Shown here: positions 1 through 64,000 of the stretch, piece after piece
How the letters are laid out: each line of letters begins with the position of its first letter
How positions within the stretch are numbered: the first letter of the stretch is position 1
Virus record (IMG/VR): IMGVR_UViG_3300032070_000001
Location: 12,183-76,182 of that record
Direction: 5' to 3' (one strand)
Source: a virus
Lineage: Duplodnaviria; Heunggongvirae; Uroviricota; Caudoviricetes
Length of the DNA: 64,000 nucleotides
Program-made: the position numbers and the translations under genes
The notes under the pieces: generated by a model
The model's database searches: none
The model's input: the letters and a program-made list of their open reading frames with translations, nothing else
What the model was told of the DNA's origin: nothing

Positions 1-878
1 AGGCTGGAGAAGATGTGGCCGCTCGTGATTGCCTGCCAGCAGGTCGCCACTTTTTCGGCGAGCTTCTGTTGGTAGTCAGCTTTGACCCGGCCGCGATGGC
101 GGGCGTAGCGGAGCGTGGGTGGATTGCCCTCGCCCATGAACTTGGCACAGAGTTCCTCGATCCCCAGGACCGTGTTCTCGTCGCCGATCTTCTCGCCCAA
201 GAGCCAGCTATAGAGGCAAAGCTGGTCGGCGTATTCGTCGTTGCAGAACTCCATGTAGCCGCTGTTGATCGTCAGGCCCCGGAAGTCCATTGCCTTATAC
301 ATGGCGTGCTCTTTGCCTTGGCTGCGGCTGGCCTTGCCGACGAAGCCGTCCAGGCAAGTGGCATAACCCTTGGATGGACTGGCCCCGTACTTGGAGCAGT
401 AGCCTCGAACCTTCCAGTCATAGACGCACCGGATGCGTCCTAACCCACGGTCCAGGGTGAAACCCAAGTCGGGCTTCCCGGTGAAAGGTGCGCCGGCGAT
501 CACGCCGTCTACCTTGAACTCGAAGCGCGGCGGCTCGACCGACTGTTGCAAGGTCTTGAGCAGATCGTCGTAGGCCCCGCACAACTTGTACGCCTTGAAG
601 ACCCGCTTGCCGGCCACCAGGGCGAAGTCGCGGTTCTGGGGTTCCACCTGGCTCTCGAAGATTGCCGGGAACTCGAACTGCGGCGATACGGCGTGGCCAT
701 AGAGGTGCCAGTTGAGCATGGCCTTGACGTAGGCATCAAAGGCACTCCCCACAGCCGCCGGTTTCTCCTGGGGTAGCCGGGGCGCGGCATGATCGGCCAG
801 GTAGCGGACGTAGAACTCATCCTGGTCCTTGTACCAAAGGGACATCGACGAATAGGAAAGCGACCTCGGGATACGCAT
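1..878 (-). CDS. PD-(D/E)XK-type nuclease-like protein (C-terminus runs past the window edge)
   Basis: Reverse-strand frame starts at ATG (RC of 876-878) and stays open to position 1, so it is absent from the ORF track (no stop in window). Translation MRIPRSLSYSSMSLWYKDQDEF...GKPDLGF(x12)IRCVYDWKV shows a D...(D/E)xK-like core. A TAG 9 nt upstream ends the previous gene. Confidence 0.5.
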   Translation of the reverse strand, partial: MRIPRSLSYSSMSLWYKDQDEFYVRYLADHAAPRLPQEKPAAVGSAFDAYVKAMLNWHLYGHAVSPQFEFPAIFESQVEPQNRDFALVAGKRVFKAYKLCGAYDDLLKTLQQSVEPPRFEFKVDGVIAGAPFTGKPDLGFTLDRGLGRIRCVYDWKVRGYCSKYGASPSKGYATCLDGFVGKASRSQGKEHAMYKAMDFRGLTINSGYMEFCNDEYADQLCLYSWLLGEKIGDENTVLGIEELCAKFMGEGNPPTLRYARHRGRVKADYQQKLAEKVATCWQAITSGHIFSS

Positions 879-885
879 GATTGAT

Positions 886-1297
886 CTCTACTTGTGGGGT
901 CCAGGGTGCGGTGACTGGGGCTGCGGTGGCTGGGGCTGCGGTGGCTGGGGCCTCGGCGGGGCTGGCTTAGGTGGCCGGGGCGGTTCTGGCCTCGGCGGGG
1001 CTGGCTTAGGTGGCCGGGGCGGTTCTGGCCTCGGCGGGCTGGCTTAGGTGGCTGAGGTTTCGGCGGCATCGGTTTGGGTGGGCGCGGAGGCTCGGGCCTG
1101 GGCGGGCGCGGAGGCGGGGGCGGATAGGGTCGTGGTGGCCGGGGGCTGGGCACCGGGTAGGGTTCCGGGTAAGGCAACGGGTAAGGAATAGGAACAGGGA
1201 TTGGCATAGGCCGAGGCACCGGCTGAGGCTGAGGGCGCGGTTCATTCGGCTGGCAACCCAACCCAAGAATCAGGACAACAAACAGCAATTTGCGCAT
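886..1297 (-). pseudogene. proline-rich lipoprotein; reading frame broken by a 1-nt difference inside a tandem repeat
   Basis: N-terminus MRKLLFVVLILGLGC has a signal peptide and lipobox Cys, followed by a PxP-rich body. The third copy of the 39-bp repeat has GGG where the other copies have GGGG (about 1036-1040). Restoring one base gives clean PPKPAPPRPEPPRP repeats ending at TAG 888-890, just before the next gene's start at 878. As written, the frame runs on spuriously to 509. Confidence 0.5.
900..1070. repeat. tandem repeats: 15-bp x2 and 39-bp x~2.7, coding for the Pro-rich region
   Basis: ggggctgcggtggct x2, then ggggctggcttaggtggccggggcggttctggcctcggc x2 plus a third copy lacking one G. 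Confidence 0.85.
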
Positions 1298-1309
1298 CGC
1301 ATCAAGTCC

Positions 1310-1708
1310 TCAAGTCCACAGGCATCCTCGCACAGTAATCAGTTTGTGCAGCATGGCGCTGTCTTCGTCGTAGTCGTCGTAGTCCGGGTCGGCTTTGCGG
1401 TGCTGCCACCAGGCGTACAATTCGCGGATCGTCTTCCAGGCGGCCTCACGCTCGTGGGCCTGCTCTTCACCGCACTCCGTCACGTAGGCGGCGTACACGT
1501 CGGCCGTGAACTCCCACGGTTGCTCATGCTTCACGAAGTCTTCCAGGATTTGGAAGGCCGCGAAGACCAATAAGTAGTCACGGTCGCACCACGTCGGCGG
1601 CAAGGCTCGGCAGACCACCACGTTGTAGTGGTGCCACAATCGGCAACGAAGCCAGTACCAGGCGTCGCACAAGCGACGGGTCAAATGACGGAAGCGGTAT
1701 CGACGCAT
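1310..1708 (-). CDS. hypothetical protein
   Basis: C-terminal two-thirds of ORF 1310..1924 looks protein-like ([10 protein letters not shown]...[18 protein letters not shown]...). The first in-frame ATG downstream of the SEC-C gene overlap is at 1706-1708 or 1721-1723 (a 15-bp direct duplication cgcatgtggtatcga). The N-terminal 67 aa of the tabulated ORF is low-complexity. Confidence 0.4.
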
Positions 1709-1973
1709 GTGGTATCGACGCATGTGGTCTCTTGGGGTTGAGTGGTGACAATGATCGTGTCGCCGGTGGTCAAAGACGGCGGCTGCGGCGGCGGCGACAG
1801 AACCGGATGACCGAGAATCTGGGCGACCACGACCTGTTGGCGGAGGTGCGGCGGCAGGGCCGCCAAGACTTGAATGGCCGAGAGGCAACAGCGCTTCGCC
1901 TTCTTGCCGCTGCCACAGGGGCATCGGTCATTGCGGCCCGGGACCTTTTCTTTTCGATAGGGTTGTGGTTTCA
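1681..1973 (-). CDS. small protein with C-terminal-type SEC-C metal-binding motif
   Basis: [30 protein letters not shown] carries the [15 protein letters not shown] motif. ATG is RC of 1971-1973 with a GGAGA RBS 5 nt upstream. The tabulated ORF 1681..2112 is N-extended. Confidence 0.6.
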
Positions 1974-2142
1974 TCTCAGTCTCCAAAAGAAAAGAGCGGA
2001 TTACTGCGCGTTCGCTGGCGTCGGTATAATCTCCGCGTTCACGCGCCCTTGGGCCGCGTGGCCCTCTCCAGAATTCCCGTGCCCGGGTACTACCGAAATC
2101 TTCCCGGGACAACCCTCATCCGCTCAGTGGTTCACTTTGATC

Positions 2143-2370
2143 TCAATTCCGCGATGACTTCGCTTTGCCCCAGGGGACCTGATGCCAGAGACGTTCGTGG
2201 CCGTAGAACAGAACCAGCTTCATCAGAAACGTCACCACGGCAAACGTGACGCACGTGCCGATTTGACCGAACATCAACCAAGCCACGCCAAAGGTCACCA
2301 GCGTGGAGAAAGTCTCCCACGTGACGGCCTTGACGATAGTTCGCTTCGGGGTACTGGAGTCAGGCTTCAT
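2143..2370 (-). CDS. small membrane protein (2 predicted TM helices)
   Basis: 75 aa with two hydrophobic stretches (VTFGVAWLMFGQIGTCVTFAVVTFLMKLVLF). Sits directly upstream of the NDT-HNH gene. Confidence 0.45.
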   Translation of the reverse strand: MKPDSSTPKRTIVKAVTWETFSTLVTFGVAWLMFGQIGTCVTFAVVTFLMKLVLFYGHERLWHQVPWGKAKSSRN

Positions 2371-3422
2371 GGTAGTTGTCTCCTAACAACTCATGGCCTA
2401 CCCGGTTGCGAACTTTGCGTGCTTCATCAAGCGTTGGGTAACGTCCTAACCGATGCTTGACTCCACAGAACATGATTTCCGGGTGATACCAGTTGTCTTG
2501 GACCCAGATGCCCTTTACGCCACTGGTGTTGTTTGACTGCTTACCTCGGTTATGCAGATTGATAGCGCGTTCAGTGACTCGCAAATTCTCCCGGGTATTG
2601 TTCAGCGCATTGCGATCAAGATGATCGACTTGCATGAGTTCGGGGTCGTATGGCAACCCCATTCGCAACACAACCTCTTGGTGCATGTATCGTGTGACAC
2701 CAATGCCCGCGTATTTCTGTTTTCGCATTGCTCGCCAGACATTGTGCCCTTGAGCGCGCTGTTTTGCATTTCCTTGTGGCGTAGCCGACCAAAACCATCG
2801 AGTCAGGTGCGCATGATCCTCCGGGCTGACGTGTGCAATCATTCCTCTGGATACTGGGATGGTTCGTTTACCATAGAGTGTGCCGTAGTCGAGAAACCGC
2901 CAGCGGTTGTAGGTGTCGATTGGCGGAGCGTCTGCGGCAACATGACGGATGTAGCCAAAGAGTTCATCCCAAGTGCTGAAGATGTGCTGATGTGGTAGCG
3001 TCCCCCAATACCAATCAGGCAGAGCAGCTTTGCCCTGTTCCATGTGAACGAGGACTGGCGCCTTGCGGCGATTCAGTAGGGCGATTTCCTCGTGTGTTCC
3101 TGTGGAATACACTTCACGATCAAGATGGACAATCGCAAAGTCACACAGATCAGCCAATCGCAGGTCGATGCAACGAATTAGTCGCATTTCGCGGGATATA
3201 GTCTCGAAGTCTCCACGCTTCTTCTGTTCCAGGCGTAGCGCATGGTTTTCCAAATCCTCGCACGCATAGCCTACCTGCATCGGCTTGGCGCACGGGTCCA
3301 GGAAGATCAAGTCAAGATCAACTAGCTGCTCCTTGACTGTATTGCGCCAGCCTGTGCCAAAATCCTTGGCGTTGTCGATGGGACCAGAAAGGTAGACTCG
3401 GTTATAGAAAAGGCGGTTCACG
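2360..3422 (-). CDS. fusion of a nucleoside 2-deoxyribosyltransferase/DNPH1-like domain with an HNH-AP2 endonuclease domain
   Basis: Likely GTG start (RC of 3420-3422) overlapping the deoC stop in a GTGA arrangement. N-terminus YLSGPID...STGTHEEIALL...PDWYW matches the NDT/Rcl-like motifs YLAGP and a catalytic Glu. C-terminus VDHLDRNALNNTRENLR is an HNH motif, and SGVKGIWVQDNWYHPEIMFCGVKHRLGRYPTLDEARKVRNRVGHELLG is AP2-like. The first ~174 aa of tabulated ORF 2360..3943 are an out-of-gene extension across deoC. Confidence 0.6.
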
Positions 3423-4140
3423 GCAGCAGTTCCTCGTATCGGCCGGCACCTAGTCGTGTGCAACCCAGGTCCAGGTACATCGCGGCGTCGGCATACGTCT
3501 TGATGCCGCCGCTGGCCTTGACTTGAGCCTTGCCGGCAACGGCTTCCAGCATGACCCGGACGGCCTCGGGAGTGGCCCCGCCGGCTGCGTAGCCGGTGGA
3601 AGTCTTCACGAAATCCACGCCGCACTTCACGCAAAGCTGGCAGGCATTCCAAAGTTGCTGACCGTTGTAGTAGCAGGTCTCCAGAATCGCCTTGACGGGC
3701 ACCCCGAACTTGCGAACGGTGTGAACAATCCACGTCAATTCCTCGTGGACGAGCCGCTCGCGGCCTTCCAGGAAACGGCCATAGTTGATTACCACGTCCA
3801 GTTCCGTGGCACCGTGGCCTACTGCCAAAGCGGCCTCGGCCAACTTGACGGCCGGCGTCGTGTTGCCGTGCGGAAAGCCGATCACGGCGGTAACCCGTGT
3901 CGTGATCCGGCGTGCTACGGTGACGTTGCACGGAGCCACACACAGGCTGGCGATGCCCTCTTTCTCCACCAAGGCCGCCGCCTTGCGAACATCCTCCCGC
4001 GTAGCAGTCGGTTTGAGCACGGCCAGGTCCAAGGCACGGGCGATGCGCTCCCGAGCAACCTGACGGTTAATTTCCGCCGACCGCGCCATCGCCTGTTGGT
4101 ATATCTGGTCGGACGGGGGTAGTTGCAGTTTGTCGCTCAT
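3418..4140 (-). CDS. deoC: deoxyribose-phosphate aldolase
   Basis: DeoC motifs LAVLKPTATREDV, FVKTSTGYAAGGAT and VKASGGIKT. ATG is RC of 4138-4140 with an upstream GGAG. The upstream 75 codons of the tabulated ORF are Arg-rich low-complexity. Confidence 0.85.
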   Translation of the reverse strand: MSDKLQLPPSDQIYQQAMARSAEINRQVARERIARALDLAVLKPTATREDVRKAAALVEKEGIASLCVAPCNVTVARRITTRVTAVIGFPHGNTTPAVKLAEAALAVGHGATELDVVINYGRFLEGRERLVHEELTWIVHTVRKFGVPVKAILETCYYNGQQLWNACQLCVKCGVDFVKTSTGYAAGGATPEAVRVMLEAVAGKAQVKASGGIKTYADAAMYLDLGCTRLGAGRYEELLP

Positions 4141-4374
4141 GCGGCGATCTCCGGGAGGAAATGGTGTGGCCTGATGCCTTTGACGTTGAAGATCACTTCG
4201 TCTCGTCAGGACACTTCTCTTTGCAGGCCGCCAAGAACAAGTAGATGTCGTTGGCGTGGCCAAGAAAGTCCAGTTGCTTCTTCTTGGATAGAGCGTTGAA
4301 GACCTCCTCAAACGCCTTCTCCGTCTCCGCCGCCTCTGCTTTCGTGAAATCGCCTTGGGCCCCATTGCAGCCTC

Positions 4375-4560
4375 CTATAGGTGATGGACCTTACACTCTT
4401 TGCAGTAATGCTTGTCGCCCTCAACGAGCCAACCGAGGCGCGTGAGATAACTGGCGACGTTGCGTTCGTCCCATCCGCCTCTAGCCGTGGCGGTCAAGGG
4501 GACAGTCTCGAACGTGTGGCAATCGTCGCATTCGACTTCAATGGAAGCGTCGTATAGCAT
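4375..4560 (-). CDS. small Cys4 zinc-ribbon-like protein
   Basis: 61 aa with CDDC...CKEC pairs. Confidence 0.45.
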   Translation of the reverse strand: MLYDASIEVECDDCHTFETVPLTATARGGWDERNVASYLTRLGWLVEGDKHYCKECKVHHL

Positions 4561-4571
4561 GACTCAACCTG

Positions 4572-5147
4572 TCAGGTTCTTGGTTCTCGAACGGGGCGCG
4601 GGAGCGAGTTGCTCAGCTTCCAGAGTCTTCGTTCACGGTCGTCAATGTGCCCGTGACCGAGGTAAGGGAAGTAGTCATGCAGAGCTTCGTGAACCACGAT
4701 GATCGCAGCGTCCTCCGGCTCCCAAAGCAGTATCTCCGTGTCAAGTGTCATGCCAGGACACCAGGGGCAGTTGCAACCGAGCGTGTTCGCAGGAAGCGGC
4801 GCGATCATCACGTCCCAAGCACCAATCCGGTTATAGCGACGAATCGTGTAGTCCAGGATGCCTTGCAGGTCCGGGTCATCGCAGTTGGCCCGCATCACTT
4901 TCAGATGAGCGATGCACTTATCGAAGAAACACTGCTCCTGAACGTGCTGACCCGTCTGGGTATAATACAGACCGCCAATAAAAGGTCCGATGCCGTTGAC
5001 CACGAAACTCGTTACGCCAGCCACGATGAAAAGAGCCAAAACTGCCTGTGGAAGAGGCCAAAGCAACTCGCGCAGAAGCGAAACGGCCCATCGACGCCAA
5101 AACTGGCCGCGCGGTATGCTCGACCAGCGATCATAGCTCGCCTTCAT
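4572..5147 (-). CDS. membrane-anchored HExxH (zinc metalloprotease-like) protein
   Basis: TM segment LALFIVAGVTSFVVNGIGPFIGG and the motif VVHEALHDYFPYLGHGH. An AAGGGG RBS lies upstream of ATG 5147. Confidence 0.5.
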   Translation of the reverse strand: MKASYDRWSSIPRGQFWRRWAVSLLRELLWPLPQAVLALFIVAGVTSFVVNGIGPFIGGLYYTQTGQHVQEQCFFDKCIAHLKVMRANCDDPDLQGILDYTIRRYNRIGAWDVMIAPLPANTLGCNCPWCPGMTLDTEILLWEPEDAAIIVVHEALHDYFPYLGHGHIDDRERRLWKLSNSLPRPVREPRT

Positions 5148-5251
5148 CTTTTGCCCCTTTCGGACATGGGCACAGAGTCTCAGACAGTAAGCGGATTTAA
5201 CGAATTAAGGACGCATCTATTGGTCGCTTATGAGGCGAACGCCTTGAAGAT

Positions 5252-5482
5252 TCAGCGACCGTCGCACTTCACGTAGCCGTTCTCTTCAGCCCAGGTGACC
5301 AAAGCACGTTCCGTGAACACGTCCCCCGGTTCGCAGTTGTCATTAGCCCAGCACGTCAAGGTCTCGGGCTCGAACACATCCTCGGGGTCCATGTGCTTGC
5401 GAATCCATTCAATGGCGTCATCCAGCGGCCATTGGACAAGCAATACCGCTGCGAAGTCTCGATTCTGTTGCACGTCGGCCAT
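5252..5482 (-). CDS. hypothetical small acidic protein
   Basis: 76-aa ORF with genome-typical codon usage and no overlap conflicts. Confidence 0.45.
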   Translation of the reverse strand: MADVQQNRDFAAVLLVQWPLDDAIEWIRKHMDPEDVFEPETLTCWANDNCEPGDVFTERALVTWAEENGYVKCDGR

Positions 5483-5496
5483 ACAACTTCTCCCGC

Positions 5497-5645
5497 TTAG
5501 AATTTGTCAGCGGCCTTCGCCAAAATGCCAGCGACGAGAACGACGCCGCAGACGGTGACGATGGCCACGGCGGGCGGAGCCGTCATGGTGACGACGATGG
5601 CACCGGCCAGAAGTGAAATAATGATGGTGACGAGAGTTGCCATTG
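5497..5645 (-). CDS. small hydrophobic membrane peptide (48 aa)
   Basis: Not in the ORF track (under 60 aa). MATLVTIIISLLAGAIVVTMTAPPAVAIVTVCGVVLVAGILAKAADKF has an AAGGGGA RBS 7 nt upstream. Its stop abuts the next gene. Confidence 0.4.
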
Positions 5646-5647
5646 GG

Positions 5648-6385
5648 CTATTCCCCTTTCAAACGTTTCATGGTTTGCAGGTAGTAGGTCTCGCAGTTAC
5701 GGCAGTTACGGCAATAACTCGATTCGATGCTACTACACATCGACACGAGGCGATTATCCTGGTAACGGCGCATGACCCACCGCATGAAGGCTTTACTCGG
5801 GCACCAATAGGAATTGATGTGCCGAACCTTCCACTCGTAGCACTTCTCGCCTACGGCCGCGAGCACGTCGGCTGGCACCTGGGGCTCATGGTCATAGTAG
5901 GCCATGAAGGTAATCACCACCGGCACCTGAGCGGCGGTCCAGGCGACCACGGCCGAATCAACCAACCAAAGGTTGGTTGCCGACGTGCGAAGCCGGACAA
6001 ACATCAAGTTTCGGGCCGGCGAATACCAGCCTTCGCCGTGCCAGATCGGCATGGTTTGACCAGGGCGCTCTTCCTTGGGATTGGCCGTCAAGACCACTGG
6101 GCCAGGGAAGTCGTAGCAAGGAACACTCGTATTGAAGAAGAACCTCTTGTACTTCTGGGCGGTCTCAATCACCAGGTCACGTTGATTGTTGCTGTCATTA
6201 CCGGCATTCATGCGCACGATCCCGTCGCCCACTTCTTCGGGCATAGGGACACTGGGGACCTCCGTATAATAGGCATTCGGCCGGTTGAAGAAGCACTGCG
6301 AACAGTTGTGCGGACATTTCCCGGCCTGAGGCACACAGTCCCAGATGGTCGTGCCATCCATTTTCGGATTTCGTTTAACAGTCAC
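5648..6385 (-). CDS. Cys-cluster protein with N-terminal CxxxCxxC (possible radical-SAM-like), function unknown
   Basis: The motif CPHNCSQC lies near the N-terminus of a 245-aa ORF. No further family assignment is possible from sequence alone. Confidence 0.5.
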   Translation of the reverse strand: MTVKRNPKMDGTTIWDCVPQAGKCPHNCSQCFFNRPNAYYTEVPSVPMPEEVGDGIVRMNAGNDSNNQRDLVIETAQKYKRFFFNTSVPCYDFPGPVVLTANPKEERPGQTMPIWHGEGWYSPARNLMFVRLRTSATNLWLVDSAVVAWTAAQVPVVITFMAYYDHEPQVPADVLAAVGEKCYEWKVRHINSYWCPSKAFMRWVMRRYQDNRLVSMCSSIESSYCRNCRNCETYYLQTMKRLKGE

Positions 6386-6891
6386 AATGCGACTCCGCGA
6401 TTCAAGCGAACAAAATCACCAAAGTACCGCAATGCCGCCTCATTATAGCGGCGCGCGGCTTCGACCTTTCCAGCATGTGTACCCGGGAAGCTGCCGAGAT
6501 TCTTCGTTCTTCCGTTGACCTTAATCTGGGCTAACCAGCCGCCGGTTTTCGTAATTCGACTCACGCCCTTAAACCCTGACTTATTGGTCGAAGGCATCGG
6601 ACAGTTGCTTTTGTTTTGTGCCCGCGTGGCACGACGCAGGTTACGCCGTTGATTGTTGAGTTTGTCCAAATCACGGTGGTCAATCTCTACGGACAAATCC
6701 AATCCTTTACGAGCCGCGATGACTCGGTGCATCAAGACAGTTCCCCGTTCTGGACGCACACGATTACGCACGGCATAGCCGCCCTTTCCGTTATTACACT
6801 TGCGGTAACACCACTTCCACTGCCTCACGTAGGCGTAATCGCAATTACTCACCTTGGCAACCATGCCTTGCGTCAAAGGAATCAGTTTCAT
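6382..6891 (-). CDS. HNH-AP2 homing endonuclease (copy 1)
   Basis: IDHRDLDKLNNQRRNLRRATRAQN is an HNH_3 motif and SGFKGVSRITKTGGWLAQIKVNGRTKNLGSFPGTHAGKVEAARRYNEAALRYFGDF is AP2-like. The N-terminus MKLIPLTQG is shared with the other copies. Confidence 0.8.
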   Translation of the reverse strand: MKLIPLTQGMVAKVSNCDYAYVRQWKWCYRKCNNGKGGYAVRNRVRPERGTVLMHRVIAARKGLDLSVEIDHRDLDKLNNQRRNLRRATRAQNKSNCPMPSTNKSGFKGVSRITKTGGWLAQIKVNGRTKNLGSFPGTHAGKVEAARRYNEAALRYFGDFVRLNRGVAL

Positions 6892-7085
6892 TGGTCAAGT
6901 TTCATCACATTACGTTTGATGGCCTTGGCCAACGACTTCGGCAAAACTCGCTCGCCGCAGTTCTCGCAGATCGACCACGAGGCGTTGGGAATCCGGATCG
7001 GTGTGACAGAGCCATTCGGCGATTCGTGGATGTAGTCGCCGTGCTTTTCGCTCAGTGCGTTGCCGCACATGGGACAGCGTTTCAT
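6888..7085 (-). CDS. zinc-ribbon protein
   Basis: MKRCPMCGN...CENCGE. ATGA overlap at both ends (7082-7085 and 6888-6891). Confidence 0.5.
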   Translation of the reverse strand: MKRCPMCGNALSEKHGDYIHESPNGSVTPIRIPNASWSICENCGERVLPKSLAKAIKRNVMKLDQ

Positions 7086-7618
7086 GACGAGTAAACGGCC
7101 TCCTTGACGGTCTGGATGATCGTCTCCCACTGATCGAGGGTAACGGCCAGATATGGAACGTGGCCCGCGTTGAGGTAACCTTTGATCTCGGCGTCCAAGT
7201 CACGAGCCTGCTGCGACTCTTGGTAACGGCCGAAAGAGTTGAAGGGCGTCTCGCCGCGCTCCACCAGGAAACTGAGGCTGGGATGCGTGCGCTCGTATTC
7301 CTGGGCGATCACCGCCAGATACGATGCGATGCTCGCGTCCAGCCGTCGCGTATAAACGCACTGAAGGAGGATCGGGGAGTCGGTCACAATCACCTTGACG
7401 CTGGCCTTGAACAGTCGGTGCTCGTTCCACAGTTGATTGGCAAAAGTGAACACCTGATCGAAGACATCGAGCCGCCGGCCCTCGTAGGCCCAAGACTTGA
7501 CGAACTCCCGGACCAGTTCAGTCGGGACCCGCTGGGTCCGATTCAGTTCGGCATACACGCGGGCCGCCAAGGTGCTCTTGCCCACGCACGGGCCGCCGTA
7601 GAAGTTGATGCGAAGCAT
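7082..7618 (-). CDS. P-loop NTPase, putative (deoxy)nucleoside/nucleotide kinase (AAA_28/NadR-like)
   Basis: Walker A GGPCVGKST near the N-terminus. GGGGAG RBS upstream of ATG 7618. Confidence 0.7.
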   Translation of the reverse strand: MLRINFYGGPCVGKSTLAARVYAELNRTQRVPTELVREFVKSWAYEGRRLDVFDQVFTFANQLWNEHRLFKASVKVIVTDSPILLQCVYTRRLDASIASYLAVIAQEYERTHPSLSFLVERGETPFNSFGRYQESQQARDLDAEIKGYLNAGHVPYLAVTLDQWETIIQTVKEAVYSS

Positions 7619-7635
7619 GATGCTCCCCGGTTCTA

Positions 7636-7792
7636 CTCAGAGGTTGTACTTGCCATCGTTGTTCTTCAAATGTTGACGGAACCGTTTGGCCCCTTGTCGC
7701 TTTGCGCGTTTACCGTGGCCGCGCCGCGTGCCAAAGCAGCGGGTGTCATTGGTCTGGGTGCGGGCGACCGCCATGATCTCGGCACGTTTCAT
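7636..7792 (-). CDS. small basic protein (51 aa)
   Basis: Not in the ORF track. MKRAEIMAVARTQTNDTRCFGTRRGHGKRAKRQGAKRFRQHLKNNDGKYNL. Its ATG overlaps the upstream stop (ATGA at 7789-7792). Confidence 0.4.
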
Positions 7793-8001
7793 AGGAACCT
7801 TACCGGCAGCCACTCTGCATTCCAGCGATAAACGTCATTGGTTGGAGACGTGAATCGGTACTCAATGGTGGCCCATTCCAGCCAACGGGTCTCAACAACC
7901 TCACGGCAGGGACTACGATAGGTCAATCGTATCGGCCACCAAAGGAACTTACGCACGACCTTCGTGTCGCCGATATGTGGAATGGTTCGTTTGAATCTCA
8001 T
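7789..8001 (-). CDS. hypothetical protein, FLWWP family (paralog A)
   Basis: RKFLWWPIRL...RWLEWATIEYRF is shared with the 8071..8322 product. Confidence 0.5.
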   Translation of the reverse strand: MRFKRTIPHIGDTKVVRKFLWWPIRLTYRSPCREVVETRWLEWATIEYRFTSPTNDVYRWNAEWLPVRFL

Positions 8002-8070
8002 CGAACTTGTTGCGGATACTTGCGGACTCGAAACGATTCGATAATGCCCACTACGGCCACGCCACCAGAG

Positions 8071-8322
8071 TCATGGATTCACGAAGCGAACAAGTTCCCA
8101 AAAGTCCTCGTCATAACTACAACGGTGATAACGGTACTCAACATCAGCGGTTTCGAGCCACCGAGTCACGCCGTCAATCGTGATCGGCCACCAGAGGAAC
8201 CGATGAAACACTCGGCACTCGTGATCGCACGGTAGTTTGGTCGGCTTGCCAAATCTCATCCGCACACCAAACGAAACACGAGATACAAAAGGCCATCCAC
8301 AACAAGACCGACGATGAACCAC
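8071..8322 (-). CDS. hypothetical protein, FLWWP family (paralog B)
   Basis: HRFLWWPITIDGVTRWLETADVEYRY. Confidence 0.5.
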   Translation of the reverse strand: MVHRRSCCGWPFVSRVSFGVRMRFGKPTKLPCDHECRVFHRFLWWPITIDGVTRWLETADVEYRYHRCSYDEDFWELVRFVNP

Positions 8323-8335
8323 CGCAGAACGATGC

Positions 8336-8887
8336 TCATGCTGATTTTCGCAGGTACTTGATGGCGCTCTTCAAGATGTCGATGTTGTCGCCGCTCATTC
8401 CCAATAGCACGTTGCAACGGTTACACAACAGACCTCTCACCCTCCTGGTTTCATGACAATGATCGACAACTAGCTGTTTAGGTTTCTGACCACAGATTTT
8501 GCAGCGTCCTTTCTGCGCTTGTCTGAGTGCTTCGTAGTCTGTTTTGCTCAGTCCATAGACTCGAAGCCGGCGGCGGGCTTCTGTCTCAGTCTTCCACTCG
8601 GCGGCATCCTGTGCAGTGGCGCGGCTCTTGTAGTACGATTTTGCTCGGTCGTTAAGCAACGCTTGGCGTTCTGGGTGCCGCCGGTAGTAATGCCGCGAGT
8701 ATTCATTGCACTGCCTCCGATTTTGTATCCTGTACGCCTTGTGATACGCTTTGGTATGCTCAACATTAGTTCTGCGGTGTGTTGCGATGCTTGTTGGCTT
8801 TCCAATAGGCATGATTATAAGCCCGCACACAATCGCAGCACTGACGTGAGCCAATGTGAAAGCCGCATGGCGGATCGACACATCCAC
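8336..8887 (-). CDS. recombination endonuclease VII-like resolvase
   Basis: CKICG...VVDHCHETRRVRGLLCNRCNVLLG is the Endonuclease_7 signature. An alternative start at M26 (8812) is possible. Confidence 0.75.
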   Translation of the reverse strand: MDVSIRHAAFTLAHVSAAIVCGLIIMPIGKPTSIATHRRTNVEHTKAYHKAYRIQNRRQCNEYSRHYYRRHPERQALLNDRAKSYYKSRATAQDAAEWKTETEARRRLRVYGLSKTDYEALRQAQKGRCKICGQKPKQLVVDHCHETRRVRGLLCNRCNVLLGMSGDNIDILKSAIKYLRKSA

Positions 8888-8899
8888 ACTTGGAGCACT

Positions 8900-9406
8900 T
8901 CATGCGGAAGCAAACTCCCCGAAGTGAATGCGTTCCGCTTCCCGGCGGGCCGCTGCCGCCTCTGCAATCGTGTCGTGAGTGCCGCAATCAAGAAGTCGAT
9001 TGTTCACGCCGATCATCGCACGCCACCTTCCATTCGGACGTTGATATACACCGCGCACACCGCTGTTCGCTGCTGTGGCATGGCGATTGCGCCCATTTTG
9101 TTGTGTGGTCGCCGCTCGAAGATTCGCGCGACGATTGTTGAGGCCGTCACCATCGCGGTGGTCAATGAGGCATGAGTCATTGAAACCTGCTCGTCTTGCG
9201 ACCTCAGTGTGCATCCGCACGGTGACTTGACAACCCTTTCGTGTCTCGTGTCTGGCAGCATATTGCTTCCAGCCACCAGATGTCTTACGTGTTCGTTTAC
9301 AATGCCAAACCCATTGACTCAAGTAGGCAAAATCAACATCATCTACTTGAGCGAACTGGCCCTGTGTCAACGGAATGTGTTTCACTCCACGTCTCTCTGT
9401 CGCCAA
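8900..9406 (-). CDS. HNH-AP2 homing endonuclease (copy 2)
   Basis: IDHRDGDGLNNRRANLR plus SGVRGVYQRPNGRWRAMIGVNNRLLDCGTHDTIAEAAAARREAERIHFGEFA. A possible GTG start at 9385 overlaps the ligase stop (GTGA). Confidence 0.8.
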   Translation of the reverse strand: MATERRGVKHIPLTQGQFAQVDDVDFAYLSQWVWHCKRTRKTSGGWKQYAARHETRKGCQVTVRMHTEVARRAGFNDSCLIDHRDGDGLNNRRANLRAATTQQNGRNRHATAANSGVRGVYQRPNGRWRAMIGVNNRLLDCGTHDTIAEAAAARREAERIHFGEFASA

Positions 9407-10524
9407 AACCTTGCTTCTTTCGGGATGCCGTCGTCAGTCAGTTCCCTGTACTTTAGAGTCACAATTTGGCCGACCTTGAACGACCTGCCCTGGAAGAATG
9501 CCGGCATATCTTGCCCCGGCTTCTCCGTCGCCGTGCGGGCCATGTCCGGGTTCAGAAACTCACGCTCGGCATCGGTCAGGCCCGCCAGTTCCAGGCGTTT
9601 GCCCTGGTAGTCCACAATCAATGCGCCAATCTTGCCGAGCAATCGGCTCCCCTTGGTCGTCTCCCGGCCGCTGGTGAAACCCACCACACGAGCCTCAGCG
9701 TCCTGAAACGGCTTGTACTTGAGGACATTGCGATGCCGCTTCGGCAACCAAATCGCCTGGGGATTCCGAATGACCACGCCCTCGCCGCCCTGGTCAAGCA
9801 CCCGCTGCAAATAGGCTTCGACCTGATCCATAGCGGCTTTCGGTACGTCGATCAGCTTTGTCTGTGGATGCAGATAGCAGATCGACGCATCTGTATTCTC
9901 CAAGGCCGTGCTAAGCGCAGTCACCTCCTTGCCAAACGGCTGATCGGCCGTCAGGAACTTGTAGTGATCGCCCAAGCAACTCTTCGGGACGGGCAGACCC
10001 TCGAAACGCTCGCCCCGAGAATTGAGCCGCTGTCTGATCCAAGCCTCAATCGCGAGGTAATCGACCTGACGGACCATGTTGGCATTCTTGATCTCGCCTG
10101 TGCAGAAGATGGCCCCCAAGGGTGGAGTCGAATAGACGGCAAAAACGATCTTGTCGAAGCGAGAGTCCGATTCATCACCGGCACAGATACTCCGACACAA
10201 TTGAAACTTGCCCCGCCCAGCCCACAACTCGCCGTCCAACGGGCAGGCCGGCAACTGATTAAGCCACCAGTCCGGTGCCATGATCGGATTGCCGTAGCGG
10301 GACCAGAGCCCCGTCGCCACGGGCTTGATCTTGGCTTTTTTCTCGCCAGTCTTCGGGTCCAAGACACTGGCCCACGGCACCTCTTCAGTGGGCAGTCCGC
10401 GAGTGAGCCCGCCGTCCCAGAAGCAACGGGTCCCGTCCAGCTTTTCCGATATGAACCAACCTGCGACGTTGTGTTTCTGCGGGTCGTAGTGATCGGCTAG
10501 TTGGAGAAATTCGCGTCGTGCCAT
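9382..10524 (-). CDS. ATP-dependent DNA ligase
   Basis: KLDGTR adenylation motif. 380 aa, typical of phage ligases. Confidence 0.85.
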   Translation of the reverse strand: MARREFLQLADHYDPQKHNVAGWFISEKLDGTRCFWDGGLTRGLPTEEVPWASVLDPKTGEKKAKIKPVATGLWSRYGNPIMAPDWWLNQLPACPLDGELWAGRGKFQLCRSICAGDESDSRFDKIVFAVYSTPPLGAIFCTGEIKNANMVRQVDYLAIEAWIRQRLNSRGERFEGLPVPKSCLGDHYKFLTADQPFGKEVTALSTALENTDASICYLHPQTKLIDVPKAAMDQVEAYLQRVLDQGGEGVVIRNPQAIWLPKRHRNVLKYKPFQDAEARVVGFTSGRETTKGSRLLGKIGALIVDYQGKRLELAGLTDAEREFLNPDMARTATEKPGQDMPAFFQGRSFKVGQIVTLKYRELTDDGIPKEARFWRQRDVE

Positions 10525-10576
10525 CTAGTCCACCTGTGCTGGCAGTAGGGCTTGGGTTAATAGACGTGTGAGTTGC

Positions 10577-10613
10577 TCTACCTGTACGTCGGACACGGCG
10601 CACGAATTCCGAG
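10577..10613 (-). promoter_or_regulatory. motif B copy 1: CTCGGAATT-N8-GTGTCCGACGTAC-N4-TAGAG, ECF-sigma-like promoter candidate upstream of ligase
   Basis: Minus-strand reading is ctcggaattcgtgcgccgtgtccgacgtacaggtagag. GGAAT-N17-CGTAC matches ECF -35/-10 geometry. The same motif recurs at 23896-23933 and 62541-62580. Confidence 0.4.
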
Positions 10614-10641
10614 TTCCGCTGACCATTTTCTTCAAATAAAC

Positions 10642-11460
10642 CTAAAAGAGTCCGTGTTCCACGGCCCGCAGCTTGCGTTGAAGACGTGCATACAGGTTAT
10701 GGGCCAGCATGTACATCGAGGTCACTGGCCAGTGAATCGCTTCTGCAATCTCTGTGTACGTGTACCGAGCTTCGCGCATCGCCATAAAGACACGCTCCTC
10801 GGGACACGCGATACAAGAGGCAATCAGATCGCGCACCTCCAATTCCTTCTCATACGCCGGTGTCTCAAAACGCTCGGGGATGTCGTTATACACCACTGGT
10901 GCGTTTATACTCTGGCCTTGGGCACGCGCACGGTATTTCGATGTGCGCGGCAAATGAATCGGAGTTTCGATTTCAATCAACTCACTCAACTCACGATTGA
11001 TCCACATACCGATGAAACCAGTAACACTCGTTTCATCTGTCTTTCGCGGCCTTGGCCCACTCTCAAGTTTCTTGACAGCGTTAACGAGACCAATGCAGCC
11101 GGCACTAACAAGATCGTCGCGTAGATACGCAACCCCCTGAAAGCAACGGATGAACGCCTCTACTTTTGAGAGAACAAAAGGCATGTTGCCAAGAATGATC
11201 TCTTCCCGCGCTGCTATGTCGCCGGCCTTGATGCGCTCATAAAGTACCGCATTCTTGGCCGCATCTAAGGACTGGCCCCTAGTCGCGCCACGCAAAGTTG
11301 TAATCAACACATCGTTGTACGAACTACTCACGGATGCCGGCCTCCATCGGGTCAATGCGCCAAGCACAGCGGGTATAAAAGCGATGAGCTTCACAAGCAA
11401 GGCGCGAATAGTCGTAGACAGGCCCATCAGGATCGAAGATGTGGCCGTGGTCGTAGGCAA
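10642..11460 (-). CDS. sigma-70-family (ECF-like, regions 2+4) RNA polymerase sigma factor
   Basis: Region 2-like VLYERIKAGDIAAREEIILGNMPFVLSKV and region 4 HTH FMAMREARYTYTEIAEAIHWPVTSMYMLAHNLYARLQ. The start is uncertain: ATG 11460, 11427, or GTG near 11310. Confidence 0.7.
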   Translation of the reverse strand: MPTTTATSSILMGLSTTIRALLVKLIAFIPAVLGALTRWRPASVSSSYNDVLITTLRGATRGQSLDAAKNAVLYERIKAGDIAAREEIILGNMPFVLSKVEAFIRCFQGVAYLRDDLVSAGCIGLVNAVKKLESGPRPRKTDETSVTGFIGMWINRELSELIEIETPIHLPRTSKYRARAQGQSINAPVVYNDIPERFETPAYEKELEVRDLIASCIACPEERVFMAMREARYTYTEIAEAIHWPVTSMYMLAHNLYARLQRKLRAVEHGLF

Positions 11461-11824
11461 CTGAATGACCGCAGCGGAAGCCCGCGCCGTCGATCACGCC
11501 CCGGCTATGTGCAATCGTGTTAGTGAACCGTCGCCAGTTACCCTCGCGGTACGCCACCGTATGCCTCAGCATCGAGTCCTCTGTCGGTTGCATGACCGGA
11601 CAAAGTTCGATGGGCGTGACCGCGAAACTTCGCGCTACAGCTATGTCGATTAGTTCCTGGATGTGGAATCCACGCCGGCAGATCGGCTCATCGAGGCCAG
11701 GAAAGATGATCTTGCTACCATCGTGACCAACCGCCAAAAGCAACTCGGCCACTGGCATATCAAGAGCCATCGCAAAGGCCGTCGGTAAACACATCCAGCG
11801 TTGCGACTTGAGTTGAAGTTCCAT
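11324..11824 (-). CDS. papain-fold cysteine peptidase-like protein (C39-like)
   Basis: QRWMCLPTAFAMAL...GHSVAYDHGH shows a Q/C...H arrangement like C39 peptidase domains. Confidence 0.45.
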   Translation of the reverse strand: MELQLKSQRWMCLPTAFAMALDMPVAELLLAVGHDGSKIIFPGLDEPICRRGFHIQELIDIAVARSFAVTPIELCPVMQPTEDSMLRHTVAYREGNWRRFTNTIAHSRGVIDGAGFRCGHSVAYDHGHIFDPDGPVYDYSRLACEAHRFYTRCAWRIDPMEAGIRE

Positions 11825-11876
11825 AGGCGCAGAGTCTCCCCGCAGTCGGTGGTAGTAACGGATTCAAGAAGACGAG

Positions 11877-12272
11877 TTACCAGCCAGTCCGGTCCAATTC
11901 GTCGAGGAGGGCGTCGATGTCAGGAACCTGACCCCACGACTCCTTCCAGTAATTCTTCCAATTGGGCGGCCCGAACAACTTGTCATACTCTTCTTGCGTA
12001 GCCGCCGTGAGTATCCAGATGCCAGTGCCCTTGGCCGCCCACTGCGGCCACTTGCGCCGCTGGGCTTTGGTGAACGAATAGTGCTTCGGCTGCTTTACGT
12101 CGATCCAGCGCTCGCCCCACTTCTCGTGCATCGCCAACAGATCAGGGAATCCGTTCTGGTACAAGGAACCATGTGTGTGCTCTACGAGCCAGCCCCGAGC
12201 CTGAAGAAAAGCAATCAAGTCCTTCTGGGTATGCCACTCCGGCCCGTGGCGCGGTCGTCGAATATCACCCAT
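11877..12272 (-). CDS. VRR-NUC domain nuclease
   Basis: GFPDLLAMHEKWGERWIDVKQP carries the D...E.K core. 131 aa. Confidence 0.7.
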   Translation of the reverse strand: MGDIRRPRHGPEWHTQKDLIAFLQARGWLVEHTHGSLYQNGFPDLLAMHEKWGERWIDVKQPKHYSFTKAQRRKWPQWAAKGTGIWILTAATQEEYDKLFGPPNWKNYWKESWGQVPDIDALLDELDRTGW

Positions 12273-12492
12273 GACGATGCACCCCCGTCAACCAACCCCA
12301 CGAATGACCGTGACAGATGCTTGACACTAATCCCCGAGGGACCTTTAATCGCTGGCCAATCGCAATACAACTGAACCCACGCTGCCAGAGGCGATGAATC
12401 GTCAAGACGGTCGCAGGTCGAAGGTAATTGTTGCCCGCCCGCACGCCGTCTCGCGGGTCAATGTAGACGTAGACGTAGTAGTCACATTTCAT
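12265..12492 (-). CDS. small HTH protein (homing-endonuclease NUMOD-like N-terminus)
   Basis: YYVYVYIDPRDG followed by an HTH-like segment HRLWQRGFSCIAIGQRLKVPRGLVSSI. ATGA overlap with the polymerase stop. Confidence 0.4.
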   Translation of the reverse strand: MKCDYYVYVYIDPRDGVRAGNNYLRPATVLTIHRLWQRGFSCIAIGQRLKVPRGLVSSICHGHSWGWLTGVHRHG

Positions 12493-15125
12493 GCCGACAT
12501 CTCCGGCGCACGAATCTTGATCTGTGTGGCTCCCGATTTCTTCTCAGCCCAGTTGTGCATCCCTTCGCACCAGTCCATCCCGATCAAAGGGACGTATGGG
12601 CGAAAATGCTCGACGGCATCCATGACGACCTGCGTGACGCCTGAAACCTTGTCCGGGCGCGTGACGCACATGATCTCGTCGTGGATATTCATGGGTGCCA
12701 CATGCCAATCATTCACCCCGGCCGGTTGCAAGTCCCAAATCTGCCGTTGAACGTACTTCGTGATCTCGGCACCCGGACTCTGGATTTCATGGTTCGCTGC
12801 AGCCCGCATGTTGGCCGCCTGCATAGCGAACGCCGCCCCGTAGAGGGCCGAGGCAACCGCTCCACCGGCCGTCTGCACCCGGTCTCGACGGACGACTTTG
12901 AGTATGCACTGTTTCTCGTACTCTTGAGGTACGACGATCTCTTTGCGAACCTCAACGCCATTTTCGATGGAAAGCGTGGCAATGTGAGCGACGATGACTT
13001 CCTGCCCACCCTGCATAACCTTTTCATGACGCAAGACAGTGCCGTGGTTCCGCCAGTGCTTTGGTATGCTATTGGCTAGCCGGAACAATTCCTTGCAGAT
13101 ACGATTCTCCAGAGTGAAGTACCGACGAAAACCGAGCATCGTCTCGGCGTAGTCCACTGGGTCTTTCCAGACCACCTTCGTGCCAAGCCCGCCAGGCTGC
13201 GTCATGGAACAGAAGGAGTCAGCAACCCGTTTGCGCCACTTCTTGACGCCCGTAAAACGGCTACCGAAGTTTTCAATCGCAGCCTTTGCCACCTTTTCGT
13301 CGATCCCCAACCGACTAACCAGCGTGCTAAAATCGCCGCCGTACAACATCGTACCAAAGAACCCTTGCTTGCCCTTCGTGTATAGGTCGTTGTCCGTGTC
13401 CGCCGACGCCTTAATCTCCTCATAGGTCTTCCCCGGGAAGATGGCCATGCCGAAGAGAGCATGAATCTTCTTACCGGCGACCAATTCCGCACGCAGGGCC
13501 TCATCATTGCACACGGCGTCCGCAATCGTCACCTCGAAGGCCGCGAAGTCACCACCGCAAAGCAGGTAGTTGTCCCAGAAGAGCGGAAACATCTGGCGGA
13601 CTTGCTTGGTGTGTTTAATCCCTTGGGCATTCAAGCCGTCACCACCCGCCATGCGAGAGGACAACGCACCAATGACGACAAATGAGGCATGAAACTTGCC
13701 AGCCCGAATCAACTTCTTGTATAGTTCAACCTCTTTGACGGAGTGCTTCACCGTGAGAATTTCCCTCGCACGCATGGCAGCGGGGTGCTGGCCAGGCTGC
13801 AAGAAGCCTGAGCCGCCGCAGCGACGACAAGCCGAGTCGCCTTGGCACTTCCCGCATGGCTCAGGGTCGCCGATGAAGCCGACATCATTGCAAACTTCAC
13901 AATGCTCATTCAGGCTATGCTGTTGCGGACACGGCTTCCCGATGCGCCAGTTCTTGTCCAAGGCTTCAAGATTACTCTTCTTAGTCGAAGTCTCCAGGAA
14001 GACAGCCTCCATATCATCCATGACTTCCGTGATATACTTGCGAACCTCGCCCGGCCGGTTGATGTTGACCGGACTGGCCGCCACGATGGCCTGAGCCTTA
14101 GCGAGCAGTTGTTTCATCCCCTCGATATTGATCGGGAAGCCATGCCAACGGACGGCCGCTACCATGCACGCCAAAGTAGAATCGTTGTCGCCCGGCGAAG
14201 GACAGCCGAAGTGCTTGTCCAACTCCCGCGTATAAACGATGTCATGGCTCGCGTAATCGCGGGCATCCTCGCGGGTGGCCCAGTGCTGAATGTGATTGCG
14301 AATCACACCCGGCCAAGCCAACCCCAGCAGTTTGAGCTTGCCGTCCTCTTCGCCCCATACCTCCCACTTCTTCTCAAGGCTCGACACGGCCAGGGCCGTA
14401 GGCGCGTAGCCCAACTCATAAGGCCGCCATGCGGTGGATGGCTCCACATCTTTGAAGTGATACTTGGGTTTAAGCTTCAAGGCGTGCTCGGCAAGGAACT
14501 TGAGGCCACCGGCCGGATTAAACTTCAAGACGACATCCTTGAAGTCCGGGTCGATGTCGCCGAACCGGTCACGACGATCGAAGACTTGCCACCGTGGCGC
14601 TTCGGGATCGGCCGAGCGGGCAAAGTAGATGTTGTCGAACTGGACGCGCTTCTCCAATTCGTTTCGCAACGCATAGGCCAGCGCGGTGGGAACCCGTCTA
14701 ATGCGAACGTCCCCGCGAGCCATCAACGATTGATACGGCCCCTTGCGACTGTGCAGCATCAGGTCCAAGGCCGCTACTGGTTTTAGGCAAGGACCGTCTT
14801 GGGCCTGCGGCTCCAGCATAGCGATCTCGTCGATATGCTCCTCGGGAATCCAGTCCGGATCACAGAGGCGAAAGATGGTGTAGACCTTGACGATATGAAA
14901 CCAATCGAACGCCAAATTGAAGCCCACGACCGTGTGCTGACACAGCCACTCGATCAAGGCCAGCGTCTCGCGGATCGGCCGCCGCCAGACCTCGTGCAGG
15001 TGGATCGGGCCGTCTTCTTCAGCCCACTGCAACAGCACCATGATGCTGTGCAGCCCGCACGTCTCACTGTCCACGTACACCTTGCTCATCAACGCCCCCG
15101 AAATCAAAATACGTCGTATGACCAT
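12489..15125 (-). CDS. family A DNA polymerase with 3'-5' exonuclease domain
   Basis: Exo I VYVDSETCGL, Exo II FNLAFDWFHI and pol motif C NIHDEIMCVT. A Cys-rich insertion is present (CEVCN...CGKC...CRRCGG). An alternative start at M13 (15089) is possible. Confidence 0.9.
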   Translation of the reverse strand: MVIRRILISGALMSKVYVDSETCGLHSIMVLLQWAEEDGPIHLHEVWRRPIRETLALIEWLCQHTVVGFNLAFDWFHIVKVYTIFRLCDPDWIPEEHIDEIAMLEPQAQDGPCLKPVAALDLMLHSRKGPYQSLMARGDVRIRRVPTALAYALRNELEKRVQFDNIYFARSADPEAPRWQVFDRRDRFGDIDPDFKDVVLKFNPAGGLKFLAEHALKLKPKYHFKDVEPSTAWRPYELGYAPTALAVSSLEKKWEVWGEEDGKLKLLGLAWPGVIRNHIQHWATREDARDYASHDIVYTRELDKHFGCPSPGDNDSTLACMVAAVRWHGFPINIEGMKQLLAKAQAIVAASPVNINRPGEVRKYITEVMDDMEAVFLETSTKKSNLEALDKNWRIGKPCPQQHSLNEHCEVCNDVGFIGDPEPCGKCQGDSACRRCGGSGFLQPGQHPAAMRAREILTVKHSVKEVELYKKLIRAGKFHASFVVIGALSSRMAGGDGLNAQGIKHTKQVRQMFPLFWDNYLLCGGDFAAFEVTIADAVCNDEALRAELVAGKKIHALFGMAIFPGKTYEEIKASADTDNDLYTKGKQGFFGTMLYGGDFSTLVSRLGIDEKVAKAAIENFGSRFTGVKKWRKRVADSFCSMTQPGGLGTKVVWKDPVDYAETMLGFRRYFTLENRICKELFRLANSIPKHWRNHGTVLRHEKVMQGGQEVIVAHIATLSIENGVEVRKEIVVPQEYEKQCILKVVRRDRVQTAGGAVASALYGAAFAMQAANMRAAANHEIQSPGAEITKYVQRQIWDLQPAGVNDWHVAPMNIHDEIMCVTRPDKVSGVTQVVMDAVEHFRPYVPLIGMDWCEGMHNWAEKKSGATQIKIRAPEMSA

Positions 15126-15172
15126 GCCGTCATTGCGCCAGCCCCGTAACGATGCCAGAGACTACGATTGTG

Positions 15173-15976
15173 TCAACCATCAGGACTTTTTCGACTCGCA
15201 TTTCGAGTAGCGAGAATCTCTGCCAGCAACACATCATCCGAGATGTAGCCGGCACACCACGCACCCATCCGCGGGGCCAAACCCTCAATCCCAGCCGCCA
15301 GCATCCGTTCCACCATCCGATTGATCGCGTCTCGACGGCGAACGCCAGATCGCGGTTTGCACGCCTTATCAAGACCCGGTAGAAACTTTCCCTTGCCCCG
15401 TTGCCGCGCATTTCCGATTCGGATTGCCGCAAGAACCTGATCGGTTGCCGACTTCATGCCAGCCAGCACCTCCAAATTCACTTGGGAAAGCAAGCCGGCG
15501 GCAGCCCTCTGTTGCACCACTTCAGGCATCGCCAACAGTCGCAGGCGGATATGCACCCAGCGCGTCGGCCGCTTGAGTTCGGCTGCTGCCGCCCGAATCG
15601 TGGCACCATCCGGATAAAGCCGCCCGATAACACGAGCTTCTTCCATGATGTTCAGATTCTTGCGTTCCAGGTTCTCCATGAAGTTCAATACCTGGGCGTC
15701 CCGCTCTGAAAGCCCGACGCAGATATTAGCGGCAATCGTGGTCCACTTGAGGAAGTAAGTGGCCGCCCGAAAACGGCGATAGCCCACAATCAGCCGATAC
15801 TTGTAGCCATCACGATTCCACGGTTGTACTGTAACCGGTGAAATCAGACCTCCGACCTGCGAGATGCTATCTGCCAGGTCCTTGACGGATTGCAGCGTGA
15901 ATTGGCCGCGGCAGTTGAAGTCACTGTCATACAGGATGTCAGCCACCGGTAGCGCCGGATCAAAGGTCGTGTTCAT
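15173..15976 (-). CDS. ParB/sulfiredoxin-domain (ParB-like nuclease) protein
   Basis: YRLIVGYRRFRAA and ENLERKNL ParB N-domain motifs. Confidence 0.7.
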   Translation of the reverse strand: MNTTFDPALPVADILYDSDFNCRGQFTLQSVKDLADSISQVGGLISPVTVQPWNRDGYKYRLIVGYRRFRAATYFLKWTTIAANICVGLSERDAQVLNFMENLERKNLNIMEEARVIGRLYPDGATIRAAAAELKRPTRWVHIRLRLLAMPEVVQQRAAAGLLSQVNLEVLAGMKSATDQVLAAIRIGNARQRGKGKFLPGLDKACKPRSGVRRRDAINRMVERMLAAGIEGLAPRMGAWCAGYISDDVLLAEILATRNASRKSPDG

Positions 15977-15990
15977 TAACCCTCACGCTG

Positions 15991-16498
15991 CTAACGAATC
16001 CATTCGATGTGGGGTCGTTGCATGTAGCCGTGTTCCCATACGAACCAGGCATAGGCAAGAAGTCCGTTCCCGCCGCTCTTAACGTCCCCTTTGTCGAAAC
16101 TCAGACGTTTTGAAAACACATAGACAGTCCGCAACGGGGTTCGCTGAAAGAACTCGTAGCGACCAACACTTTCAAGGAAATTCAACTTGAGTAGCATCGC
16201 CACTTTACGATCAGTGCATTCTAATGCGTGTTCAACGAAATCCTGCGCCGACCTATAGGGCGGATTGGTGACGATGTTATTAACGTACCGATGGTCAGAA
16301 AGGAAGTCGATTCCTGTCGGCCGGCAAAAGGTCGCTTATGGCTCCGTCGCCACACGCGCACTCCCATATCGTTCCATCAAACGTTTCCCGTCGCAACAGC
16401 GATTCCGTGGCATGAACCGGTGTGCGATAGAAGTCGTCGCGCTCCCGTTGTCCTTTTTGGTTGCTGCCTGTTAAAGTGTGCGATTCAATCATGTTCAT
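15991..16498 (-). pseudogene. Dam-like N6-adenine DNA methyltransferase, frame broken between motif I and NPPY
   Basis: ORF 16295..16549 gives FYRTPVHATESLL...IWECACGDGAISDLL (SAM motif) and stops. The adjacent frame continues ...IVTNPPYRSAQDF... in frame with ORF 15991..16203. The frame switch lies in about 16298-16345 (the AAAA run at 16335-16338 is the likeliest site). ATG 16496-16498 overlaps the upstream stop. Confidence 0.6.
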
Positions 16499-17286
16499 CG
16501 CAACTTTCGGCCATAGGGCACTGGTCCCTTGCCGGGCACCCATTCCCAAACCGCCGTGGTGCCATCGTCGTCGATCCGCACGAAGGTGTCATTCGTCCGG
16601 GCCCAACAACCGCAGTTGAAATGGTAATCGCCGATCTGCCCCGCCTCATGTGTGTGCCCGTAAACCACGACATCCGCCCCTCGCTCCTTGCGCCAGGCTT
16701 CCACGCCGTCGAGCATTTCATCCATACGACCATGCTGAAAGGTCAGCTTCCGCCAGAGGGTCAAGGCCCCTTCCAGGGTCCCGACGAACCCGTCTTCGAT
16801 GGCGTGCCGATGGTTGTTAAACGGCCCTCGATTCCTGTCCTCCAAGAGGGCTGATATGATGGCCGTGATCTCCCCGGTGCCCGGGTTGGCGTCACGGCAG
16901 TACGGATCGCCCTCGTTCCCGTGAAGAAAGGCGAACCGCCGACCGCCGATGGTCCGCTCGAAATGATGAACCTCTCGCTGAAAGAACGGATGACCGGGCA
17001 TCAGCGGTGTGCCAATGAAATGAGCCAAATCGGCATCGTGGTTGCCGACAACGTAGACTGCGTGCATCTCATCCAGCCGCGTGAGTAACGGCAGATACGC
17101 CACGATGGCCTTGCTCAGGTTCGTCTGCCAGAAGTCGAACAGGTCGCCGAGGATGTAAAGCTGACCGCTCTCCCGCTCCGCGTAGTCCAGAAACTCATAG
17201 AAGCGAGCCTCGCGACCCTCCACCGCGAAGTTGTCGCGGTAGCCTCGGTCACACAGATGCAGATCACTGACGGCGAAGATAGGCAT
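16495..17286 (-). CDS. calcineurin-like metallophosphoesterase
   Basis: AVSDLHL, GDLFD, GNHD, GHTH motifs. Confidence 0.8.
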   Translation of the reverse strand: MPIFAVSDLHLCDRGYRDNFAVEGREARFYEFLDYAERESGQLYILGDLFDFWQTNLSKAIVAYLPLLTRLDEMHAVYVVGNHDADLAHFIGTPLMPGHPFFQREVHHFERTIGGRRFAFLHGNEGDPYCRDANPGTGEITAIISALLEDRNRGPFNNHRHAIEDGFVGTLEGALTLWRKLTFQHGRMDEMLDGVEAWRKERGADVVVYGHTHEAGQIGDYHFNCGCWARTNDTFVRIDDDGTTAVWEWVPGKGPVPYGRKLR

Positions 17287-17434
17287 TGAGGTCCTCCACA
17301 GTCACCCGCAAATCTTGCGGATGCTGATCGAAGTCCAGCCACTCCGCAAGTTGTCTACGGATGACATCGTGTACGGTTTCGATGTCCGTGGCATCGGGCA
17401 GGTTGTCAAGTTGTAGGGTCACAGTGAGATTCAT
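17264..17434 (-). CDS. small acidic protein (56 aa)
   Basis: Not in the ORF track. MNLTVTLQLDNLPDATDIETVHDVIRRQLAEWLDFDQHPQDLRVTVEDLNAYLRRQ. Its start is 3 nt from the tRNA end and it overlaps the phosphoesterase start. Confidence 0.35.
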   Translation of the reverse strand: MNLTVTLQLDNLPDATDIETVHDVIRRQLAEWLDFDQHPQDLRVTVEDLNAYLRRQ

Positions 17435-17437
17435 AAG

Positions 17438-17520
17438 CTAGCAAGGCTGGACTCGAACCAGCGGCGGCTTTCGCACGAGATTAACAGTCCCGCCCCTGCT
17501 ACCAACTCGGGTACTTGCCA
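17438..17520 (-). tRNA. tRNA-Asn(GUU)-like gene with an atypical 13-nt variable region
   Basis: Minus-strand sequence TGGCAAG TA CCCG AGTTGGTAGC AGGG G CGGGA CTGTTAA TCTCG TGCGAAAGCCGCC GCTGG TTCGAGT CCAGC CTTGCTA G. It folds with a 7-bp acceptor stem, a D-loop with GG, an anticodon loop CUGUUAA and a T-loop TTCGAGT. No CCA is encoded. Confidence 0.6.
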
Positions 17521-17568
17521 GAATTGCCGGGACGCAACTCCCGGCGTTTGCCAAGTCGCTAAGGCGTA

Positions 17569-17955
<387 letters not shown>

Positions 17956-18020
17956 GGGTCTCTCCGCAAAGGTTGAAAGTGAACAGCAACAACTGCCGCA
18001 AGTGGCAAACCAATCGGCTC

Positions 18021-18233
18021 CTACTGGACGTAACGATTCCAAACGTGATTCAAGGTCTCTGCGATGTCCCACACCGAGTAAATCAGCGTTTTCTCTCGGC
18101 CGTAAATGAAAAGCCGCGTATAGGTGACGGCCTTGAAAGCCGGTCGATTAAGCAACCGGATGGAGAACGGCTCGGCGGGTCTTGGCGGCATGTCATCCCG
18201 CACGTCAACATGCGGAAGATTTGCCGTTAACAC
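18021..18233 (-). CDS. hypothetical protein
   Basis: 70-aa ORF on the coding strand of this block. Confidence 0.4.
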   Translation of the reverse strand: MLTANLPHVDVRDDMPPRPAEPFSIRLLNRPAFKAVTYTRLFIYGREKTLIYSVWDIAETLNHVWNRYVQ

Positions 18234-18259
18234 TCGTTCCTGCCCGTCGATTGGGCCGC

Positions 18260-18472
18260 CTATGAAGAGCGCTCAGTATCGCATACCTTCTCGGTGGTGA
18301 AATCGAAAACCAGGGTGTCGTTCCTTCGCAGGTCCAGGTCCTCCGCAATGACCACGCGAGCCACCATGCCGCCCGCCGGCTTGCGGCCGAGAACGTAATA
18401 CGTCTCGACTGCCTCGGGTTTTTCACCCTTCCGAATATGGAAGAGGTTGAGCTTCAGGCGCGTTTCCGACAT
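18260..18472 (-). CDS. hypothetical protein
   Basis: 70 aa, MSETRLKLNLFHIRKGEKPEAVETYYVLGRKPAGG... Confidence 0.45.
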   Translation of the reverse strand: MSETRLKLNLFHIRKGEKPEAVETYYVLGRKPAGGMVARVVIAEDLDLRRNDTLVFDFTTEKVCDTERSS

Positions 18473-18681
18473 GGCGGCACCTCCGTCAGACTCTCCACGA
18501 GTCCGTCCACGTCGAAGTGCAATTCATCACCAGTCGTGAGGACGAGTCGCCCTGGCGGAAACACGACTCGCGCCGTACCGTCAGGGCATCGTTCTATCAT
18601 CTTCTCCGTGATTTCAATCCTGGCGATACACTCACCATCGCGCCAGTGCTCGATAGTCCGGCGGCCAACACGTTTGGGCAT
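18454..18681 (-). CDS. hypothetical protein
   Basis: 75 aa, with a short overlap with the downstream gene. Confidence 0.45.
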   Translation of the reverse strand: MPKRVGRRTIEHWRDGECIARIEITEKMIERCPDGTARVVFPPGRLVLTTGDELHFDVDGLVESLTEVPPCRKRA

Positions 18682-18714
18682 GGGCCGACTCCTGTTTAAG
18701 GCGATGGGGCAGAC

Positions 18715-18912
18715 CTACTTGCTACGACCTTTCCGATTAGTTGCCATGCGGCCCGTAGGCTTCCTCATCCTGGCTGCAATGACCGCCTCGGGACGCATCA
18801 TCATGTCTCCGACTTGCATCATCGCAGTGGTCCGCAAGTCCTTTACAATCTGGTGCAGCGCGGTCGGCGCTGCTGGCACCGCTGCGCGCTTCCTCGTTGA
18901 TTTCCTCGCCAT
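18715..18912 (-). CDS. small basic protein (65 aa)
   Basis: MARKSTRKRAAVPAAPTALHQIVKDLRTTAMMQVGDMMMRPEAVIAARMRKPTGRMATNRKGRSK from the internal ATG of tabulated ORF 18715..19302. The remainder of that ORF is low-complexity. Confidence 0.4.
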   Translation of the reverse strand: MARKSTRKRAAVPAAPTALHQIVKDLRTTAMMQVGDMMMRPEAVIAARMRKPTGRMATNRKGRSK

Positions 18913-18923
18913 GTGATCCCCTT

Positions 18924-19097
18924 TCACAGGTCCGCAGGCACGCCGCTTCGTCGCTGGATGGCAAGCGCCTGCTTGATGCACTTCTGGCGGGCCGCCTCCC
19001 GGCTCGTCTTGTTGCCGGCTTTGTAGACGTACTTGGCACCGTGAGTGCCATACTGCAAGGCCGGTTGCCCGTTCTTGGTGGTGCGATGAATCGGCAT
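18924..19097 (-). CDS. small protein (57 aa) with canonical AGGAGG RBS
   Basis: Not in the ORF track. ctAGGAGGcggcaATG...MPIHRTTKNGQPALQYGTHGAKYVYKAGNKTSREAARQKCIKQALAIQRRSGVPADL. Confidence 0.5.
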   Translation of the reverse strand: MPIHRTTKNGQPALQYGTHGAKYVYKAGNKTSREAARQKCIKQALAIQRRSGVPADL

Positions 19098-19106
19098 TGC
19101 CGCCTC

Positions 19107-20423
19107 CTAGTTCTTCAGCGGCCCCACGTCGCGCCCGCCGTCGATCAGATAGCGCTTGGGGCCGGACTTCTCGTTCTCGTGACGCAGTTTGCAGTTCAAC
19201 CGCCAGGTGATCCCATGCTTCGGATTGACACCGTGAAGCCACTGGGAAGGCTCGCGGTAGCCAGAAAGCGAGTTGTAGGCAAAGGCATCCGTTCCGACCC
19301 ACGAGCCGTTAATCAACAATTCACCATCCACATCTGCCAACGTGCTGGACGCATGATGATGGCCGACGCAGAAATAGCGGCACCGTTGGGCACCAGCCGC
19401 CGCCCCCAAGGCGATGAGCCCCTTCTGCCGGCGAACCATGCCATACCAAGGGATGCCCAAGCTACTCCGGCAATCGTCGCCGTGGGCGACATTGAAGCCG
19501 ACGCCATTGATGTTGACGTTGGCGCTCCACGCATCGGGGATGGAGAAATGGACGTTCTCTAACCCCCGACAATGCAATCGGGCCACCTCGCCAACAAGGT
19601 AGTCCCAATTGTCATTGGCCCCAAGGTAGTCCTTCTTTGGCGTCCGCCGACCGTGATTGCCGGCCAAGTAAAGGATGTTAACCTCCTCGAAATGGGCGGC
19701 CAAGTCGCGGTACATCAAGGCATGAAGCTGTCCAATAGCCAAACAGTTGCGAAACTGATTACGATAGTAGCTCCGCTCACACGCCCTATGAATTTCACCG
19801 CTGGTGTAATCCCCGTAGGCCAGAATCCAGAGAGTAGGAAAGTAGAACTTCGGGGCCAACGTGTCTTGTGTCCATTCGACCACGGTATTGACATACCGTT
19901 CGGCACGGGCGCAAGAAACCGGGAAGTTGTAGTCTTCCAGGCCACCGACCTCCTCGGGCCGCACGACCTGATCGTGGTGGCCGTCAGAAAGGTGCATGAC
20001 ACAGTGCTCGACGATCTGGGCCTTACGACGGTACTCAAAGGCCGGAGGCAGCGCTGCAAAAGGCTTGACTCGCTGATCCATTTCAGCCACAACCGCCCGA
20101 AAGAGGCCAGTGATCTTTGCACTCGCCTTGACCTTCTGCCGCTCCCGATTACGCTCCTCAGTCACATGAACGAGTTCGGCCTCCAGTGCCAAGACGCGCT
20201 CATCGGTCGGATCATAATCAGGAATGCTTTTGTGCTGACCGCCCGCCCGCTTCGGTGTCGGTGGTTCGTCGTTGGGCCACGGCACATCCTTATGAATACG
20301 CCCCGTAGTAATGTCCGACACAGTAGAGCGGCTGACCCGAAATCGCCTGGCGATCTCAGGCTGCTTGACACCCTCGGCAATGACCATTTTGATCTTTGCA
20401 ACGCGCTTCTTTGTCAGCTTCAT
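19107..20423 (-). CDS. N-terminal HTH + calcineurin-like metallophosphoesterase
   Basis: HTH KQPEIARRFRVSRSTVSDI, then phosphoesterase motifs HLSDGHHD, GNHG and CVGHHH. Confidence 0.7.
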   Translation of the reverse strand: MKLTKKRVAKIKMVIAEGVKQPEIARRFRVSRSTVSDITTGRIHKDVPWPNDEPPTPKRAGGQHKSIPDYDPTDERVLALEAELVHVTEERNRERQKVKASAKITGLFRAVVAEMDQRVKPFAALPPAFEYRRKAQIVEHCVMHLSDGHHDQVVRPEEVGGLEDYNFPVSCARAERYVNTVVEWTQDTLAPKFYFPTLWILAYGDYTSGEIHRACERSYYRNQFRNCLAIGQLHALMYRDLAAHFEEVNILYLAGNHGRRTPKKDYLGANDNWDYLVGEVARLHCRGLENVHFSIPDAWSANVNINGVGFNVAHGDDCRSSLGIPWYGMVRRQKGLIALGAAAGAQRCRYFCVGHHHASSTLADVDGELLINGSWVGTDAFAYNSLSGYREPSQWLHGVNPKHGITWRLNCKLRHENEKSGPKRYLIDGGRDVGPLKN

Positions 20424-20535
20424 GATCGTATTACCTTCGCCGAGAAGAAGATGTAAAAGAGGCCGGATGGCGCTGCCCCGTCGCCACCCGGCGCATACAG
20501 TCGGTCATAAGAGGCAGAGTTCCCAGAAGACCGAC

Positions 20536-21507
20536 TCAAGGCCGACGAATGCGGCCAAAGAAACCGTCCATGTACTTCCCAACCCAATTGATGGCGCTGT
20601 CGAAGTCGAACGGCGGTTTGAAGGCCGGAGCACCTTCATCTGGGCCGCCAGCCAGATTCCGCTGCGGATAGCCGCCCGGCGACTGGCCGGCATCCTCGAC
20701 CGGAATCTTGTCAATCTCCTCCAAGTTCGGCATAGGCACGTTGGGATTCATCGCCCATTCAATCTTGGCGGTCTTTGACCAGGCGTGAATGCGCCGCACC
20801 GGAACGATGAAGTTGAAGCCTTGCAGCTTCATCACGCCTTGAGTGAGCATCCCGATGTATTCGCCGTTCTCCTTGAGAAACATGCCGCCACCGGAGCTTC
20901 CCGGGAAGGCAACGGCCGTCACCTGATCGAAAACCTTGACCGTGGCTCCCTTCATCGGCAAAGTTCGCCCCGTCTGACTAAGCACGCCAGTAGTATAGCT
21001 ATTGGCTCCAAACTGGCCGAGCAGACTACCGCAATGGCTCAACTCGACGCCGATAGGCGGAAGGTAATTCAAGTCCTTGTGGAACTTGGCCGAGGCGCTC
21101 AACGGATACACGCTCTTGCAGCGGACCATAAGCAGAGCCAAGTCTTCACCGTAATCGGCATCGCTAACCTTGATGACCTTGCAGTCGTACTTCACTTCGC
21201 CCACGCGGCGGCCGTCTTGTTGCCGCTCCTGAACGATCTCGGGGTCCTTGTACTCGATGAGCACTCGCGGTGTGCCTTGCGGCGTAACGACCGTGCGTGT
21301 GGTACGAAGATTCTCGACAACATGTGCGGCCGTCCACACAAACGTCACGGTGTCCTCGCCGATCTTGCGGGTAACAAGTGTGCCCGACCCCTGGGCACTG
21401 CCGGCCTTGATGGTGACGCTTACGCGCTGCAACTCATCAGGGACGCTGGCAACCGCCGGACCAGCGGCCAGGGCGATCAGGGTCAAGACCAACAGCACGT
21501 ACTTCAT
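20536..21507 (-). CDS. secreted trypsin-like serine protease (S1 family)
   Basis: Signal peptide MKYVLLVLTLIALAAGPAVA. Catalytic motifs TAAHVV (His) and GSSGGGMF (Ser). Confidence 0.7.
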   Translation of the reverse strand: MKYVLLVLTLIALAAGPAVASVPDELQRVSVTIKAGSAQGSGTLVTRKIGEDTVTFVWTAAHVVENLRTTRTVVTPQGTPRVLIEYKDPEIVQERQQDGRRVGEVKYDCKVIKVSDADYGEDLALLMVRCKSVYPLSASAKFHKDLNYLPPIGVELSHCGSLLGQFGANSYTTGVLSQTGRTLPMKGATVKVFDQVTAVAFPGSSGGGMFLKENGEYIGMLTQGVMKLQGFNFIVPVRRIHAWSKTAKIEWAMNPNVPMPNLEEIDKIPVEDAGQSPGGYPQRNLAGGPDEGAPAFKPPFDFDSAINWVGKYMDGFFGRIRRP

Positions 21508-21557
21508 GATGCGTACTCCAAAGGTGAAAGGGTTAAAACGCAATCATCAAATGCACG

Positions 21558-21872
21558 TCACAAAACGTCACTCAAGTCCCCAAACGGGTCCGGTTGTTCA
21601 TACGCAATCGCAACCTCTACTTGGCTGTCATATTGCGGACACAGATAGTACAAAAGACGCTCATGAATCGCGTCCCGGATATACTCGCTATCGCCGCAAT
21701 ACGTCACAGTTACCTGGACGCACGAATCATCGTCCATCGAGTCACGACAATTCGTTGCCTCGACTTCCAAGGCACCTTGAATCGCATGTACCAAACTCGC
21801 AGGCAAAGATCGTCGGATGCGCGGCGACCACTTTCCCGCATACAGAAGAATGTCACACGTCACACGATTCAC
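21558..21872 (-). CDS. hypothetical protein
   Basis: 104 aa. ATGA overlap with the helicase stop. Confidence 0.45.
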   Translation of the reverse strand: MNRVTCDILLYAGKWSPRIRRSLPASLVHAIQGALEVEATNCRDSMDDDSCVQVTVTYCGDSEYIRDAIHERLLYYLCPQYDSQVEVAIAYEQPDPFGDLSDVL

Positions 21873-23881
21873 GGCACCGATTCCTCAATCTGTATTTCAC
21901 CCTCGCCGCCGGCATCCTTCCAATTGACACCTTCGAGAATTTCACCCATCGTCATTAGTTCCAGACGACGATTGGCCCGAAGAACGTCCAAGACACGTAG
22001 ATCACTCGGCAGGTGAAGCAAATCCACGATGGTACAACCAAGATTCTCATCCATGCCCTTCCGATGGATGCGGTCTTCCGATTGGCTGCGATACTCTGGC
22101 TTCCAAGAGTTGCTCCAATAGACTGCCATTCGGGCCGCCGTCAGGGACAGACTCATACCGCCAGACTCGGGATTAGACACGAACGCTACTCGCCCGTGAT
22201 CGGCCAAATTGTTCCAATAATCCAGAGGCTCTTCGTCAATGACGAGTTCACCGTCGTTCCCTTCACTACGGGCCGCAAAAACCTGATAGTTGCCGCCATC
22301 GCAGCGCACGACGTTCCATTTCTGCGTCAAACACAGCCTGACGATTCGGTCGATGGAACCCGTGAAGCCGGCCCAAACCACCAAGCGGCCAGTCTCCTCG
22401 TTCTCGTCCAGAAGCATCTTGAGTGCAGTATCCTTCGGACAAGGCACCTCGCGGGCAACACGCACTCGCTTGACGACTTCCCGCGTGCCCTGACACACCG
22501 GACAAGGTTGCGTATGTTTGGTCAATCGAGCAACTAGTTCCGGTTCTAACATCCCGATGGCTCCATAGCGGGCCGCCGGATCATCGGGATCGCGCCATTC
22601 CGCCACGGTCCCATCGGAACAGTGCGTACAGCGGGTCATGCCATCGGATACTTCATGATATTGGAAGCCGTCACTGAGTTCGCGCAACAGCGTCAGTCCC
22701 GTAATCGCATTGGGTGCAGCCGCGACAACAGCCTCAGCGACCCGCAACGCACTCGCGGATGGCCGGCAGATGATCCGCCGATATCGCTTATCCGGCAGGT
22801 TCAAGCAGTCTTTCTTGGGCTTAATGATGACCAATCCTTTGAGGCGTTTATACAGATAAGCAACCTCGTTCTTGCTCACCTCGTAGAGATGGTACATCTC
22901 AGGATCATCACACTCAGTCAGGGCGTGGGGCCCCGCATCCCGAGTCTGGCCACAGATGCCGCACTTGGCTTCATCATCCTTCCAGCCTGTGCGCGTCTTG
23001 TAGACCCCGCCGTCATAGGACCCCAGGACCATGAAAGCCAGCCGTTCTTCCATCGCCTTTGGACTGCCTTCCCGCAAGAAGCCTGGCCAGGCAATTTCAC
23101 ACTGGCTCCACCAATCCACAGGCCGCTTCGGAGCCGGTGTCCCCGACATCTCAATCACGTAGCCGCCCTCCAGTCCATACTTTTCGCGGATTAAATCGGC
23201 GAGCTTCTGGCAGGCTTTCGAGCGCTGCGACGTGCAGTTCTTGCAGCGACTTGATTCATCGATCACGAAAAGCCTGGGCAGCGATTGCGAACCATCCCAC
23301 TCGTCCATCACGCGAACCAGGCCCTCGTAAGTGAGCCAGACGACCTTGATCCGGTCGAAGGGGAATCCCCACATGCGGAACTCGCGCTGCATGTTCGGAA
23401 GGCTCGTCTTAGGACCAACCCACCACACCAGATCGACGCCCGAGTTCTCAATCACCATCTGGGCGGAAAGGGTCTTTCCCGTCCCCATCTCAGCGGCGAA
23501 AATATGATAGTGATACGTCAGCCCGCCGTCCGCCATGTCGAACTGATGGGGCATCGGGTCCGTCTGCACACCGTTGAGGTAATACGTTCGGTACTCGTGA
23601 TGAACCACCGGCCGATCGAACCACGCATAAACCTTCTCGCCGCAAAGAAACGCAAGCTGGAAACGATTACGCTGGCAGTCATCAACCGACCAGATTTTCT
23701 CGGGGTTCTCTTCCTCGTAGCCATGCCAACGCGATCCCTGCATAGCCTTGATCTCATCCTTGAGGGCGAAGGGGGATTTGAGAAAACGGATGCGCCCATC
23801 CCGATATTCCAGCGTCGAGGGCACACGAATCAGTGTGCCGCTGGACGTGCGAACGGTCATCTTTACTTGTTCGACAGTCAT
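21869..23881 (-). CDS. SNF2/DEAD-like helicase
   Basis: Walker A AAEMGTGKT and DExx-like box FVIDESS. Inserted Cys clusters (CGICGQ, CTHCSDG, CPVCQG). C-terminal helicase domain. Confidence 0.8.
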   Translation of the reverse strand: MTVEQVKMTVRTSSGTLIRVPSTLEYRDGRIRFLKSPFALKDEIKAMQGSRWHGYEEENPEKIWSVDDCQRNRFQLAFLCGEKVYAWFDRPVVHHEYRTYYLNGVQTDPMPHQFDMADGGLTYHYHIFAAEMGTGKTLSAQMVIENSGVDLVWWVGPKTSLPNMQREFRMWGFPFDRIKVVWLTYEGLVRVMDEWDGSQSLPRLFVIDESSRCKNCTSQRSKACQKLADLIREKYGLEGGYVIEMSGTPAPKRPVDWWSQCEIAWPGFLREGSPKAMEERLAFMVLGSYDGGVYKTRTGWKDDEAKCGICGQTRDAGPHALTECDDPEMYHLYEVSKNEVAYLYKRLKGLVIIKPKKDCLNLPDKRYRRIICRPSASALRVAEAVVAAAPNAITGLTLLRELSDGFQYHEVSDGMTRCTHCSDGTVAEWRDPDDPAARYGAIGMLEPELVARLTKHTQPCPVCQGTREVVKRVRVAREVPCPKDTALKMLLDENEETGRLVVWAGFTGSIDRIVRLCLTQKWNVVRCDGGNYQVFAARSEGNDGELVIDEEPLDYWNNLADHGRVAFVSNPESGGMSLSLTAARMAVYWSNSWKPEYRSQSEDRIHRKGMDENLGCTIVDLLHLPSDLRVLDVLRANRRLELMTMGEILEGVNWKDAGGEGEIQIEESVP

Positions 23882-23895
23882 ATCGGGTCAATGCC

Positions 23896-23933
23896 TCTAA
23901 CCTGTACGTCGGACACAATCCTCAAATTCCGAG
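23896..23933 (-). promoter_or_regulatory. motif B copy 2 upstream of the helicase, overlapping the MTase 3' end
   Basis: Minus-strand reading is ctcggaatttgaggattgtgtccgacgtacaggttagag, then 15 nt to the helicase ATG. Confidence 0.4.
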
Positions 23934-25253
23934 TCGAGCCGCTGCGATTTCGCAGTTTTCCTTACTCAACTCCACCCCGATGCACGGCCGCCCGAGCCGT
24001 TGGGCAGCCAACAACGTAGTGCCACTGCCGGCAAACGGGTCCAGAATCACCCCACCATCAGGGGTCGAAAGAAGTGTAAGTAGATAGCACATCAGGTCCA
24101 GGGGCTTCACGGTCGGATGGATATTCCCCTGGCTGACGACGTGGGACGGGCGCTTCCCGGCCGCCTTAGCGGCGTCATTCTCGGCGATCAACCGGTCGTA
24201 GTCCGCCTGCGGAATACGTTGCCAGTCATTCTTTCGGTCGGATTGATGCCAGAAGAAATCATCCAGACCCGCGTTACGTTCAGTGCCAGCGGCCTTGCCA
24301 CAATAGAAGAACCGACTGGCTCCGCCAGAATCCCCATAGGTGACCTGAACGTCGCCCGGTTTCCCGGCCCCAGCATGTTCGAGGAAAGACGGTGTTTTAC
24401 GGCGAACGCAGTTCGTGCCACTCGTCAGCGTCCCAGTCTGGGCGTCCAACTGAGCGGCGGCCACTTCATCCAGCAGAAGATTCGCTGGCCAACGTCCGCA
24501 CTCCGAACCACCCACAGGCGACCGGTTTGTACTCGCCCAGCCAGCCTTCGTGACGCTATCGCCACGGGTGCGCACCGTGCTCTCGGTGCCGATCCGGCTG
24601 GCCTCTATGTTCAGGCCCGCCACGCCCCAGATCAGGGCATTGTGGGCAATCGTTCCGTCCATCGGCCTCATCGCCAAGATGATCGGCTCCCACGCCGGTT
24701 TGAGGGCCATTGCCCAACCAGTCCAGACCGTGGCCTCGGGTGTAGCCGGGGCCGTGATCTGCGCCGCTCGCAATCTTGCATCCGTGCCAGGGGCATGTAA
24801 CCCATCTCCATCGCCGTAGCATCCACCTCCCTTGCCTTCATGCAAGTGATAACCCGGACGATCCAACTTGTCGCCAACGACCTGACGCTCTGCGCCCTTC
24901 GACGTGTCAATCAACTTGCCGATGTCGCCGCACTTCGGCATCCCTTGCCCATAGAGCCACATCAGACAGTCGCGGATTTTCCAGCCGGCATACTCGATGG
25001 CACATGTCAAGCGATGATAGGTCCGTGGCCCGCCAAAAGCCGCAAGGACGGCTCCGGGCTTGCAGACGCGGGCGATCGCCCGCCAATACTCGGGTCCCGG
25101 GACCTCGTGGTCCCAATTGCGCTCCATGAACGACAGGCCGTAGGGAGGATCGCTGCAGACGAAATCCACCGACGCCTCGGGAAGCTCCGGCAGCACCGCA
25201 CGAAGATCGCCATTGTACAGCGAAATGTCGCCTTGTTGATAGAAGGGCACCAT
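23922..25253 (-). CDS. DNA methyltransferase (N6A/N4C class, DPPY motif)
   Basis: FVCSDPPYG (motif IV), then SAM motif VILDPFAGSGTTLLAA at the C-terminus, the ordering typical of beta-class N-MTases. Confidence 0.85.
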   Translation of the reverse strand: MVPFYQQGDISLYNGDLRAVLPELPEASVDFVCSDPPYGLSFMERNWDHEVPGPEYWRAIARVCKPGAVLAAFGGPRTYHRLTCAIEYAGWKIRDCLMWLYGQGMPKCGDIGKLIDTSKGAERQVVGDKLDRPGYHLHEGKGGGCYGDGDGLHAPGTDARLRAAQITAPATPEATVWTGWAMALKPAWEPIILAMRPMDGTIAHNALIWGVAGLNIEASRIGTESTVRTRGDSVTKAGWASTNRSPVGGSECGRWPANLLLDEVAAAQLDAQTGTLTSGTNCVRRKTPSFLEHAGAGKPGDVQVTYGDSGGASRFFYCGKAAGTERNAGLDDFFWHQSDRKNDWQRIPQADYDRLIAENDAAKAAGKRPSHVVSQGNIHPTVKPLDLMCYLLTLLSTPDGGVILDPFAGSGTTLLAAQRLGRPCIGVELSKENCEIAAARLGI

Positions 25254-25297
25254 GCGTGAACTCGAAGAGGAAAGATACGTGCCAAACTAGCTAACGA

Positions 25298-25828
25298 CTA
25301 CCGGCTGCGTTTGTCGTCCAGCAGCAAAAACGTGGTCTGATCCGGAACCCACCGCGTTTGGAAGTCGCCCCAGGCATTCAGACCCGCCGCCACGAAGAGA
25401 CCATGCAACTTGTTGAAACAGTGCCGTACCGTGGACTCGACGCTATTGCTGCAGCCAGCGATAATAGCGTCTCGCCATTGAGACAAAGTGCCCGTGACGA
25501 CGGCCGCCTGGACGCCGCGCACGATGGTATCCGTGACCACGAACGGCATCCCCGCGCAGAGTTGAAGGATGTCGAGCATGTCCCGGTCGTCGGCCCCGAC
25601 GAAAGCACTGAAAGACACGTGCTTCAAGAGGTGGGGCGCTAGCCCTACTGGTGCGCGCTCATCGCGGAAGGCTGCCAGGCAAGTCAAAAAACGCTCAGCA
25701 TCCGACAACTCCCGCCGGCAGGCATCCGCGGAAGTGGACGGCGACCGACCCAAAACCTTATGACTCAAGCCAATGAAGGTTCGGAAGTCGATGCTCGGGA
25801 CCTGAATCAGTACGGCGTCCGGAATCAT
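25298..25828 (-). CDS. hypothetical protein
   Basis: Internal ATG (RC of 25826-25828) of tabulated ORF 25298..26101. The N-terminal 91 aa of that ORF overlap the upstream gene and are low-complexity. Confidence 0.45.
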   Translation of the reverse strand: MIPDAVLIQVPSIDFRTFIGLSHKVLGRSPSTSADACRRELSDAERFLTCLAAFRDERAPVGLAPHLLKHVSFSAFVGADDRDMLDILQLCAGMPFVVTDTIVRGVQAAVVTGTLSQWRDAIIAGCSNSVESTVRHCFNKLHGLFVAAGLNAWGDFQTRWVPDQTTFLLLDDKRSR

Positions 25829-25976
25829 AATCACACAGTTTGCTAAAGACGTAACAGGTCCAGATGCCGGCCGCGAACGCCACCACGCAGTCAGATGAGC
25901 ATCAGAGAGAAAAGGAAGAATGCCGGAGGCAGTCGCCACGGCCGCCTCCGGCGAAATGCCTGACAGGGCCGGGGAA

Positions 25977-26714
25977 CTAGCGGTCGCGGGCGTTCGGGTC
26001 CGCTTCGACCTTCTCGACACCGTTGTCCTTGGGTGCAAGGAACCGTTGAATTTCCCGCACAACGCGCTCCTGCGTCGGCACCTTAGTAAACAGCGAACCA
26101 CACGGCAGCACGACCGGAGCGTGCCAGATGCCTTTGCGGTTCTCGGCCACCTTCGTCTTCAACGTGACGAGGATCGGGCCATGCGGCTTCAGGTCAGTCA
26201 CATCGTTGCCAGCCGCCGCCTTGGCCTTGATGTCCGCTTCCGAAAGCGGTAGGAAGGGGAAGAGCTTCTTGGCTTCGATGCGACTCGACTTGTTACCGCA
26301 GAAGAACTCCAAGAAACGGCAGGTGGAACGCTCGAAGACCAAGAACGACGGCCCGAATTGGCAGTGCGAGTTGGTTTGCGTCGAGCGTTCGGCGATCGAC
26401 TTGAACACGTCCGATTCCATGTCGTAGCTGATGACCAAGGCTTCCATGTCGGTCATGTCGATGGCCTTCGGCCGGCGCGCCAACGGAATCAAGTCCACGC
26501 TCGCGCCCAGGTCGATGATCTCTTTCTCCGACTCCGGGATGCCATAGTGACCAGTCGGAATGAGACCCTCGATGTTCGCCTTACTCTTGGTGTACAGTTG
26601 GATTCGGCCGATGTAGTCGCCGCCCTTGGCGAGTTCCGCGAACTGGTCATCAGTGCCGATCTGGGTGGAGGGAAGCTGCTCGAAATTGACGGGAACCAAA
26701 GCGTTCTCAGACAT
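25977..26714 (-). CDS. hypothetical protein (replication/recombination block)
   Basis: 245 aa with good codon structure. No family recognised with confidence. Confidence 0.55.
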   Translation of the reverse strand: MSENALVPVNFEQLPSTQIGTDDQFAELAKGGDYIGRIQLYTKSKANIEGLIPTGHYGIPESEKEIIDLGASVDLIPLARRPKAIDMTDMEALVISYDMESDVFKSIAERSTQTNSHCQFGPSFLVFERSTCRFLEFFCGNKSSRIEAKKLFPFLPLSEADIKAKAAAGNDVTDLKPHGPILVTLKTKVAENRKGIWHAPVVLPCGSLFTKVPTQERVVREIQRFLAPKDNGVEKVEADPNARDR

Positions 26715-26756
26715 TGTTACCTCGCATGTTGCAGGCTCAAGGATGAAGGAAACTCG

Positions 26757-27740
<984 letters not shown>

Positions 27741-27742
27741 AA

Positions 27743-27823
27743 CACCTATACAAGACTCCCAAAACTCGCGTTTTTTCCAAAATAGTCCGAAAAATCCCAG
27801 CTTTTGGGAGTCTTGTATAGGTG
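27743..27823. promoter_or_regulatory. 22-bp perfect inverted repeat (cacctatacaagactcccaaaa / RC) = two outward-facing copies of motif A in a divergent intergenic region
   Basis: Left arm 27743-27764, right arm 27802-27823, 37-bp spacer. Each arm is part of ctatacaagactcccaaaa-N6-(a/t)ttttt(c/g)(c/g)aa. A third copy is at 62478-62518. Confidence 0.5.
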
Positions 27824-27895
27824 ACTATCTGCAACTCGACAGCAACGGATGTTCGTAGCGTATAAACGCTCAACATTCACGCCTTCACCGACTCT

Positions 27896-30604
27896 TTGGC
27901 CTGCGACACTCAGACGCGGCCATATCGCTCTTGTAGGATGACTTCTGTGCCCAAAGCCAGCGAAGCCTTCCACGCCTTTCTCCGCGCTCGCAAAACGGCC
28001 GCCAATACCGATCTTGTAGCGCGCTGGTCCACCGAGATGGAGACCCAATTGAACGTCGCTGTCGGCGACGGAGAACCTGTGGCAGGCAAACGGACCACCT
28101 GGTCCGATGGCATCAACGAATGGTTCAACATCCGCATCCCCAAGAACGCTGCCACCGACCCTACGTGGAACGATTACGAATTGCGCTTTCCGCTCGACCT
28201 ACACGCCGAAGGCATCGGCATGACCGGCTGGCGCTGGACCACGAAGCGGTCCTGCTGGTGCGGTTTTGACTTCGACGCCATCACGAACCATGCCAAGGGC
28301 ATCGGCATCGACGACGACCAACTGGAGAGAGTCAAGCAGGCCGCCTGCGCCTTACCCTACGTCGAAGTCCGCAAGAGTACCGGGGGCGGAGGCATCCACC
28401 TCTACGTCTACTTTGCCGACGACGGCATTCCCACCGAGAACCACACCGAGCACGCCGCCCTGGCCCGCTGCATCCTGGGCATGATGTCCGGCGACACTGG
28501 TTTCGACTTCGCCTCGCAGATCGACGCTTGCGGCCACGTGATGTGGATTTGGCACCGGAAGATGACACCCGAGAACCAAGGGCTCGCCATCCTCAAGCCG
28601 GCCGAGAAGCATCTGGCTTTAGCCGACCTACCGCACAACTGGCGAGATCATATCGAAGTAGTCAAGCGCCGCCGCAACAAGGTCCGCATCAACCAGATTG
28701 CCGAAGATGACCAAGACCCCTTCGAGGCCCTAACCTCCAGCCGCAAGATCACTCCCCTCGACGACAGCCACAAGGCCCAGATCGAGGCCCTAATGCGCTC
28801 CGGCTATACCACGCTCTGGATTGCCGACCACCACTTGCTGCAAAGCCACACCAAGGCCATTCAGGACCTACTAGAAAGTCCCGAGGGCAAGGAATTGAAG
28901 CTGACCGGCATCTTCAAAACGCTCTCCGAAGGTAAGGACCCGGGCACCCCCAACTGCTTTCTCTTTCCGTTGCCAGAAGGCGCTTGGCGAGTCTACCGTT
29001 TCTCACCAGGAATCAACGAGGCCGATACCTGGACCCAGGACGGCCAGGGATGGACCACTTGTTACTTCAACCGCTGCCTCGACCTGAAGACCGCTTGCAC
29101 ACTGTTCGGTGGAATCGAAAAGGAGGAAGGCGGCTACATCTTCTCTTCAGCCGAAGACGCCATCAAGGCAGCCCGCAGCCTGGGGCAAGAACTCCAGATT
29201 GACGCCGCTCTCGCCGCCGACCGAAAGGTGACTCTCAAATCTCACAAGGACGGAAGACTCATCGTTGAGATCGAGCGCAAAAAGACTGACCCGTCGCTAC
29301 CCGGCTGGGACGAAAAACGAACCAAGTATGTCAGGATTTTTACCACCAAGGCGGGACCCGAAAACGAAGACGATTTCACCGAGTACGACGGAATCATCCG
29401 GGCCTTGGAGACCGCTGCCATCGAGCACGCCGGCTGGGTCGCCAAGAAGAGCAAGGAATGGGTACGACAGCCAGGCGGCAACATCAAGATGCTACTACAA
29501 AGCCTTGGCAACCCCAAGACAATTGCCGAGGAAATCATGGGAACCTCCATTGGCCGCGGCTGGCGACTGGTCAACCTTCCCTTCCGCGAAGAGTACCCGG
29601 GCGGCCGGCAATGGAACATCGACGCCCCACAATTCCGCTTTCAGCCAGCCGATCTGTCAGACGACGAGGCTCCGCGGCACCCGCACTGGGATTTGATCCT
29701 CGACCATATCGGCCTCGAACTCACGCCCGCTCTTCGAGACCTCACATGGGCGGCAGAAGACAACATCCGCACTGGTGCTGATTATCTTCGTCGCTGGATC
29801 GCCTGCTCCTTCCGTGATCCCTTTGAGCCAGCCCCCTACCTCTTCATGTTCGGCCCCGAGAATAGCGGGAAAAGCATTTTCTACGAGGCCCTGCAACTCC
29901 TCGTCACGAAGGGCGTGGTCAAAGCCGACCGGCCGCTCACCGGCCGTGACGGATTCAACGGCGAACTCGCGGGGGCGATCATCTGCGCGGTAGAAGAAGT
30001 GGACATCTCCAAATGCCCTGGGGCCCACGCCCGAATCAAAGAATGGGTCACCGGTCGTACCCTCTCAATCCGCAAGATGCGGCACGACAGTTTTGAGCAA
30101 CCGAACATGACCCACTGGGTCCATACAGCCAACTTCCGCCAGAACTGTCCAATCTTTCCCGGCGACACGCGCATCACCATGATCTACGTCCCCGATTTGC
30201 TGCCCGATCAAGAAATCGCCAAGCCAACACTCCTATTGAAATTGGAGGAAGAGGCCGCACACTTCATGCACACGTTGATGAGTCTTGACTTGCCGCCGTC
30301 ACGAGGACGTTTGCGGCTCCCGGTCGTAACGACTACTAGCAAACTCAACGCCGAGGAACTGAACCGAACAGCGTTAGAACGGTTCATTGAGACCTATTGT
30401 GAAAGAGCCCCAGAGCAGCACACCCTCTTTGGTGACTTTTACGACCGCTTTCAGCAGTGGCTTCCCGTCGAAGAAAAAGCCGCCTGGCCAAAGAACCGAG
30501 TCAGCAAAGACCTGCCAATTCGTCACGAAACCATCGCTGGCACAGGCAACAAGCGCTATGTCTCAAATCTCACCATGAAACCTGGAGAAGAGAACCATGA
30601 GTAA
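27896..30604 (+). CDS. primase-helicase (P4/D5-type: N-terminal primase-polymerase, C-terminal P-loop NTPase)
   Basis: Walker A FGPENSGKS in the C-terminal third. 902 aa. A start at M15 (27938) is possible. Confidence 0.8.
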   Translation: MACDTQTRPYRSCRMTSVPKASEAFHAFLRARKTAANTDLVARWSTEMETQLNVAVGDGEPVAGKRTTWSDGINEWFNIRIPKNAATDPTWNDYELRFPLDLHAEGIGMTGWRWTTKRSCWCGFDFDAITNHAKGIGIDDDQLERVKQAACALPYVEVRKSTGGGGIHLYVYFADDGIPTENHTEHAALARCILGMMSGDTGFDFASQIDACGHVMWIWHRKMTPENQGLAILKPAEKHLALADLPHNWRDHIEVVKRRRNKVRINQIAEDDQDPFEALTSSRKITPLDDSHKAQIEALMRSGYTTLWIADHHLLQSHTKAIQDLLESPEGKELKLTGIFKTLSEGKDPGTPNCFLFPLPEGAWRVYRFSPGINEADTWTQDGQGWTTCYFNRCLDLKTACTLFGGIEKEEGGYIFSSAEDAIKAARSLGQELQIDAALAADRKVTLKSHKDGRLIVEIERKKTDPSLPGWDEKRTKYVRIFTTKAGPENEDDFTEYDGIIRALETAAIEHAGWVAKKSKEWVRQPGGNIKMLLQSLGNPKTIAEEIMGTSIGRGWRLVNLPFREEYPGGRQWNIDAPQFRFQPADLSDDEAPRHPHWDLILDHIGLELTPALRDLTWAAEDNIRTGADYLRRWIACSFRDPFEPAPYLFMFGPENSGKSIFYEALQLLVTKGVVKADRPLTGRDGFNGELAGAIICAVEEVDISKCPGAHARIKEWVTGRTLSIRKMRHDSFEQPNMTHWVHTANFRQNCPIFPGDTRITMIYVPDLLPDQEIAKPTLLLKLEEEAAHFMHTLMSLDLPPSRGRLRLPVVTTTSKLNAEELNRTALERFIETYCERAPEQHTLFGDFYDRFQQWLPVEEKAAWPKNRVSKDLPIRHETIAGTGNKRYVSNLTMKPGEENHE

Positions 30605-31013
30605 GTACAGCATGAGCGACAGCGGCAAGCGACAGTCCTTCGGCAAGGGCATGGCGATGCGCGACGCCGCCGACGATAAGCCCCGCCCCGATCTGATCTC
30701 CCCGTTCGCCGAAGACCGTTTAGGCCACTGGCTCCGCATGGGAGCAGCGAAGTACGCCGAACGCAATTGGGAAGCAGGGATGCCATTCTCCCGCTGTATC
30801 GCCTCACTCAAGCGCCACGTAATGCGCTACCAGCAGGGCCTCCGTGAAGAAGATCATCTGGCAGCGATCCTCTTCAACGCAATGGCCTTGATTCATTACG
30901 AGGAGATGATCGAACGCGGCGTGCTACCAGCCGAACTCAACAACATGCCCCGCTACACCGCCCGTAAGCCGGCTCGCAAGACTCGCAAACTCCAAAGGAA
31001 GAACCGTGGCTGA
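30597..31013 (+). CDS. putative nucleotide pyrophosphohydrolase (MazG/dGTP-diphosphohydrolase-like), weak
   Basis: HWLRMGAAKYAERNWEAGMPFSRCIASLKRHVMRY...EDHLAAILFNAMALIHY. The assignment is by loose resemblance only. Confidence 0.45.
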   Translation: MSKYSMSDSGKRQSFGKGMAMRDAADDKPRPDLISPFAEDRLGHWLRMGAAKYAERNWEAGMPFSRCIASLKRHVMRYQQGLREEDHLAAILFNAMALIHYEEMIERGVLPAELNNMPRYTARKPARKTRKLQRKNRG

Positions 31014-31665
31014 ACCTGAATCTACAACCATCACCCAAGAAGCTCCAGGGCCGCTAGTCATTTACCCTGGTCTCGTTCAGCTAGCCGGCCACCTGCTCGC
31101 TGCAGTGGACCTAGAAACCACTGGCACTCGGCCAGGCTACCATGAGATCATTCAGATCGCAGTCTTGCCACTAGACTCCGACATCAAGCCTCTCGCAGGT
31201 GTGCGGCCGTTCTACACCCACATGCGGCCCAAACACCCGGAGCGGGAGTCGGTAGGAGCCAAGCACAAGCACAAGATTCCGATGACGGAATTGCTACTCC
31301 ACGCCCCGGAGGCCGAGCGGGTCGAGGACTGGTTCCGGGAGTGGGTCGAGAGGCTGCGCCTGCCCCTTCGGCGGGCCCTGGTGCCGCTGGCCCACAACTG
31401 GGCCTTCGAGTCGGCGTTCTTGAAGTCATGGCTGGGCGTGGCAGCCGTCGATGAACTCTTCCACAGCCACGCCCGCGACTCCATGCTCTACGCCATCGGC
31501 CTCAACGACAAGGCGGCCTTTGCAGGCGAACCCGTACATTTCACCTCAGTCGCCCTGGGGTCCATGTGCCGGAAGCTAAGCATCGTCAACACCAACCCCC
31601 ATGACGCCCTGGCCGACTGCATCGCCGAGGCCGAGGTGTATCGCACGTTGCTGAGGATGTTCTGA
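31006..31665 (+). CDS. DnaQ-like 3'-5' exonuclease (DEDDh)
   Basis: Exo I AVDLETTG, Exo II HNWAFE, Exo III HDALADC. The start is GTG. Confidence 0.8.
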   Translation: MAEPESTTITQEAPGPLVIYPGLVQLAGHLLAAVDLETTGTRPGYHEIIQIAVLPLDSDIKPLAGVRPFYTHMRPKHPERESVGAKHKHKIPMTELLLHAPEAERVEDWFREWVERLRLPLRRALVPLAHNWAFESAFLKSWLGVAAVDELFHSHARDSMLYAIGLNDKAAFAGEPVHFTSVALGSMCRKLSIVNTNPHDALADCIAEAEVYRTLLRMF

Positions 31666-31705
31666 CTCTCCTGCTACTCTCCTGCCACTGGCCGGTTGTG
31701 GGCGG

Positions 31706-32281
31706 CTACGAGTAAAGCTGGTGGGTAGCCAATCCCTGCCGATCTGCCTGGGACGTGAGCAGCTTGAAGACCTTGCAGTCTGCAAAGTCCACCAGCTTGC
31801 AGCGGGTGACGTGGACGCCGAACTGCCGCAATTCGCGGCGGGTCTCTTTAGTCAGCGTCCTGGTCAGGGACTCATCCCTGATCCCCGCCATGATCTCGTC
31901 GTGGGTATGCGTGGCGATCACGCGGGCCACGGCCGATTGCGTGAGATCGTTGATCGTGGTATCAACGTCCCAATTGAGTTTCCCGATGGCCCGCACCACG
32001 TCGGGAATCCGATAGACCACGAGGGTTTTGACGACCACCTTCTTACCGTCCTTCGTGGCCATGACCTGATCGGGAATGGCGAGCGTTTGGCGCGCAGTCA
32101 CCACGACCTCCACCTCGGTCGTAATGGGCCACCAGACATGCAGCCCGGGAGCGAGGGCCTTGATGTGTTTCCCCCGCGCCCATTTCACCCCGCCGTGGGT
32201 GGCCCTGATGATGAGAATATGAGGAATGAACTTGTAGAGTGTCTCGAATAGCTGACCTAGCCAGGCAAAAGCGCTTTCCAT
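31706..32281 (-). CDS. SPFH/band-7 domain protein
   Basis: IPDQVMATKDGKKVVVKTLVVYRIPDV... is the stomatin/prohibitin-like core. Hydrophobic N-terminus. Confidence 0.7.
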   Translation of the reverse strand: MESAFAWLGQLFETLYKFIPHILIIRATHGGVKWARGKHIKALAPGLHVWWPITTEVEVVVTARQTLAIPDQVMATKDGKKVVVKTLVVYRIPDVVRAIGKLNWDVDTTINDLTQSAVARVIATHTHDEIMAGIRDESLTRTLTKETRRELRQFGVHVTRCKLVDFADCKVFKLLTSQADRQGLATHQLYS

Positions 32282-32293
32282 AAAACACCTCCC

Positions 32294-32338
32294 TTAGAAG
32301 AACGAAGTGCCCAGACGGGATGAACCCGACTGGGCACT
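32294..32338 (-). terminator. candidate intrinsic terminator
   Basis: 9-bp stem agtgcccag/ctgggcact (32306-32314 and 32330-32338), followed on the minus strand by CUUCGUUCUUCU. Confidence 0.45.
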
Positions 32339-32363
32339 CACGCCGCACTTGCCGCATTCTGCC

Positions 32364-32567
32364 TTACTTCGCCCGCCTGCCTCGATTAAGACCCTTGAGC
32401 GTCTTCGCCAAGTTGATCTGACGCTTCGTTGTCGTACTGATCCCCTTGGGCGGATGCGCCATGAACTCCGCCACCGACACACCCGCGGCCTTCGCCTTCC
32501 GAGTCAACGCGCCAGGATGCTGGATCGCGCCTTGAATCCACTTCTTTGCCATTGCTGCCCCTCCCAC
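32364..32567 (-). CDS. small basic protein
   Basis: 67 aa, MAKKWIQGAIQHPGALTRKAKAAGVSVAEFMAHPPKGISTTTKRQ... Confidence 0.45.
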   Translation of the reverse strand: MGGAAMAKKWIQGAIQHPGALTRKAKAAGVSVAEFMAHPPKGISTTTKRQINLAKTLKGLNRGRRAK

Positions 32568-32573
32568 GTTTAC

Positions 32574-32804
32574 TTAAAGTTCACTACCTGAAAACAAAAC
32601 CGCATCTCCGTAAATCGTTCTTCCATCAGCCATCTCCGTAGCGGTCGCGTTGATCTCGGTCACGTCCAAACGACTAAGAATCTGTCGCCCATCCTCCAAG
32701 CGCTCAAAGGCCATCAAACATCCGCTGGGGAAACTCCGCAGCACCAACTCACCATACGCCTCTTCCGACCCCACAGGGCCGTCTACCGGGATGAAATGCG
32801 CCAT
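32574..32804 (-). CDS. hypothetical protein
   Basis: Internal ATG (M32) of ORF 32574..32897, MAHFIPVDGPVGSEEAYGELVLRSF... The longer form overlaps the upstream gene. Confidence 0.4.
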   Translation of the reverse strand: MAHFIPVDGPVGSEEAYGELVLRSFPSGCLMAFERLEDGRQILSRLDVTEINATATEMADGRTIYGDAVLFSGSEL

Positions 32805-32811
32805 TAAACTC

Positions 32812-33240
32812 CTACCACAGATTACGGGGACAGTGTTGAGTGGCCATCTTAATCTTGTTGAAGATCGCCGGCCCGTTAGCCGTGACTTTGCAGCCACAGC
32901 CCTGGCAACGTTGTTTGTTCACGTCGTACCATCGACATGGCGGCGACGAAGCACAGAAGGTCGCATGGAGACGAGCGACCTCCTCATCCGACCGCTCAGG
33001 TCGGCCTTGAGCAACCCATTCTACGGTAGCTTCAGCCCAAGTCAGTATCCGACGCGGTAGACTCGGAACCCGGGGTACAACCTCAACAACCGGTTGATAG
33101 TGAGGACATTGGAGGCACTGTTCCAAATTCACATTCTGCGTAAACTGACTTGCCGCCGGATTCGCGCACCGATAAATTACAATCTGTTCACCTAAATGGC
33201 GTTTATGAATCACGTTGCACCGCTTACACAATGCAATCAT
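32812..33240 (-). CDS. Cys-rich (zinc-finger-like) protein
   Basis: CKRCN, CLQCPHY and CQGCGC clusters in 142 aa. Confidence 0.5.
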   Translation of the reverse strand: MIALCKRCNVIHKRHLGEQIVIYRCANPAASQFTQNVNLEQCLQCPHYQPVVEVVPRVPSLPRRILTWAEATVEWVAQGRPERSDEEVARLHATFCASSPPCRWYDVNKQRCQGCGCKVTANGPAIFNKIKMATQHCPRNLW

Positions 33241-33250
33241 CCTCTTTCTC

Positions 33251-36200
33251 CTACATCAAAGTCGGCCTGCTCACCCTGTAGTTCTCACCTTTGTTAGGTT
33301 TCATCTGGTCCCCTGGCACCGTTTCACAAGGAGCAGCCTTCGGATCGGAATCGGGATGTGCGACAGGTCCACTAACTATACTCGGAAATGTCTCCAAATA
33401 ATGACCCCAAATAACGGGGCCAAAAGGACATTTATAAATATGTTGTTGCACTGCTTCACGCATGTGGTATGCGAATTCTAAGGCACTAAATAAGTCAGTA
33501 AATGTCTGACACCACGACGTATAGTTAGAGGTACAAACCAAACCAGTGCAGCCCGCCCCGCACGTCGAAAATCCATCGCCACATTTACCACTGCAACCCT
33601 TATTCGTTGTCAGAACCGTTAGATAGCCTACAGTTACCTCATAAAGGCAACCACCATTATACACACTCTCCCCGCATATTTTTCGCGGCTTTTTATCCTG
33701 ATCCTTTTTACCGCCTGCACCTGCGTCCATTTTAGATTGCATGGCGTCACGATTTGCCTTCTCTGCTTTCTTCAAAGCTTCAAAAACAGGGTCGCGCTCT
33801 TCGACGTAGGCGTCATCCGTCGTTGGGCAGAAACACGTTTCCAGCACGTCGTCCAAATCGGACGGATGCGAATCACCAGCGGTCAAGACCAGTTTAGGTT
33901 GCCCGTCGTCCGGAGCCACTGCATACAGAAGATGCCCTTCAGGCGGAGCCACCGTGAAGTTGTAGCCCAAACCTGCCGTCCGCTCCTCGGCCGTGGGAAA
34001 GATCGTCCCAGCCGGAATCAAGGCAGGCCAGGCATGAATATAGGGTGCCATCTCGCCCGCGCGAATTGGCGTCCAACACGTAAAGTCGATCTGCTGATTC
34101 CCCACGTCATACTTTGCGGCCGTAATCACCGCCTTAGTCGAGGCCACGCCAGGCAAGTCCAGCGTCACACAGTCAAATACCTCTAAGGCTAAGTGCTTCA
34201 GCGGCGTACTGAACTCCACGATCTTCCAGGCATTGGCGTCCCGAATAGCCCAAAAAGTTGCACTCTTCAACACATTGTCGAAGATGTTCAACGTGTAGTA
34301 ATCATGGGTCTTTTCCCGCGTCCCGTACTTGGCGACGTTATGCTTGAGAACGATCTTCAAGTCGCCCTCCGACTCACTCCGTTTCCAGGTGACAACATGC
34401 TTCGTGGCCAGTTCATCAGTGCTCGACAAACTCACCCGAAGCGTATTGACAAGCACATCGCCGACAGCAATCGTCGCCAACGAATCCGGCTCTTCCGAGA
34501 AATACTTCAAGTACACCACGTCGTTGCGGACGTAGACCACGCAGCGGCTCTGGACGGCGATGTCCGCGATCAATTCCATCACGTTCTTGCGCGCCAGAAG
34601 GGCGAAGTTCGCCGGGTACTTCGTCAGCATCGTCCGCACATGGGCGAACGAGGCGCTGTCAATGCTCAACGACGTGTACTTGCCGATCAGCCAGGTGATG
34701 ATGTCCACCGGGTTCGGCCCCACGGATGAGGTGACCGTGACGTAGAGGTCGTCCGACCACTTCGACGGCTCCACGTGCTTGGTCCCGTCCGGGTTCGTGA
34801 CCACCTCGGATCGCTGACTGAGCGGCTTAGCCATGCCGATCTCAGTCACCGTGTACCCGTCGTAGTCTGTCTCGTAGATCGTGTAATACGCTGCCGGCAC
34901 CGTCATCAGCTTCAACCCGAAGGCCGTCTGCTTCATGGCCGCCACGCGCGTGATGGTACAAGGCAGCAGGTTGACGATGAAGAGGACCTCCACCTCGGAC
35001 TCCAGGAAGACCTTACTCCCCGCCCGGGCCCAGAAGAATGAGGCAGTAGGCATATCGTCATACGCCTTCCGTGATTCCACCGGCCCGCCTACTGTCTGCA
35101 ACTTTTGACAACGTTGAATCTCAGCATTGCAATAGTCAGCAATCTCTTGAGGATTGGCGGTAAGCGTACTCTCCTCGTACCATGCCGTACCTGCCTCGGT
35201 AGCCGTCCAAGCACAGCCGCCGCGCGTAGCCTTCACTTGGAAACTACGGTCGTCAATCAAACGGCAGGTCCCCGGCGAATTGACGGCATAGTCCGGATGC
35301 TCGCGGCCCACAATCGTGAACACGTCGCCACTGAAGGTCCCTGTAAACTTACCCCCTTCGATATTCAACACCAGGCGCTCGCCTTGTGGAAACAAGGTGC
35401 TTGCGCCCTGAATCGTCAAGATGGGATGCTCGTATGCCTGTTGTTGCTCCAACTGGTAGATCAAGTCGCAGATGATGAAATACCGATCCTCGACGCACGA
35501 CTGATCGGGACCCCAGTTCTGCTCCTTAGTCACATCGAAGGTCCAGACCATCTGTTCATCCTCACTACCCTCGACACCTGGTATCACGGTACTTTCCGGC
35601 GTCACAGCCTGTGTCTCACCCAGCGGGACATTCGGACACTGAATATATCTTGCCTGACAGATACGGGACTCCAAGGTATAGTCGTGAATCCCTTCGCCGG
35701 TTTGCAGAATCCCGAACCGCGGGGCCCGAACCTGGACCGCTTTCACATCGCAGACCGAGCCGAATACCAGAGGCCACGCCTTGCCCAACGCATCAGGCGG
35801 GACCACCGGGAAGTCCCCCTCCTCCATCGAGAACCCGGCTTCCACGTCCTCGATGCGCGCGGTCACGTCGAAGCTGACAGTGCGGTCGCCCTCGTTCCAT
35901 GTGAACGGGCTGTTGATCTCCCCTTTGAACAAGAGGAATTTGTCGGATAGACTAAGACCCTCGAACCATTGGTAGACCCACACCGGCCGCTTGTGTAGAT
36001 CGTGCTGGTCACAAAGAGCCTTGATTGCCCCATCCGTATCGTCCAGAACCAGACGCATCTGGCTTGAATCTGTGTTACCTTCGACCGTGACCGTGGCGTC
36101 GATGCTGCCAACCTCAACAAGTTGACCAAGCACGACATTGGTGATCTTGCGGTCGGCGTACATACAGACGCCGCCGCCAGGCACCCATTGAATCTCCACA

Positions 36201-36265
36201 ATCAGAACTGATTCCGTACCGCAATTCTGAGCGAGTTTTGCCCCTGCTGATCCGACACTGCGCAT
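33251..36265 (-). CDS. large tail fibre / host-specificity-type tail protein (1004 aa)
   Basis: Terminal gene of the tail block downstream of the tape measure. Cys-rich C-terminal knob (CSGKCGDGFSTCGAGCTGLVC). Confidence 0.65.
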   Translation of the reverse strand: MRSVGSAGAKLAQNCGTESVLIVEIQWVPGGGVCMYADRKITNVVLGQLVEVGSIDATVTVEGNTDSSQMRLVLDDTDGAIKALCDQHDLHKRPVWVYQWFEGLSLSDKFLLFKGEINSPFTWNEGDRTVSFDVTARIEDVEAGFSMEEGDFPVVPPDALGKAWPLVFGSVCDVKAVQVRAPRFGILQTGEGIHDYTLESRICQARYIQCPNVPLGETQAVTPESTVIPGVEGSEDEQMVWTFDVTKEQNWGPDQSCVEDRYFIICDLIYQLEQQQAYEHPILTIQGASTLFPQGERLVLNIEGGKFTGTFSGDVFTIVGREHPDYAVNSPGTCRLIDDRSFQVKATRGGCAWTATEAGTAWYEESTLTANPQEIADYCNAEIQRCQKLQTVGGPVESRKAYDDMPTASFFWARAGSKVFLESEVEVLFIVNLLPCTITRVAAMKQTAFGLKLMTVPAAYYTIYETDYDGYTVTEIGMAKPLSQRSEVVTNPDGTKHVEPSKWSDDLYVTVTSSVGPNPVDIITWLIGKYTSLSIDSASFAHVRTMLTKYPANFALLARKNVMELIADIAVQSRCVVYVRNDVVYLKYFSEEPDSLATIAVGDVLVNTLRVSLSSTDELATKHVVTWKRSESEGDLKIVLKHNVAKYGTREKTHDYYTLNIFDNVLKSATFWAIRDANAWKIVEFSTPLKHLALEVFDCVTLDLPGVASTKAVITAAKYDVGNQQIDFTCWTPIRAGEMAPYIHAWPALIPAGTIFPTAEERTAGLGYNFTVAPPEGHLLYAVAPDDGQPKLVLTAGDSHPSDLDDVLETCFCPTTDDAYVEERDPVFEALKKAEKANRDAMQSKMDAGAGGKKDQDKKPRKICGESVYNGGCLYEVTVGYLTVLTTNKGCSGKCGDGFSTCGAGCTGLVCTSNYTSWCQTFTDLFSALEFAYHMREAVQQHIYKCPFGPVIWGHYLETFPSIVSGPVAHPDSDPKAAPCETVPGDQMKPNKGENYRVSRPTLM

Positions 36266-36678
36266 CAGAATTTTCCTCCCTCGAATTCCACGGTCACGAC
36301 CTGGAGTTCACCACGGGACATCGGCGCAATCGCCGGCGCGGCCCGTTCTGGTGTGTCAAACTCTAATGGATCACCGATGAAGTTCCCAACCCACACTTGG
36401 CCCTGATGATCCACCACCCGAATCCGCGAGGCGAAGTAGGATTGAAAGAACGCTCGTAGTTCCAGGGCCTTGTTGCGCGTCATGTTGAAGGTCCACTGCA
36501 CTTTACGCCGACCGCCATGACGCTGGACGTACACGTACCGCGTCCCATCCATCGCCCGCTTCTGAACCAGCGTGTCCACCAGAGCCTCTTGGTCCGAAAA
36601 CTGGGGATCGGGCAGGAGCGTCGTAGTCTGCACCAACGGATAGGGGGCTTGGAACTGAAACATGATTACGGCTCCCAA
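36265..36678 (-). CDS. tail/baseplate assembly protein (hypothetical)
   Basis: 137 aa. ATG overlaps the downstream stop. Confidence 0.5.
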   Translation of the reverse strand: MGAVIMFQFQAPYPLVQTTTLLPDPQFSDQEALVDTLVQKRAMDGTRYVYVQRHGGRRKVQWTFNMTRNKALELRAFFQSYFASRIRVVDHQGQVWVGNFIGDPLEFDTPERAAPAIAPMSRGELQVVTVEFEGGKF

Positions 36679-37778
36679 TCAGGGTCCAATTCTCCCTCGA
36701 ACTCGAAGTTCGCCGTGAACCGTCCCGCGGAATCCTCGACAACGGGATCAGTCGTTGTAGTCACGATGCCCTGCCAATACCGCGATTCCCAGTCGATCAA
36801 GCCAATCTCTTGCCCAAGATGTGCTGCCAAGAATGTCAATAACGCCAACCCCTCGTCGCGCGCGAGGCCCGAGAAACTCAAAACGAGGACTTGACTCTTC
36901 GGCCAGATCGGATCGGCATAGACCACCAGCGTTCCGCCTCGGGTCTCCCGGTTGATCCGGGTGAATTGCAGCCGATCCTTGTTGCCCAGATTCGGCGCAC
37001 GCAAGGTGCAAGAATCCGTGATCTCTCCCGTCGCCGGGTAAACCAGTTGAAACCGGACGCCGATTTCCGGGTGGGGCAGTACGAGTGTGTTAGCCGGTGG
37101 GTCCGGGGCCTCCACGGCTCCATCTCCGACGAATGGCGCGTACTGACGGTCGAACCGCCGCCCGGCGATCCAGCACGTACACGCCTGACGAAAGCCGAGG
37201 TCTTCCGTAATAGTGCGTGCATAGACACCACCCGCACTCACTGTCTGCACCAAGTCCAAAGATTCCCGGACACTTCCACCTTTGCCAACGCTGATCGTCT
37301 GAACGAGCGTCAATGCGTCATTGACGATCCCCGTCTTTCGGCGTACCCCTTCTTCCGTGAATGTAAGCACCTGGTTAACGGTGACAGGAATCGTGCGCCC
37401 AAAACGCTCTTGGAAATCAAGCACGTCCTGAACCGTAACGTGCGTCACGGCCCGATGCCCATCCACCGATTCCGCAAGACCCAAGGTATGCTGAATCGTA
37501 ATGTAGATGGGACCGTGAACCTCGACGGATTCCACAAGGCCCAAAGAATCGCTGACCGGCCGACCTAGTATCTTTCCAACCGTAACGGAATCTATTAGTT
37601 CAAGAACATCCGTCACGACCTCCGCGAAACACTCAGTAAGAATCTCCACGTATTGTCGTGTGATGCGCGTCGCACCAAGGCCCGCCGCCAAGACCTCGAC
37701 CTGTTGACGGGTGACGCGCGCCAAGCCGTCGCCTGCCGCCAGCACTTCGGTCTGTTGACGAGTCGCGCGCAACACCAT
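36666..37778 (-). CDS. tail/baseplate structural protein with N-terminal ~15-aa tandem repeats
   Basis: TRQQTEVLAAGDGLARV / TRQQVEVLAAGLGATRI / TRQYVEIL, encoded by 45-bp tandem repeats at 37645-37778. Confidence 0.55.
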   Translation of the reverse strand: MVLRATRQQTEVLAAGDGLARVTRQQVEVLAAGLGATRITRQYVEILTECFAEVVTDVLELIDSVTVGKILGRPVSDSLGLVESVEVHGPIYITIQHTLGLAESVDGHRAVTHVTVQDVLDFQERFGRTIPVTVNQVLTFTEEGVRRKTGIVNDALTLVQTISVGKGGSVRESLDLVQTVSAGGVYARTITEDLGFRQACTCWIAGRRFDRQYAPFVGDGAVEAPDPPANTLVLPHPEIGVRFQLVYPATGEITDSCTLRAPNLGNKDRLQFTRINRETRGGTLVVYADPIWPKSQVLVLSFSGLARDEGLALLTFLAAHLGQEIGLIDWESRYWQGIVTTTTDPVVEDSAGRFTANFEFEGELDPDWEP

Positions 37779-37779
37779 A

Positions 37780-39171
37780 CTAGCCGACCCTCACCCCAAA
37801 CTGGGCAGTATTGATACTATTTACCGCCCACACCGCCGCCGCCACAATACCCTGCACCGTCTGTGTGATTGTAACTGTCGTGCTGCCTCCGACGAGATTC
37901 GTTCCGTCACCGGTCATCAGAGTCACATCAGTGGACCCTAAGAAACCCGTAAACTCAACCACCCAATCCGTTCCAGGACCAGGACCACCCGTGACAGCAA
38001 CATCACCGACCTCGATATTAGACAATGCCTCCAAGGCGCTCTTCACGGTGGCGGCATCGGCGTTGTAGGCAATCGCGGCCGTCGTCTGTCCAGAGTACGT
38101 CAGCGTGAAGGTGCCGCTGGAACTGGCGTCATCAATAGCAACGGTCTGCTGCTCATTCGTGCCCGACGCCGGATCAATCGCATTTACCTGGCGCAATGAT
38201 TTATACGTTGTTGAACTAACCACTTCACCAGCATTCTGCAACCGCGTAGATCCCGACTTGATGACAGTCTTCAACGTAAAGTCCTCGGCATCCGTCTCGC
38301 GAGCATGGGTATTGATCTGAATTCCTGCAATGGCTCCCAGCCCCGAGACCGCCTCATAATCCCACAAGTCGGTGTGATTTGCAGTCGAAGACTCCACGTA
38401 GTCCGTGTCATTGTTGATCGGATTCTCGTCTACGAGAGCATAATGATCGACGCCGGTGCTCGGCGTAAAATCCGTATAGCCAGTGACATCCCCAATCGGG
38501 AAGATCGTGACAACCTTCTGGTTGCCAAGAAAATCGTTGTTCACCGACCCCGAGCCATCCAAGCAATAGAAATCATCCACCATGTGCGCCAACGAGACAG
38601 CGGCGATCTCCCCGATACGAAACGCTGTATGATAATCGTGAGTTCCAGCCTTTGTATTCTCCGAAGGATCGGACAATTTGTTCACTCCGTTGATACGCAC
38701 CTCGTAACTGCCACTAGAACCGCACACGACTTTGAACTCGACGTAATACCAACCGCCGACCGTCAATCCTGCGCCACTCGTTGTCGCCAGAAGAGTGCTG
38801 CCACGATAAACAGCGATCTCGCCAGCCGGCGTGACACGGATATTCATGCCCAAGGTATTCTCATCCATAAAAGCCAGTAAGGTCCCAGTGTTTGGCCATG
38901 ATGGATACTTGACAGCGATGCCCACAACCATCGTGGCATTCGTTGTCAGTGGTGGACTCGTCAAATACTGGGCAGAGGTGCCAAATTCCAGACAATAACC
39001 GCCCAATCGGCCGGCTTCAACATCGAATGAACTCTCAAACGTCACGACGATATACTTACGTGCCAACACGCCAGTCGGAGCCGGCGCACTGCCCGGCGTC
39101 GTTCCGTAAGCATCGAAACCGTCAATCCATAAGAGTGCCATCGCCACACCGCCTTTAGCCACTAAGACCAT
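37780..39171 (-). CDS. tail fibre / receptor-binding-like protein with C-terminal Ig-like module
   Basis: The N-terminal jelly-roll-like domain is only a guess. The C-terminal ~95-aa module [32 protein letters not shown]...VTGGPGPGTDWVVEF is shared at the nucleotide level with 53586..54497. Confidence 0.55.
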   Translation of the reverse strand: MVLVAKGGVAMALLWIDGFDAYGTTPGSAPAPTGVLARKYIVVTFESSFDVEAGRLGGYCLEFGTSAQYLTSPPLTTNATMVVGIAVKYPSWPNTGTLLAFMDENTLGMNIRVTPAGEIAVYRGSTLLATTSGAGLTVGGWYYVEFKVVCGSSGSYEVRINGVNKLSDPSENTKAGTHDYHTAFRIGEIAAVSLAHMVDDFYCLDGSGSVNNDFLGNQKVVTIFPIGDVTGYTDFTPSTGVDHYALVDENPINNDTDYVESSTANHTDLWDYEAVSGLGAIAGIQINTHARETDAEDFTLKTVIKSGSTRLQNAGEVVSSTTYKSLRQVNAIDPASGTNEQQTVAIDDASSSGTFTLTYSGQTTAAIAYNADAATVKSALEALSNIEVGDVAVTGGPGPGTDWVVEFTGFLGSTDVTLMTGDGTNLVGGSTTVTITQTVQGIVAAAVWAVNSINTAQFGVRVG

Positions 39172-39712
39172 AGGTGATCTTCAACACGTCGTCGTCGATG
39201 ACTGGAATCGTCGAGGAAAAAGCGGCTGACGACCACAAAGTCCCCGTCGTGCCACCTTTTGAAGCCGCTCCTGTGCCACCACAGATGAACAATCCCTTGA
39301 CTGTCAAGGTATCGCTAATCGTAAAGTCAGCGGTAACGGCGTTGGTAATCGCCCGCCCCGCCGCCGTGCCTGCTGTCCATTGCGGCCGATTAGCCCCATC
39401 GTAATTCGTCGTTTCGACCCAGCCAGCATGGCTCGACATAATATCGGCATTATTGAATGCCGAGAACCCAGCGTTGTTCACGAGGCCGATGTACCAAGTG
39501 GTAATCGGCGTACCAGCGTGAAACTCTGTCTCCAAGATGTGATTCAAACCCACATCAACGATTCCGTTGGGCACGTCAAACTCCGCCAGCAACTTACCAG
39601 CACGAAAATGCTGCACCTTAAAACACCCAACCGGCCGGAAGGTGTCCCCCACCGCCCGCGGCCTATCACAACGGTACTCGCAGACTTCGCGCAAAGACAC
39701 ACTATCCTGCAT
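39155..39712 (-). CDS. distal tail structural protein (hypothetical)
   Basis: 185 aa, directly after the tape measure protein. Confidence 0.5.
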   Translation of the reverse strand: MQDSVSLREVCEYRCDRPRAVGDTFRPVGCFKVQHFRAGKLLAEFDVPNGIVDVGLNHILETEFHAGTPITTWYIGLVNNAGFSAFNNADIMSSHAGWVETTNYDGANRPQWTAGTAAGRAITNAVTADFTISDTLTVKGLFICGGTGAASKGGTTGTLWSSAAFSSTIPVIDDDVLKITYGLSG

Positions 39713-39735
39713 GATATGCCCCTTCCAGAAAGAAT

Positions 39736-42700
39736 TTAGAACACACTGACCCCGCGCCGAAGTTCCCGTTTTAGGGACTTGATAACTTCGCGTGCGGTCT
39801 GACGAGGCTCGACAGCCTCATTGATGTGAATGTCACCCACCGTGACGTTGGCAACCTGACCTCCCTGCGAACGAAAACTCGGCGCGATGCCCGCGTTCAT
39901 GGCCACAAGCTGACTGTACCAGCGCCTTGTGGCCTGCGCGCTCATCACGAACTCGTTGGGCGCAAGCATAGCAGGCACCATGTCTACGCCGCGAGGGGCA
40001 AAACCACCCCGATCAAAATGCCGAACGGCACCGCCGGCAACAAAGTCGAAGAAGTCCTCCAGTCCGGTGATATCCATCGAAGGAACGTCACCGTCACCGC
40101 CACCGCCACCCGAAGCCGCCGAAGCCGCAGCCGCCGAAGCCGCTGCCGCCCCCTTAGCAGCAACCCGTACATCGCGCCAATAATCAACCAACCGGCGAAC
40201 CGCGTCACCGGTGCCATTCACCGCCCGCGTCTGATCGCCAATGACATCAACAGTATCCGCTGCAATCTCCTCGCCCGCCTTTGCTGCTGTCGTTGTACTC
40301 CTCTCGGCTGTCGTCTTCTGTCCAAGCGCTTGAATCTCGCCCTGAATCGCATCCAGTTCAATCTTGCTCGGCTGTCCTTTCCCGACTTCCACCTCAGCCT
40401 GCTGCTTCTTGAGCAACTCGAAGCGCTTTAGCACCGCGTCACCCATTGTCGAGAGTTCCTCAGTGACCCGAGCCGCCGCGAACCGACCGAATGCCGAGCT
40501 TGCCGCCTTGTCGGCGACACTAAACAGCACGTCAAGCTGCCGCATGTCCTCGGTCGTAATCTTTTCAGCCTCATTCAGCCGTTTAAGCAGCGTGAAGGTG
40601 GCCTCAAGATGCTGTTCCGCCTCCTTCTGAATGCGTTCGGCTGCACCACCCGGCCGATTTGAAGTGTCAAATCTTTCCTGCATCCACTTGTCAAAGGCTC
40701 CCTGCCCGGCCCGTTGATTAGCCTCCAAATCCCTTTGATTCTGCGACTGCTGCAATCCGCGCACTGTAGCACCCGCCAACTTCTTCTCATAGGCGTCTAC
40801 CACTTTCGTAAGGCCATCGGCCAGAAGATCGAGACCCGTAACCTGTTCAATCTTCGCAATCACGGGGGCTTCGAGCCGTATCGCCTTGATACCGGCCTGT
40901 AATTGCTCATTTAGTCTGGCAATCGCCTCGGGAGCGGCTACAAGAGTTTGGATGCTTACGCCCGTCAACTGCCGTTCCAATTCCCGACGCATCGACGCAA
41001 AAGCCCGTGTATCCCCCATGAACGTCTTAGCAAAATCCTCTTTGCCGAATTTTTTCAAGTCGGCAGCGAACTTCTCAATCAAGCCCCCGGACTTTGCCAA
41101 ATCCGCTTCCAACTCCCCGCTCGTCTTCCGCCGCAAATTTCCTTCAGCATCCTTGGCCACCACGCTTAACGTTGCTTCAATGGCCTCGCGTTGCCGCTCT
41201 AACTCAGCATTATGACGCTCGGCCTGGAAGGCACGAGCCTCCAAGTCCTGAGAAAGCTTCTGTTGCAAGAGTGCCTGCGCCTGCAGGGACCCTATGCGCC
41301 GCCCGTCTATCTCATCAAGAAGCGCAAGGGCTTGTCGCTGGAGATTCACATCCTCTGTCTGCCTAGCAAGCTGCTCCGCTTGCTTCGCCAGCCCATCGGC
41401 GCGCCGCCAAGCTGAATCAGCCATCTTCTGCTGGTCAGCATCCTTCGCCCCCGCCTGGATGCTAGCCGCTTGATCCGCAAGTTTTTTGGCCCTCGCGGCG
41501 ACGGCGCGAAATTGCGCCTCTGGATCGTTAAAGCGCTGGATGCTCGTCTGAAATGCCCGATCAGCAATCTCGGCCTGAATTCCGGCAATCTCCCCCGGAA
41601 TCTCCGCGGCCTTCTTTGCCGCCGTCTCAGAGGCCGCAAACAGTTCACTGGTCATTTTCTGGCGCGACTGCATGATGCGGTCAAGCGCCAACTTGGCGAC
41701 CTTCTCCTCGATAGTGATAGCCGCTTTGAAGTTGTCGGCGTCCTGGAAATAGATTTTCTGAGCATCAGCCAAATAACGCCGTAGACCGCGTACAATCTCC
41801 TCGTTCTTCCGATCAGCCTCCCGAATAGCGGCAGCCGTCTTTTCCTGATTAGCTTTGATGTCCAGGTCACGCTCTTCCCGCAATGCAGTCTGCGCAGCTC
41901 CCGCCCGCTGCCCGAGCCAATTGCCGAGCAACTGGCCGAACGACTGAGCAAGTGGGATTCCAACAATTGCGAGCAAGCCCGCGCGCACACCCGTGATAGC
42001 GGTTCCCGCCAACGCAGCCTGCATCTTCATGGCCGCAAAAGCTAAGCCAACTAACCCAAGGCCCGCCGCACTCGCTACCACCGAGCCAAGTTGCCCGACA
42101 ACGATTCGCAAAACAGGCACCAGACCACCGGATCCACCAAGGGCATCAACGATTCCAAGAATCGAATGCACGGCATCCCGCCCAAATTCCGTCTTGAAAT
42201 AGTTGCTAATGCGATTGAGTTCGGCCGTCAATCGCTCGGCATCAGTCGAAGTAAACTCCGTGACCTTCTTGCGCAAAGTGTCCACGTCCACTTGACGCAG
42301 TTTGTCCATCGCCTCCTTGTATTTCTCCGCACCGCTACCTGCCAATCGCAAGGCACCCGGCAGAGCACGGGTGTTCGGAAACAACTTCGCGATGGAATTA
42401 GCTGCACCGTCTGTCGTGCTAATGACTTGCTGCAAAGCCCCTTGGAAGCCCCACGTCTGAACCGCAGCCTGCCCGGACTCAACCCTAAGACTCTGGAACG
42501 CCGCTTTCATACCATCCGAAGGCTTCAGAAGTGCCGCCATCATGCTGCGCAGTTGTGTAGCGGCCTCACTCGCCTTCACACCGCCAATCGTAATGGCAAT
42601 CAAAGACGCATCCAGTTCCTCCATGCTCAATCCAAGTTCATGCGCAATACCCTGAGTCCGACTCAAAGCGGCCCCCAACTCCTCCGTCCGCAGCCGGCCT

Positions 42701-43602
42701 AAGTCAATCGTGAGGTTGAACTGCGCCGCGCGCAACCCCGCCATATCCGACGACTCACCGTAGGCATTCAATGCCCCGGTCAACAGTTGCACGGATGCAG
42801 ATAGGTCTTGAACCGTGACCTTGGCTAACATATTAGCGGCCATAAGAATGTTCGCCCGATCTGCTGCCGTGACGAACTGGTCAGAAAGCGTCTGATACTG
42901 GGCCTCTGCCACACGCGAAAGAGGCTGATTGAAGGCATCCGACAATTTCCGAACATCGTCTGCAATCGCACCGAACGTGCGGCTTGGATCAAGCGCCCGA
43001 ATCTCACCGATACGCTTTGAAAAATCCAGAAAACCGCCAATGGCTTCTTTGATACCATCGCGCAAGGCACTTATTGTGCGAACAATCGCCTGAGTCACGA
43101 CCACCCTGGTCAGCGTCTCCCAACTAATCGCGAATCCCTGGGCTGCTTTCCCGGCATCGTCAAGCTTCTGACGCGCCTGTTCAAGCGCCCGCGTATGCGT
43201 GTCCTGACTAATCGCGCCTTTCTGATTCAACGCATCGAGGCGGGCGACTTGAGTAGTGTACTGCTCCAGCGGAGTGCGCGTCTGGTCAAAGATGTGAGCC
43301 GCCTCCTGAGCATCCTTTGACATCTTCGCCGCACCGCTCGCGCCAACGCCTGCACCCGCACCTGCGCCTGATACATTGGCGCTTCCCAATTTGTTTAGCG
43401 AAGCCAAGGTCGCATCCGCTTGGGCAGCCATCTGCTTCAACGCTGACACGACGCTTCCGGCCTCTTTGTTGAAAGAGTCGAAACGGGAGGTAATAGTCGT
43501 CAGTTGCGATCCAAAGGAATTGAACGCCTTATCCAGGCGCGCTAACTCATCAAGCGCCTGGGTGGCATTGAACTCAAGGCTTTGGCGAATGTCGTCAGGC
43601 AT
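39736..43602 (-). CDS. tail tape measure protein
   Basis: 1288 aa, dominated by coiled-coil/Ala-rich segments, and placed after the frameshifted chaperone pair. Confidence 0.8.
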   Translation of the reverse strand: MPDDIRQSLEFNATQALDELARLDKAFNSFGSQLTTITSRFDSFNKEAGSVVSALKQMAAQADATLASLNKLGSANVSGAGAGAGVGASGAAKMSKDAQEAAHIFDQTRTPLEQYTTQVARLDALNQKGAISQDTHTRALEQARQKLDDAGKAAQGFAISWETLTRVVVTQAIVRTISALRDGIKEAIGGFLDFSKRIGEIRALDPSRTFGAIADDVRKLSDAFNQPLSRVAEAQYQTLSDQFVTAADRANILMAANMLAKVTVQDLSASVQLLTGALNAYGESSDMAGLRAAQFNLTIDLGRLRTEELGAALSRTQGIAHELGLSMEELDASLIAITIGGVKASEAATQLRSMMAALLKPSDGMKAAFQSLRVESGQAAVQTWGFQGALQQVISTTDGAANSIAKLFPNTRALPGALRLAGSGAEKYKEAMDKLRQVDVDTLRKKVTEFTSTDAERLTAELNRISNYFKTEFGRDAVHSILGIVDALGGSGGLVPVLRIVVGQLGSVVASAAGLGLVGLAFAAMKMQAALAGTAITGVRAGLLAIVGIPLAQSFGQLLGNWLGQRAGAAQTALREERDLDIKANQEKTAAAIREADRKNEEIVRGLRRYLADAQKIYFQDADNFKAAITIEEKVAKLALDRIMQSRQKMTSELFAASETAAKKAAEIPGEIAGIQAEIADRAFQTSIQRFNDPEAQFRAVAARAKKLADQAASIQAGAKDADQQKMADSAWRRADGLAKQAEQLARQTEDVNLQRQALALLDEIDGRRIGSLQAQALLQQKLSQDLEARAFQAERHNAELERQREAIEATLSVVAKDAEGNLRRKTSGELEADLAKSGGLIEKFAADLKKFGKEDFAKTFMGDTRAFASMRRELERQLTGVSIQTLVAAPEAIARLNEQLQAGIKAIRLEAPVIAKIEQVTGLDLLADGLTKVVDAYEKKLAGATVRGLQQSQNQRDLEANQRAGQGAFDKWMQERFDTSNRPGGAAERIQKEAEQHLEATFTLLKRLNEAEKITTEDMRQLDVLFSVADKAASSAFGRFAAARVTEELSTMGDAVLKRFELLKKQQAEVEVGKGQPSKIELDAIQGEIQALGQKTTAERSTTTAAKAGEEIAADTVDVIGDQTRAVNGTGDAVRRLVDYWRDVRVAAKGAAAASAAAASAASGGGGGDGDVPSMDITGLEDFFDFVAGGAVRHFDRGGFAPRGVDMVPAMLAPNEFVMSAQATRRWYSQLVAMNAGIAPSFRSQGGQVANVTVGDIHINEAVEPRQTAREVIKSLKRELRRGVSVF

Positions 43603-43614
43603 CCCGTAACCTCG

Positions 43615-44139
43615 CTATCCTGCACGCACGATTGTCGTAGTCAAAATGGCATCCCAACCCGGCAACTGAACCTTGGCGGCCACCTCTTCAAAAGCTCTAG
43701 CACCCGCTTCCTGGAAGTGATAGGGACCTGGATTCGTCAGATGAAAATACGGCAGGCCAGTGTGAGGATTGATGAAGGTATTAGCGTTGTAATACTCATT
43801 GATGATGAGATGCGGCAGCATCGTGCTGTAGATGAAGCGATAAAGGCCGGGTATCTCCCCCGCTGTCCACGTTCCCGTACCGTTGGCGATCCCCAAGTCA
43901 ATTCGATTTGGGGCCCCAACCGCAGGCGTACACGACAAGACGAAGTTCACATAACTCGCCAGAGGTGAGAATGTGGCCCGCGATGCCCCGCTCCACACTG
44001 GCACGAGATCGACGGCCGTGGCTTGAAGCCATTGTCGCGTGGCATCCGTCAAGGCCGTCACGAGCCGCTCATGAAGAGCGGCTCGAAAACGATTCCAATC
44101 GACCCGTGGAACTTGAAACACCGCGGACAGCCGCATCAT
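43615..44139 (-). CDS. hypothetical protein between the GT chaperone and the tape measure
   Basis: The start is taken at the ATGATG (44134-44139) that follows the TAA of the -1 frame. The tabulated start at 44196 would overlap the T extension. Confidence 0.45.
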   Translation of the reverse strand: MMRLSAVFQVPRVDWNRFRAALHERLVTALTDATRQWLQATAVDLVPVWSGASRATFSPLASYVNFVLSCTPAVGAPNRIDLGIANGTGTWTAGEIPGLYRFIYSTMLPHLIINEYYNANTFINPHTGLPYFHLTNPGPYHFQEAGARAFEEVAAKVQLPGWDAILTTTIVRAG

Positions 44140-44343
44140 TACCTCATTAGGGCAAACGCACCCCTGCCAAGGCCGCCGCCGCAATCTCCTCGTCATGGCT
44201 CATTGTCTGATCGAACGCCACGATCAAGGCTTGCGTAAAGACACCGCAGTCGTCCCAGCTTGATGGTACATCCGGCGGCCGAATACCCAGCCGAACACAC
44301 GCCTTCCAGATGGCGAACTCCCCTGTGCGGTATTCCGGCCAGA

Positions 44344-44814
44344 CTACGTGGTTGGTCCCTGCGGCGGACCTTGTAGAAAAAACGACCGCGCCTTCTGGAG
44401 TTTAGCCTCATCAAGGCAATTGGCCTCGAAGACCAACGCCAGGATTCGGTTGCACTCAACCTGAGACAACCCGCCGGCCTTTAAGTCGGCCTCCCAGTTG
44501 ATCCAGGTCGCGGGATTTTCCAACTTCACGGTGTCCCATTCGATCTGGCTCGGTTCCAAAGAGTGGACAACCATGTACGCCAACCGCCGCTTGTTGTACT
44601 CGGTCAGGACACTCTTGTAGCCAGCATCCTCGGTATCCGGCACCCAACCATCCTTGGTCAGTTTGCCTGGAGGAGCCGGTTCGGGGCTGAGACTCTTGAA
44701 CTCCTCCATGTTCTCCAATCCGCGGGCGCGAATGACGATCCGCTGATCGCCGCGCGGCAGAACAAGCACTTCCTCCGCCGGTAAGGATTTCGGGTCGATT
44801 CCACCGATTTTCAT
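44344..44814 (-). CDS. tail assembly chaperone (G-like); a -1 frameshift would extend it to 44147 (GT-like)
   Basis: 156-aa acidic protein upstream of the tape measure. The -1 frame opens 6 codons before a T6 slippery run, has no start codon, and reads VVWPEYRTGEFAIWKACVRLGIRPPDVPSSWDDCGVFTQALIVAFDQTMSHDEEIAAAALAGVRLP, ending at TAA 44147-44149. Confidence 0.6.
   Translation of the reverse strand: MKIGGIDPKSLPAEEVLVLPRGDQRIVIRARGLENMEEFKSLSPEPAPPGKLTKDGWVPDTEDAGYKSVLTEYNKRRLAYMVVHSLEPSQIEWDTVKLENPATWINWEADLKAGGLSQVECNRILALVFEANCLDEAKLQKARSFFLQGPPQGPTT
44374..44383 (-). promoter_or_regulatory. candidate -1 programmed ribosomal frameshift site (G TTT TTT C)
   Basis: cgg tcg ttt ttt cta. The alternative frame is stop-delimited 18 nt upstream. 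Confidence 0.45.
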
Positions 44815-44948
44815 GTTGGTTCTCTTGTTGAAGCTCTTGTTAAAGGAAAAGAAAGAGACGGTGCCGGCAGCACTGCCGGCACCGCTTGACTGACCATGTA
44901 GACCAGCCTAACCGGCCTCAAGGCCGGGGAGTCGTCTTACGAGTAGTG

Positions 44949-46067
44949 TCACCCGCGGATGATTTCCGGTTCAGTCACGTTGCACTTGCCAGTGACCGCA
45001 ATCGTCGCACCCTTGATGTCGTAGTCCCGCTTCTCGCTGCGAAAATCCGGAAACGTCCACGTTTCCGATTGCCCAACGCAAGGCGGCACATATTCCACCA
45101 CGACATCCACGGCATACGGTTCGCAGGCATCGACGGACGAAGTAATCCACTCGGCTGCCCCGCCGATTCCCTTCACAGCGTCAACAGGGGTGATGACGTT
45201 ATCCGTTCCCGTTTTGACGTGCTCAAACGTGAAGTTCATATTCACGTCCATAGGCGTCTCGTCACCTTCACGCACAGTATCCAGAACCCCACGATCCTTA
45301 TCGTAGGTGTAGGCGTTCGCCTCGGAATACTTGAGGTCCCCATCACCGATCTTGACCTCAATCTGCTGCGGCAGGAAGGTAATAACAGCATCGGTGCTGT
45401 AACTACCGGGACCGAGCGGTGTATTGATGAATGTGATCGCCGTGGTGACAGCAGACGTAGCCGGCAAGGCTCCTCCCTGTGTCGTGACAACCGTAATCTC
45501 CGTCGTCGGCGTCAGGCTTGTACCATTGGCCACAATAAGAGCTTGAGGCTGGAAACCAAGAGCACCCTTGAACTCGACCACCCACGGGCTTCCATCATGC
45601 GTCACGTCCCAGTCATCCACGGTGTAGCCGTCATCCAACGCCACCAAAGCTGTCTTGAGAGTAGCCGCCGTGATATCAAAAGCCAAGGCCGAAGTCGTAT
45701 GGCCACCCCACGTCAAGGTAAAGGTGCCACCTGTTGCCGAAGTCGTAATCGTCTGTTTCGCATTTGCACCGGCACCGCCTTGCGTGCGGCCAGTCACGAT
45801 ATGAACAGCATCCGGGTCCGTCTCACCGGCGATGGTGAAACGCGCACCTAACGGAATCTTCTGTGTGAACCCACCAACCGCCGGTGGAATACTCACACTT
45901 GTCACAAGGCAACCGGAGTCATTCTCGACCACCGGAGCCGGCACTGCCGTTTTATTCCCAACGGCCGTGCAAGGATAGACAGCAGGGTTAGCCCCCAGGC
46001 CGTCCTTAATGTAAATCGTGCAGTTCTTCAGTTCGATTCTCGCCATGTGTTTGTCTCCACTTGGCAA
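44949..46067 (-). CDS. major tail protein with Ig-like module
   Basis: 372 aa, position before the chaperones. Internal module GGTFTLTWGGHTTSALAFDITAATLKTALVAL...WVVEFKG. Start probably at M8. Confidence 0.55.
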   Translation of the reverse strand: MPSGDKHMARIELKNCTIYIKDGLGANPAVYPCTAVGNKTAVPAPVVENDSGCLVTSVSIPPAVGGFTQKIPLGARFTIAGETDPDAVHIVTGRTQGGAGANAKQTITTSATGGTFTLTWGGHTTSALAFDITAATLKTALVALDDGYTVDDWDVTHDGSPWVVEFKGALGFQPQALIVANGTSLTPTTEITVVTTQGGALPATSAVTTAITFINTPLGPGSYSTDAVITFLPQQIEVKIGDGDLKYSEANAYTYDKDRGVLDTVREGDETPMDVNMNFTFEHVKTGTDNVITPVDAVKGIGGAAEWITSSVDACEPYAVDVVVEYVPPCVGQSETWTFPDFRSEKRDYDIKGATIAVTGKCNVTEPEIIRG

Positions 46068-46071
46068 AGGG

Positions 46072-46578
46072 TCAGTCTTCAGTCAACTCCATCATGTACC
46101 GAGCGTCCACTTCCGTTTGTTTGATCTTGTCCACTAGGGCAATTTGCCCGAAATTCAAGACCCGCACTAACGAGTTGCGCCCCGGCCTCGGTACGAGGCA
46201 ACCAAGAAAGTGCTGCGTTGTCGGATCGCCTTCAACGTAATCCCCCGGCTCCGAGCCGAAATTCCATACCCCAATCGGCAAATCCATCGCCGCCTGAAAT
46301 GCCCCGGCGTGCTTCAGAATGCTGTAGGCATCCGATCCATCGTAACGGCTCGTCAGGAGGACGTTGACATCGACGAATACCTGCCAATAACCTCGACTCA
46401 ACTCCTGAATGAACGGCCCCGTGATACGAATCTCCGCCCGGTCACTAGCTTGCATGAAGGCTTCCGTCCGCTCATCCAAATGTTCAACTAGTACGGGAAG
46501 CTGCCGCTCTGTTGCCACCGATTTTAGGTAATCAGCCACCGAGGCAAATATCCAACGGGCCCAGTCCTTTAGTGCCAT
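46072..46578 (-). CDS. head-tail joining / tail completion protein (hypothetical)
   Basis: 168 aa between the capsid and major tail genes. Confidence 0.5.
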   Translation of the reverse strand: MALKDWARWIFASVADYLKSVATERQLPVLVEHLDERTEAFMQASDRAEIRITGPFIQELSRGYWQVFVDVNVLLTSRYDGSDAYSILKHAGAFQAAMDLPIGVWNFGSEPGDYVEGDPTTQHFLGCLVPRPGRNSLVRVLNFGQIALVDKIKQTEVDARYMMELTED

Positions 46579-46581
46579 GAC

Positions 46582-47088
46582 TTAGACTCCTGCCTCAACC
46601 GATGCCACCAGATTCAAGTTGTCATCCACCTGCACGGAAAATGCTTGAGACGGTTTCTCTCCGACCAGTTCCTTTGCCGTTATGATCCATGCGACATCGA
46701 ACTCGAACGCCTCCACTTCGGCAACTTGATACTTGCGTCCGCTGTAGACGATCCAATCGTCCGCCGTGAGCCCCGACAAAACAGGCACGTCCCGACGCTC
46801 GATGATGAAGTCCCGTTCTTGAGCGTCATACGTGCCACCCATCACCAGAGTCTTGTTGACCGAGATGAGAGAGATTCCGCGAACTGCCTTCCGAGCGGTG
46901 TGCCCCGGCAGAATCACAGCCCGTAGAATGCGTGTTACTTGGACAGTCTGCTGCTTTTGGCCCGTGCGAACATCCGTCTGCGAATCCAGCAGTTTGTGTA
47001 CGTCGATCATGCCGCCATACTGGCGCTTCAGCGCATACAGGACGCGCCGAATCTGCAGGTTCAAGTTGTAGCTGGCGGGGTACGTCAT
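46582..47088 (-). CDS. head-tail connector / head closure protein (hypothetical)
   Basis: 168 aa. Confidence 0.5.
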   Translation of the reverse strand: MTYPASYNLNLQIRRVLYALKRQYGGMIDVHKLLDSQTDVRTGQKQQTVQVTRILRAVILPGHTARKAVRGISLISVNKTLVMGGTYDAQERDFIIERRDVPVLSGLTADDWIVYSGRKYQVAEVEAFEFDVAWIITAKELVGEKPSQAFSVQVDDNLNLVASVEAGV

Positions 47089-47101
47089 AGCAGCACGCCA
47101 A

Positions 47102-47422
47102 CTACGATTGAGGACACTTGTTCCGAAGAGGACACTCGAATCGCCCGTCCATAGCTTTCTCCAATCGCTCCATCATCAACGTGTTCTGAGCGATCACGTC
47201 AGCGCACCGTTCCACCAGCGGCATGAGAACCTTCCGCTGTCCGTCTTCCAGAGTCTCGATGCGCTTCGTCATGCGGCATTCACGGACCCAACCCTGCCAG
47301 AGGAAGAAGGCTGTAACCAGAATCAACGGGCCGTACTGTTTGAGAAGGACAACCATGTCCATAAACGTATCACCGGCTGCCTGCGCAAAGAGCAAGTCCA
47401 TAAGGCATCTCCATTCACCCAT
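47102..47422 (-). CDS. small protein with one TM helix
   Basis: GPLILVTAFFLWQGW is hydrophobic. 106 aa. Confidence 0.45.
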   Translation of the reverse strand: MGEWRCLMDLLFAQAAGDTFMDMVVLLKQYGPLILVTAFFLWQGWVRECRMTKRIETLEDGQRKVLMPLVERCADVIAQNTLMMERLEKAMDGRFECPLRNKCPQS

Positions 47423-47442
47423 AAACTGGGTTAAGAAAGGTC

Positions 47443-47469
47443 ACCTGTCCGGGTTCATCCCGGACAGGT
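47443..47469 (-). terminator. intrinsic terminator after the capsid gene
   Basis: 11-bp perfect stem acctgtccggg/cccggacaggt with loop ttcat, followed on the minus strand by CCUUUCUUAAC. Confidence 0.55.
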
Positions 47470-47492
47470 AACCAGAACTCACTCAGGCAAGA

Positions 47493-48926
47493 TTAGCCGA
47501 GAACCGGCACGAGCAGCCCGCTGTCGAGAACCGCCACACCCGCGAGGATGTCGCAGTTGACGACCACGCCGCCCGCGTTGATGTCGTACTGCATCAAGAC
47601 GCGCATCCCGATCCCGTTGTAGGGGACCACGGCGGCCATGACGCCCATCCGGGTGTCCGGGAGGGCGAGGGGGCGAGTGACCAGGGCCAAGGCGTCCCGA
47701 TGGAACGCCAGGTTCAGCGAACCCTTCGGCCCGGGATAAGCTTCAGCCGTACTCAGCACCTTTGCCTCCAACGGCCGATCCAAGAGGACCGTGGTGTGAG
47801 TCGAATCAACCACCGTCACCTCGATGATCGTGTAGGTATGACGGCCAAGCAGCGTGGCACCGAAGGCAAGCAACTGGCCCACCTGCAGGTACTTGTAGGC
47901 CGTATGCGTGAACGTCATAGCCTTACTGTAACCAGCGGCCCGATCCGTGGCTTCGTTCGCGCACTTCTTGTAATGCGTAACCACGGCCGTGGCCCCAGTA
48001 CCGTACTTGAGCGGCTCATTCAGGATAACATGGCCCGTAGTCGCGTCAAGCATCCAGGTCGGCTGGTCATTACCAGCAATGTTGAGAAACTCACCAGCGG
48101 AACCGGTGATAACGATGTCGATGTCGCCAGCGTACCCGGCCGCCTGAGCATCACTATTGACTGCCAAAAGTTCGTTCTCAGTCCCAGTCAGAACGCAGTT
48201 GACGTTCTGGCACATGAAGGTATCGAAGCCGAGGACGCGGCCGAGGGTCGCATTCTCCAGCGCCGTCCCGCCGTCGCCGCGCTCATTAGCCTTCAGGAAG
48301 ATAGGAGTCTTCAGCATGGCGGTCTCGGCTGTGGGAGCCATGACCAACCGACGACCATCCATCGGGGCCTTGTTAACGTTCAGACGCTCACGGGCGTCCA
48401 AAACGTAATCCTGAGCCGTCGTGGAATCGAGGCCACCTAGCTTGCCGACACGAGCCGCCGGATCGCCGAGGTAAGCGTGAATCCGCCCCAGGAGGGAACG
48501 GTCGATGCCTCGCGCGATGGCCTGCATCGCCGGCCGGAGGTAGATGTTCGTGAGTTCCTGGAAGGACTTGCTGCCTTCACCATCACGGATCACGAAAGAC
48601 TTGTAGAACCACTGGTCCAAAGGCACCGCCACATTGCTGGCGATGGCGTCATCCTGCACCAGAGTCGTGCCGTCCGTTTTCCGGCTGATCTTGAACTCGC
48701 CGGGCTTCCGAGTGTTCACGACATCACCAAACTTGGCAACGGCATTCTCGAAGTCACGATGGACGAGGCTGGCCATGACCATGTTCTCTTCGAGGATGGC
48801 CAGACCCTCCTGCGCCCAAAGTTCGGGCACGTAGGCGTCCAGAAGATTGCCGTCACCATTCGCGTAGCAGGCCACGAAGGGCCGAGAGAGGTAGAGGGAA
48901 TTCATGATGTTCACTCCGATTTTCAA
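47493..48926 (-). CDS. major capsid protein (putative)
   Basis: 477 aa, immediately after the scaffold gene and followed by a strong terminator. Confidence 0.6.
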   Translation of the reverse strand: MKIGVNIMNSLYLSRPFVACYANGDGNLLDAYVPELWAQEGLAILEENMVMASLVHRDFENAVAKFGDVVNTRKPGEFKISRKTDGTTLVQDDAIASNVAVPLDQWFYKSFVIRDGEGSKSFQELTNIYLRPAMQAIARGIDRSLLGRIHAYLGDPAARVGKLGGLDSTTAQDYVLDARERLNVNKAPMDGRRLVMAPTAETAMLKTPIFLKANERGDGGTALENATLGRVLGFDTFMCQNVNCVLTGTENELLAVNSDAQAAGYAGDIDIVITGSAGEFLNIAGNDQPTWMLDATTGHVILNEPLKYGTGATAVVTHYKKCANEATDRAAGYSKAMTFTHTAYKYLQVGQLLAFGATLLGRHTYTIIEVTVVDSTHTTVLLDRPLEAKVLSTAEAYPGPKGSLNLAFHRDALALVTRPLALPDTRMGVMAAVVPYNGIGMRVLMQYDINAGGVVVNCDILAGVAVLDSGLLVPVLG

Positions 48927-49000
48927 TTCCGCTCAAAGGTGCTGTCAGCCAACGTGGCTCACCAGTCACCAGAGCAACCTTTCACCGACCCCTGAGAAGT

Positions 49001-49852
49001 TTAGCGGCGCTTGGGCGCGAGACCGAGCAATTCAGGGTTCTTGGCTCGAATCTCTCGATACTGTGGGGGAGTCAACTTCCGCACGTCGATCTTGCCGCCT
49101 TGACCCGGCGTGAGGCCGCCGGTGACCGAACTGGAACCGATCCCCGAGACAACATTGGAACGAAACAGGTTGCCCCATTGCTCGGGTAATTCTTTCATAC
49201 GTTGGACCGCTTCATCCGGGGTCCGTGAGCACTTCACCATTTCCCCAGTCGTCGCATCCTTATCCAGCATCTTGACCATCGGCGTGTATGTGCCGATGGG
49301 CTTGCCCGTCGTGGGGTCCACGTCAGGCACCAGTTCCGTCTGACTGCGCAGTTGTGTCACAATCTGTCCCGGGCTGAATGCCTCATGCTTCACCGCGGCA
49401 TCCTGCAACGACCTGTCGATGGTGGAATCCCGGAAAAGGGCTTCCCAGACCTGTGCCTTCTTCTCGGCCTCAATCACCTTCTGCTGGTACGCCTCTTCCA
49501 ACTGGCGCTTTTCCAACTGCAACTGCTGCTCCTTCGTGCGCAACTGGCCCTGAACCGTTTCCAAATTGTCTTGCAGAGCCTTACGATCACTCTCAGTAAG
49601 CGTATTGCTCTCCAAAGCTCTTTGCAGCTTGGTCTCGACCTCTTGGAACTTCATCTGATGCTTGCGACGGTCGACGGCAAGAGCATCGTTGAACTTCTTC
49701 TGCTGGTCGGGCGTGAATCCTTCAGGCGGTCGCACGTCACTATCAGCGGCAGCGGCAGCAGCGGCAGCGGCAGCGGCAGCGGCGGCAGTAGCGGCATCCT
49801 CACCCTCGAAACATGACACCCACGGACGCGACAAATACAAAACGCTGAACAT
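49001..49852 (-). CDS. scaffolding protein (coiled-coil)
   Basis: Central heptad-rich region QEVETKLQRALESN...LQLEKRQLEEAYQQKVIEAEKK. Poly-Ala tract near the N-terminus. Confidence 0.55.
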   Translation of the reverse strand: MFSVLYLSRPWVSCFEGEDAATAAAAAAAAAAAAAADSDVRPPEGFTPDQQKKFNDALAVDRRKHQMKFQEVETKLQRALESNTLTESDRKALQDNLETVQGQLRTKEQQLQLEKRQLEEAYQQKVIEAEKKAQVWEALFRDSTIDRSLQDAAVKHEAFSPGQIVTQLRSQTELVPDVDPTTGKPIGTYTPMVKMLDKDATTGEMVKCSRTPDEAVQRMKELPEQWGNLFRSNVVSGIGSSSVTGGLTPGQGGKIDVRKLTPPQYREIRAKNPELLGLAPKRR

Positions 49853-49945
49853 TCAGCACTCCTCGAACCCCGATGAACAACAACAGGAACCCCGTCGCAA
49901 TCGGGTATTGACGGTCCTGGCCCGGCGTAGACCGGTGAAAGGTAG

Positions 49946-50033
49946 CTAAGACACCCGCCTAGCTAATACGTGAAAGCTTCAAAGCACCCGAGTCGCGCAA
50001 GAAAGGCTTAAGTAAGCGCCACGCGGCAGAACT
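49946..50033. repeat. ~88-bp direct repeat, copy A (intergenic); copy B at 50779-50866
   Basis: gcctagctaatacgtgaaagcttcaaagcacccgagtcgcgcaagaaaggcttaagtaagcgccacgcggcagaactcgacacc versus ccgctagctcatacgtgaaagtttcaaaacatccgagtcgcgcaagaaaggcttgagcaagcgccacgcgacagaactcggcacc, about 90% identical. Confidence 0.8.
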
Positions 50034-50060
50034 CGACACCTTAATATATTTGATACTCAC

Positions 50061-50768
50061 CTACACTTGAGCAGCACCAATAAGTGCTGGATAAATGGCG
50101 TCGTTATGCTCAGCAAGTGCAATTTCCAGCGCAATAGCCTTGATTGTCTCCGCACTGAAACGTCGCTCACTGACAGATGCGCCCTGAACCAATGCCGAAG
50201 GGACAACACCTTCCGCCGGCACCGTACCACGAAGGATGCCAAGGCGATCAACCAAAATCGCATACCCGAGCCGGTCGGCTTGACCCTCCGTTGTGACCGT
50301 GATCGCGCCTGCCGAACCGCCGCCCGTCAATTTGGCACCGTCGATCACCGTCAAAGCATGATTCGCTTCCTCGACCGATGCACCGTCGAACGTCAACGTA
50401 ACAGGAGTTGAGGTAAGAGGACCACCGGCAACAGAAATGTCACCGTTCGTCCAACCAACAACACCAGCCGACGTGGCAGCGACATCAATCGCAGTTTCAA
50501 TTGTTGCCGCATTGGCATTATACGCAATGTCGCCCGTCGTAAAGGTCTCGCCACTAACCAAAGTAACTGTTAGTGCAAAGGTACCGCCATCAACAGTTTC
50601 GACATAGATGGCGATTGACTGAACCTCATCGACAGCCTGCAAAGCGGCAGACAATTCAAAATCATGAACCGCCATGAGTTCACGATAGGCGCGCCGATCC
50701 AATGGATCAATCGGAGGCGTAGTATCAATTGTCACCGCCGCATTGAGAAAATCCGCAATAACACCCAT
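50061..50768 (-). CDS. Ig-like-module protein flanked by the 88-bp direct repeats
   Basis: Contains a diverged copy of the shared module (GGTFALTVTLVSGETFTTGDIAYNANAATIETAIDVA). Start taken at M27 so that copy B stays outside. The tabulated start is 50846. Confidence 0.45.
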   Translation of the reverse strand: MGVIADFLNAAVTIDTTPPIDPLDRRAYRELMAVHDFELSAALQAVDEVQSIAIYVETVDGGTFALTVTLVSGETFTTGDIAYNANAATIETAIDVAATSAGVVGWTNGDISVAGGPLTSTPVTLTFDGASVEEANHALTVIDGAKLTGGGSAGAITVTTEGQADRLGYAILVDRLGILRGTVPAEGVVPSALVQGASVSERRFSAETIKAIALEIALAEHNDAIYPALIGAAQV

Positions 50769-50782
50769 TTCAGATATCTCCG

Positions 50783-51322
50783 CTAGCTCATACGTGAAAG
50801 TTTCAAAACATCCGAGTCGCGCAAGAAAGGCTTGAGCAAGCGCCACGCGACAGAACTCGGCACCATGTTGATGATGTGCTCGATAGGCAGTTGCGACCGC
50901 TCGTAGACCGTCTTCACCGCCCCGTACCCCATCGAACTGACGGCCAGATTCTCTAGTTCCAATTCCGGGTCCTTGCCGTCCAGTAGCGCGTAGGCGATCT
51001 CGTACTCCGCGATGCGAATCTCCGTAGGCACCTCAGTATCACTGCCCCTGGGAAACTCCAAGAGTTGATCCGCCTCGGCCACTCGAATCTGCTCTTGCGT
51101 AGCAGATGGGTTCGCCTGCAAGAGAAGATAGACGCTGTTCTTGTAGCCTTTGTAGTTCAGAGTGTCGATGATGGTGCGCGCGGCAACCAGTGCTTTACCA
51201 CGATCCGCTGCTGTAGCATTCGTCCACGCCGTCTCATGAAGTCGGGTGACAAAATACTCATCCGCCTCCTCCAGATCACCGTAAACATCATCGTAAAGTG
51301 TCATTGCGTCACCGTCACCCAA
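50783..51322 (-). CDS. hypothetical head-associated protein
   Basis: 179 aa. Its 3' end is part of repeat copy B. Confidence 0.45.
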   Translation of the reverse strand: MGDGDAMTLYDDVYGDLEEADEYFVTRLHETAWTNATAADRGKALVAARTIIDTLNYKGYKNSVYLLLQANPSATQEQIRVAEADQLLEFPRGSDTEVPTEIRIAEYEIAYALLDGKDPELELENLAVSSMGYGAVKTVYERSQLPIEHIINMVPSSVAWRLLKPFLRDSDVLKLSRMS

Positions 51323-51328
51323 GCCCCA

Positions 51329-52624
51329 TCAAAACTTGTTAAAATGCCGCGAGAGGGGGAAATCCTCAAACACATTCCACTGACCACGAATCCTTAAAAT
51401 CGGTGGATGATTGAATGGAATCCCGTATATCCGACCATTTGGCGCTAAGACACCCCCTGTCCACTTCTCTTCAGCACCGTAGCTCCCAATAGTCGTTACG
51501 GTATCTGACACAGGATCAATTACAAGAATTGATGTGTCACGATAGGGAATACCATAGATGCGTCCATCAGGAGCCAAAACCCCACCTGCCCACTTATTTG
51601 ATGCTGTTCCGACATCACCGAAAGTTGTCGCTGTATCTGTGGTGGGATCAATCTTTAAGACCGATGCACTACTGGCCGGGATACCATAGATGCAACCATT
51701 CGGAGCCAAAACCCCACCATGCCACTTGTATGTTGCCGTCCCAAGATCGCCAAAAAGCGTAGTTGTATCTGTGGCAGGATCAATCTTTAACACGTATGCC
51801 CGACGGTCTGGAATCCCATAGATACAACCATTTGGTGCTAGTACGCCGCCCTTCCACTTCGTTAGCGATGTGCCAAGACTTCCGAATGTTGAATACGTGT
51901 CATTCGTTGGATTGATCTTTAAGATAGTCGCAATGCCAGTTGGAATCCCGTAGATCATTCCATTTGGAGCTAAGACACAACCCCACCACTTACTTCCGGT
52001 AGCAAAACTTCCGAATGTTGATACCGTGTCATTTGCCGGATTGATCCTCAGTATTGTAGACCCACCAAATGGCACAGAATAAATCATACCATTCGGAGCT
52101 AAAACACCGCCCGCCCACGCAGTCCCCTGCGTAGAGACAACACCTCCAAACATGGTCGCAGTGTTGGTAGTAGGATCAATTTTCAATATCGTTGGAGCCG
52201 TCAGACATTGATATGGTATCCCGTAGATACAGCCATTTGGTGCTAAAACGCCTCCAATCCAATGCCGTAAGTTGGCGGTATCAGGATTTGCAACAGTATC
52301 ATGAGCCGCATCATTGGGCACCCATCGTTGCAAAATCGACAACGCTTGAATTATTGCCAATCCATTGTTGCTGTTCTGCTCCCACTCGGGAAAACGAGCA
52401 ACATCCAAGAGATCGGCAACTCGAAGTTGTTGCATACCGCTGCCAATACCGGTATAAATATAGGCATTGTATGCCAATCGCTCTGGCCAAGTCACTTGAC
52501 GTAGACGACCACTCTCTGAGATAATCGGTTTTCGGGCCGCCATGACTCCAACATCCAGAATATCAGCAGTCTTCAACTGTTGAAGTCTACTGTTCACCAA
52601 TACAATAGGATGACGAGTAGCCAT
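51329..52624 (-). CDS. seven-bladed beta-propeller repeat protein
   Basis: Seven ~45-aa repeats of W.GGVLAPNG.IYGIP....IL.I.P..DT..TFG. The N-terminus has duplicated LQQLKTADILDV/MQQLRVADLLDV. Confidence 0.65.
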   Translation of the reverse strand: MATRHPIVLVNSRLQQLKTADILDVGVMAARKPIISESGRLRQVTWPERLAYNAYIYTGIGSGMQQLRVADLLDVARFPEWEQNSNNGLAIIQALSILQRWVPNDAAHDTVANPDTANLRHWIGGVLAPNGCIYGIPYQCLTAPTILKIDPTTNTATMFGGVVSTQGTAWAGGVLAPNGMIYSVPFGGSTILRINPANDTVSTFGSFATGSKWWGCVLAPNGMIYGIPTGIATILKINPTNDTYSTFGSLGTSLTKWKGGVLAPNGCIYGIPDRRAYVLKIDPATDTTTLFGDLGTATYKWHGGVLAPNGCIYGIPASSASVLKIDPTTDTATTFGDVGTASNKWAGGVLAPDGRIYGIPYRDTSILVIDPVSDTVTTIGSYGAEEKWTGGVLAPNGRIYGIPFNHPPILRIRGQWNVFEDFPLSRHFNKF

Positions 52625-52636
52625 TCTTACACCTAC

Positions 52637-53620
52637 CTATATCTCAATTGGTGTCTGAATGTTAATGACTAATCGCGTGGTATCCATTGCTACACCAAGC
52701 GATGCCAGAATCTCTCCGACTTCTGTTGGCGGTGTTACTGTCAACTTTCCAGCCGTTGTTGACAAGTAGTAGCGAGCGCCTTCAGTCAAACCACCAGTTT
52801 CGTCAGTTACAGCGTCCCATTCGTCGGTAGTTGCAACCAAGACGCCTGCATTCTGAATAGCACCATCCAAGCCATCTGCAATGGAGGCGTCTTCAACAAA
52901 TCCGATAACATCGGCTGTCAAAACAGCACTTGCCTCAGCGAGTGCCACTTTTCCGTTTGCCTTTGCATAGACAGGTTGGCATCTATTGATCGCGCTACCT
53001 TGGTCATTTGTGGCAGTAAACAATACACCAGTACCAGTGGGGCCTGTTGCACCGACTTCACCTTGCGGCCCAACCTCGCCCTGGATGCCTTGCGGCCCAA
53101 CCTCGCCCTGGATGCCTTGCGGCCCAACCTCGCCCTGGATGCCTTGCGGCCCAACCTCGCCCTGGATGCCTTGCAGCCCGACTTCGCCTCGCGGCCCGAC
53201 TTCACCTTGCAGCCCGACTTCGCCTCGCGGCCCGACTTCACCTTGCGGCCCGACTTCACCTTGCGGCCCGACTTCACCTTGCGGCCCGACTTCACCTTGC
53301 GGCCCGACTTCACCCGGCAGACCAGCAACGCCTTGTGGCCCAATATCCCCTTTGCCGGCGTAGGACCCAGGTTTTCCTTGCAGACCAATGGGTCCACGGT
53401 CGCCTTTCGGACCTCGTTCACCGCATGGTCCCGATGGTCCCGGCGGTCCCGGCGGTCCTGGCGGTCCTACGCCCCCCCCATCAGGTCCTAGTAACCCTTG
53501 CAGTCCACGATCTCCTTTGGGTCCGCGATCTCCTTTCGGACCTCTTTCACCACGTGGCCCCGGCGGTCCAATTAAAGATGCCATATCAACACGCAATCCA
53601 GGAAAACTGACTGCCCGCAC
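52637..53620 (-). CDS. collagen-like (G-X-Y) fibre protein with globular C-terminal domain
   Basis: About 190 aa of GxY triplets ([13 protein letters not shown]...), encoded by 27-bp and 18-bp perfect tandem repeats. Start may be M13 (53584). Confidence 0.8.
53060..53325. repeat. perfect tandem repeats (27-bp x4, 18-bp x5) inside the collagen-like gene
   Basis: ccttgcggcccaacctcgccctggatg x4, then cttgcggcccgacttcac x5. Confidence 0.9.
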
Positions 53621-54497
53621 TGGCGTCCGTCTTCGTAATGGTGATTGTGAAGCCAGCGTCGCCTTTCTGCGTCTCTGTGATTGTCACCGTCGTACTACCG
53701 CCTACAAGCAACGATCCATCACCCGTCATTGCGTCGACATTCATAAGAGCGAGTGCGCCCTTGAACTCGACCACCCAATCGACGCTCGGACCAGAACCAC
53801 CTGTCACTTCCACATCGCCAACCGCGATGTTGGACAAATCCTCCAATGCGGTCTGAACGGCAGCGGCCGTTGCGTTATAAGCAATGGCCGCAGTCGTCTG
53901 TCCGCTATAAGTCAACGTGAAAGTCCCAGACGAAGTGGCATCGTCGATAGCGACCGTCTGCTTCTCGTTGATGCCCCCATCAGTGCCGATCATCAAAGAC
54001 ATATCCGTCTTCGCCAATGTGCCTTGAAACTCCACAGTATACGGACCGCCCGCATCGCCGCTGACAGCAACATTACCCACCCCGATATTCGGCAGCGCCT
54101 CCAATACGTCTTCCACCGTTCCCGCTGTCGCCTCAACAGCAATCGGATCAGTCATCTCGCCATCCAGCGTCAAGGTAAACGTCTCACCGACGATATCACC
54201 TGAAAGCGTGACGACCTGCTGTGAATTGCCAGCCGGCGTAGCAATCATGTACACCGTACTGATGTCCTCGACCTGTACCTCCAACTCTTCGCCGGCTGGA
54301 AGCGGATAACCATCGACCACCGTAACACCGACACGACCGACATAGATCACGATACCATTGGCTGTTGCCGCGCGTACCCGTACACCTTTAAGCACGATTT
54401 CAGGTGCGTAGCCTGAAACAACAAGAGGCCGCGCCACAGCATCCGCCCCACCATGCCCCACCCAAAACTGTTTAACTGCAGTTCGCACTATGTCCAT
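53586..54497 (-). CDS. protein with two Ig-like modules
   Basis: The two copies are [44 protein letters not shown] and [45 protein letters not shown]. 53650-53860 is nucleotide-similar to 37840-38060. Confidence 0.55.
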
Positions 54498-54507
54498 TGA
54501 TCCGCCC

Positions 54508-56304
54508 TCACACTAGTTTTGGTTTTCCGGCACCGCGCACATGCGAAGCCGTAGTGTCTTGCAACGTTGTGTCGCGGCTAGCCGTCTTCTCATCTTCCCC
54601 GGCGTTGGGATTCGCGGACAAATCCGAGACACCGCGCGCCCCAGGATCACCCGCACTCCTGCCCCGAACCACCCCTTGCCCCTCGGCAATGCGCTTTACG
54701 CGCTCCAAATGATCGACTCGCGCCTTGAGATATTCGTCACCATCGAATCCCAAGGCAACCGAACCAACTTGCTCACCGAGCAACCCCGCTTGAACCGCTT
54801 GAATGATCGTCTGCGGATCACTATTCGTGTAGTGGGCGGCGTCGATTTCGTGGTTGATCTCATCCAGGTCGCTGACGCTAATCTTCCCACCAAGAATCGC
54901 CTGCACGATCCCCTTTGCAAACTCGCGCTTCACCTTGCGGCCCGGAATCTGATTCATCAATTTCGACAAGTCGCCCGCTTCCTTGATCCGGTCAGCATCC
55001 GTCTTGAGACTATACCGATCCGGATACTTGATCGTCGGAACTTGTCGCTTGGAAATTGTCCGCTCTTCGTAGGCCGCCCAAAACTCAGCAACCTGTCGCT
55101 CGCCGCTCTCCAGCAAAAGACCGATGTAACTCAACCCAGCTTCAAGGCCCTGGTTGTCCATCGCCTTTGATTCTGCCGAAGCCCGCACTGCCAAGCTCGA
55201 CACAGCCAGATTGACCAATTCGCGGATGTCTCCCTTGAGTTTGGCCTGCAATTCCAGGCTCGCTCTTAACGGCTCCGACGAGGGATTGATGAAGGCCGGT
55301 TGCACCATCCCTTTATCAAAGGCCCGACCATGCGTGGCACCAACCTTGATGTCCGTCTCTGCTGCCCCCTGGCCACCAGTCGTTGCGGTGCCGTCAGCCG
55401 TGGCGGCAACCTTCAAGTGAGCCCCCACCGCCCGCAGATCCTTCTGTTCGACGTAGAAGGGGAAGTTAGACCCCAGAGCGTAGCTCACGTCGCTCGAACC
55501 CAGGTTCAAAAGCGCAATCTGATGTTGGGCCACATCCTTTATCAGGCTCCCACCGATGTCCAGCATCACGAACGGAATCCGCGTCAGTTCCAACATGATC
55601 GGTCCCGCCGGCTGGCTAAACTGATCGACCGGTGTGCCCTCCAAATTGTAGAACTGCAGGTTAACCTTTTTTGTCTCTTCGTCGATCCAAAGGTAGCGAT
55701 ACCGCTGCACCGAGATCGTCGGCAAGAAGTACGCCTGGTCGTATTGCATCACCGTGTCGCGGAGTAAGACGGCCTGGAACTCGGACGGAGCCTCGGGCTT
55801 CATGCAAGTCCAGGAAAGAATGTCCTCGATGTCGTACTTGTACAGATACGGCGCGACATTCCCTATATCCGCCAAGGTTGCCGTTGCCGAGACCGGCGGG
55901 GCATCCACGTACACACCCACCCGCCCCATGACCAACAATTCCGTCAGAACTTTGACGCCGATGAAGGCGTTCATCGTCGAACCCCGACGATCCACACCCA
56001 GATTCAAGCCGTTAACCGCACTCTGATACGTTGAACTGCCGTCCTTCCGCGTAATATCTCTCATACGCTGATAGATGGAGTTGCGAATGTCGTTGATGGC
56101 CGCACCCGCGAATTTCGGGATCGGCGTCATCGCCTTTCGCCGGATGAACTCCGTCTGGTCTTCCCTCGCGGAAAACTTCTCCAGGTAGACTTCCCGAAAC
56201 TCGTCCCCACCCCCGTAGGTCAGACGCCACTTACACCAATCGGTCATTCCGGAGAGGTAGCCCGGATACCGACTGTCAACCAAGTTGATTACCGCGTCGG
56301 GCAT
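54508..56304 (-). CDS. portal protein (putative)
   Basis: 598 aa, immediately downstream of the large terminase. Confidence 0.6.
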   Translation of the reverse strand: MPDAVINLVDSRYPGYLSGMTDWCKWRLTYGGGDEFREVYLEKFSAREDQTEFIRRKAMTPIPKFAGAAINDIRNSIYQRMRDITRKDGSSTYQSAVNGLNLGVDRRGSTMNAFIGVKVLTELLVMGRVGVYVDAPPVSATATLADIGNVAPYLYKYDIEDILSWTCMKPEAPSEFQAVLLRDTVMQYDQAYFLPTISVQRYRYLWIDEETKKVNLQFYNLEGTPVDQFSQPAGPIMLELTRIPFVMLDIGGSLIKDVAQHQIALLNLGSSDVSYALGSNFPFYVEQKDLRAVGAHLKVAATADGTATTGGQGAAETDIKVGATHGRAFDKGMVQPAFINPSSEPLRASLELQAKLKGDIRELVNLAVSSLAVRASAESKAMDNQGLEAGLSYIGLLLESGERQVAEFWAAYEERTISKRQVPTIKYPDRYSLKTDADRIKEAGDLSKLMNQIPGRKVKREFAKGIVQAILGGKISVSDLDEINHEIDAAHYTNSDPQTIIQAVQAGLLGEQVGSVALGFDGDEYLKARVDHLERVKRIAEGQGVVRGRSAGDPGARGVSDLSANPNAGEDEKTASRDTTLQDTTASHVRGAGKPKLV

Positions 56305-56319
56305 ATCCTGAACCTCTCG

Positions 56320-57981
56320 TCAGATGTCTTGGCCGCCCGGTGACACCGGAGCCAATGCCAAGCCAATATCAGCATAGACCAGGCTGTGAGCGTAGTGATC
56401 CGGTCCCGTGTTTACGTAGGTAGCGACCAAGTTCTTGTGGTCATCCTTCTCATAAGTCCGCACCAGGTTCTTGACGTGCTCGCGGTATTCCAACGAGATG
56501 TCCCGAGGCAGCAAGATGCGCGACGGCTTCGTCTTGAAGCGACCCAGGCTGCAACTGATCCAACTCGTGCGATCTACGATAGCGAACGGTGCCCCTGTCT
56601 CTTCTTCCTGAATAGCGATTTCCTTGGCCGTCTGCCCCCGCCGGTATCGCGTCAGCCATACGTAGCCCCGAAACTTCCGGGCAAAGCGGCGGGCGTCATT
56701 CACATTCGGGTCGGCATCCACCACAGCAGCCAGGACTTGCCACTCCCGCATCAGGTCCCCGAGGTAATCCCAACCATCCTCGGGAAAGTGCCCGAACCAC
56801 AGCAGCTTGGCGATAGCCGCCGAATTGATGTCGCTCCCCGGCGGCCGATCAAACAACCACTCCACCACTGAGATGTAGCCCGTCTTCCCCTGGTCCGCCC
56901 CCATCGTTATCAGCCGCGTGCCGCCTACCTGGGGTCGCGGATCGTTGATCGTATGTCCCTTGAGGCAGTTCTCCAGCATCGCATCCGTGACCTGGGCACC
57001 CTCGCCGATGAAGGGAATCCCGATCTTGCTGCAATGAAACTCCGTTGCCGCCGCCTCGTCGCCTAGACCTTGGTGGTAGGCAATCACCAACTCACCAGGC
57101 GTCACCGTGGATGAGTAAAGCTGGTTGATGTAGAAGCTCCGCCTCTCGTCCACCGAAACCTGTAGCTCGGTCGCCTTCCACTGGCCACCGGCAAGGAACT
57201 CAGGCTTCGCCGCATGTTCCAGCCGGTGCTTGCACTCCTTGCATTTAAGAAAGGACTGCTTGCAGCGTGGATCGTTGACCGACTCCCCGATGATCTCGAC
57301 GCAATCCGGCCAGATCAGTTCCGTTTGCCGGCCGCAATGCGGACACTGGAAGTAAAAGTGCTCTTGAGTGCCCGTTAGGTATAGTTTGTGGATGCCGTAC
57401 TTTGGCACGGTCGGGGTGGAGATCGCCAGGATGTGCTTTTCCACCTGGCCACTCAGGCGCTCCAACGCCAGCCACACCGCATGAATGTCCATCTCATCCA
57501 GTTCGTCCAAGATCAACTCGGACACGGGGATGGACTTCAGGTTGCTGTCACCACGGCTCCCACGGATGTACAGGACATTGCGGCCCGTCGATTTGAGCCC
57601 TACCGTGTTCGTATCGACGAACAACCCCTTGAGATAATCGCTCAGCTTCAGGGCCGTCGTAAACCGAGCCTTGGAAAAGTCGCTCGCGTTAATCGACGTG
57701 GGCAGAACGTAGAGCACGTCCCGCTTCGACTGATCGAGCACGTAAAAGGCCCGGTTGATTCCGGTCTCCGTGACGCCCATCTGGGCGGCCTTCATGGCGA
57801 TGGTCCAAGCCGCCTTACTGTCGTGAATCTCGCGGCACCACGGATGCCACAGGAAGCTGTAGTTTCCCTCAAATGGTGCCCCCATCACCCGGCGATACTC
57901 AGCCCACCGGCTGCAAGACGTAAGCGTCTTGCTTTTAAGCCCCTCGGTAATGGTGGCTTTCAGGTCCGCGAGGAGGCTCAT
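56320..57981 (-). CDS. terminase large subunit
   Basis: 553 aa. N-terminal ATPase-like region with acidic LILDELDEMD box. First gene of the structural operon. Confidence 0.75.
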   Translation of the reverse strand: MSLLADLKATITEGLKSKTLTSCSRWAEYRRVMGAPFEGNYSFLWHPWCREIHDSKAAWTIAMKAAQMGVTETGINRAFYVLDQSKRDVLYVLPTSINASDFSKARFTTALKLSDYLKGLFVDTNTVGLKSTGRNVLYIRGSRGDSNLKSIPVSELILDELDEMDIHAVWLALERLSGQVEKHILAISTPTVPKYGIHKLYLTGTQEHFYFQCPHCGRQTELIWPDCVEIIGESVNDPRCKQSFLKCKECKHRLEHAAKPEFLAGGQWKATELQVSVDERRSFYINQLYSSTVTPGELVIAYHQGLGDEAAATEFHCSKIGIPFIGEGAQVTDAMLENCLKGHTINDPRPQVGGTRLITMGADQGKTGYISVVEWLFDRPPGSDINSAAIAKLLWFGHFPEDGWDYLGDLMREWQVLAAVVDADPNVNDARRFARKFRGYVWLTRYRRGQTAKEIAIQEEETGAPFAIVDRTSWISCSLGRFKTKPSRILLPRDISLEYREHVKNLVRTYEKDDHKNLVATYVNTGPDHYAHSLVYADIGLALAPVSPGGQDI

Positions 57982-57987
57982 GGGGTC

Positions 57988-58160
57988 GCATCATGTTTTG
58001 ATGAGGTTGCACAGTCTCAGGGTCGCGTGGGCAGCGTCAGGACAAATGCAAGGTAGCGGCAAGTGCGGCGCTGGTTGCTTCGGCGTTCGCCCTAGTGCAA
58101 CCTCATGTTTCCTTCTATGTGAAGGCCGAGTGCCACCGTGTGACCTGAGACTCTGCAACC
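57988..58160. other. ORF-free region with nested inverted repeats upstream of terminase (candidate pac/cos or late promoter)
   Basis: atgaggttgcac (58000-58011) pairs with gtgcaacctcat (58094-58105). gttgcacagtctcag (58006-58018) pairs with ctgagactctgcaac (58144-58158, 1 mismatch). No credible small terminase ORF in 57982-58378. Confidence 0.4.
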
Positions 58161-58378
58161 TGTCAATCGCCTCACGTATCGTTGGTTGCTTGTCGTCAAT
58201 CGGGTCAATGCACACGAATGGCCGCGATCTCAACTGTTCTGGACTCGGGCAGGTCCTTGATCTCAGTCCGCCGTGCCCGCTCCCGCCTTCGAGGCATTGT
58301 CGTCACCTTGGGTGCCGGCTCCAACTTCGGAGGATCAGGGCAATTCCGGCAACGTCGTCTCACCATCGAACAGTGCTC

Positions 58379-58750
58379 TCAATGATGCACTCTCAAGAGC
58401 ATAGCCACAACGACATCAATGTTGTTGGTCCGCACCACTGGTTCTCCAGACACAGAGACAATGAACATCGGAACCGCGCCAACGTTGTATCGTCTTGCCA
58501 ACTCGGGATGTATGTCGATGTCCACGATCTGCACCTCCACCCCAGTCGCCTGAAGCTCCAGCAAACGTAGTTTGGCCTTCTGGCACGGAACACACCAAGT
58601 TGCAGTAAATGCGACGATTTTCGCTCGATACGGGCATGGGGCAGGTGGTTGCACAGATGGCGATGTCTCGCAACCCGCGATCAAAACCAGGGCACCCAAC
58701 AATGCCGCTAGCGGCAGGATAACAGACCGAAGAAAGGCTCGATATCTCAT
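58379..58750 (-). CDS. exported thioredoxin-fold lipoprotein (CxxC)
   Basis: Signal and lipobox LVLIAGC. Active-site-like TATWCVPCQ. Confidence 0.65.
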   Translation of the reverse strand: MRYRAFLRSVILPLAALLGALVLIAGCETSPSVQPPAPCPYRAKIVAFTATWCVPCQKAKLRLLELQATGVEVQIVDIDIHPELARRYNVGAVPMFIVSVSGEPVVRTNNIDVVVAMLLRVHH

Positions 58751-58864
58751 TTTATTCTCCGATTGTCGAATAGCTCACAAAGGCACTTGGGAGCCATTCG
58801 ACAATCGCCCCGGTCGCATATAACTGCAACCGGGACGATGGGTTGAAATGCTTGAGGCAGTTGC

Positions 58865-59278
58865 TTACAACTGCAGCACGGACGCAGAGGCAGCCTCGGG
58901 AACCGCCTGGGCCCCTTCAACCTCGACGATCTGAGCCTTGAGATAAGCCAGCCCTTCGGGGTTAGCCAACTTGGCCTTCAGCACACGCTCGTAGACCACG
59001 GCCAGTTCCTTCTCGATGGCATCACTGCCGGCCTCGACCAGCTTGGCGAGATCATGAATCTGCTCGAACATGGCTTGCAGATCGCCAAGAGCGACGGCTT
59101 CGAGGAAGTTGGGAATGCGCTGAAGGCCAGCGGCCCGCAGCTTGCCGGCGAGGACCTGAGCGGCCCGCTTCTTCTGTTGCAGCTTGGTGTTTTCACCGAA
59201 GAGCCATTTGCCGACTTCACGGCCGACCAATACGGCGAGGGCAACGGCCAGAATCCAAATCACGGTGGTGGGGTTCAT
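58865..59278 (-). CDS. membrane protein with N-terminal TM helix and coiled-coil
   Basis: MNPTTVIWILAVALAVLV... 137 aa. Confidence 0.5.
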   Translation of the reverse strand: MNPTTVIWILAVALAVLVGREVGKWLFGENTKLQQKKRAAQVLAGKLRAAGLQRIPNFLEAVALGDLQAMFEQIHDLAKLVEAGSDAIEKELAVVYERVLKAKLANPEGLAYLKAQIVEVEGAQAVPEAASASVLQL

Positions 59279-59360
59279 GTTACTACTCCAGATGCTTGTG
59301 GATGGCCGTCACGCGACAGCCGAAAGAGTCACACGACAAGAGACACGTAAGTACGTGCCG

Positions 59361-60056
59361 TTACTTCACGGCGGGATGCAGCTTCGCGTACAACTGGCGG
59401 CCGTAGCCGACCGAAAGACCACCCAGGAAACCGACCACACACAACATGGCCAGGACCCACGGTGGCAAAACACTTTCCGGCTGCGGCTGCGGCTGCGGCT
59501 CGACAATCGGAGCCTCGCCATCATCAATCGGCTGGGTATCAGGGTCCGGTTGCGGACCTGGGCTAGGTTGCGGGCAACGCCGCCACGGAATACAACGGAT
59601 ACCCTGAGCGCTATGCACGCCGCTGGCAATCGCGCCATACAGACCCTCGACCGTCATCGGAATGTTCTTCCCAGCCGCCTCGTAGACCACTTCACCGTTG
59701 GCCTTCTGCACTCGCACGGTCGGAAGGCCCTTGACATTCGAGGCGTACCGTTCCTGATACATGGGATGACCGGTCGTGACCGGGCAGAAGCGGACCTGGC
59801 TCTTGAGGGCCTTGAGGCTGGTATTGCTGTCGAACCACCCCAGCAGCCGAAGGTAGGCCGTATCGTTGGCGCTGCCCACGACGCTGATGTACCACTTGCC
59901 CTGGTCGTTCGGCAGATTGATGACACGCTCTTCGGCGAGCACGCCGTTGACCGTAGCGGTGTCCGCGAAACACGGAACCGCCGCAGCCAAGAGGCAGAGA
60001 GTCAAGAGACTCAGGAGACTCAGGAGACTCAGGAGACTCAGGAGGATGCGATTCAT
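59361..60056 (-). CDS. secreted protein with (LLS)n signal region and C-terminal TM anchor
   Basis: The N-terminal LLSLLSLLSLLSLLTLCLLAAAVP is encoded by a 9-bp tandem repeat gagactcag x4 (60003-60041). Pro-rich linker, then VLPPWVLAMLCVVGFLGGLSVGYG. Confidence 0.5.
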   Translation of the reverse strand: MNRILLSLLSLLSLLSLLTLCLLAAAVPCFADTATVNGVLAEERVINLPNDQGKWYISVVGSANDTAYLRLLGWFDSNTSLKALKSQVRFCPVTTGHPMYQERYASNVKGLPTVRVQKANGEVVYEAAGKNIPMTVEGLYGAIASGVHSAQGIRCIPWRRCPQPSPGPQPDPDTQPIDDGEAPIVEPQPQPQPESVLPPWVLAMLCVVGFLGGLSVGYGRQLYAKLHPAVK

Positions 60057-60098
60057 GGTTTTCCTCTCGAAGATAAGGGGTTGATGACTTGTTGCGAC

Positions 60099-60662
60099 TT
60101 ACTGCGGCAGGGGTGCGGCCGGCGTGTAGACCGGCGTGACCGCCCACCCGTAACTGGCCTTCCACTCGGCGATCAATGTTGCCCGAGGAACCCAAATGAA
60201 CTTGGAGACGTTGTTATTGTCGAGGATCGCGGCCCACTGGCTGTCCAAGTGGACCAGGGTGACCATGTGAGCGCCACCCATGATCGTGATCCCGCACCCG
60301 CGCCGGGTTCGACAGGCCCACTTCAGGAACCACACGTCCCCATTCGTGGTGTAGGCGTAACGGATGTTCGCCCGGTCGAGCTTGGCGGCCAGATCATCCG
60401 GCTCCTCGCCGTTGCCGTAGGTCCGCCGCCAGTAGTCCGCCGTCTTGTCTCGGCCCTGCCAGCGGAGGAGGCTAATCATCGTCGCGTGGACGCACGATCC
60501 TTGACGCTGATTGCCGACCCAGTTGCTCTGCCGCAGGGCGAGCGGTAGGTTGACGGTCGGCCGTTCGATCTTGATCGGATGGGTTCCAATCGTCGGAACA
60601 TCGCAGCCAGCCACCAACAAAACCAGTGCAACAAGAATTTGCTTCAAACCGAATTGAGACAT
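60099..60662 (-). CDS. lipoprotein with papain-fold (C39-like) peptidase domain
   Basis: Lipobox LLVAGC. QGSCVHATMISLLRW ... GGAHMVTLVHLD gives a Cys/His arrangement. Confidence 0.5.
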   Translation of the reverse strand: MSQFGLKQILVALVLLVAGCDVPTIGTHPIKIERPTVNLPLALRQSNWVGNQRQGSCVHATMISLLRWQGRDKTADYWRRTYGNGEEPDDLAAKLDRANIRYAYTTNGDVWFLKWACRTRRGCGITIMGGAHMVTLVHLDSQWAAILDNNNVSKFIWVPRATLIAEWKASYGWAVTPVYTPAAPLPQ

Positions 60663-61123
60663 GCAAATTCTCCAAAATGTTTCAATGCGGCCTCGTTATA
60701 GGCCCTTGCAGCATCACGCGAGTCGTCAAAAAGCCCTAAGTATCGCTGACGCCTGTGCAACCCGATATAGGCTCGCCACTTCCCGAGTTGTTTGTGCCAG
60801 GAAACACCCTTGAAACCCGATGCGCTATCCCTCCGCCGTCTCTGGTTTGCGGCATTCTGTCTATCAGTTGCCATCCGCAAGTTGCTTCGACAGTTATTAC
60901 ACGTATCGCGGTTGGCATGGTCAATCTTCAGATTTCCACACTTCAGGCCGCACCTTTCGGCGACGACACGGTGCATCCACACAATCTTGCGGACTTCACC
61001 TCGCTGACGCCGCGCGGCGTATTGCCCATCCACCGCAGCGTGCCACTTCCATTGCATCAGGTACTCGTAATCACAGTCGTCTACCAGTGCCTCCCTGCCT
61101 TTGGTCAACGGAATGGCTTTCAC
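60644..61123 (-). CDS. HNH-AP2 homing endonuclease (copy 3)
   Basis: GTG start (RC of 61121-61123) overlapping the upstream TAG, with GGAGG 9 nt upstream. VKAIPLTKG..., IDHANRDTCNNCRSNLR, SGFKGVSWHKQLGKWRAYIGLHRRQRYLGLFDDSRDAARAYNEAALKHFGEFA. Tabulated ORF 60644..61252 is N-extended. Confidence 0.75.
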   Translation of the reverse strand: MKAIPLTKGREALVDDCDYEYLMQWKWHAAVDGQYAARRQRGEVRKIVWMHRVVAERCGLKCGNLKIDHANRDTCNNCRSNLRMATDRQNAANQRRRRDSASGFKGVSWHKQLGKWRAYIGLHRRQRYLGLFDDSRDAARAYNEAALKHFGEFACLNSV

Positions 61124-61725
61124 TATTTCAACCTCCGAGGCTTTCGCAAGATTTTCTTGCGTCGTTCGACCCGCACCAAGCGATTCGGATTCCAACGGCT
61201 CACGTTGTCCGTCTGAAGAATACCGAGGGTTGCATGGGCGGCAGCACACCATTCCGAACAGAAGATCGAAGTAAGGTTATCAGGATGTAGCAGCGATTCG
61301 ATCCATGAAAGACCCACGCCAGCTACCCGAATCGCGCCCAACTTGTCGTAAGGAGTTCCAATCGTCCCCATCAAGAACTCGGTGAGGCGGCTGTCTTCGT
61401 CCGGGTACAAGGACCGGTAAAGCGGATAGTGCCAAACCTTGCCCTTGTAGATGTTGACGACGTGCTCCAGTTGATGGGCTTGGGTTCCCCAGAACACTTC
61501 ACCCGTGATCTCGCACGGCAGATCGTCGAGTTGCGTAGACTCGAATAGCATGAGGCGTCCGTCGTCCGCGTGCCCCATGATGCCAACGTGACCGATGCTC
61601 CAGAACGGAATGCCGTAGGTGGCGATATTAACCAGGGCACTGACCAAACAGTGACCCGAGAATCCGATGATGTCACCGGCCTTGAGTTCGTCGGGCAGGA
61701 ACGGGTTTTCCCGGTGACGGAACAT
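61123..61725 (-). CDS. permuted papain-fold (NlpC/P60-like) peptidase, candidate cell-wall hydrolase
   Basis: GDIIGFSGHCLV / GHVGIMGH (His region) precedes FCSEWCAAAH (Cys). 200 aa. Confidence 0.5.
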   Translation of the reverse strand: MFRHRENPFLPDELKAGDIIGFSGHCLVSALVNIATYGIPFWSIGHVGIMGHADDGRLMLFESTQLDDLPCEITGEVFWGTQAHQLEHVVNIYKGKVWHYPLYRSLYPDEDSRLTEFLMGTIGTPYDKLGAIRVAGVGLSWIESLLHPDNLTSIFCSEWCAAAHATLGILQTDNVSRWNPNRLVRVERRKKILRKPRRLK

Positions 61726-61876
61726 GACTGGCCTCCCGATCCGGCGTGGTCATCGTATGAATGGCTTGACTGCGGCCCGCCCGATACTTGAACTGATCGT
61801 CCGCCCAACAGTCCTCGCAGCGATCCTCACCGGGATAGGTGACCAGTTTGCCGCAAGCACACCAGACGAGTTTCAT
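61673..61876 (-). CDS. small Cys-rich zinc-ribbon protein
   Basis: MKLVWCACGKLVTYPGEDRCEDCW. Overlaps the peptidase start by about 50 nt, so one of the two starts is probably wrong. Confidence 0.35.
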   Translation of the reverse strand: MKLVWCACGKLVTYPGEDRCEDCWADDQFKYRAGRSQAIHTMTTPDREASHVPSPGKPVPARRTQGR

Positions 61877-61899
61877 GCCCTGTTGTTACCAGATGAGTT

Positions 61900-62460
61900 T
61901 CATACCCCGTTGTGACCTACCAGCGGGACTTCAGAGTTGTCGGCCTTGGAGATCGTCGCCACGATGTCGGTGATGATCCCATCGACGATCCGTTCGTAAT
62001 TCTGGATGCCCTCCAGTCGTTCGACGATGATCTGGCAGATTTGCTGGCCCACTCGAAGCACGGCGTTCCGCGCAAGCAACGCACCCAGACTCTTTTCAAT
62101 CGCGTGTGCTGATTTGACAAGACGCTCAACGGTCAAGAGCAGCGTGTTGAGCGAGCCGCAGGCCGAAATCAGGTCAGCGTCGTTCTGGATCAAGTTGAAG
62201 CGCCGCTCGATCAGCATCCGAGCCAGTGCGATCTCGTCCCGAAGCGACTTGACTTCCTCATGCTCGGCAAACTGGGCCAGCCGAGTGCTGTCCTGGGCCT
62301 TGGCAAGAAGGTACTGCCGGAGACGGCGTGCCGGGGCCTGGCTGATGCCACCGCACGCCCGGCAGTAGTCCACCCCGTCCTCCGCAACATTCTGGCACTG
62401 CCCATCGGGTTGAGAGCCTTTACAGCGGCGTGGGTCGGCTAGGTCCGTGACACGTTGCAT
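61900..62460 (-). CDS. hypothetical protein with Cys-rich N-terminus and coiled-coil
   Basis: ATG at 62458-62460 with an AGGTGAGGAG RBS. The tabulated start 62478 is a GTG inside the RBS. Confidence 0.5.
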   Translation of the reverse strand: MQRVTDLADPRRCKGSQPDGQCQNVAEDGVDYCRACGGISQAPARRLRQYLLAKAQDSTRLAQFAEHEEVKSLRDEIALARMLIERRFNLIQNDADLISACGSLNTLLLTVERLVKSAHAIEKSLGALLARNAVLRVGQQICQIIVERLEGIQNYERIVDGIITDIVATISKADNSEVPLVGHNGV

Positions 62461-62477
62461 TGCGCACTTGCTCCTCA

Positions 62478-62518
62478 CCTTATACTAGACTCCCAAAACG
62501 TCGATTTTTTCCAAATTT
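62478..62518 (-). promoter_or_regulatory. motif A copy 3, directly upstream of gene 61900..62460
   Basis: Minus-strand reading is tttggaaaaaatcgacgttttgggagtctagtataagg. Compare copy 1, ttttggaaaaaacgcgagttttgggagtcttgtatagg. Confidence 0.45.
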
Positions 62519-62540
62519 CTTCCATATTTACGACGCAACC

Positions 62541-62580
62541 CTCGGAATAGACTTCCCGTGTCCGACGTACCTTATAGTAA
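62541..62580 (+). promoter_or_regulatory. motif B copy 3 (plus orientation) upstream of gene 62717..63175
   Basis: ctcggaatagacttcccgtgtccgacgtaccttatagta, with GGAAT-N17-CGTAC spacing identical to copies 1 and 2. Confidence 0.4.
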
Positions 62581-62716
62581 CCGATCAGATACCCGCCATT
62601 GCCCGTATAAATGCCTTGATTCGCCGCGTCCAATGCAACATTTCCACCGTTCAACTCCACCCGCCAAGACGCCACCCGCCAAGACGCCACCCGGCACGCC
62701 GACCCCAAAACTCGAA

Positions 62717-63175
62717 ATGACGCAGCTTCCCATCTTTCGCGTCCATTACCACCGGCTCGAAGAATTCCTGAAAACTGTCTACCGCATGGAAGGTTTCGAC
62801 TTCCTCCGTGCCACAGGAGCCGGCCCGGGATTGGTGCCCGAGTACGTCGTTGATCCCAAGCTTCCACCCGCCCACGACGCCCAGCGACAAGCGGACGCGA
62901 TACGTGCCGGCCACCGTACCCAGAACGTCGGCCTCGTCCTCACGGTCCTCTGTCTGGACAAATTCATCCCAGCCGGACGATATATCATCGACACACGACC
63001 AGAACCTTCCGTGCTGAACCAGTACCGCGCCCTATTACAAAGAACCGGCACGCCAGAATCCCCAGAATGTGCAGCCTTCCGACAAACCCACCAACGAGAC
63101 CGAAGTTTCATCCACCAGGCCGCCGAGATCGACAACCGGGTCCTTCAAGTGCTGCGACACCCAAAGGGAAATTAA
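62717..63175 (+). CDS. hypothetical protein
   Basis: Start taken at the ATG of MTQLPIF. The longer tabulated ORF (62558) would contain motif B and a 15-bp tandem repeat (cacccgccaagacgc x2). Confidence 0.45.
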   Translation: MTQLPIFRVHYHRLEEFLKTVYRMEGFDFLRATGAGPGLVPEYVVDPKLPPAHDAQRQADAIRAGHRTQNVGLVLTVLCLDKFIPAGRYIIDTRPEPSVLNQYRALLQRTGTPESPECAAFRQTHQRDRSFIHQAAEIDNRVLQVLRHPKGN

Positions 63176-63176
63176 G

Positions 63177-63380
63177 ATGACCTACCCTTACTTCAAACCT
63201 CGACGATCCTTCATCCTCGATCTGGTCAAGAACTGCCCCGAGGCCAAGGTGGGTTTAGACGCCTGGCAAGAAGGCAAGGCGACTTTTGAAGAAGCCATGA
63301 TGACGGCCGTGCATTGGCTCTTCATGACGAATGAAGAATTGCAGCGGAAGCTGGACTTACGCCCGCTTACCGCCGAGTGA
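63177..63380 (+). CDS. hypothetical small protein
   Basis: MTYPYFKPRRSFILDLVKNCPEAKVGLDAWQEGKATFEEAMMTAVHWLFMTNEELQRKLDLRPLTAE. Confidence 0.4.
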   Translation: MTYPYFKPRRSFILDLVKNCPEAKVGLDAWQEGKATFEEAMMTAVHWLFMTNEELQRKLDLRPLTAE

Positions 63381-63391
63381 CGATCTGTAGC

Positions 63392-63691
63392 TCATCGCTT
63401 CTTTGTACTGGCCGCACGCATCTCGACTTGTATGGCTCGCGTCTCGGAGATAAGTGCAGTCATGGCCTCGCACCACGCCTGGGCATCCAAGAGCCGCAGC
63501 GAATTCTGCAAAGAGACACCTGGAAAGGTGATGCGAATATCACACCCACGTCCTGGACGATGCAACCCTATCTCTGCGTGCATCATCAGAGACTCATTCT
63601 CAAAACCTTTGAACGGTTGGGCCGTCAAACGGACACCCCAATCAAAGACCTCTCGATCAATCGTTCGTGCTTCCGTTACCCGTCGTTTCAT
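63392..63691 (-). CDS. hypothetical protein
   Basis: Internal start (M19) of ORF 63392..63745. It competes with plus-strand ORF 63377..63727. The minus frame looks more protein-like. Confidence 0.3.
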   Translation of the reverse strand: MKRRVTEARTIDREVFDWGVRLTAQPFKGFENESLMMHAEIGLHRPGRGCDIRITFPGVSLQNSLRLLDAQAWCEAMTALISETRAIQVEMRAASTKKR

Positions 63692-64000
63692 AATCGTCTC
63701 CCGGTTCCAAGTGACCAAGCGCAATAAACGGTTTGACGCGCTCACACCGCCACCGACACGGCCCTAGTTTGGCCGATAGCTTCTGAATGAGACTCAATTC
63801 TACCTCGGTATTCGTCAGGAAGCAAGATGCGCATGGAAGCCCGGTCGGCTGGAGTCTGGTCCACCTCTTCTAGGGCAACCAGTGCCCCCCGGTGTGACCG
63901 CACACTGCCCCGAGAAAACCACGGACGCACGAAGCCAACCATCGCTGACTCCCGTTGCGGCATACGACCCGCCGTTGTCTACCACGCCGCCACACGCACC

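Follow-up and report, generated by a model that had tools for sequence, protein, structure and literature searches.

A question raised by the phage locus presented above is whether the bipartite motif recurring upstream of some of its genes is a promoter and, if so, whether the sigma factor encoded by the same phage is what reads it. As had been claimed, three copies of this motif (hereafter class A) are indeed present in the window (i.e., the whole 64 kb stretch of DNA analyzed), and these, together with the genes they face, are as follows:

10584..10613, minus strand: class A copy 1, CTCGGAAT-TCGTGCGCC-GTGTCCGACGTAC, 59 nt before the ligase ATG at 10524
9382..10524, minus strand: ATP-dependent DNA ligase, the first gene downstream of copy 1
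23904..23933, minus strand: class A copy 2, 22 nt before the SNF2-type helicase ATG at 23881
21869..23881, minus strand: SNF2-type DNA helicase, the first gene downstream of copy 2
62541..62570, plus strand: class A copy 3, 62 nt before the ATG at 62633, diverging from the structural block
62633..63380, plus strand: two small genes (180 aa and 67 aa) of unassigned function, downstream of copy 3

The motif reads CTCGGAAT-N9-GTGTCCGACGTAC and shows the GGAAT-N17-CGTAC spacing given in the original prediction; the spacer between its two blocks is, however, N9 rather than the N8 stated there, and a search with the N8 pattern returned no match. With up to three mismatches allowed, three matches were observed against 0.00 expected in 100 dinucleotide shuffles of the window, and the boundary of the class is sharp, with the next-best match in the window having at least 7 mismatches out of 21. 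The same 102-kb contig, of which ~83 kb was covered by the motif and sigma scans, has two further copies beyond the window, bringing the number to at least five:

L088:64-93: class A copy, an exact match, 18 nt before a 102-aa gene
L090:15887-15916: class A copy with GGGAT replacing GGAAT, 39 nt before a 72-aa gene

All five copies are identical at 20–21 of the 21 block positions, and invariance in their alignment is confined to the two blocks; as the spacer and flanks are unrelated, the copies are not pieces of a larger duplicated segment. Constant orientation towards the downstream gene, which had been predicted for the window, holds for 5/5 copies in the ~83 kb of the contig, each being co-oriented with a gene start 18–62 nt downstream (distances taken between the C of CGTAC and the start codon). 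Taken with the bipartite build around a free spacer and the equivalent lineage-specific motifs seen in relatives (see below), this co-orientation supports the notion that class A sites behave like promoters. Within the 9–28.5 kb part of the window, neither sigma-70-type promoters (5 found vs. 8.3 expected) nor intrinsic terminators exceed what chance would give. Scanning IMG/VR viral contigs for the exact class A motif returned nothing, as did a megablast comparison of 17 kb with 50,697 phage records.

Copy 2, the -35 block of which overlaps the last codons of a DNA methylase gene whose stop falls within the spacer, heads a string of genes running from the helicase through the DNA polymerase to the sigma factor. 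Copy 3 faces a plus-strand two-gene operon (62633..63175 and 63177..63380), the database gene call placing its first start at ATG 62633 and not at 62717, the start previously proposed. The sigma gene stop (10642–10644) is 28 nt from copy 1, which lies downstream of it (~30 nt had been predicted), and, going upstream from the sigma gene on the same strand, the first class A site reached is copy 2, 12.5 kb off. A hairpin resembling a terminator lies immediately before copy 1 and overlaps the sigma stop.

The sigma gene and its immediate upstream neighbor are arranged as follows:

10642..11331, minus strand: phage sigma factor, 229 aa, with sigma2 at residues ~3–122, a 37-aa linker and sigma4 at ~159–225
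11324..11824, minus strand: papain-fold (C39-like) cysteine peptidase, 166 aa, overlapping the sigma start

The start of the sigma gene is most likely the GTG at 11331, yielding the 229-aa product, which is favored over the start at 11460 indicated earlier. That the product is a two-domain (sigma2 plus sigma4) sigma factor was borne out by profiles, AlphaFold2 and Foldseek alike, all of which point to a real sigma-70-family protein containing both the sigma2 domain and a C-terminal sigma4 helix-turn-helix (HTH) domain. It matches PHROG 351 (“RNA polymerase sigma factor”, E=5e-6), NCBIfam SigG/SigF/SigK (1e-8 to 1e-5) and, over its full length, TIGR02937 (alignment reaching model position 165/165), while Pfam Sigma70_r2 gives E=0.022 only, which is under threshold. 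A PDB profile search returned SigF (1l0o, 2.7e-9) at the top, along with SigK, SigA and RpoD, and the motifs DLVSAGCIGLVNAVKKL and GMWINRELSEL align to regions 2.2–2.4 of SigF, SigA and RpoS. The AlphaFold2 model (pLDDT 84) is that of a helical sigma2 and a sigma4 of four helices (residues 159–225) joined by the 37-aa linker, without sigma3, and every top Foldseek match is a sigma factor. The linker comprises one short region-3.0-like helix, with the remnant IETPIHLP aligned to IRIPVHM.

The protein belongs to a family that counts, among 1.84 billion representatives, ~88 clusters at E<=1e-30 and ~358 clusters at E<=1e-10. Among 36 of its members, Pfam recognizes Sigma70_r4 in 2/36 and r4_2 in 1/36, the others matching generic HTH families. 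Scanning IMG/VR viral contigs for the sigma factor gave no matches, and tblastn against 50,697 phage records gave partial sigma2 matches only, to gut-metagenome phages. Six-frame translations of the ~83 kb searched with the family profile contain no second sigma-like ORF, and a phage RNA polymerase did not turn up among the scanned proteins. The gene for the C39-like peptidase is directly upstream of the sigma gene in 64/67 relatives, and the peptidase might be a regulator coupled to the sigma factor, e.g., by processing or removing an inhibitor. A role for it as a pro-sigma processing enzyme was considered and dropped; no double-glycine leader was seen in the sigma N-terminus.

Whether this is an extracytoplasmic function (ECF, group 4) sigma factor, as had been supposed, depends on what is being compared. 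Its architecture is that of an ECF sigma factor, consisting of sigma2 and sigma4 alone, without sigma1.1 and sigma3. Sequence-based membership, however, was not found: TIGR02937 (sigma70-ECF) gives 30.9 bits where 42.9 is required, E-values are better for SigG, SigF and SigK, and the best matches are SigG/SigF/SigK, SigA and RpoS. No ECF chain is present among the 50 PDB profile matches at E<=0.01, Pfam Sigma70_ECF matches none of the 36 family members, and the ECF sigmas AlgU and sigma-E (31 and 47 in the Foldseek ranking) come behind sigma-32, SigH, sigma-S and SigA. Judged by sequence, the protein therefore appears nearer to SigF/G/K and SigA than to the curated ECF models. Of the ECF promoter layout proposed for the motif (AAC in the -35, a CGT-type -10 and a spacer of 14–17), the -10 fits in GGAAT-N17-CGTAC, but the GGAAT -35 lacks the hallmark AAC; ECF-like words are seen in relatives (AAACC-N16-CGTCTC in L051, and CTCTAAC…CGTTGATG). 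No anti-sigma was recognized, the conserved upstream neighbor of the sigma gene being the C39-like peptidase fold. Taken together, this would be a sigma factor that is ECF-like by architecture and promoter geometry and group-3-like by sequence.

Class A is not the only promoter-like class here. A second element (class B), GAAAAA-N..-TTTTGGGAGTCTTGTATAG, which is also compatible with a GAAA-N17-GTCT layout, stands at the start of the structural, primase and ParB modules:

62480..62511, minus strand: class B element B1 (GAAAAAATCGACGTTTTGGGAGTCTAGTATAA), directly before the first packaging/structural gene (ATG 62460)
27746..27777, minus strand: class B element B2, facing a ParB-like gene (ATG 27740)
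27789..27820, plus strand: class B element B3, back-to-back with B2 and facing plus-strand primase/helicase, dGTP-diphosphohydrolase-like and exonuclease genes

As the structural block is preceded by a class B element and by no class A copy, the suggestion that class A might comprise late promoters finds no support, and class A is probably a DNA-metabolism or middle class. Nor is the transcription programme self-contained in the way described: a single detectable sigma factor is set against two classes of promoter-like element.

Which of the two classes the sigma factor reads is best approached through its relatives, many of which are prophages in Planctomycetota metagenome-assembled genomes. 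Examined over +/-10 kb by seed-and-extend repeat discovery (a plain 12-mer search was too noisy), these relatives carry lineage-specific bipartite motifs at equivalent sites (CTCnGAAA…, GAAAACCAG…GCAACTCT and CACTCTAAC…GTTGATGTG), and three such motif flavors coincide with three sigma clusters. The CACTCTAAC…GTTGATGTG flavor is found on the sigma strand in 12/12 cases, and 20 kb of L051 contain four copies of AAAACCAGCC…CGTCTCTCTTAGTGGAG, each on the gene strand and one directly after the sigma gene. The orthologous site in L008 keeps the N9 spacer (GTCGAAAA-N9-GTATGCAACGTAC), and L094 has TAAAA-N17-CGTAC. The divergent region heading the structural block is especially telling: class B is conserved there in the window, L106, L110 and L111 (whose TerL proteins are 73–85% identical), whereas the opposite-facing class A element varies by lineage (CTCGGAAT…CGTAC in the window, ACTCGGGAT-N17-TGTCC in L106 and CTAACCAG…GCAACTCTTAG in L111). 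The most variable parts of the sigma alignment are the sigma4 recognition helix and one sigma2 loop, and within the closest sigma clade no clean rule connects the type of either to the -35/-10 sequence. In relatives, the -35 block at the sigma/ligase site shares bases with the 3′ end of a HAD-like gene, so that its conservation there may be partly due to coding constraint.

Since the class A flavor tracks the sigma clade and class B stays constant, class A is the better candidate for the promoters of the phage sigma factor. With moderate confidence, we favor class A sites being promoters of a temperate siphovirus-like Planctomycetota phage that are read by the host core RNA polymerase (RNAP) equipped with the phage sigma factor; a phage-encoded sigma and a few near-identical promoter-like elements upstream of operons are what is found here. 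Of the original claim of a viral sigma factor with cognate promoters, the pairing remains the best reading, and no support was found for ECF membership by sequence, for “late” promoters or for a self-contained programme. The link between the sigma factor and class A is nevertheless correlative, as shared phylogeny alone would also align flavor with clade.

The roles could, of course, be reversed, with class A being early and read by a host sigma (e.g., a planctomycete ECF), driving the small left-arm genes and the helicase–polymerase–sigma operon, and with the phage sigma reading class B and turning on the structural (late), primase and ParB genes. Such an arrangement would follow the classical logic of a phage sigma serving late promoters while itself being expressed from host-read ones: the packaging/structural block is headed by class B and not class A, and the sigma gene, being downstream of copy 2, could be expressed without its own product. 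The GAAA-N17-GTCT fit of class B, the class-B-like -10 (GGCAGTCTAT) of the sigma-adjacent promoters in L009 and L028, and the CGTA -10 of class A, a form usual for host ECF sigmas like sigma-W (PMC5758882), speak for it as well. We nonetheless consider this unlikely, given that class B is near-constant among phages whose sigma proteins, with their hypervariable sigma4 recognition helix, are expected to differ strongly, that class A changes flavor in step with the sigma clade, and that identity of the five class A copies at 20–21/21 positions is typical of a dedicated phage factor. Host ECF sigmas, moreover, are normally held in check by anti-sigmas and would be poorly suited to an early programme. 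Less probable still is a single sigma reading both classes through a shared GRAAW-N17/18-GT[A/C] core, with additional class-specific bases setting strength or timing or binding further regulators. Only one sigma-like ORF was found, the geometry and GT core are common to both classes, and orthologous promoters in the closest clade have CGTAC, TGTCC, TTTAC or AGTCT at the same N17 position; yet the classes share at most 2–3 of their -10 bases while each is conserved over 13–19 nt, and a variable class A next to a constant class B would be hard to explain by one reader.

Readings that do not involve a sigma factor fare considerably worse. Operators of another regulator, e.g., a dimer sitting on TCGGA…TCCGA inverted pentamers 17 nt apart, are improbable: TCGGA (in CTCGGAAT) is the reverse complement of TCCGA (in GTGTCCGACG) and several ORFs contain an HTH (e.g., the N-terminus of 19107..20423), but the blocks are asymmetric (8 and 13 nt), co-orientation with downstream genes is strict (5/5 here; 12/12 and 4/4 in relatives), and the sites match, in overall length and placement, the footprint of a promoter from -36 to -7. 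A palindromic operator was rejected, the inverted pentamers being lost in L008 and L094, where the spacing and CGTAC are kept. It is very improbable indeed that the sites act at the RNA level (as a leader, terminator or processing site) or in recombination or packaging, as a pac, cos or att site would not be expected in five dispersed copies before genes, and the weak 5-bp stem that can be drawn and the hairpin upstream of copy 1 are set against a free spacer in which no compensatory changes were seen. A hairpin/RNA element was likewise rejected, since folding at the class A sites is no better than that of shuffles (z-scores +1.7 to -1.3) and an Rfam search returned one tRNA only.

Under the favored pairing of the phage sigma with class A, we infer from sequence both this recognition and the assignment of a holoenzyme to each class, the start sites and the timing. 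Sigma4 would read the upstream block (-35, ..GGAAT) and sigma2 the long downstream one (extended -10, ..CGTAC), possibly helped by the region-3.0-like linker helix, and transcription would start ~6–8 nt past CGTAC, near a recurrent TAGAG. As the sigma gene ends the string headed by copy 2, the sigma factor would reinforce its own operon. Further operons turned on by it would be that for ligase/nucleotide metabolism (copy 1), the small one diverging at copy 3 and, beyond the window, two clusters of small genes, targets that would make class A a middle/DNA-metabolism class and not a late structural one. Class B would presumably be read by a conserved factor, be it a host holoenzyme or a conserved phage regulator.

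The principle of a phage sigma redirecting the host RNA polymerase is established, and the present case would be a further example. The closest known analogue, with its phage sigma and bipartite promoters before operons, is SaPh711_gp47 of Salmonella phage 7-11, which has a recognizable region 4, sigma-24 as its closest cellular homologues, and, with the host core RNAP, reads GTAAtg-N16-aCTA at ~8 promoters per genome upstream of operons, with starts a few nucleotides downstream (PMC8948821). Its sequence relationship to the present family is, however, undetectable, and 7-11 is a virulent enterobacterial podovirus with late promoters experimentally read by gp47, whereas the present phage is temperate, has a host in Planctomycetota, carries its sites before DNA-metabolism/small-gene operons with a much longer conserved -10 block (13 nt), and has a pairing predicted from sequence. 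The middle-gene sigma gp36 of phiEco32 also redirects the host core RNAP to a few highly conserved phage promoters (PMC8948821), but lacks region 4 homology and reads a single element, tAATGTAtA, as opposed to the sigma4 and two-block motif seen here. With cellular ECF sigmas (e.g., Bacillus subtilis sigma-W, TGAAAC-N16-CGTA; PMC5758882) the present system shares sigma2 plus sigma4, near-consensus promoters and the CGT(A) -10 core, its spacer being at the long end of, or just past, the ECF range (relative L051 shows AAC-N16-CGTC). It differs from them in a sequence nearer to groups 3/1 and below the sigma70-ECF cut-off, the GGAAT -35, the lack of an identified anti-sigma, and a gene that is phage-borne and adjoins that of a C39-like peptidase. 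SPO1 gp28/gp34, T4 gp55 and the sporulation-like sigmas of phages are likewise phage-borne sigma-70-family proteins. T4 gp55 and SPO1 gp34 are far more reduced and need co-activators. The SigF/SigG-type sigmas of Bacillota phages are full group-3 proteins of spore-former phages acting on host sporulation genes (PMC9429907), unlike the present one, which has no sigma3, belongs to a non-sporulating host phylum and is tied to phage promoters.

To our knowledge, Planctomycetota phages have hardly been studied, and no transcription signals have been described for them. If confirmed, these would be the first promoter/sigma pairs for such phages, would delineate a family of sigmas that escapes Pfam, and would provide several apparently orthogonal sigma/promoter flavors usable as genetic parts, while the combination of ECF-like architecture with group-3-like sequence bears on the origin of two-domain sigmas. 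More speculatively, planctomycete prophages may possess fast-diversifying compact sigmas with private bipartite promoters, in at least three flavors differing in -35 words and sigma4 recognition helices, layered on a frozen second promoter class; this broader reading is tentative and rather doubtful, but, if it is true, a phylum with almost no genetic parts would gain a natural collection of mutually orthogonal pairs. As a minor observation, relatives have a further promoter ~4.5 kb upstream of the sigma gene, before a “PGID..LKP” gene that is absent from the window, where only weak look-alikes of that promoter are seen, before the polymerase gene.

The two-block, promoter-like motif (class A; GGAAT-N17-CGTAC core) is present in the window at the three sites described in the original prediction, and two further copies lie on the same contig outside the window, in fetched loci L088 and L090 (the other L-numbers below denote loci fetched mostly from relatives).

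Class A copies
10584-10613, minus strand, copy 1 (sequence match): 28 nt after the stop codon of the phage sigma gene (predicted at ~30 nt), preceding the ligase gene
23904-23933, minus strand, copy 2 (sequence match): between the methylase and helicase genes, with the methylase stop codon inside the motif spacer
62541-62570, plus strand, copy 3 (sequence match): facing a two-gene plus-strand operon and diverging from the packaging/structural block
L088:64-93, exact match: 18 nt before a 102-aa gene opening a run of small genes
L090:15887-15916, one change (GGGAT): 39 nt before a 72-aa gene

The 17-nt distance between GGAAT and CGTAC was predicted correctly, but the gap between the two blocks is 9 nt and not 8 nt, the N8 pattern having zero matches. 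With N9 and <=3 mismatches allowed, the window holds exactly three matches, all of them perfect, versus 0.00 expected from 100 dinucleotide-preserving shuffles. The downstream block alone (<=3 mismatches) gives 18 matches versus 19.7 expected, so that partial matches are no more frequent than chance would give, the three perfect ones being the exception; as, moreover, the next-best window match to the whole pattern carries at least 7/21 mismatches, class A is sharply defined. Only the two blocks are invariant across the aligned copies, the spacer and both flanks being unrelated, so the copies reflect selection on two short words at a fixed distance and do not stem from some longer stretch duplicated recently. 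Just upstream of CGTAC, GTGTCCGA is conserved, and TAGAG recurs 3-6 nt after CGTAC. The gene-facing orientation also held outside the window: all of the at least five copies found in about 83 kb scanned of the 102,004-bp contig share the strand of the gene that follows (5/5), with 18-62 nt from CGTAC to the called start codon.

This ENA metagenome contig (ERZ27247591 k141_1628225, the forward strand of which is the minus strand of the window) is 99.7-99.9% identical to the window, Logan contigs from SRR9651086 are 100% identical to it over most of the overlaps, and ~19 kb of the extra contig sequence was read via flanks fetched for genes close to the ends of the window. The gene content is that of a siphovirus-like tailed phage, whose structural genes encode a GpA-type large terminase (TerL), portal, major head protein, tail proteins and tape-measure protein, and whose replication module comprises a DUF5906 primase/helicase, an RNase_T-type exonuclease, ParB-like proteins, a DNA methylase, an SNF2-type helicase, a family A DNA polymerase, an ATP-dependent ligase and endonuclease VII; the scanned proteins showed no phage RNA polymerase. 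Copy 2 heads a string of same-strand genes that takes in the polymerase and extends as far as the sigma gene, and the plus-strand gene downstream of copy 3, supposed to begin at 62717, starts at ATG 62633 according to the database call. None of the class A copies precedes a structural gene, and the presumed targets are DNA-metabolism operons and small-gene clusters, which speaks for a "middle" rather than the also suggested "late" class.

The sigma ORF itself, proposed as 10642..11460, is called in the database as 10642..11331 (minus strand, 229 aa, GTG start, 8-nt overlap with the upstream gene). Pfam at its own thresholds does not recognise it (Sigma70_r2 only at E=0.022); PHROG 351 "RNA polymerase sigma factor" matches at 5e-6, and the NCBIfam matches are led by SigG (6e-9) and SigF/G (2e-8), followed by the sigma70-ECF superfamily model TIGR02937 (2e-7, full model length) and then SigK, RpoS and SigE. 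PDB chains of SigF, SigA and RpoS align with it through regions 1.2-2.4 into the IRIPVHM of region 3.0, and with a profile of 36 family members the SigF match strengthens to 2.7e-9 and the SigK match to 4e-7, all sigmas listed at E<=0.01 belonging to groups 1-3. The AlphaFold model built on the 36-member alignment (pLDDT 84) has a helical sigma2 (about residues 3-122) joined to a four-helix sigma4 (159-225) by a 37-residue linker that contains a single short helix, with no sigma3 domain; its top Foldseek matches in the PDB are all sigma factors (sigma-32, SigH, sigma-S, SigA), the ECF sigmas AlgU and sigma-E ranking 31 and 47. The model, the Foldseek ranking and the family matches thus bear out the two-domain (region 2 + region 4) claim and leave the ECF assignment standing in architecture only: TIGR02937 scores 30.9 bits, below its curated cut-off of 42.9, and the sequence is nearer to sporulation-type and primary sigmas than to ECF ones. 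Searching the six-frame translation of the whole ~83 kb with a profile revealed no second sigma.

Homologues of this sigma (44, at 46-61% identity) are all metagenomic. An exhaustive profile search among 1.84 billion representative clusters returned 88 at E<=1e-30 and 358 at E<=1e-10, while in 50,697 deposited phage genomes the best match is a partial sigma2 one, and only 3/36 family members are touched by a Pfam sigma region-4 model. Of the 13 matching loci in GTDB genomes, 12 are from MAGs of Planctomycetota (Thermoguttaceae, Planctomycetaceae, Pirellulales), several of them on 0.38-1.07-Mb contigs, and the family therefore belongs to temperate phages of Planctomycetota. Among relatives the terminase (63-89% identical) is much better conserved than the sigma, a fast-evolving gene. 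Also more conserved than the sigma is the 166-aa gene overlapping its start (11324-11824, minus strand), found directly upstream of it in 64/67 relatives; searches of Pfam, PHROGs and PDB sequences with its product gave no match, and its AF2 model (pLDDT 93) shows a papain fold whose nearest counterparts are C39 peptidase domains (those of PCAT1 and ComA) and staphopain; Cys, His and Asp residues are conserved.

Equivalent motifs were compared across 80 JGI loci and 13 genome loci, each with a sigma homologue. In most relatives (L009-L037 compared) the sigma is followed by a HAD-like gene (RRIFLDLDDVCNTL…), a small "MHTVEF" gene and then the ligase; the window is without these two genes and has lost the former down to a remnant of the HAD 3'-end (TATTTGAAGAAAAT) at 10614-10641, just upstream of copy 1. 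At the orthologous intergenic site, L008 carries GTCGAAAA-N9-GTATGCAACGTAC, with spacing identical to that of the window, and L094 (a Thermoguttaceae prophage) carries TAAAA-N17-CGTAC. More distant relatives have bipartite motifs of their own: each 20-kb locus contains several of them on the gene strand, shortly ahead of a Shine-Dalgarno sequence and ATG, and one copy typically follows directly after the sigma gene.

Lineage-specific forms (flavours) of the motif in relatives
L051: AAAACCAGCC…CGTCTCTCTTAGTGGAG, four copies
L065, L102: GAAAACCAG…GCAACTCT
L010: CTCGGGAA…CGTTGTCCC
L027: CTCTCGAAA…GCAATCTCTC
L043, L056, L077, L080, L084, L099, L103: CACTCTAAC…(C)GTTGATGTG or TTGCTGAT, 12/12 on the sigma strand

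Average-linkage clustering of the sigma proteins put nearly all loci of each of three flavours into one cluster, the sole exception being L103, which fell in a neighbouring one. ECF promoters typically have AAC at -35 and CGT at -10, CGTA being the sigma-W form (PMC5758882), and some relatives' motifs come nearer to this textbook layout than that of the window, L051 reading AAACC-N16-CGTCTC. Relatives also have a strong lineage-specific promoter ~4.5 kb upstream of the sigma, before a "PGID..LKP" gene that is absent from the window. In the window, upstream of the polymerase start (15126-15260, minus strand), there are weak -35 look-alikes (ACTCGAAAT, GTCGAAAAA) and then CGTAGTCTCTGG, inside the end of a ParB_N gene.

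A repeat search also found a second promoter-like element (class B), GAAAAA-N7/8-TTTTGGGAGTCTTGTATAG(G)GTG, the GAAAAA-N7/8-TTTTGGGAGTCTTGTATAG part of which has three window copies versus 0.01 expected.

Class B copies and the class A element facing the opposite way at the divergent region ahead of the structural block
62480-62511, minus strand, B1: directly before the first packaging/structural gene
27746-27777, minus strand, B2: facing a ParB-like gene
27789-27820, plus strand, B3: facing primase genes; back-to-back with B2 as a 35-nt inverted repeat
L106:5228-5262; L110 ~6170-6205; L111 ~4905-4945: class B in relatives
Window: opposite-facing CTCGGAAT-N17-CGTAC
L106: opposite-facing ACTCGGGAT-N17-TGTCC
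L111: opposite-facing CTAACCAG-N13-GCAACTCTTAG, the second flavour

The divergent region is present in all three terminase neighbourhoods fetched (L106, TerL 85%; L110, 80%; L111, 73%), where class B reads cTGaAAAAA-N5/6-TTTTGGsrGTCTwgTrTAgGGTGAGGAG (somewhat degraded in L111). Class B is thus constant, whereas the opposite-facing class A element differs by lineage, as do the sigma and especially its sigma4 recognition helix.

Class A sites are very probably promoters, and we lean towards their being read by this phage sigma. The pairing of the sigma with class A rather than class B follows from class A and the sigma4 helix varying while class B stays constant; short of proof, this contrast is the best available argument, and class B would then be read by something conserved. 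Shared descent alone would also make the motif flavour follow the sigma clade; within the closest sigma clade there is no clean match between helix/loop type and motif sequence, and in L009 and L028 the -10 of the sigma-adjacent promoters resembles class B (GGCAGTCTAT). Less likely are reversed roles, with a host sigma reading class A while the phage sigma reads class B and thereby switches on the late genes: such a scheme would agree with the usual logic of phages and with B1 lying before the structural block, yet the constancy of class B sits badly with a hypervariable sigma4. Possible, too, is a single sigma reading both classes via a short GRAAW-N17-GT core, which would leave the long class-specific blocks and the differing evolution of the two classes unexplained. 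Standard sigma-70 promoters are not enriched in the region. Two non-promoter candidates were rejected: a symmetric operator, suggested by TCGGA/TCCGA inverted pentamers that are not kept in L008 or L094, and disfavoured also by the strict co-orientation of sites with genes; and an RNA element, folding being no better than in shuffles and Rfam finding only a tRNA.

The analysis shows the statistics, positions and orientation of the motif, the fold of the sigma and the pattern across relatives; with the phage sigma as the class A reader, we infer from there the following course of events. Class B promoters would start transcription of the three main modules, read by a host holoenzyme or a conserved phage factor, and transcription from B2 or copy 2 would run on to the sigma gene, which ends the helicase-polymerase string. 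The sigma would then bind host core RNA polymerase, its sigma4 reading the ..CTCGGAAT block and its sigma2 the ..CGTAC block, while the retained region-3.0-like helix perhaps contacts GTGTCCGA upstream of CGTAC in an extended -10 manner, and initiation would take place near the recurrent TAGAG, 3-6 nt after CGTAC.

Classical phage sigmas include SPO1 gp28/gp34 and T4 gp55. The nearest characterised case, of equal logic, is Salmonella phage 7-11, whose sigma gp47 (closest homologues sigma-24) reads eight bipartite GTAAtg-N16-aCTA promoters (PMC8948821); those are late, whereas the class A sites stand before DNA-metabolism and small-gene operons and would be "middle". Unlike the present two-block motif, the site read by phiEco32 gp36 is a single element (PMC8948821), and Bacillota phages carry sporulation-like sigmas (PMC9429907). 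Four things are new here: the family of the protein, the phylum of the host, the length of the -10 block and the presence of a second conserved element alongside the first.

Several other features of this phage deserve a record. The replication module contains a tRNA-Asn (GTT; 17437-17520, minus strand; ARAGORN and Rfam). An extremely acidic ORF (17569-18072, minus strand) has a ~40-Asp run and LDDD repeats, for which (GAC)n codes; another (GAC)n tract lies at 26757-26823, at the end of the ParB-like gene. The endonuclease VII gene (8336-8887, minus strand) is one ORF in the window and an intact call on the Logan contig (L007, L091), while on the 99.7%-identical ENA contig (L006/L090) the calls are split into small ORFs, a discrepancy that is either a strain difference or an assembly error. 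Beyond window position 1, the same contig carries a TnpB / IS605 OrfB (Cas12f-like) gene and a Ro60/TROVE + vWA gene (L090:17022-17894 and 19452-20414), and in a relative (L108:7115-8731) TnpB is inserted between the portal and head genes. Within a lower-GC3 stretch (about 50-53.6 kb) lies a collagen-like protein, probably a fibre (52637-53620, minus strand), whose C-terminus is globular and whose Gly-X-Y tracts are long (GPQGEV and GIQGEV repeats, encoded by tandem repeats of 18 and 27 nt). A 431-aa ORF at 51329-52624 (minus strand; GC3 0.41) looks propeller-like, with about seven 43-44-residue repeats (GGVLAPNGxIYGIP…ILKIDP) encoded by DNA repeats of 129-132 nt; no family matches it significantly, the single PHROG match, of unknown function, being marginal. 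Lastly, an 82-nt direct repeat, 90% identical (49959-50040 and 50783-50864), flanks a 261-aa ORF (50061..50846).

Follow-up and report, generated by a model that had tools for sequence, protein, structure and literature searches.

Three directional promoter-like elements in a phage genome and their candidate reader, a divergent phage-encoded sigma factor

The principle of a phage sigma factor with promoters of its own is not new and goes back to SPO1 and T4. In T4, gp55 is a phage sigma that sends the host core RNA polymerase to phage promoters. Promoters of the sigma-70 family have their two boxes 17 bp apart, and those of ECF (group 4) factors take the form GGAAC-N16/17-CGTC and show positive autoregulation. 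Repeated sites near a ParB-family gene, in promoter regions, are characteristic of ParB/KorB operators and of the centromeres of N15-type plasmid-prophages. To our knowledge, almost nothing is known about transcription in Planctomycetes and their viruses. In SPO1, a phage sigma redirects the host core polymerase to phage-specific promoters (PMC13401047), and in phiEco32 the divergent phage sigma gp36 serves a handful of promoters (PMC12276001).

Here we analyse three copies of a short element in a 64,000-nucleotide stretch of phage-type DNA (the window, which is part of a 102-kb ENA contig). We consider it probable that they are the cognate promoters of a sigma factor encoded by the phage itself, whose gene lies inside one of the units that they would drive. 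As in SPO1 (gp28, gp33/34) and T4 (gp55), a phage sigma-family protein occurs together with what appear to be phage-specific promoters unlike the host consensus. The locus differs from both in its protein family, which best matches SigF/SigG-type models at scores well below their cut-offs, in having three putative promoters per genome, of one type for replication and virion genes, in the placement of the sigma gene inside its own unit, and in its probable hosts, Planctomycetota. The middle/late promoters of phiEco32 (AATGTA centred at -11.5) loosely resemble the (A/T)TGT(A/G)TA found here, but for gp36 promoters one consensus element is given instead of two boxes 17 bp apart, TGTATA would fall downstream of the -10-like hexamer in the geometry proposed below, and gp36 has no detectable homology to the present sigma family (hhalign probability 0.6%). 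The likeness to ECF systems comprises a G(G)AAA box, a 17-bp spacer, a GTC-containing downstream element and a sigma gene apparently under its own promoter type; however, the protein has 229 aa with a region 3.0-like segment and does best with group 3 sporulation-type models, the AAC motif is not conserved, and no anti-sigma partner was identified. Finally, the repeated sites lie beside a ParB-family gene and in promoter regions, as in ParB/KorB and N15 systems, but they are asymmetric and directional, no ParA accompanies them, and the ParB helix-turn-helix does not track their variable core.

Position and number of the element copies

The window has ~57% G+C and almost all of its genes on the minus strand, the plus strand being used only in two short islands, one at 27896-31665 and one of two small genes at 62.6-63.4 kb. 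The main features are as follows.

27743..27823, both strands: back-to-back promoter-like pair between the ParB-like gene and the primase gene, with 22-bp outer arms perfectly inverted
27743..27779, minus: element PL, facing the ParB-like gene (geometry from relatives)
27787..27823, plus: element PR, facing the primase gene (geometry from relatives)
62476..62513, minus: element P3, the solitary third copy (profile match and relatives L077, L078, L081, L083)
26757..27740, minus: ParB-like gene (N-terminal domain and helix-turn-helix), first in a leftward replication/DNA-metabolism unit
27896..31665, plus: three-gene island of a primase/helicase (DUF5906), a dATP/dGTP diphosphohydrolase-like protein and an RNase T-type exonuclease
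32812..62460, minus: P3-led unit, whose first gene encodes a 186-aa protein without assigned function
62633-63175, plus: gene for a 180-aa protein, divergent from copy 3
10642..11331, minus: divergent sigma-70-family protein of 229 aa (P0001), the proposed reader, inside the PL-led unit

The elements sit exactly at the strand switches, with PL pointing to ParB and the replication genes, PR to the primase island, and P3 to the terminase-to-tail block. From 27.7 kb down, the leftward unit encodes the ParB-like protein, a methyltransferase, an SNF2 helicase, an exonuclease, a second ParB, PolA, the sigma and a ligase, and it also holds several HNH genes. The P3-led unit, whose layout was drawn partly from the gene table of a relative (L084), contains HNH, thioredoxin, large terminase, portal, major head, major tail, tape measure and distal tail genes, those from terminase to tail running on the minus strand from 58 kb down to 32 kb.

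The gene content has several other peculiarities. The ParB-like protein ends in a poly-Asp tail (26757-26800), the minus-strand ORF at 17569-18072 is mostly a run of Asp/Glu codons (a GAC/GTC tandem repeat), and a tRNA-Asn (GTT) lies within the replication unit (17437-17520, minus). The load of homing-type nucleases is unusually high, with four HNH ORFs, one of which has an AP2 domain, and an endonuclease VII (2360-3421, 6382-6891, 8336-8887, 8900-9406 and 60644-61252). In the virion module, a 431-aa protein with seven 129-144-nt (~44-aa) repeats adjoins a collagen-like tail-fibre protein with 18- and 27-nt tandem repeats (51329-52624 / 52637-53620), and the head module holds an 82-nt direct repeat, 90% identical, with its copies 824 nt apart (49959-50040 / 50783-50864). 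The left flank carries a TnpB / IS605 OrfB-type gene (L161 18720-19592, same contig). No integrase was seen in the flanks, all of whose genes are co-directional with the window's minus-strand genes.

A first-pass annotation of the window had described a head-to-head pair at 27743-27823 and a further copy at 62478-62518, and both descriptions hold. One arm of the pair reads CACCTATACAAGACTCCCAAAA (27743-27764); the other (27802-27823) is its exact reverse complement, at 22 of 22 positions and across a spacer of 37 bp. A repeat search stretches the pair to 35-nt arms at 86% (27743-27777 / 27789-27823), and it also ties the primase-side copy to the one at 62.5 kb. The third copy, for which we use the limits 62476-62513, shows one substitution and one inserted base (TAGTATAAGG versus TTGTATAGG). 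Across the window, an 18-mer with ≤3 mismatches was observed 3 times against an expected 0.04, and a gapped pattern 3 times against an expected 0.06. A nhmmer profile made from 40 related elements recovered the three copies with E values of 4e-11, 1e-10 and 7.5e-8, the next match being at E = 0.7. No fourth copy was found by the profile in the window or in 8.4 kb of right and 7.5 kb of left flank, so the search for more copies that the annotation had proposed ended at three in ~80 kb of the contig. An Rfam scan of the window returned a tRNA only and matched no structured-RNA family at the elements.

Two details of that annotation needed amendment. In the primase-side copy, the distal half, ATTTTTCGGA, departs by one base from the proposed (c/g)(c/g)aa. 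The placement of the copies 10-25 nt before a start codon applies to copy 3 only (~18 nt) and to neither gene of the pair, since the ParB ATG (27740) lies 2 nt beyond its element and at least 72 nt separate the other element from the primase start (27896 TTG or 27938 ATG). The spacer and T-tract of the primase-side copy could also form a small hairpin (27795-27809, TCCCA-GCTTT-TGGGA), which the other copies lack and which is probably a product of chance.

Anatomy of the elements and conservation in relatives

A protein search with the primase gave 76 viral loci and 20 loci in bacterial MAGs. The MAGs are Planctomycetota in all but one case (Thermoguttaceae, Pirellulales, Planctomycetaceae), and several of these loci are inside contigs of 0.4-2.6 Mb (L086, L087, L090, L091, L103), from which it appears that some members of the family are integrated. 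This suggests that the phage family is temperate and has Planctomycetota as its host range. Two of the MAG loci carry the element pair, on Planctomycetota contigs of 0.48 and 1.07 Mb. There are no close DNA relatives among deposited phages, and the primase has one distant protein match only among them, in a Pseudomonas phage.

The divergent pair upstream of the primase is kept in 22 distinct related genomes. Counted from the first G of GGTG (+1), the positions in these genomes show the following pattern.

-33 to -27: conserved box [T/C][G/T]G[A/G]AAA
-26 to -18: unconstrained, the two copies within one genome agreeing at 14-50% of positions
-17 to -15: TTT, nearly invariant
-14 to -5: 0.6-1.6 bits, varying between genomes; the two copies are identical in 22/22 genomes
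-4, -2, -1 and +1 to +4: invariant on ParB-side copies (T.TAGGTG), with A or G at -3

More distant relatives have the same architecture with other sequences and an arm-to-arm spacer of 34-89 bp. Gene conversion was considered as the cause of arm identity and rejected, since identity stops sharply at -17 and the next 9 bp differ within a genome.

The solitary third copy shares the genome-specific core as well, both in the window and in L083, whose contig also carries the L008 pair. A divergent lineage shows the same: TTGGCCGATATTGTA and the box ATGCAGG occur both in the L017 pair and at the third-copy loci L079/L080, and a single metagenome yielded the contigs of L017 and L080. When the whole collection was scanned with a pattern, a 94-kb contig was found to hold both a pair and a single copy, and other long contigs to hold pairs; the pattern in its copy-3 form had no exact match among viral contigs. 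A solitary copy with the same core excludes a pure stem-loop explanation, and three sites that change together in each genome point to a reader encoded by that same genome.

Each copy can be divided into the same parts.

PL, minus: -35-like box TGGAAA (27779-27774), 17-bp spacer (27773-27757) ending in TTTTGGGA, hexamer GTCTTG (27756-27751), TATA (27750-27747), GGTG (27746-27743); predicted start site ~27745-27743
PR, plus: box CCGAAA (27787-27792), 17-bp spacer (27793-27809), hexamer GTCTTG (27810-27815), TATA (27816-27819), GGTG (27820-27823); predicted start site ~27821-27823
P3, minus: box TGGAAA (62513-62508), 17-bp spacer (62507-62491), hexamer GTCTAG (62490-62485), TATAAG (62484-62479), GTG (62478-62476), followed by the ribosome-binding site GAGGAG (62476-62471) and ATG 62460

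In four relatives (L077, L078, L081 and L083), this element stands upstream of a gene homologous to the P3-led gene. In the shared layout, a -35-like box (TGGAAA / CTGAAA) is followed at exactly 17 bp by a genome-specific hexamer and then by an invariant T(A/G)TAGGTG. The distance from box to hexamer is the same for the three copies of the window and for all lineages inspected, even where the box has another sequence.

Window: TGGAAA-N17-GTCTTG
L008: CTGAAA-N17-GTCTTT
L017: TGCAGG-N17-GATATT
L028: TAGCCA-N17-ATTGGT
L015: TTGAAC-N17-GTTAGG

The L001-type promoter combines a GGGAAA box with a GGCAGTCTTG core, the L008-type has the CTGAAA box, and the hexamer GATATT of the L017 lineage resembles a canonical -10. 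By their sequence, the elements have two boxes within the ~16-18 bp distance expected of sigma-70-family promoters. In the window and the relatives alike, every pair and every third copy lies upstream of genes and is oriented towards them. The earlier idea that these elements are promoters is thus supported by their position, their orientation and an arrangement that is conserved in relatives.

Which part of the element would serve as -10 had, we think, been misjudged. The first-pass annotation took TGTATAGG as an extended -10; this motif gave no sigma-70-type match in a consensus scan, the conserved upstream box would then sit 21 bp away, and copy-3 transcripts would begin inside their ribosome-binding site. 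What lies 17 bp from the upstream box is the hexamer GTCTTG, and TATAGG is between this hexamer and the predicted start site. A start 6-8 nt past the hexamer would fall within GGTG and keep the GAGGAG of copy 3 inside the mRNA. The scan, with the E. coli-type consensus, found no site at any element. A housekeeping sigma-70 promoter (TTGACA-N17-TATAAT, with a standard or extended -10) would have a -10 hexamer with A at position 2 and T at position 6, placed 16-18 bp from a TTGACA-like box; it is not supported, given the hexamer GTCTTG and the 21-bp spacer that TATAGG needs. TGTATA as -10, by analogy with phiEco32, was rejected on account of spacing, the copy-3 ribosome-binding site and absent homology.

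The ParB start codon is 2-9 nt from the conserved GGTG (window 27738-27746; L001, L006 and L012 near 5830-5860). Because the GTG of GGTG is in frame with ParB in L001, L006 and L012, the ParB mRNA may have little or no leader.

The sigma-family protein and its co-variation with the elements

The proposed reader is encoded by an ORF (10642-11331) identical to the database protein P0001, 16 kb from the pair and within the leftward unit. It matches PHROG 351 with E = 5e-6. Against the PDB, the single sequence finds SigA/SigF/RpoS at 6e-5 and a 17-member family profile finds SigF at 6e-11, with a second stretch aligned to region 4 that is individually non-significant (5.6 bits). NCBIfam sigma models are matched by 17/17 family members, TIGR02937 over its full length, and scores far below the curated cut-offs point to a divergent subfamily; in Pfam, the ORF scanned alone reaches E = 0.022. 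Although a single-sequence search of viral contigs gave no match, a search with the family alignment placed the sigma gene on 33 viral contigs, 21 of which also have the primase pair. No other RNA polymerase gene was seen in the window and its 16-kb flanks. Judging from these matches, the genome that carries the elements also has a sigma-family gene, as cognate promoters of a phage sigma would demand.

We compared sigma and promoter sequences in 12-16 linked pairs, a sample in which many comparisons were made and kinship was ignored, and ranked sigma columns by a shuffle-corrected score over 12 pairs. The four columns that track the -35 box best are residues 207, 208, 203 and 192, all of them in region 4.2. 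The hexamer block is tracked best at residues 96, 106, 130, 109, 117 and 113, in region 2.3-3.0, and 7 of its best eight columns are within residues 95-130. The unconstrained spacer tracks no sigma column.

The associations can be followed down to residue classes. Arg/Lys at position 4 of the helix (residue 203) with Gln/Arg at position 8 goes with GGGAAA, including in the distant L023, and Val/Leu with Thr-Tyr or Thr-His goes with CTGAAA; by alignment to SigF/sigma-70, positions 4 and 8 would correspond to those of R584 and R588. In the hexamer block, F.GMW accompanies GTCT(T/A)(G/T) and C.G(A/T)W accompanies GT(C/T)ATG, and residues 129/130 (the positions of E458/T459) follow the base at -12. 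Closely related sigmas can belong to different classes: L006/L008, L036/L009 and L021/L023 are 71%, 73% and 65% identical in their N-terminal parts, and the members of each pair differ in both helix class and box class, so that the switches appear independent of overall sigma relatedness. The L014 sigma is a mosaic, and its promoter follows the segment concerned. The window's own sigma is an exception, with Val at the helix position, since elsewhere G at -32 goes with Arg or Lys. In this small sample, where kinship is ignored, the pattern is suggestive of a promoter specificity that tracks the DNA-contact residues of the sigma.

In the mechanism that we propose, host core RNA polymerase carrying the phage sigma (10642-11331, minus) would read PL, PR and P3. 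Region 4.2 of the sigma would contact the upstream box (TGGAAA in the window), and regions 3.0/2.4/2.3 would contact the T-tract and the genome-specific hexamer 17 bp downstream (TTTTGGGA-GTCTTG), with transcription starting ~6-8 nt past the hexamer, within GGTG. The invariant T(A/G)TAGGTG would serve as discriminator/start region or as an additional site bound by a conserved factor; T.TAGGTG is the most conserved block, in a place where sigma factors usually read little, and something else may therefore bind there. PL and PR, with only 7 bp between their boxes, would fire outward to drive both replication units, and P3 would drive the packaging and virion genes.

With the sigma gene in the PL unit, any sigma already made would stimulate the production of more, and the circuit would be self-reinforcing; since the gene lies 16 kb downstream in a unit that would itself require the sigma, a separate first trigger would be needed. 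Next to P3, a TATAAAT (62606-62612) lies in a G+C-rich spacer ~20 nt upstream of ATG 62633, the start of the divergent 180-aa gene. This sequence could act as a host-type promoter that drives a small regulator, which is a candidate for the first trigger or for a repressor.

Other readings, and what the elements may mean

The elements might instead be read by a host sigma, housekeeping or alternative/ECF, of Planctomycetes, with the phage sigma serving another purpose. The box-N17-hexamer geometry would suit any sigma-70-family factor, GGAAA...GTC is reminiscent of ECF-type promoters, and the problem of a sigma gene downstream of its own promoter would not arise. Nevertheless, the hexamer block differs from phage to phage and is the same at three sites in each genome, which a conserved host sigma would not require, and its changes track the DNA-contact regions of the phage sigma. 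With the elements also lacking an E. coli-type sigma-70 match, we regard a host reader as unlikely.

A little less likely still is that the elements are operators for a phage regulator of the three units, whether this is the ParB-like protein encoded beside the pair, the second ParB or the 180-aa protein. The pair adjoins a gene whose product is a genuine ParB-type protein with a helix-turn-helix, ParB repressors of the KorB type are known, and the invariant T(A/G)TAGGTG(T)C outdoes the putative -35 and -10 boxes in conservation, as a shared operator would. However, single copies are non-palindromic, their orientation always follows the gene, and the 17-bp two-box geometry would be left unexplained. 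No ParA was found beside ParB or anywhere else in the window, and neither Pfam nor PHROG gave a match for the genes downstream of ParB. Furthermore, the helix-turn-helix segments of L001 and L003 are identical and their cores differ at -12, -8, -7 and -3, which argues that ParB is not the reader of the variable part, although it may bind the invariant block. The ParB or partition-site function that the first-pass annotation had entertained is not supported as a mechanism of specificity, on account of the asymmetric single copies, the lack of ParA and the L001/L003 mismatch.

A replication origin or cruciform site next to the primase, with arms complementary for the sake of structure, seems improbable. 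It would fit the perfect 22-bp inverted repeat, the A/T tracts in the spacer, the adjacent replication genes and the predicted fold of the pair as single-stranded DNA (-25.1 kcal/mol, z = -9.5), but the third copy keeps the genome-specific sequence with no inverted partner, the distance between arms ranges widely among relatives (34 to 89 bp), and the boxes inside the supposed loop are conserved and directional. Promoters of a phage single-subunit, T7-like RNA polymerase are very improbable, for although a contiguous block of ~23 bp ending in TATA-GG recalls the T7 class layout, no such polymerase is present among the window ORFs or in the gene tables of the 16-kb flanks, and an upstream box at a fixed 17 bp is no T7-type feature.

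Recognition by the phage-encoded sigma is thus the reading that we favour, and it would provide a concrete, testable promoter-sigma pair for Planctomycetes. A literature search on sigma factors of Planctomycetes phages gave nothing relevant, and for a system of this sort the phage family, the promoter and the host phylum are undescribed in the sources searched. The regulatory design would be very compact, with three promoters, one of which feeds the sigma gene. The relatives amount to a natural experiment in sigma specificity, in which more than 12 variant promoter cores are matched by variant sigmas and the changes map to the sigma-70 positions that contact the -35 and -10 elements; this could be of use for promoter-recognition studies and as a source of orthogonal expression parts.

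A broader picture, which we put forward tentatively, is that this family of Planctomycetes (pro)phages may use three promoters of its own sigma, in a self-reinforcing manner, for essentially the entire programme of replication and virion genes, and that two modules, region 4.2 together with the -35 box and region 2.3-3.0 together with the -10 block, may have co-evolved and recombined separately. If this is true, the family would constitute a natural series of mutually orthogonal sigma-promoter pairs.

Follow-up and report, generated by a model that had tools for sequence, protein, structure and literature searches.

The window analysed here, 64,000 nucleotides of DNA from an uncultured Planctomycetes phage, carries on its minus strand the gene for a major capsid protein of the P22 coat-protein family (47493..48905, 470 aa) and, directly upstream of it as in all complete related loci, the gene for a scaffolding protein (49001..49852, 283 aa). 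The capsid and scaffold roles, already assigned in the preliminary description of this DNA, are borne out by profile searches and modeling: the capsid protein matches PF11651 (E 3.5e-33, 115.5 bits for a cut-off of 24) and phrog_283 (E 4.7e-62), and the scaffold matches phrog_206 (E 2.3e-7) and gives a helical AF2 model. The closest of the capsid homologues (n=1278) come from Thermoguttaceae/Pirellulales MAGs and from viral contigs. The same strand also holds a putative major tail (tube) protein gene (44949..46046; matches to phrog_10909 and phrog_792, 'major tail protein'), which is followed by two small ORFs and the tape-measure gene.

One short peptide, hereafter the leader, opens both the capsid and the scaffolding protein, and both copies can be read directly on the minus strand, as originally reported. 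For the capsid, the ATG at 48905 is almost certainly where translation begins, because a GGAG ribosome-binding site (48914..48917) lies 8 nt 5' of it, homologues start with MN(R/S)LYLS and the stretch 5' of this ATG is unconserved. The peptide had been placed at residues 9-21, counting from an upstream TTG at 48926; its corrected position is residues 2-14. The capsid leader therefore occupies codons 1-14 (48864..48905, MNSLYLSRPFVACY) and is conserved as M-N-x-LYLS-x-P-F-V-A-C-Y in homologues. The scaffold leader, likewise kept in homologues, occupies codons 1-15 (49808..49852, MFSVLYLSRPWVSCF), and here the shared peptide does sit at residues 2-14, at the very N-terminus, since an in-frame TGA (49853-49855) directly precedes the ATG and a GAGGAG ribosome-binding site (49859..49864) is found 6 nt 5' of it. 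These two features exclude a scaffold start 3' of the poly-Ala tract, the case in which the peptide would go untranslated, and conservation of the leader as protein in 119 of 120 scaffold homologues also points to the upstream ATG. In practice, the leader marks the true starts of these genes, which are at times misplaced by gene callers, as the capsid start was in the preliminary description.

Looking across relatives, we found that the leader follows the motif M-x(2-3)-LYLS-x-P-(F/W)-x-x-C-(Y/F) at the N-terminus of the capsid and scaffolding proteins of this phage and about 180 relatives. Among the related loci (182 in all), both proteins are tagged in 89 distinct capsid/scaffold pairs. These loci include the prophages L002, L015 and L019, which sit in Planctomycetota chromosomes (OY762224, OY780964, OY969698). 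The core, (L/W)-Y-L-S-x-x-x-x-x-C-(Y/F), belongs to a leader of about 11-14 residues that ends on an aromatic residue; in every one of the 178 leaders this is Y or F, and the Cys before it is now and then S, A or V. In 82 of 89 capsids the Cys is residue 13, and in 44 of 89 scaffolds it is residue 14. The peptide is present in nearly all full-length capsid homologues, and the 119 scaffold homologues that have it carry it N-terminally as ...LYLS(R)PW-x-x-C-F-E-G-E; the scaffold alignment has C14 without exception and shows at least 90% conservation at Y6, F15, E16 and G17. Profile alignments (phrog_283, Pfam) and those with cultured phages begin at capsid residues 20-33, C-terminal to the leader. 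The two consensuses, MNRLYLSQPFVAC(Y)|E for the capsid and M-x-x-SLYLSRPW-x-S-C(F)|E for the scaffold (the bar marks the bond discussed below), differ systematically at position -3, F in capsid leaders and W in scaffold leaders, which shows that one leader cannot simply be swapped for the other as a signal, a point against the reading favored below.

The leader is restricted to a narrow set of proteins. Within the window, LYLSRP, or the 11-mer with up to 4 substitutions, occurs at just these two sites in a six-frame scan, and six-frame regex scans turned up no other leader-bearing ORF. A leader HMM run over the 14,077 open frames of all loci recovered capsids, scaffolds, their frameshifted or split copies and two lineages of tagged tail tubes, and an IMG/VR scan for the capsid-type leader returned capsids and one chance match, nothing else. 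The carriers are the most abundant self-assembling virion proteins, the capsid and scaffold always and the tail tube occasionally.

Apart from the adjacency of the two genes, nothing suggests that the likeness arose by chance, by a recent DNA duplication or gene conversion, or from an untranslated region read through a miscalled start, and we consider these explanations refuted. Only 2 of 1711 pairs of window-protein N-termini reach at least 8/11 identities, namely the capsid/scaffold pair and two paralogous HNH-AP2 endonucleases. In the window a single one of the 8 identical leader residues other than Met or Trp uses the same codon (Val, GTG), which agrees with the earlier observation that the two copies are encoded differently. 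Over the 89 pairs, the same codon is used at 37% of 644 identical leader residues, below the 49% expected from codon usage, so that gene conversion is rejected as the cause and the earlier argument for selection on the protein rather than recent duplication is upheld. A miscalled start is contradicted by the stop codon and ribosome-binding site that fix the scaffold start, as well as by amino acids that are kept, with synonymous change, across the 89 pairs. The leader therefore exists, is translated and is under protein-level selection.

We also demonstrated that the leaders of one phage's proteins co-vary. Of 17 anchored positions, paired capsid and scaffold leaders have 7.46 in common; shuffled pairings have 6.19 +/- 0.11, and none of 2000 shuffles reached the observed value. 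Shared departures from both consensuses amount to 23 kinds (61 cells), against 9 kinds (19 cells) after shuffling. For example, the Cys is replaced by Ser in both leaders of L182 (VSY/ISY), and matched variants are seen as LICF/LICF (L007), TVCY/TVCY (L009), VRYACY/VRFACY (L068) and AQFACF/AQFSCF (L175).

Such co-variation would also be expected of an uncleaved assembly or docking tag, in which the leaders would bind each other (as paired beta-strands or via the Cys), or the same pocket or portal, and would nucleate or organise the procapsid; taking all the evidence together, we judge this unlikely. The analogy with P22 suggests that both N-termini point to the inside of the procapsid. In the AF2 monomer models the leader is predicted to be disordered in both proteins (pLDDT <50 in each, for a capsid model pLDDT of 86), which fits a flexible, tethered tag and at the same time offers no docking site. 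On the scaffold, residues 1-44 are predicted to be disordered, and the leader is tethered through a hypervariable low-complexity linker, an acidic poly-Ala stretch at residues 16-44 (49721..49807, EGEDAATAAAAAAAAAAAAAADSD...) that homologues exchange for GA repeats, AAEK repeats or other poly-Ala. Beyond it, the model shows long helices (48-155), a small beta domain (172-210) and C-terminal helices (262-276). It is these last helices, together with the basic and conserved C-terminus (...LTPxQYREIRAKNPELLGLAPKRR), that resemble the coat-binding end of the P22 scaffold, and they speak against a docking role for the leader. A second Cys in several scaffold leaders (e.g. KSCALVACY, RGCVSCF) could suit a disulfide between leaders, but the cytoplasm is reducing, and in L087/L148 the capsid has Ala in place of the Cys while the scaffold retains it. 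Also in favor of a docking role, the scaffold leader of Staphylococcus phage 80alpha is needed for assembly though its cleavage is not (PMC5744158).

The tail tube shows where the leader ends. In the window the tube protein has no leader and starts MARIELKNCTIYIKDGL..., and about 75 other distinct homologues begin with the usual MARIELRD. In a few relatives, the phage's own leader is fused exactly in place of the initiator Met, giving ...C(F/Y)|ARIELRD: MNPLYLAPAMLICF|ARIELRD in L007, MNLLYLAPAMLICF|ARIELRD in L197 and MMNKLYLSKSVVGCY|ARIELRD in L074/L198. Tagged tubes are rare, coming from two independent lineages (L007/L197 and L074) on three distinct contigs, with L198 and L074 being one contig. 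When IMG/VR was scanned for degenerate DNA encoding C(Y/F)ARIELRD, no lineage came up beyond these two, and a profile of the leader plus tube N-terminus retrieved 8 proteins, all of them untagged. These tagged tube proteins show a portable leader, one whose end is directly behind the aromatic residue and whose use extends beyond the capsid. What is conserved lies N-terminal to this point, and the residues beyond it are unlike among capsid, scaffold and tube; the leader is a module with a defined C-terminal boundary. With the phage's own leader on the tail tube in two independent lineages, the portal docking suggested in the preliminary description, or any docking specific to the capsid, is disfavoured, and a leader that served as a docking tag would draw tube protein into procapsids.

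That the leader is confined to very abundant polymerising proteins could also reflect a role on the nascent chain, where it would recruit a chaperone or aid the early elongation or yield of abundant, aggregation-prone structural proteins, with or without later removal. Its hydrophobic, aromatic and predicted disordered character is compatible with this, and the idea of a shared chaperone was raised by the 80alpha authors for their own motif (PMC5744158). We nevertheless regard such a role as quite unlikely, given how narrowly the motif is defined: its aromatic residue is invariant, its Cys nearly so, and its end point fixed. Chaperone binding and early-elongation effects are normally degenerate in sequence, and a generic chaperone would hardly explain co-variation specific to each phage.

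The small residues ahead of a Cys near the N-terminus bear a superficial likeness to a lipobox, and a few longer variants look like signal peptides (e.g. MKLSLIHLTALASAAVTVC in L009). A lipoprotein or secretion signal with x-x-C as lipobox is, however, effectively refuted. We applied a PROSITE-type rule, {DERK}(6)-[LIVMFWSTAG](2)-[LIVMFYSTAGCQ]-[AGS]-C, with the Cys at residues 15-35 and a K/R in the first 7 residues, and found that none of the 178 leaders (89 from capsids, 89 from scaffolds) conforms to all three parts. The Cys comes at residue 13-14 and is replaceable by A, S or V, mean hydropathy is just about 0.2-0.3, and the longest run without charged, polar (N/Q/H) or Pro residues has a median of 4-5. 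A genuine lipoprotein of the same phage (60099-60662, MSQFGLKQILVALVLLVAGC) looks quite different and, moreover, capsid assembly and DNA packaging are cytoplasmic.

The preliminary description had also proposed that the leader might be a cleavage signal, which we find plausible but unproven for the bond after the Tyr/Phe that follows the Cys. A prohead protease of the phage itself is not supported as the partner: no cytoplasmic phage protease gene was found in the window by Pfam scans (about 59 ORFs) or PHROGs scans (12). The interval from portal to capsid holds genes for an Ig-like protein, a collagen-like protein, a DUF6923 protein and an Ad1 adaptor, an unknown ORF and the scaffold gene, and no peptidase match falls between the portal and capsid genes, where we looked for a prohead protease of the sort seen with the T4 capsid targeting sequence (CTS) or in HK97-type maturation. 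A highly divergent protease may lie beyond these profile scans. The sole peptidase of the window, a Trypsin_2-like protein (20536-21543) encoded 27 kb away, has a predicted signal or transmembrane segment and appears to be exported; its predicted topology outside the cytoplasm led us to reject it as the leader protease. Trypsin_2-like peptidases are found alongside related capsids on three viral contigs. Finally, a 17-position leader profile, which at this length has almost no power, gave one match at E <= 0.001 among 1.84 billion representative proteins, a scaffold fragment, and thus no leader-bearing host protein at that threshold.

Based on these results, the reading we favor, to which we would give about an even chance of being correct, is that the leader is removable and is recognised in trans, the probable partner being a host protease with its cut after Tyr/Phe. 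A single trans-acting factor would recognise the leader as a disordered linear motif, and this factor would most probably be a protease. The host would probably supply it, because the Pfam scans of the window revealed no cytoplasmic protease gene. Mature products would then start (A/E/D)-N-... for the capsid, E-G-E-... for the scaffold and A-R-I-E-L-... for the tube. In the case of the tube, a cut after F/Y would regenerate the N-terminus of the untagged protein, provided that the initiator Met is removed as expected before Ala. We infer the cleavage, its bond and its enzyme alike. A more specific form of it, possible but somewhat doubtful, is that Planctomycetes have an undescribed N-terminal processing in which a protease strips a ...C-(Y/F) leader off an abundant host protein, as Prp does with L27 in Firmicutes, and that a large family of P22-like siphophages has convergently copied this leader onto capsid, scaffold and sometimes tube. 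On this view, the specificity of the host enzyme could be read off the phage leaders, and their co-variation within a phage would be explained. The C-(Y/F) motif offers a concrete handle with which to track down, in Planctomycetes, the putative processing enzyme and the cellular protein it would cut.

Among known systems, comparison may be made with P22, T4 and 80alpha. The capsid belongs to the same family as that of P22 (PF11651, gp5) and, as with P22 gp8, the gene just upstream encodes a separate helical scaffold whose C-terminus is basic and has short helices; the head module contains no protease gene, again as in P22. P22 coat gp5 and scaffold gp8 are not known to share an N-terminal leader or to be processed. 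The T4 CTS is likewise a short, portable N-terminal peptide common to several non-homologous phage proteins; it directs internal proteins into the scaffolding core and is removed in maturation by the phage-encoded prohead protease gp21, which cuts at L/I-x-E. Removal of the leader described here is a proposal, and its motif is different, no phage prohead protease was found, and it is also carried by a tail tube, which should not enter capsids.

What the leader most resembles is the host-protease cleavage tag of Staphylococcus phage 80alpha, although motif and host phylum differ. The capsid protein of 80alpha is of HK97 type and not closely related to the P22-type coat found here. Its capsid and scaffold have a 13-14 residue N-terminal motif in common with host L27, and host Prp cleaves both between F and A; an 80alpha-type motif is also borne by the major tail protein of phi13 (PMC5744158). 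Thus, in both systems one N-terminal leader of 13-14 residues is common to the capsid and scaffold of a phage and turns up, in some relatives, on a tail protein homologous to neither (rarely here, in two lineages). In both, too, a small residue comes after the aromatic end (...CF|A in many of the present leaders, F|A at the Prp cut), and no gene for a prohead protease is found in the phage. Phage 80alpha can do without the cleavage itself but not without the scaffold leader (PMC5744158), so a leader can matter for reasons besides its removal. The motifs are unrelated: the Prp/L27 motif is MLxx(D/N)LQ(F/L)F|A(S/H)KK (PMC9405229), and of LYLS..P(F/W)..C(Y/F) and (D/N)LQ(F/L)F|A(S/H)KK just the aromatic and small residues are comparable. 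The hosts here are Planctomycetota, not among the phyla reported with a long L27 and Prp, and the literature searched gave no link of Planctomycetes to either. Furthermore, cleavage, protease and mimicked host protein are all known for 80alpha and putative here. In the literature searched, 80alpha-type staphylococcal phages were the sole other case of one N-terminal leader on capsid and scaffold, where the leader brought to light Prp, a host protease that is essential. The present phages provide a second, sequence-unrelated case from a distant phylum with the same architecture, in leader length, in the set of tagged proteins and in having no phage protease gene found, which suggests a general means of keeping proteins that polymerise in huge numbers under control.

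The capsid and scaffolding proteins of this phage open with the same short peptide, to which we refer as the leader. The P22-type coat protein (47493-48905, minus strand; PF11651, E 3.5e-33; phrog_283, E 4.7e-62) begins with MNSLYLSRPFVACY (48905..48864) and the scaffolding protein (49001-49852, minus strand; phrog_206, E 2.3e-7) with MFSVLYLSRPWVSCF (49852..49808). Six-frame scans detected the peptide in no other frame of the window, and among 1711 pairs of window N-termini only these two proteins and a paralogous HNH-AP2 endonuclease pair had at least 8 of 11 identities. The preliminary description had reported both the shared peptide and its encoding by different codons, and we agree on both: with Met and Trp left out, just one of the 8 identical residues uses the same codon. 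The capsid start that it placed at TTG 48926 is better moved to ATG 48905, which is favoured by a GGAG 8 nt upstream, by the starts of capsid homologues (MN(R/S)LYLS) and by the lack of conservation upstream of it. For the scaffold, an in-frame TGA directly before the ATG and a GAGGAG 6 nt upstream of it support the start. Both peptides are therefore the extreme N-termini of their proteins.

The window covers most of a siphophage genome, with genes for replication and DNA metabolism (family A DNA polymerase, 12489-15125; a DUF5906 protein, 27896-30604; a ligase, two ParB-like genes and a methylase), a tail tape-measure gene (39736-43602) and, for packaging and head, the large terminase (56320-57981) and portal (54508-56304). 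Its closest relatives are found in MAGs of Thermoguttaceae, Pirellulales and other Planctomycetota, several being prophages since they lie on megabase contigs, and also on IMG/VR and metagenome contigs; the hosts of leader phages are all uncultured MAGs. In deposited phage genomes the best matches to the capsid stay under 35% identity, with alignments that open only at residues 20-33. From 182 fetched related loci and the window we extracted 131 capsid/scaffold pairs (89 distinct), and the leader is on capsid and scaffold alike in every pair; of 120 scaffold homologues from the protein database, 119 carry it too, so the peptide is conserved in homologous phages. The consensus is M-N-R-L-Y-L-S-Q-P-F-V-A-C-Y-E-N in capsids and M-x-x-S-L-Y-L-S-R-P-W-(V/S)-(S/A)-C-F-E-G-E in scaffolds, where a hypervariable linker of poly-Ala, Gly-Ala or AAEK follows. 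The Cys is residue 13 in 82 of 89 capsids; it is replaced by Ser in both proteins of locus L182 and the scaffolds of L177 and L180, by Ala in the L087/L148 capsid, and by Val in the distant L011 and L013 capsids. The next residue is Y or F in 178/178 leaders, and strong conservation within the first 45 aligned scaffold residues is confined to Y6, C14, F15, E16 and G17. Conservation is sharp up to the invariant aromatic residue, with divergence beyond. Such sharpness is at odds with a nascent-chain, chaperone or expression role, which would match the choice of carrier proteins and which we regard as quite improbable.

In several relatives, L025 (6466-7165) and, at the same site, L042-L044, L046, L106, L117, L121 and L140, an insertion of some 680 nt splits the capsid gene just past the leader and the N-arm start (...AYIPEL/WAQEG...), so that gene callers give truncated capsids of 426-428 aa starting MANLVHRDF. 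The insertion matches the group I intron model RF00028 over its full length (E 5.5e-5; 28 bits, which is under the gathering score) and contains a reading frame of 162 aa in which LGGIVDGEGCI resembles a LAGLIDADG motif. In the window, HNH-AP2 homing-endonuclease-like genes (6382-6891, 8900-9406, 60644-61252), two of this type being alike at the N-terminus (IPLTQG...), and an HNH gene (2360-3943) suggest that mobile endonucleases are active in this phage family, in agreement with the intron in relatives. An 82-nt direct repeat (49959-50040 and 50783-50864, 90% identity), a duplicate of the 3' end of the head-tail adaptor gene, flanks ORF 50061-50846 (261 aa, no family match), which looks like an inserted moron since the adaptor gene of relatives directly adjoins the scaffold gene upstream. 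It shares an island of low third-position GC (50061-53620; 0.41-0.46 vs 0.6-0.76 in neighbouring genes) with the genes for a DUF6923 repeat protein (51329-52624) and a protein of collagen repeats (52637-53620); all three genes occur in just 10-13 related loci and are therefore probably recent acquisitions. Between island and portal, 53586-54497 (minus strand) encodes a conserved N-terminal domain (...KGVRV) and Ig-like repeats matching 'major tail protein' PHROGs; the length of its homologues varies between about 206 and 610 aa (L015, L020), and it could serve in head decoration or as a fibre. Directly 3' of the capsid gene, a small ORF of the head module (47102-47422, minus strand), without a family match, is kept at a median identity of 69% in 160 related loci and has a hydrophobic segment (LLKQYGPLVLVVAFLLWQGW) and then, by eye, a helical-looking KRIxKLEDEQRxVLxPLVERCADVIAQNT.

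The leader is not restricted to head proteins. A leader HMM run across every open frame of all loci found two further carriers, in L007 (+10154, MNPLYLAPAMLICF-ARIELRDATIRIQDGL) and L074 (+6811, MMNKLYLSKSVVGCY-ARIELRDCVLSLLDGL). They are homologous to the product of window ORF 44949-46046 (MARIELKNCTIYIKDGL), which matches 'major tail protein' PHROGs and is located two small ORFs upstream of the tape-measure gene; some 75 further distinct homologues begin MARIELRD. Scanning IMG/VR with a degenerate DNA pattern brought back L074 (listed as L198) and added L197, which belongs to the L007 clade. Tagged tube proteins have been seen in two lineages only. Each tube leader resembles those of its own phage: that of L007 is like its capsid leader (MNPLYLATAMLICF), with DNA that is identical in part, the ribosome-binding region included, suggesting that it was copied fairly recently, and that of L074 is like its scaffold leader LYLSKSV. 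In both independent events the leader stands exactly in place of the initiator Met, which shows that the unit is M...C(Y/F), that unrelated proteins can acquire it and that its role is not capsid-specific. Its end point is fixed in three unrelated proteins. The main rival, an uncleaved docking or nucleation tag, is weakened by these tube proteins and by the C-terminal end of the scaffold, whose short helices and conserved basic tail resemble the coat-binding end of the P22 scaffold; we consider it unlikely.

The similarity had been ascribed to selection at the protein level, and codon use bears this out. At 644 same-residue positions in paired leaders the same codon is used in 37% vs 49% expected from codon usage, so DNA homogenisation does not account for their likeness. 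Even so, paired leaders are more alike than leaders taken from different phages. Leaders of one phage share 7.46 of 17 anchored positions vs 6.19 +/- 0.11 in shuffled pairings (0/2000), and depart jointly from both consensus sequences in 23 kinds vs about 9 in shuffles, counts that carry no phylogenetic correction and are inflated by shared ancestry. The shared departures are spread over many separate clades (TVCY/TVCY, LICF/LICF, VCFD/VCFD, (S/V)TCY, VR(Y/F)ACY, AQF(A/S)CF, RAVL, Cys to Ser in both), and the main clade keeps a stable difference at position -3, F in capsid vs W in scaffold.

Other readings of the leader were rejected. None of the 178 leaders, which are short and weakly hydrophobic, passes a PROSITE-type lipobox rule, and a genuine lipoprotein of this phage (60099-60662, minus strand, just upstream of the terminase gene; classical lipobox MSQFGLKQILVALVLLVAGC, ...LVAGC) looks quite unlike them; also encoded there (58379-58750, minus strand) is a thioredoxin-fold protein whose N-terminus (MRYRAFLRSVILPLAALLGALVLIA) resembles a signal peptide. 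Neither is the leader part of a folded protein, AF2 pLDDT being below 50 for capsid residues 1-20 and scaffold residues 1-44; the capsid N-arm helix begins at about residue 23-27. Pfam scans of about 59 window ORFs and PHROGs scans of 12 gave no recognisable prohead protease: the genes between portal and capsid encode Ig-like, collagen-like and DUF6923 proteins, the Ad1 adaptor, an unknown ORF and the scaffold. The one peptidase found in the window, Trypsin_2-like (20536-21543, minus strand), begins with a signal or transmembrane segment (MRFNPFTFGVRIMKYVLLVLTLIALAAGPAVA/SVPDE; MKYVLLVLTLIALAAGPAVA/SVPDE) and should therefore act outside the cytoplasm; its target may be the host envelope, for instance during lysis, and a function as prohead protease is improbable. 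It is 75-86% identical on related viral contigs, three of them also with a related capsid gene.

Based on the disordered, tethered leader, its sharp conservation to the aromatic residue, its fixed end, the co-variation and the lack of a recognisable phage protease, we give about even odds to a leader recognised in trans and removed. A single trans-acting factor would recognise it as a disordered, tethered linear motif and, most simply, cut after Y/F. On the tagged tube this cut would yield ARIELRD..., the N-terminus of untagged tube proteins if their initiator Met is removed, as is expected before Ala. The more specific host-mimicry version is possible but doubtful. A leader-profile search for a host mimic, with a scaffold fragment as its one significant match, had essentially no statistical power. 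Under a host-enzyme model the leaders would co-vary because all those of one phage track the same host specificity.

The closest parallel is Staphylococcus phage 80alpha, whose capsid and scaffold have a 13-14 residue leader in common with host ribosomal protein L27, cleaved between F and A by the host protease Prp; assembly depends on the scaffold leader, though not on cleavage itself, and the phi13 major tail protein has the motif as well (PMC5744158). Our leader would work like the Prp motif system, but its motif is different and Planctomycetes are not among the phyla reported with long L27 and Prp (PMC9405229), so we do not class it as a member. Its co-variation under the host-enzyme model would resemble that of the L27 motif and Prp sequence in streptococci (PMC9405229). 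It would be a second, independent case of the capsid/scaffold-leader strategy, of interest to phage-assembly specialists, and would give a lead to an unknown processing enzyme.
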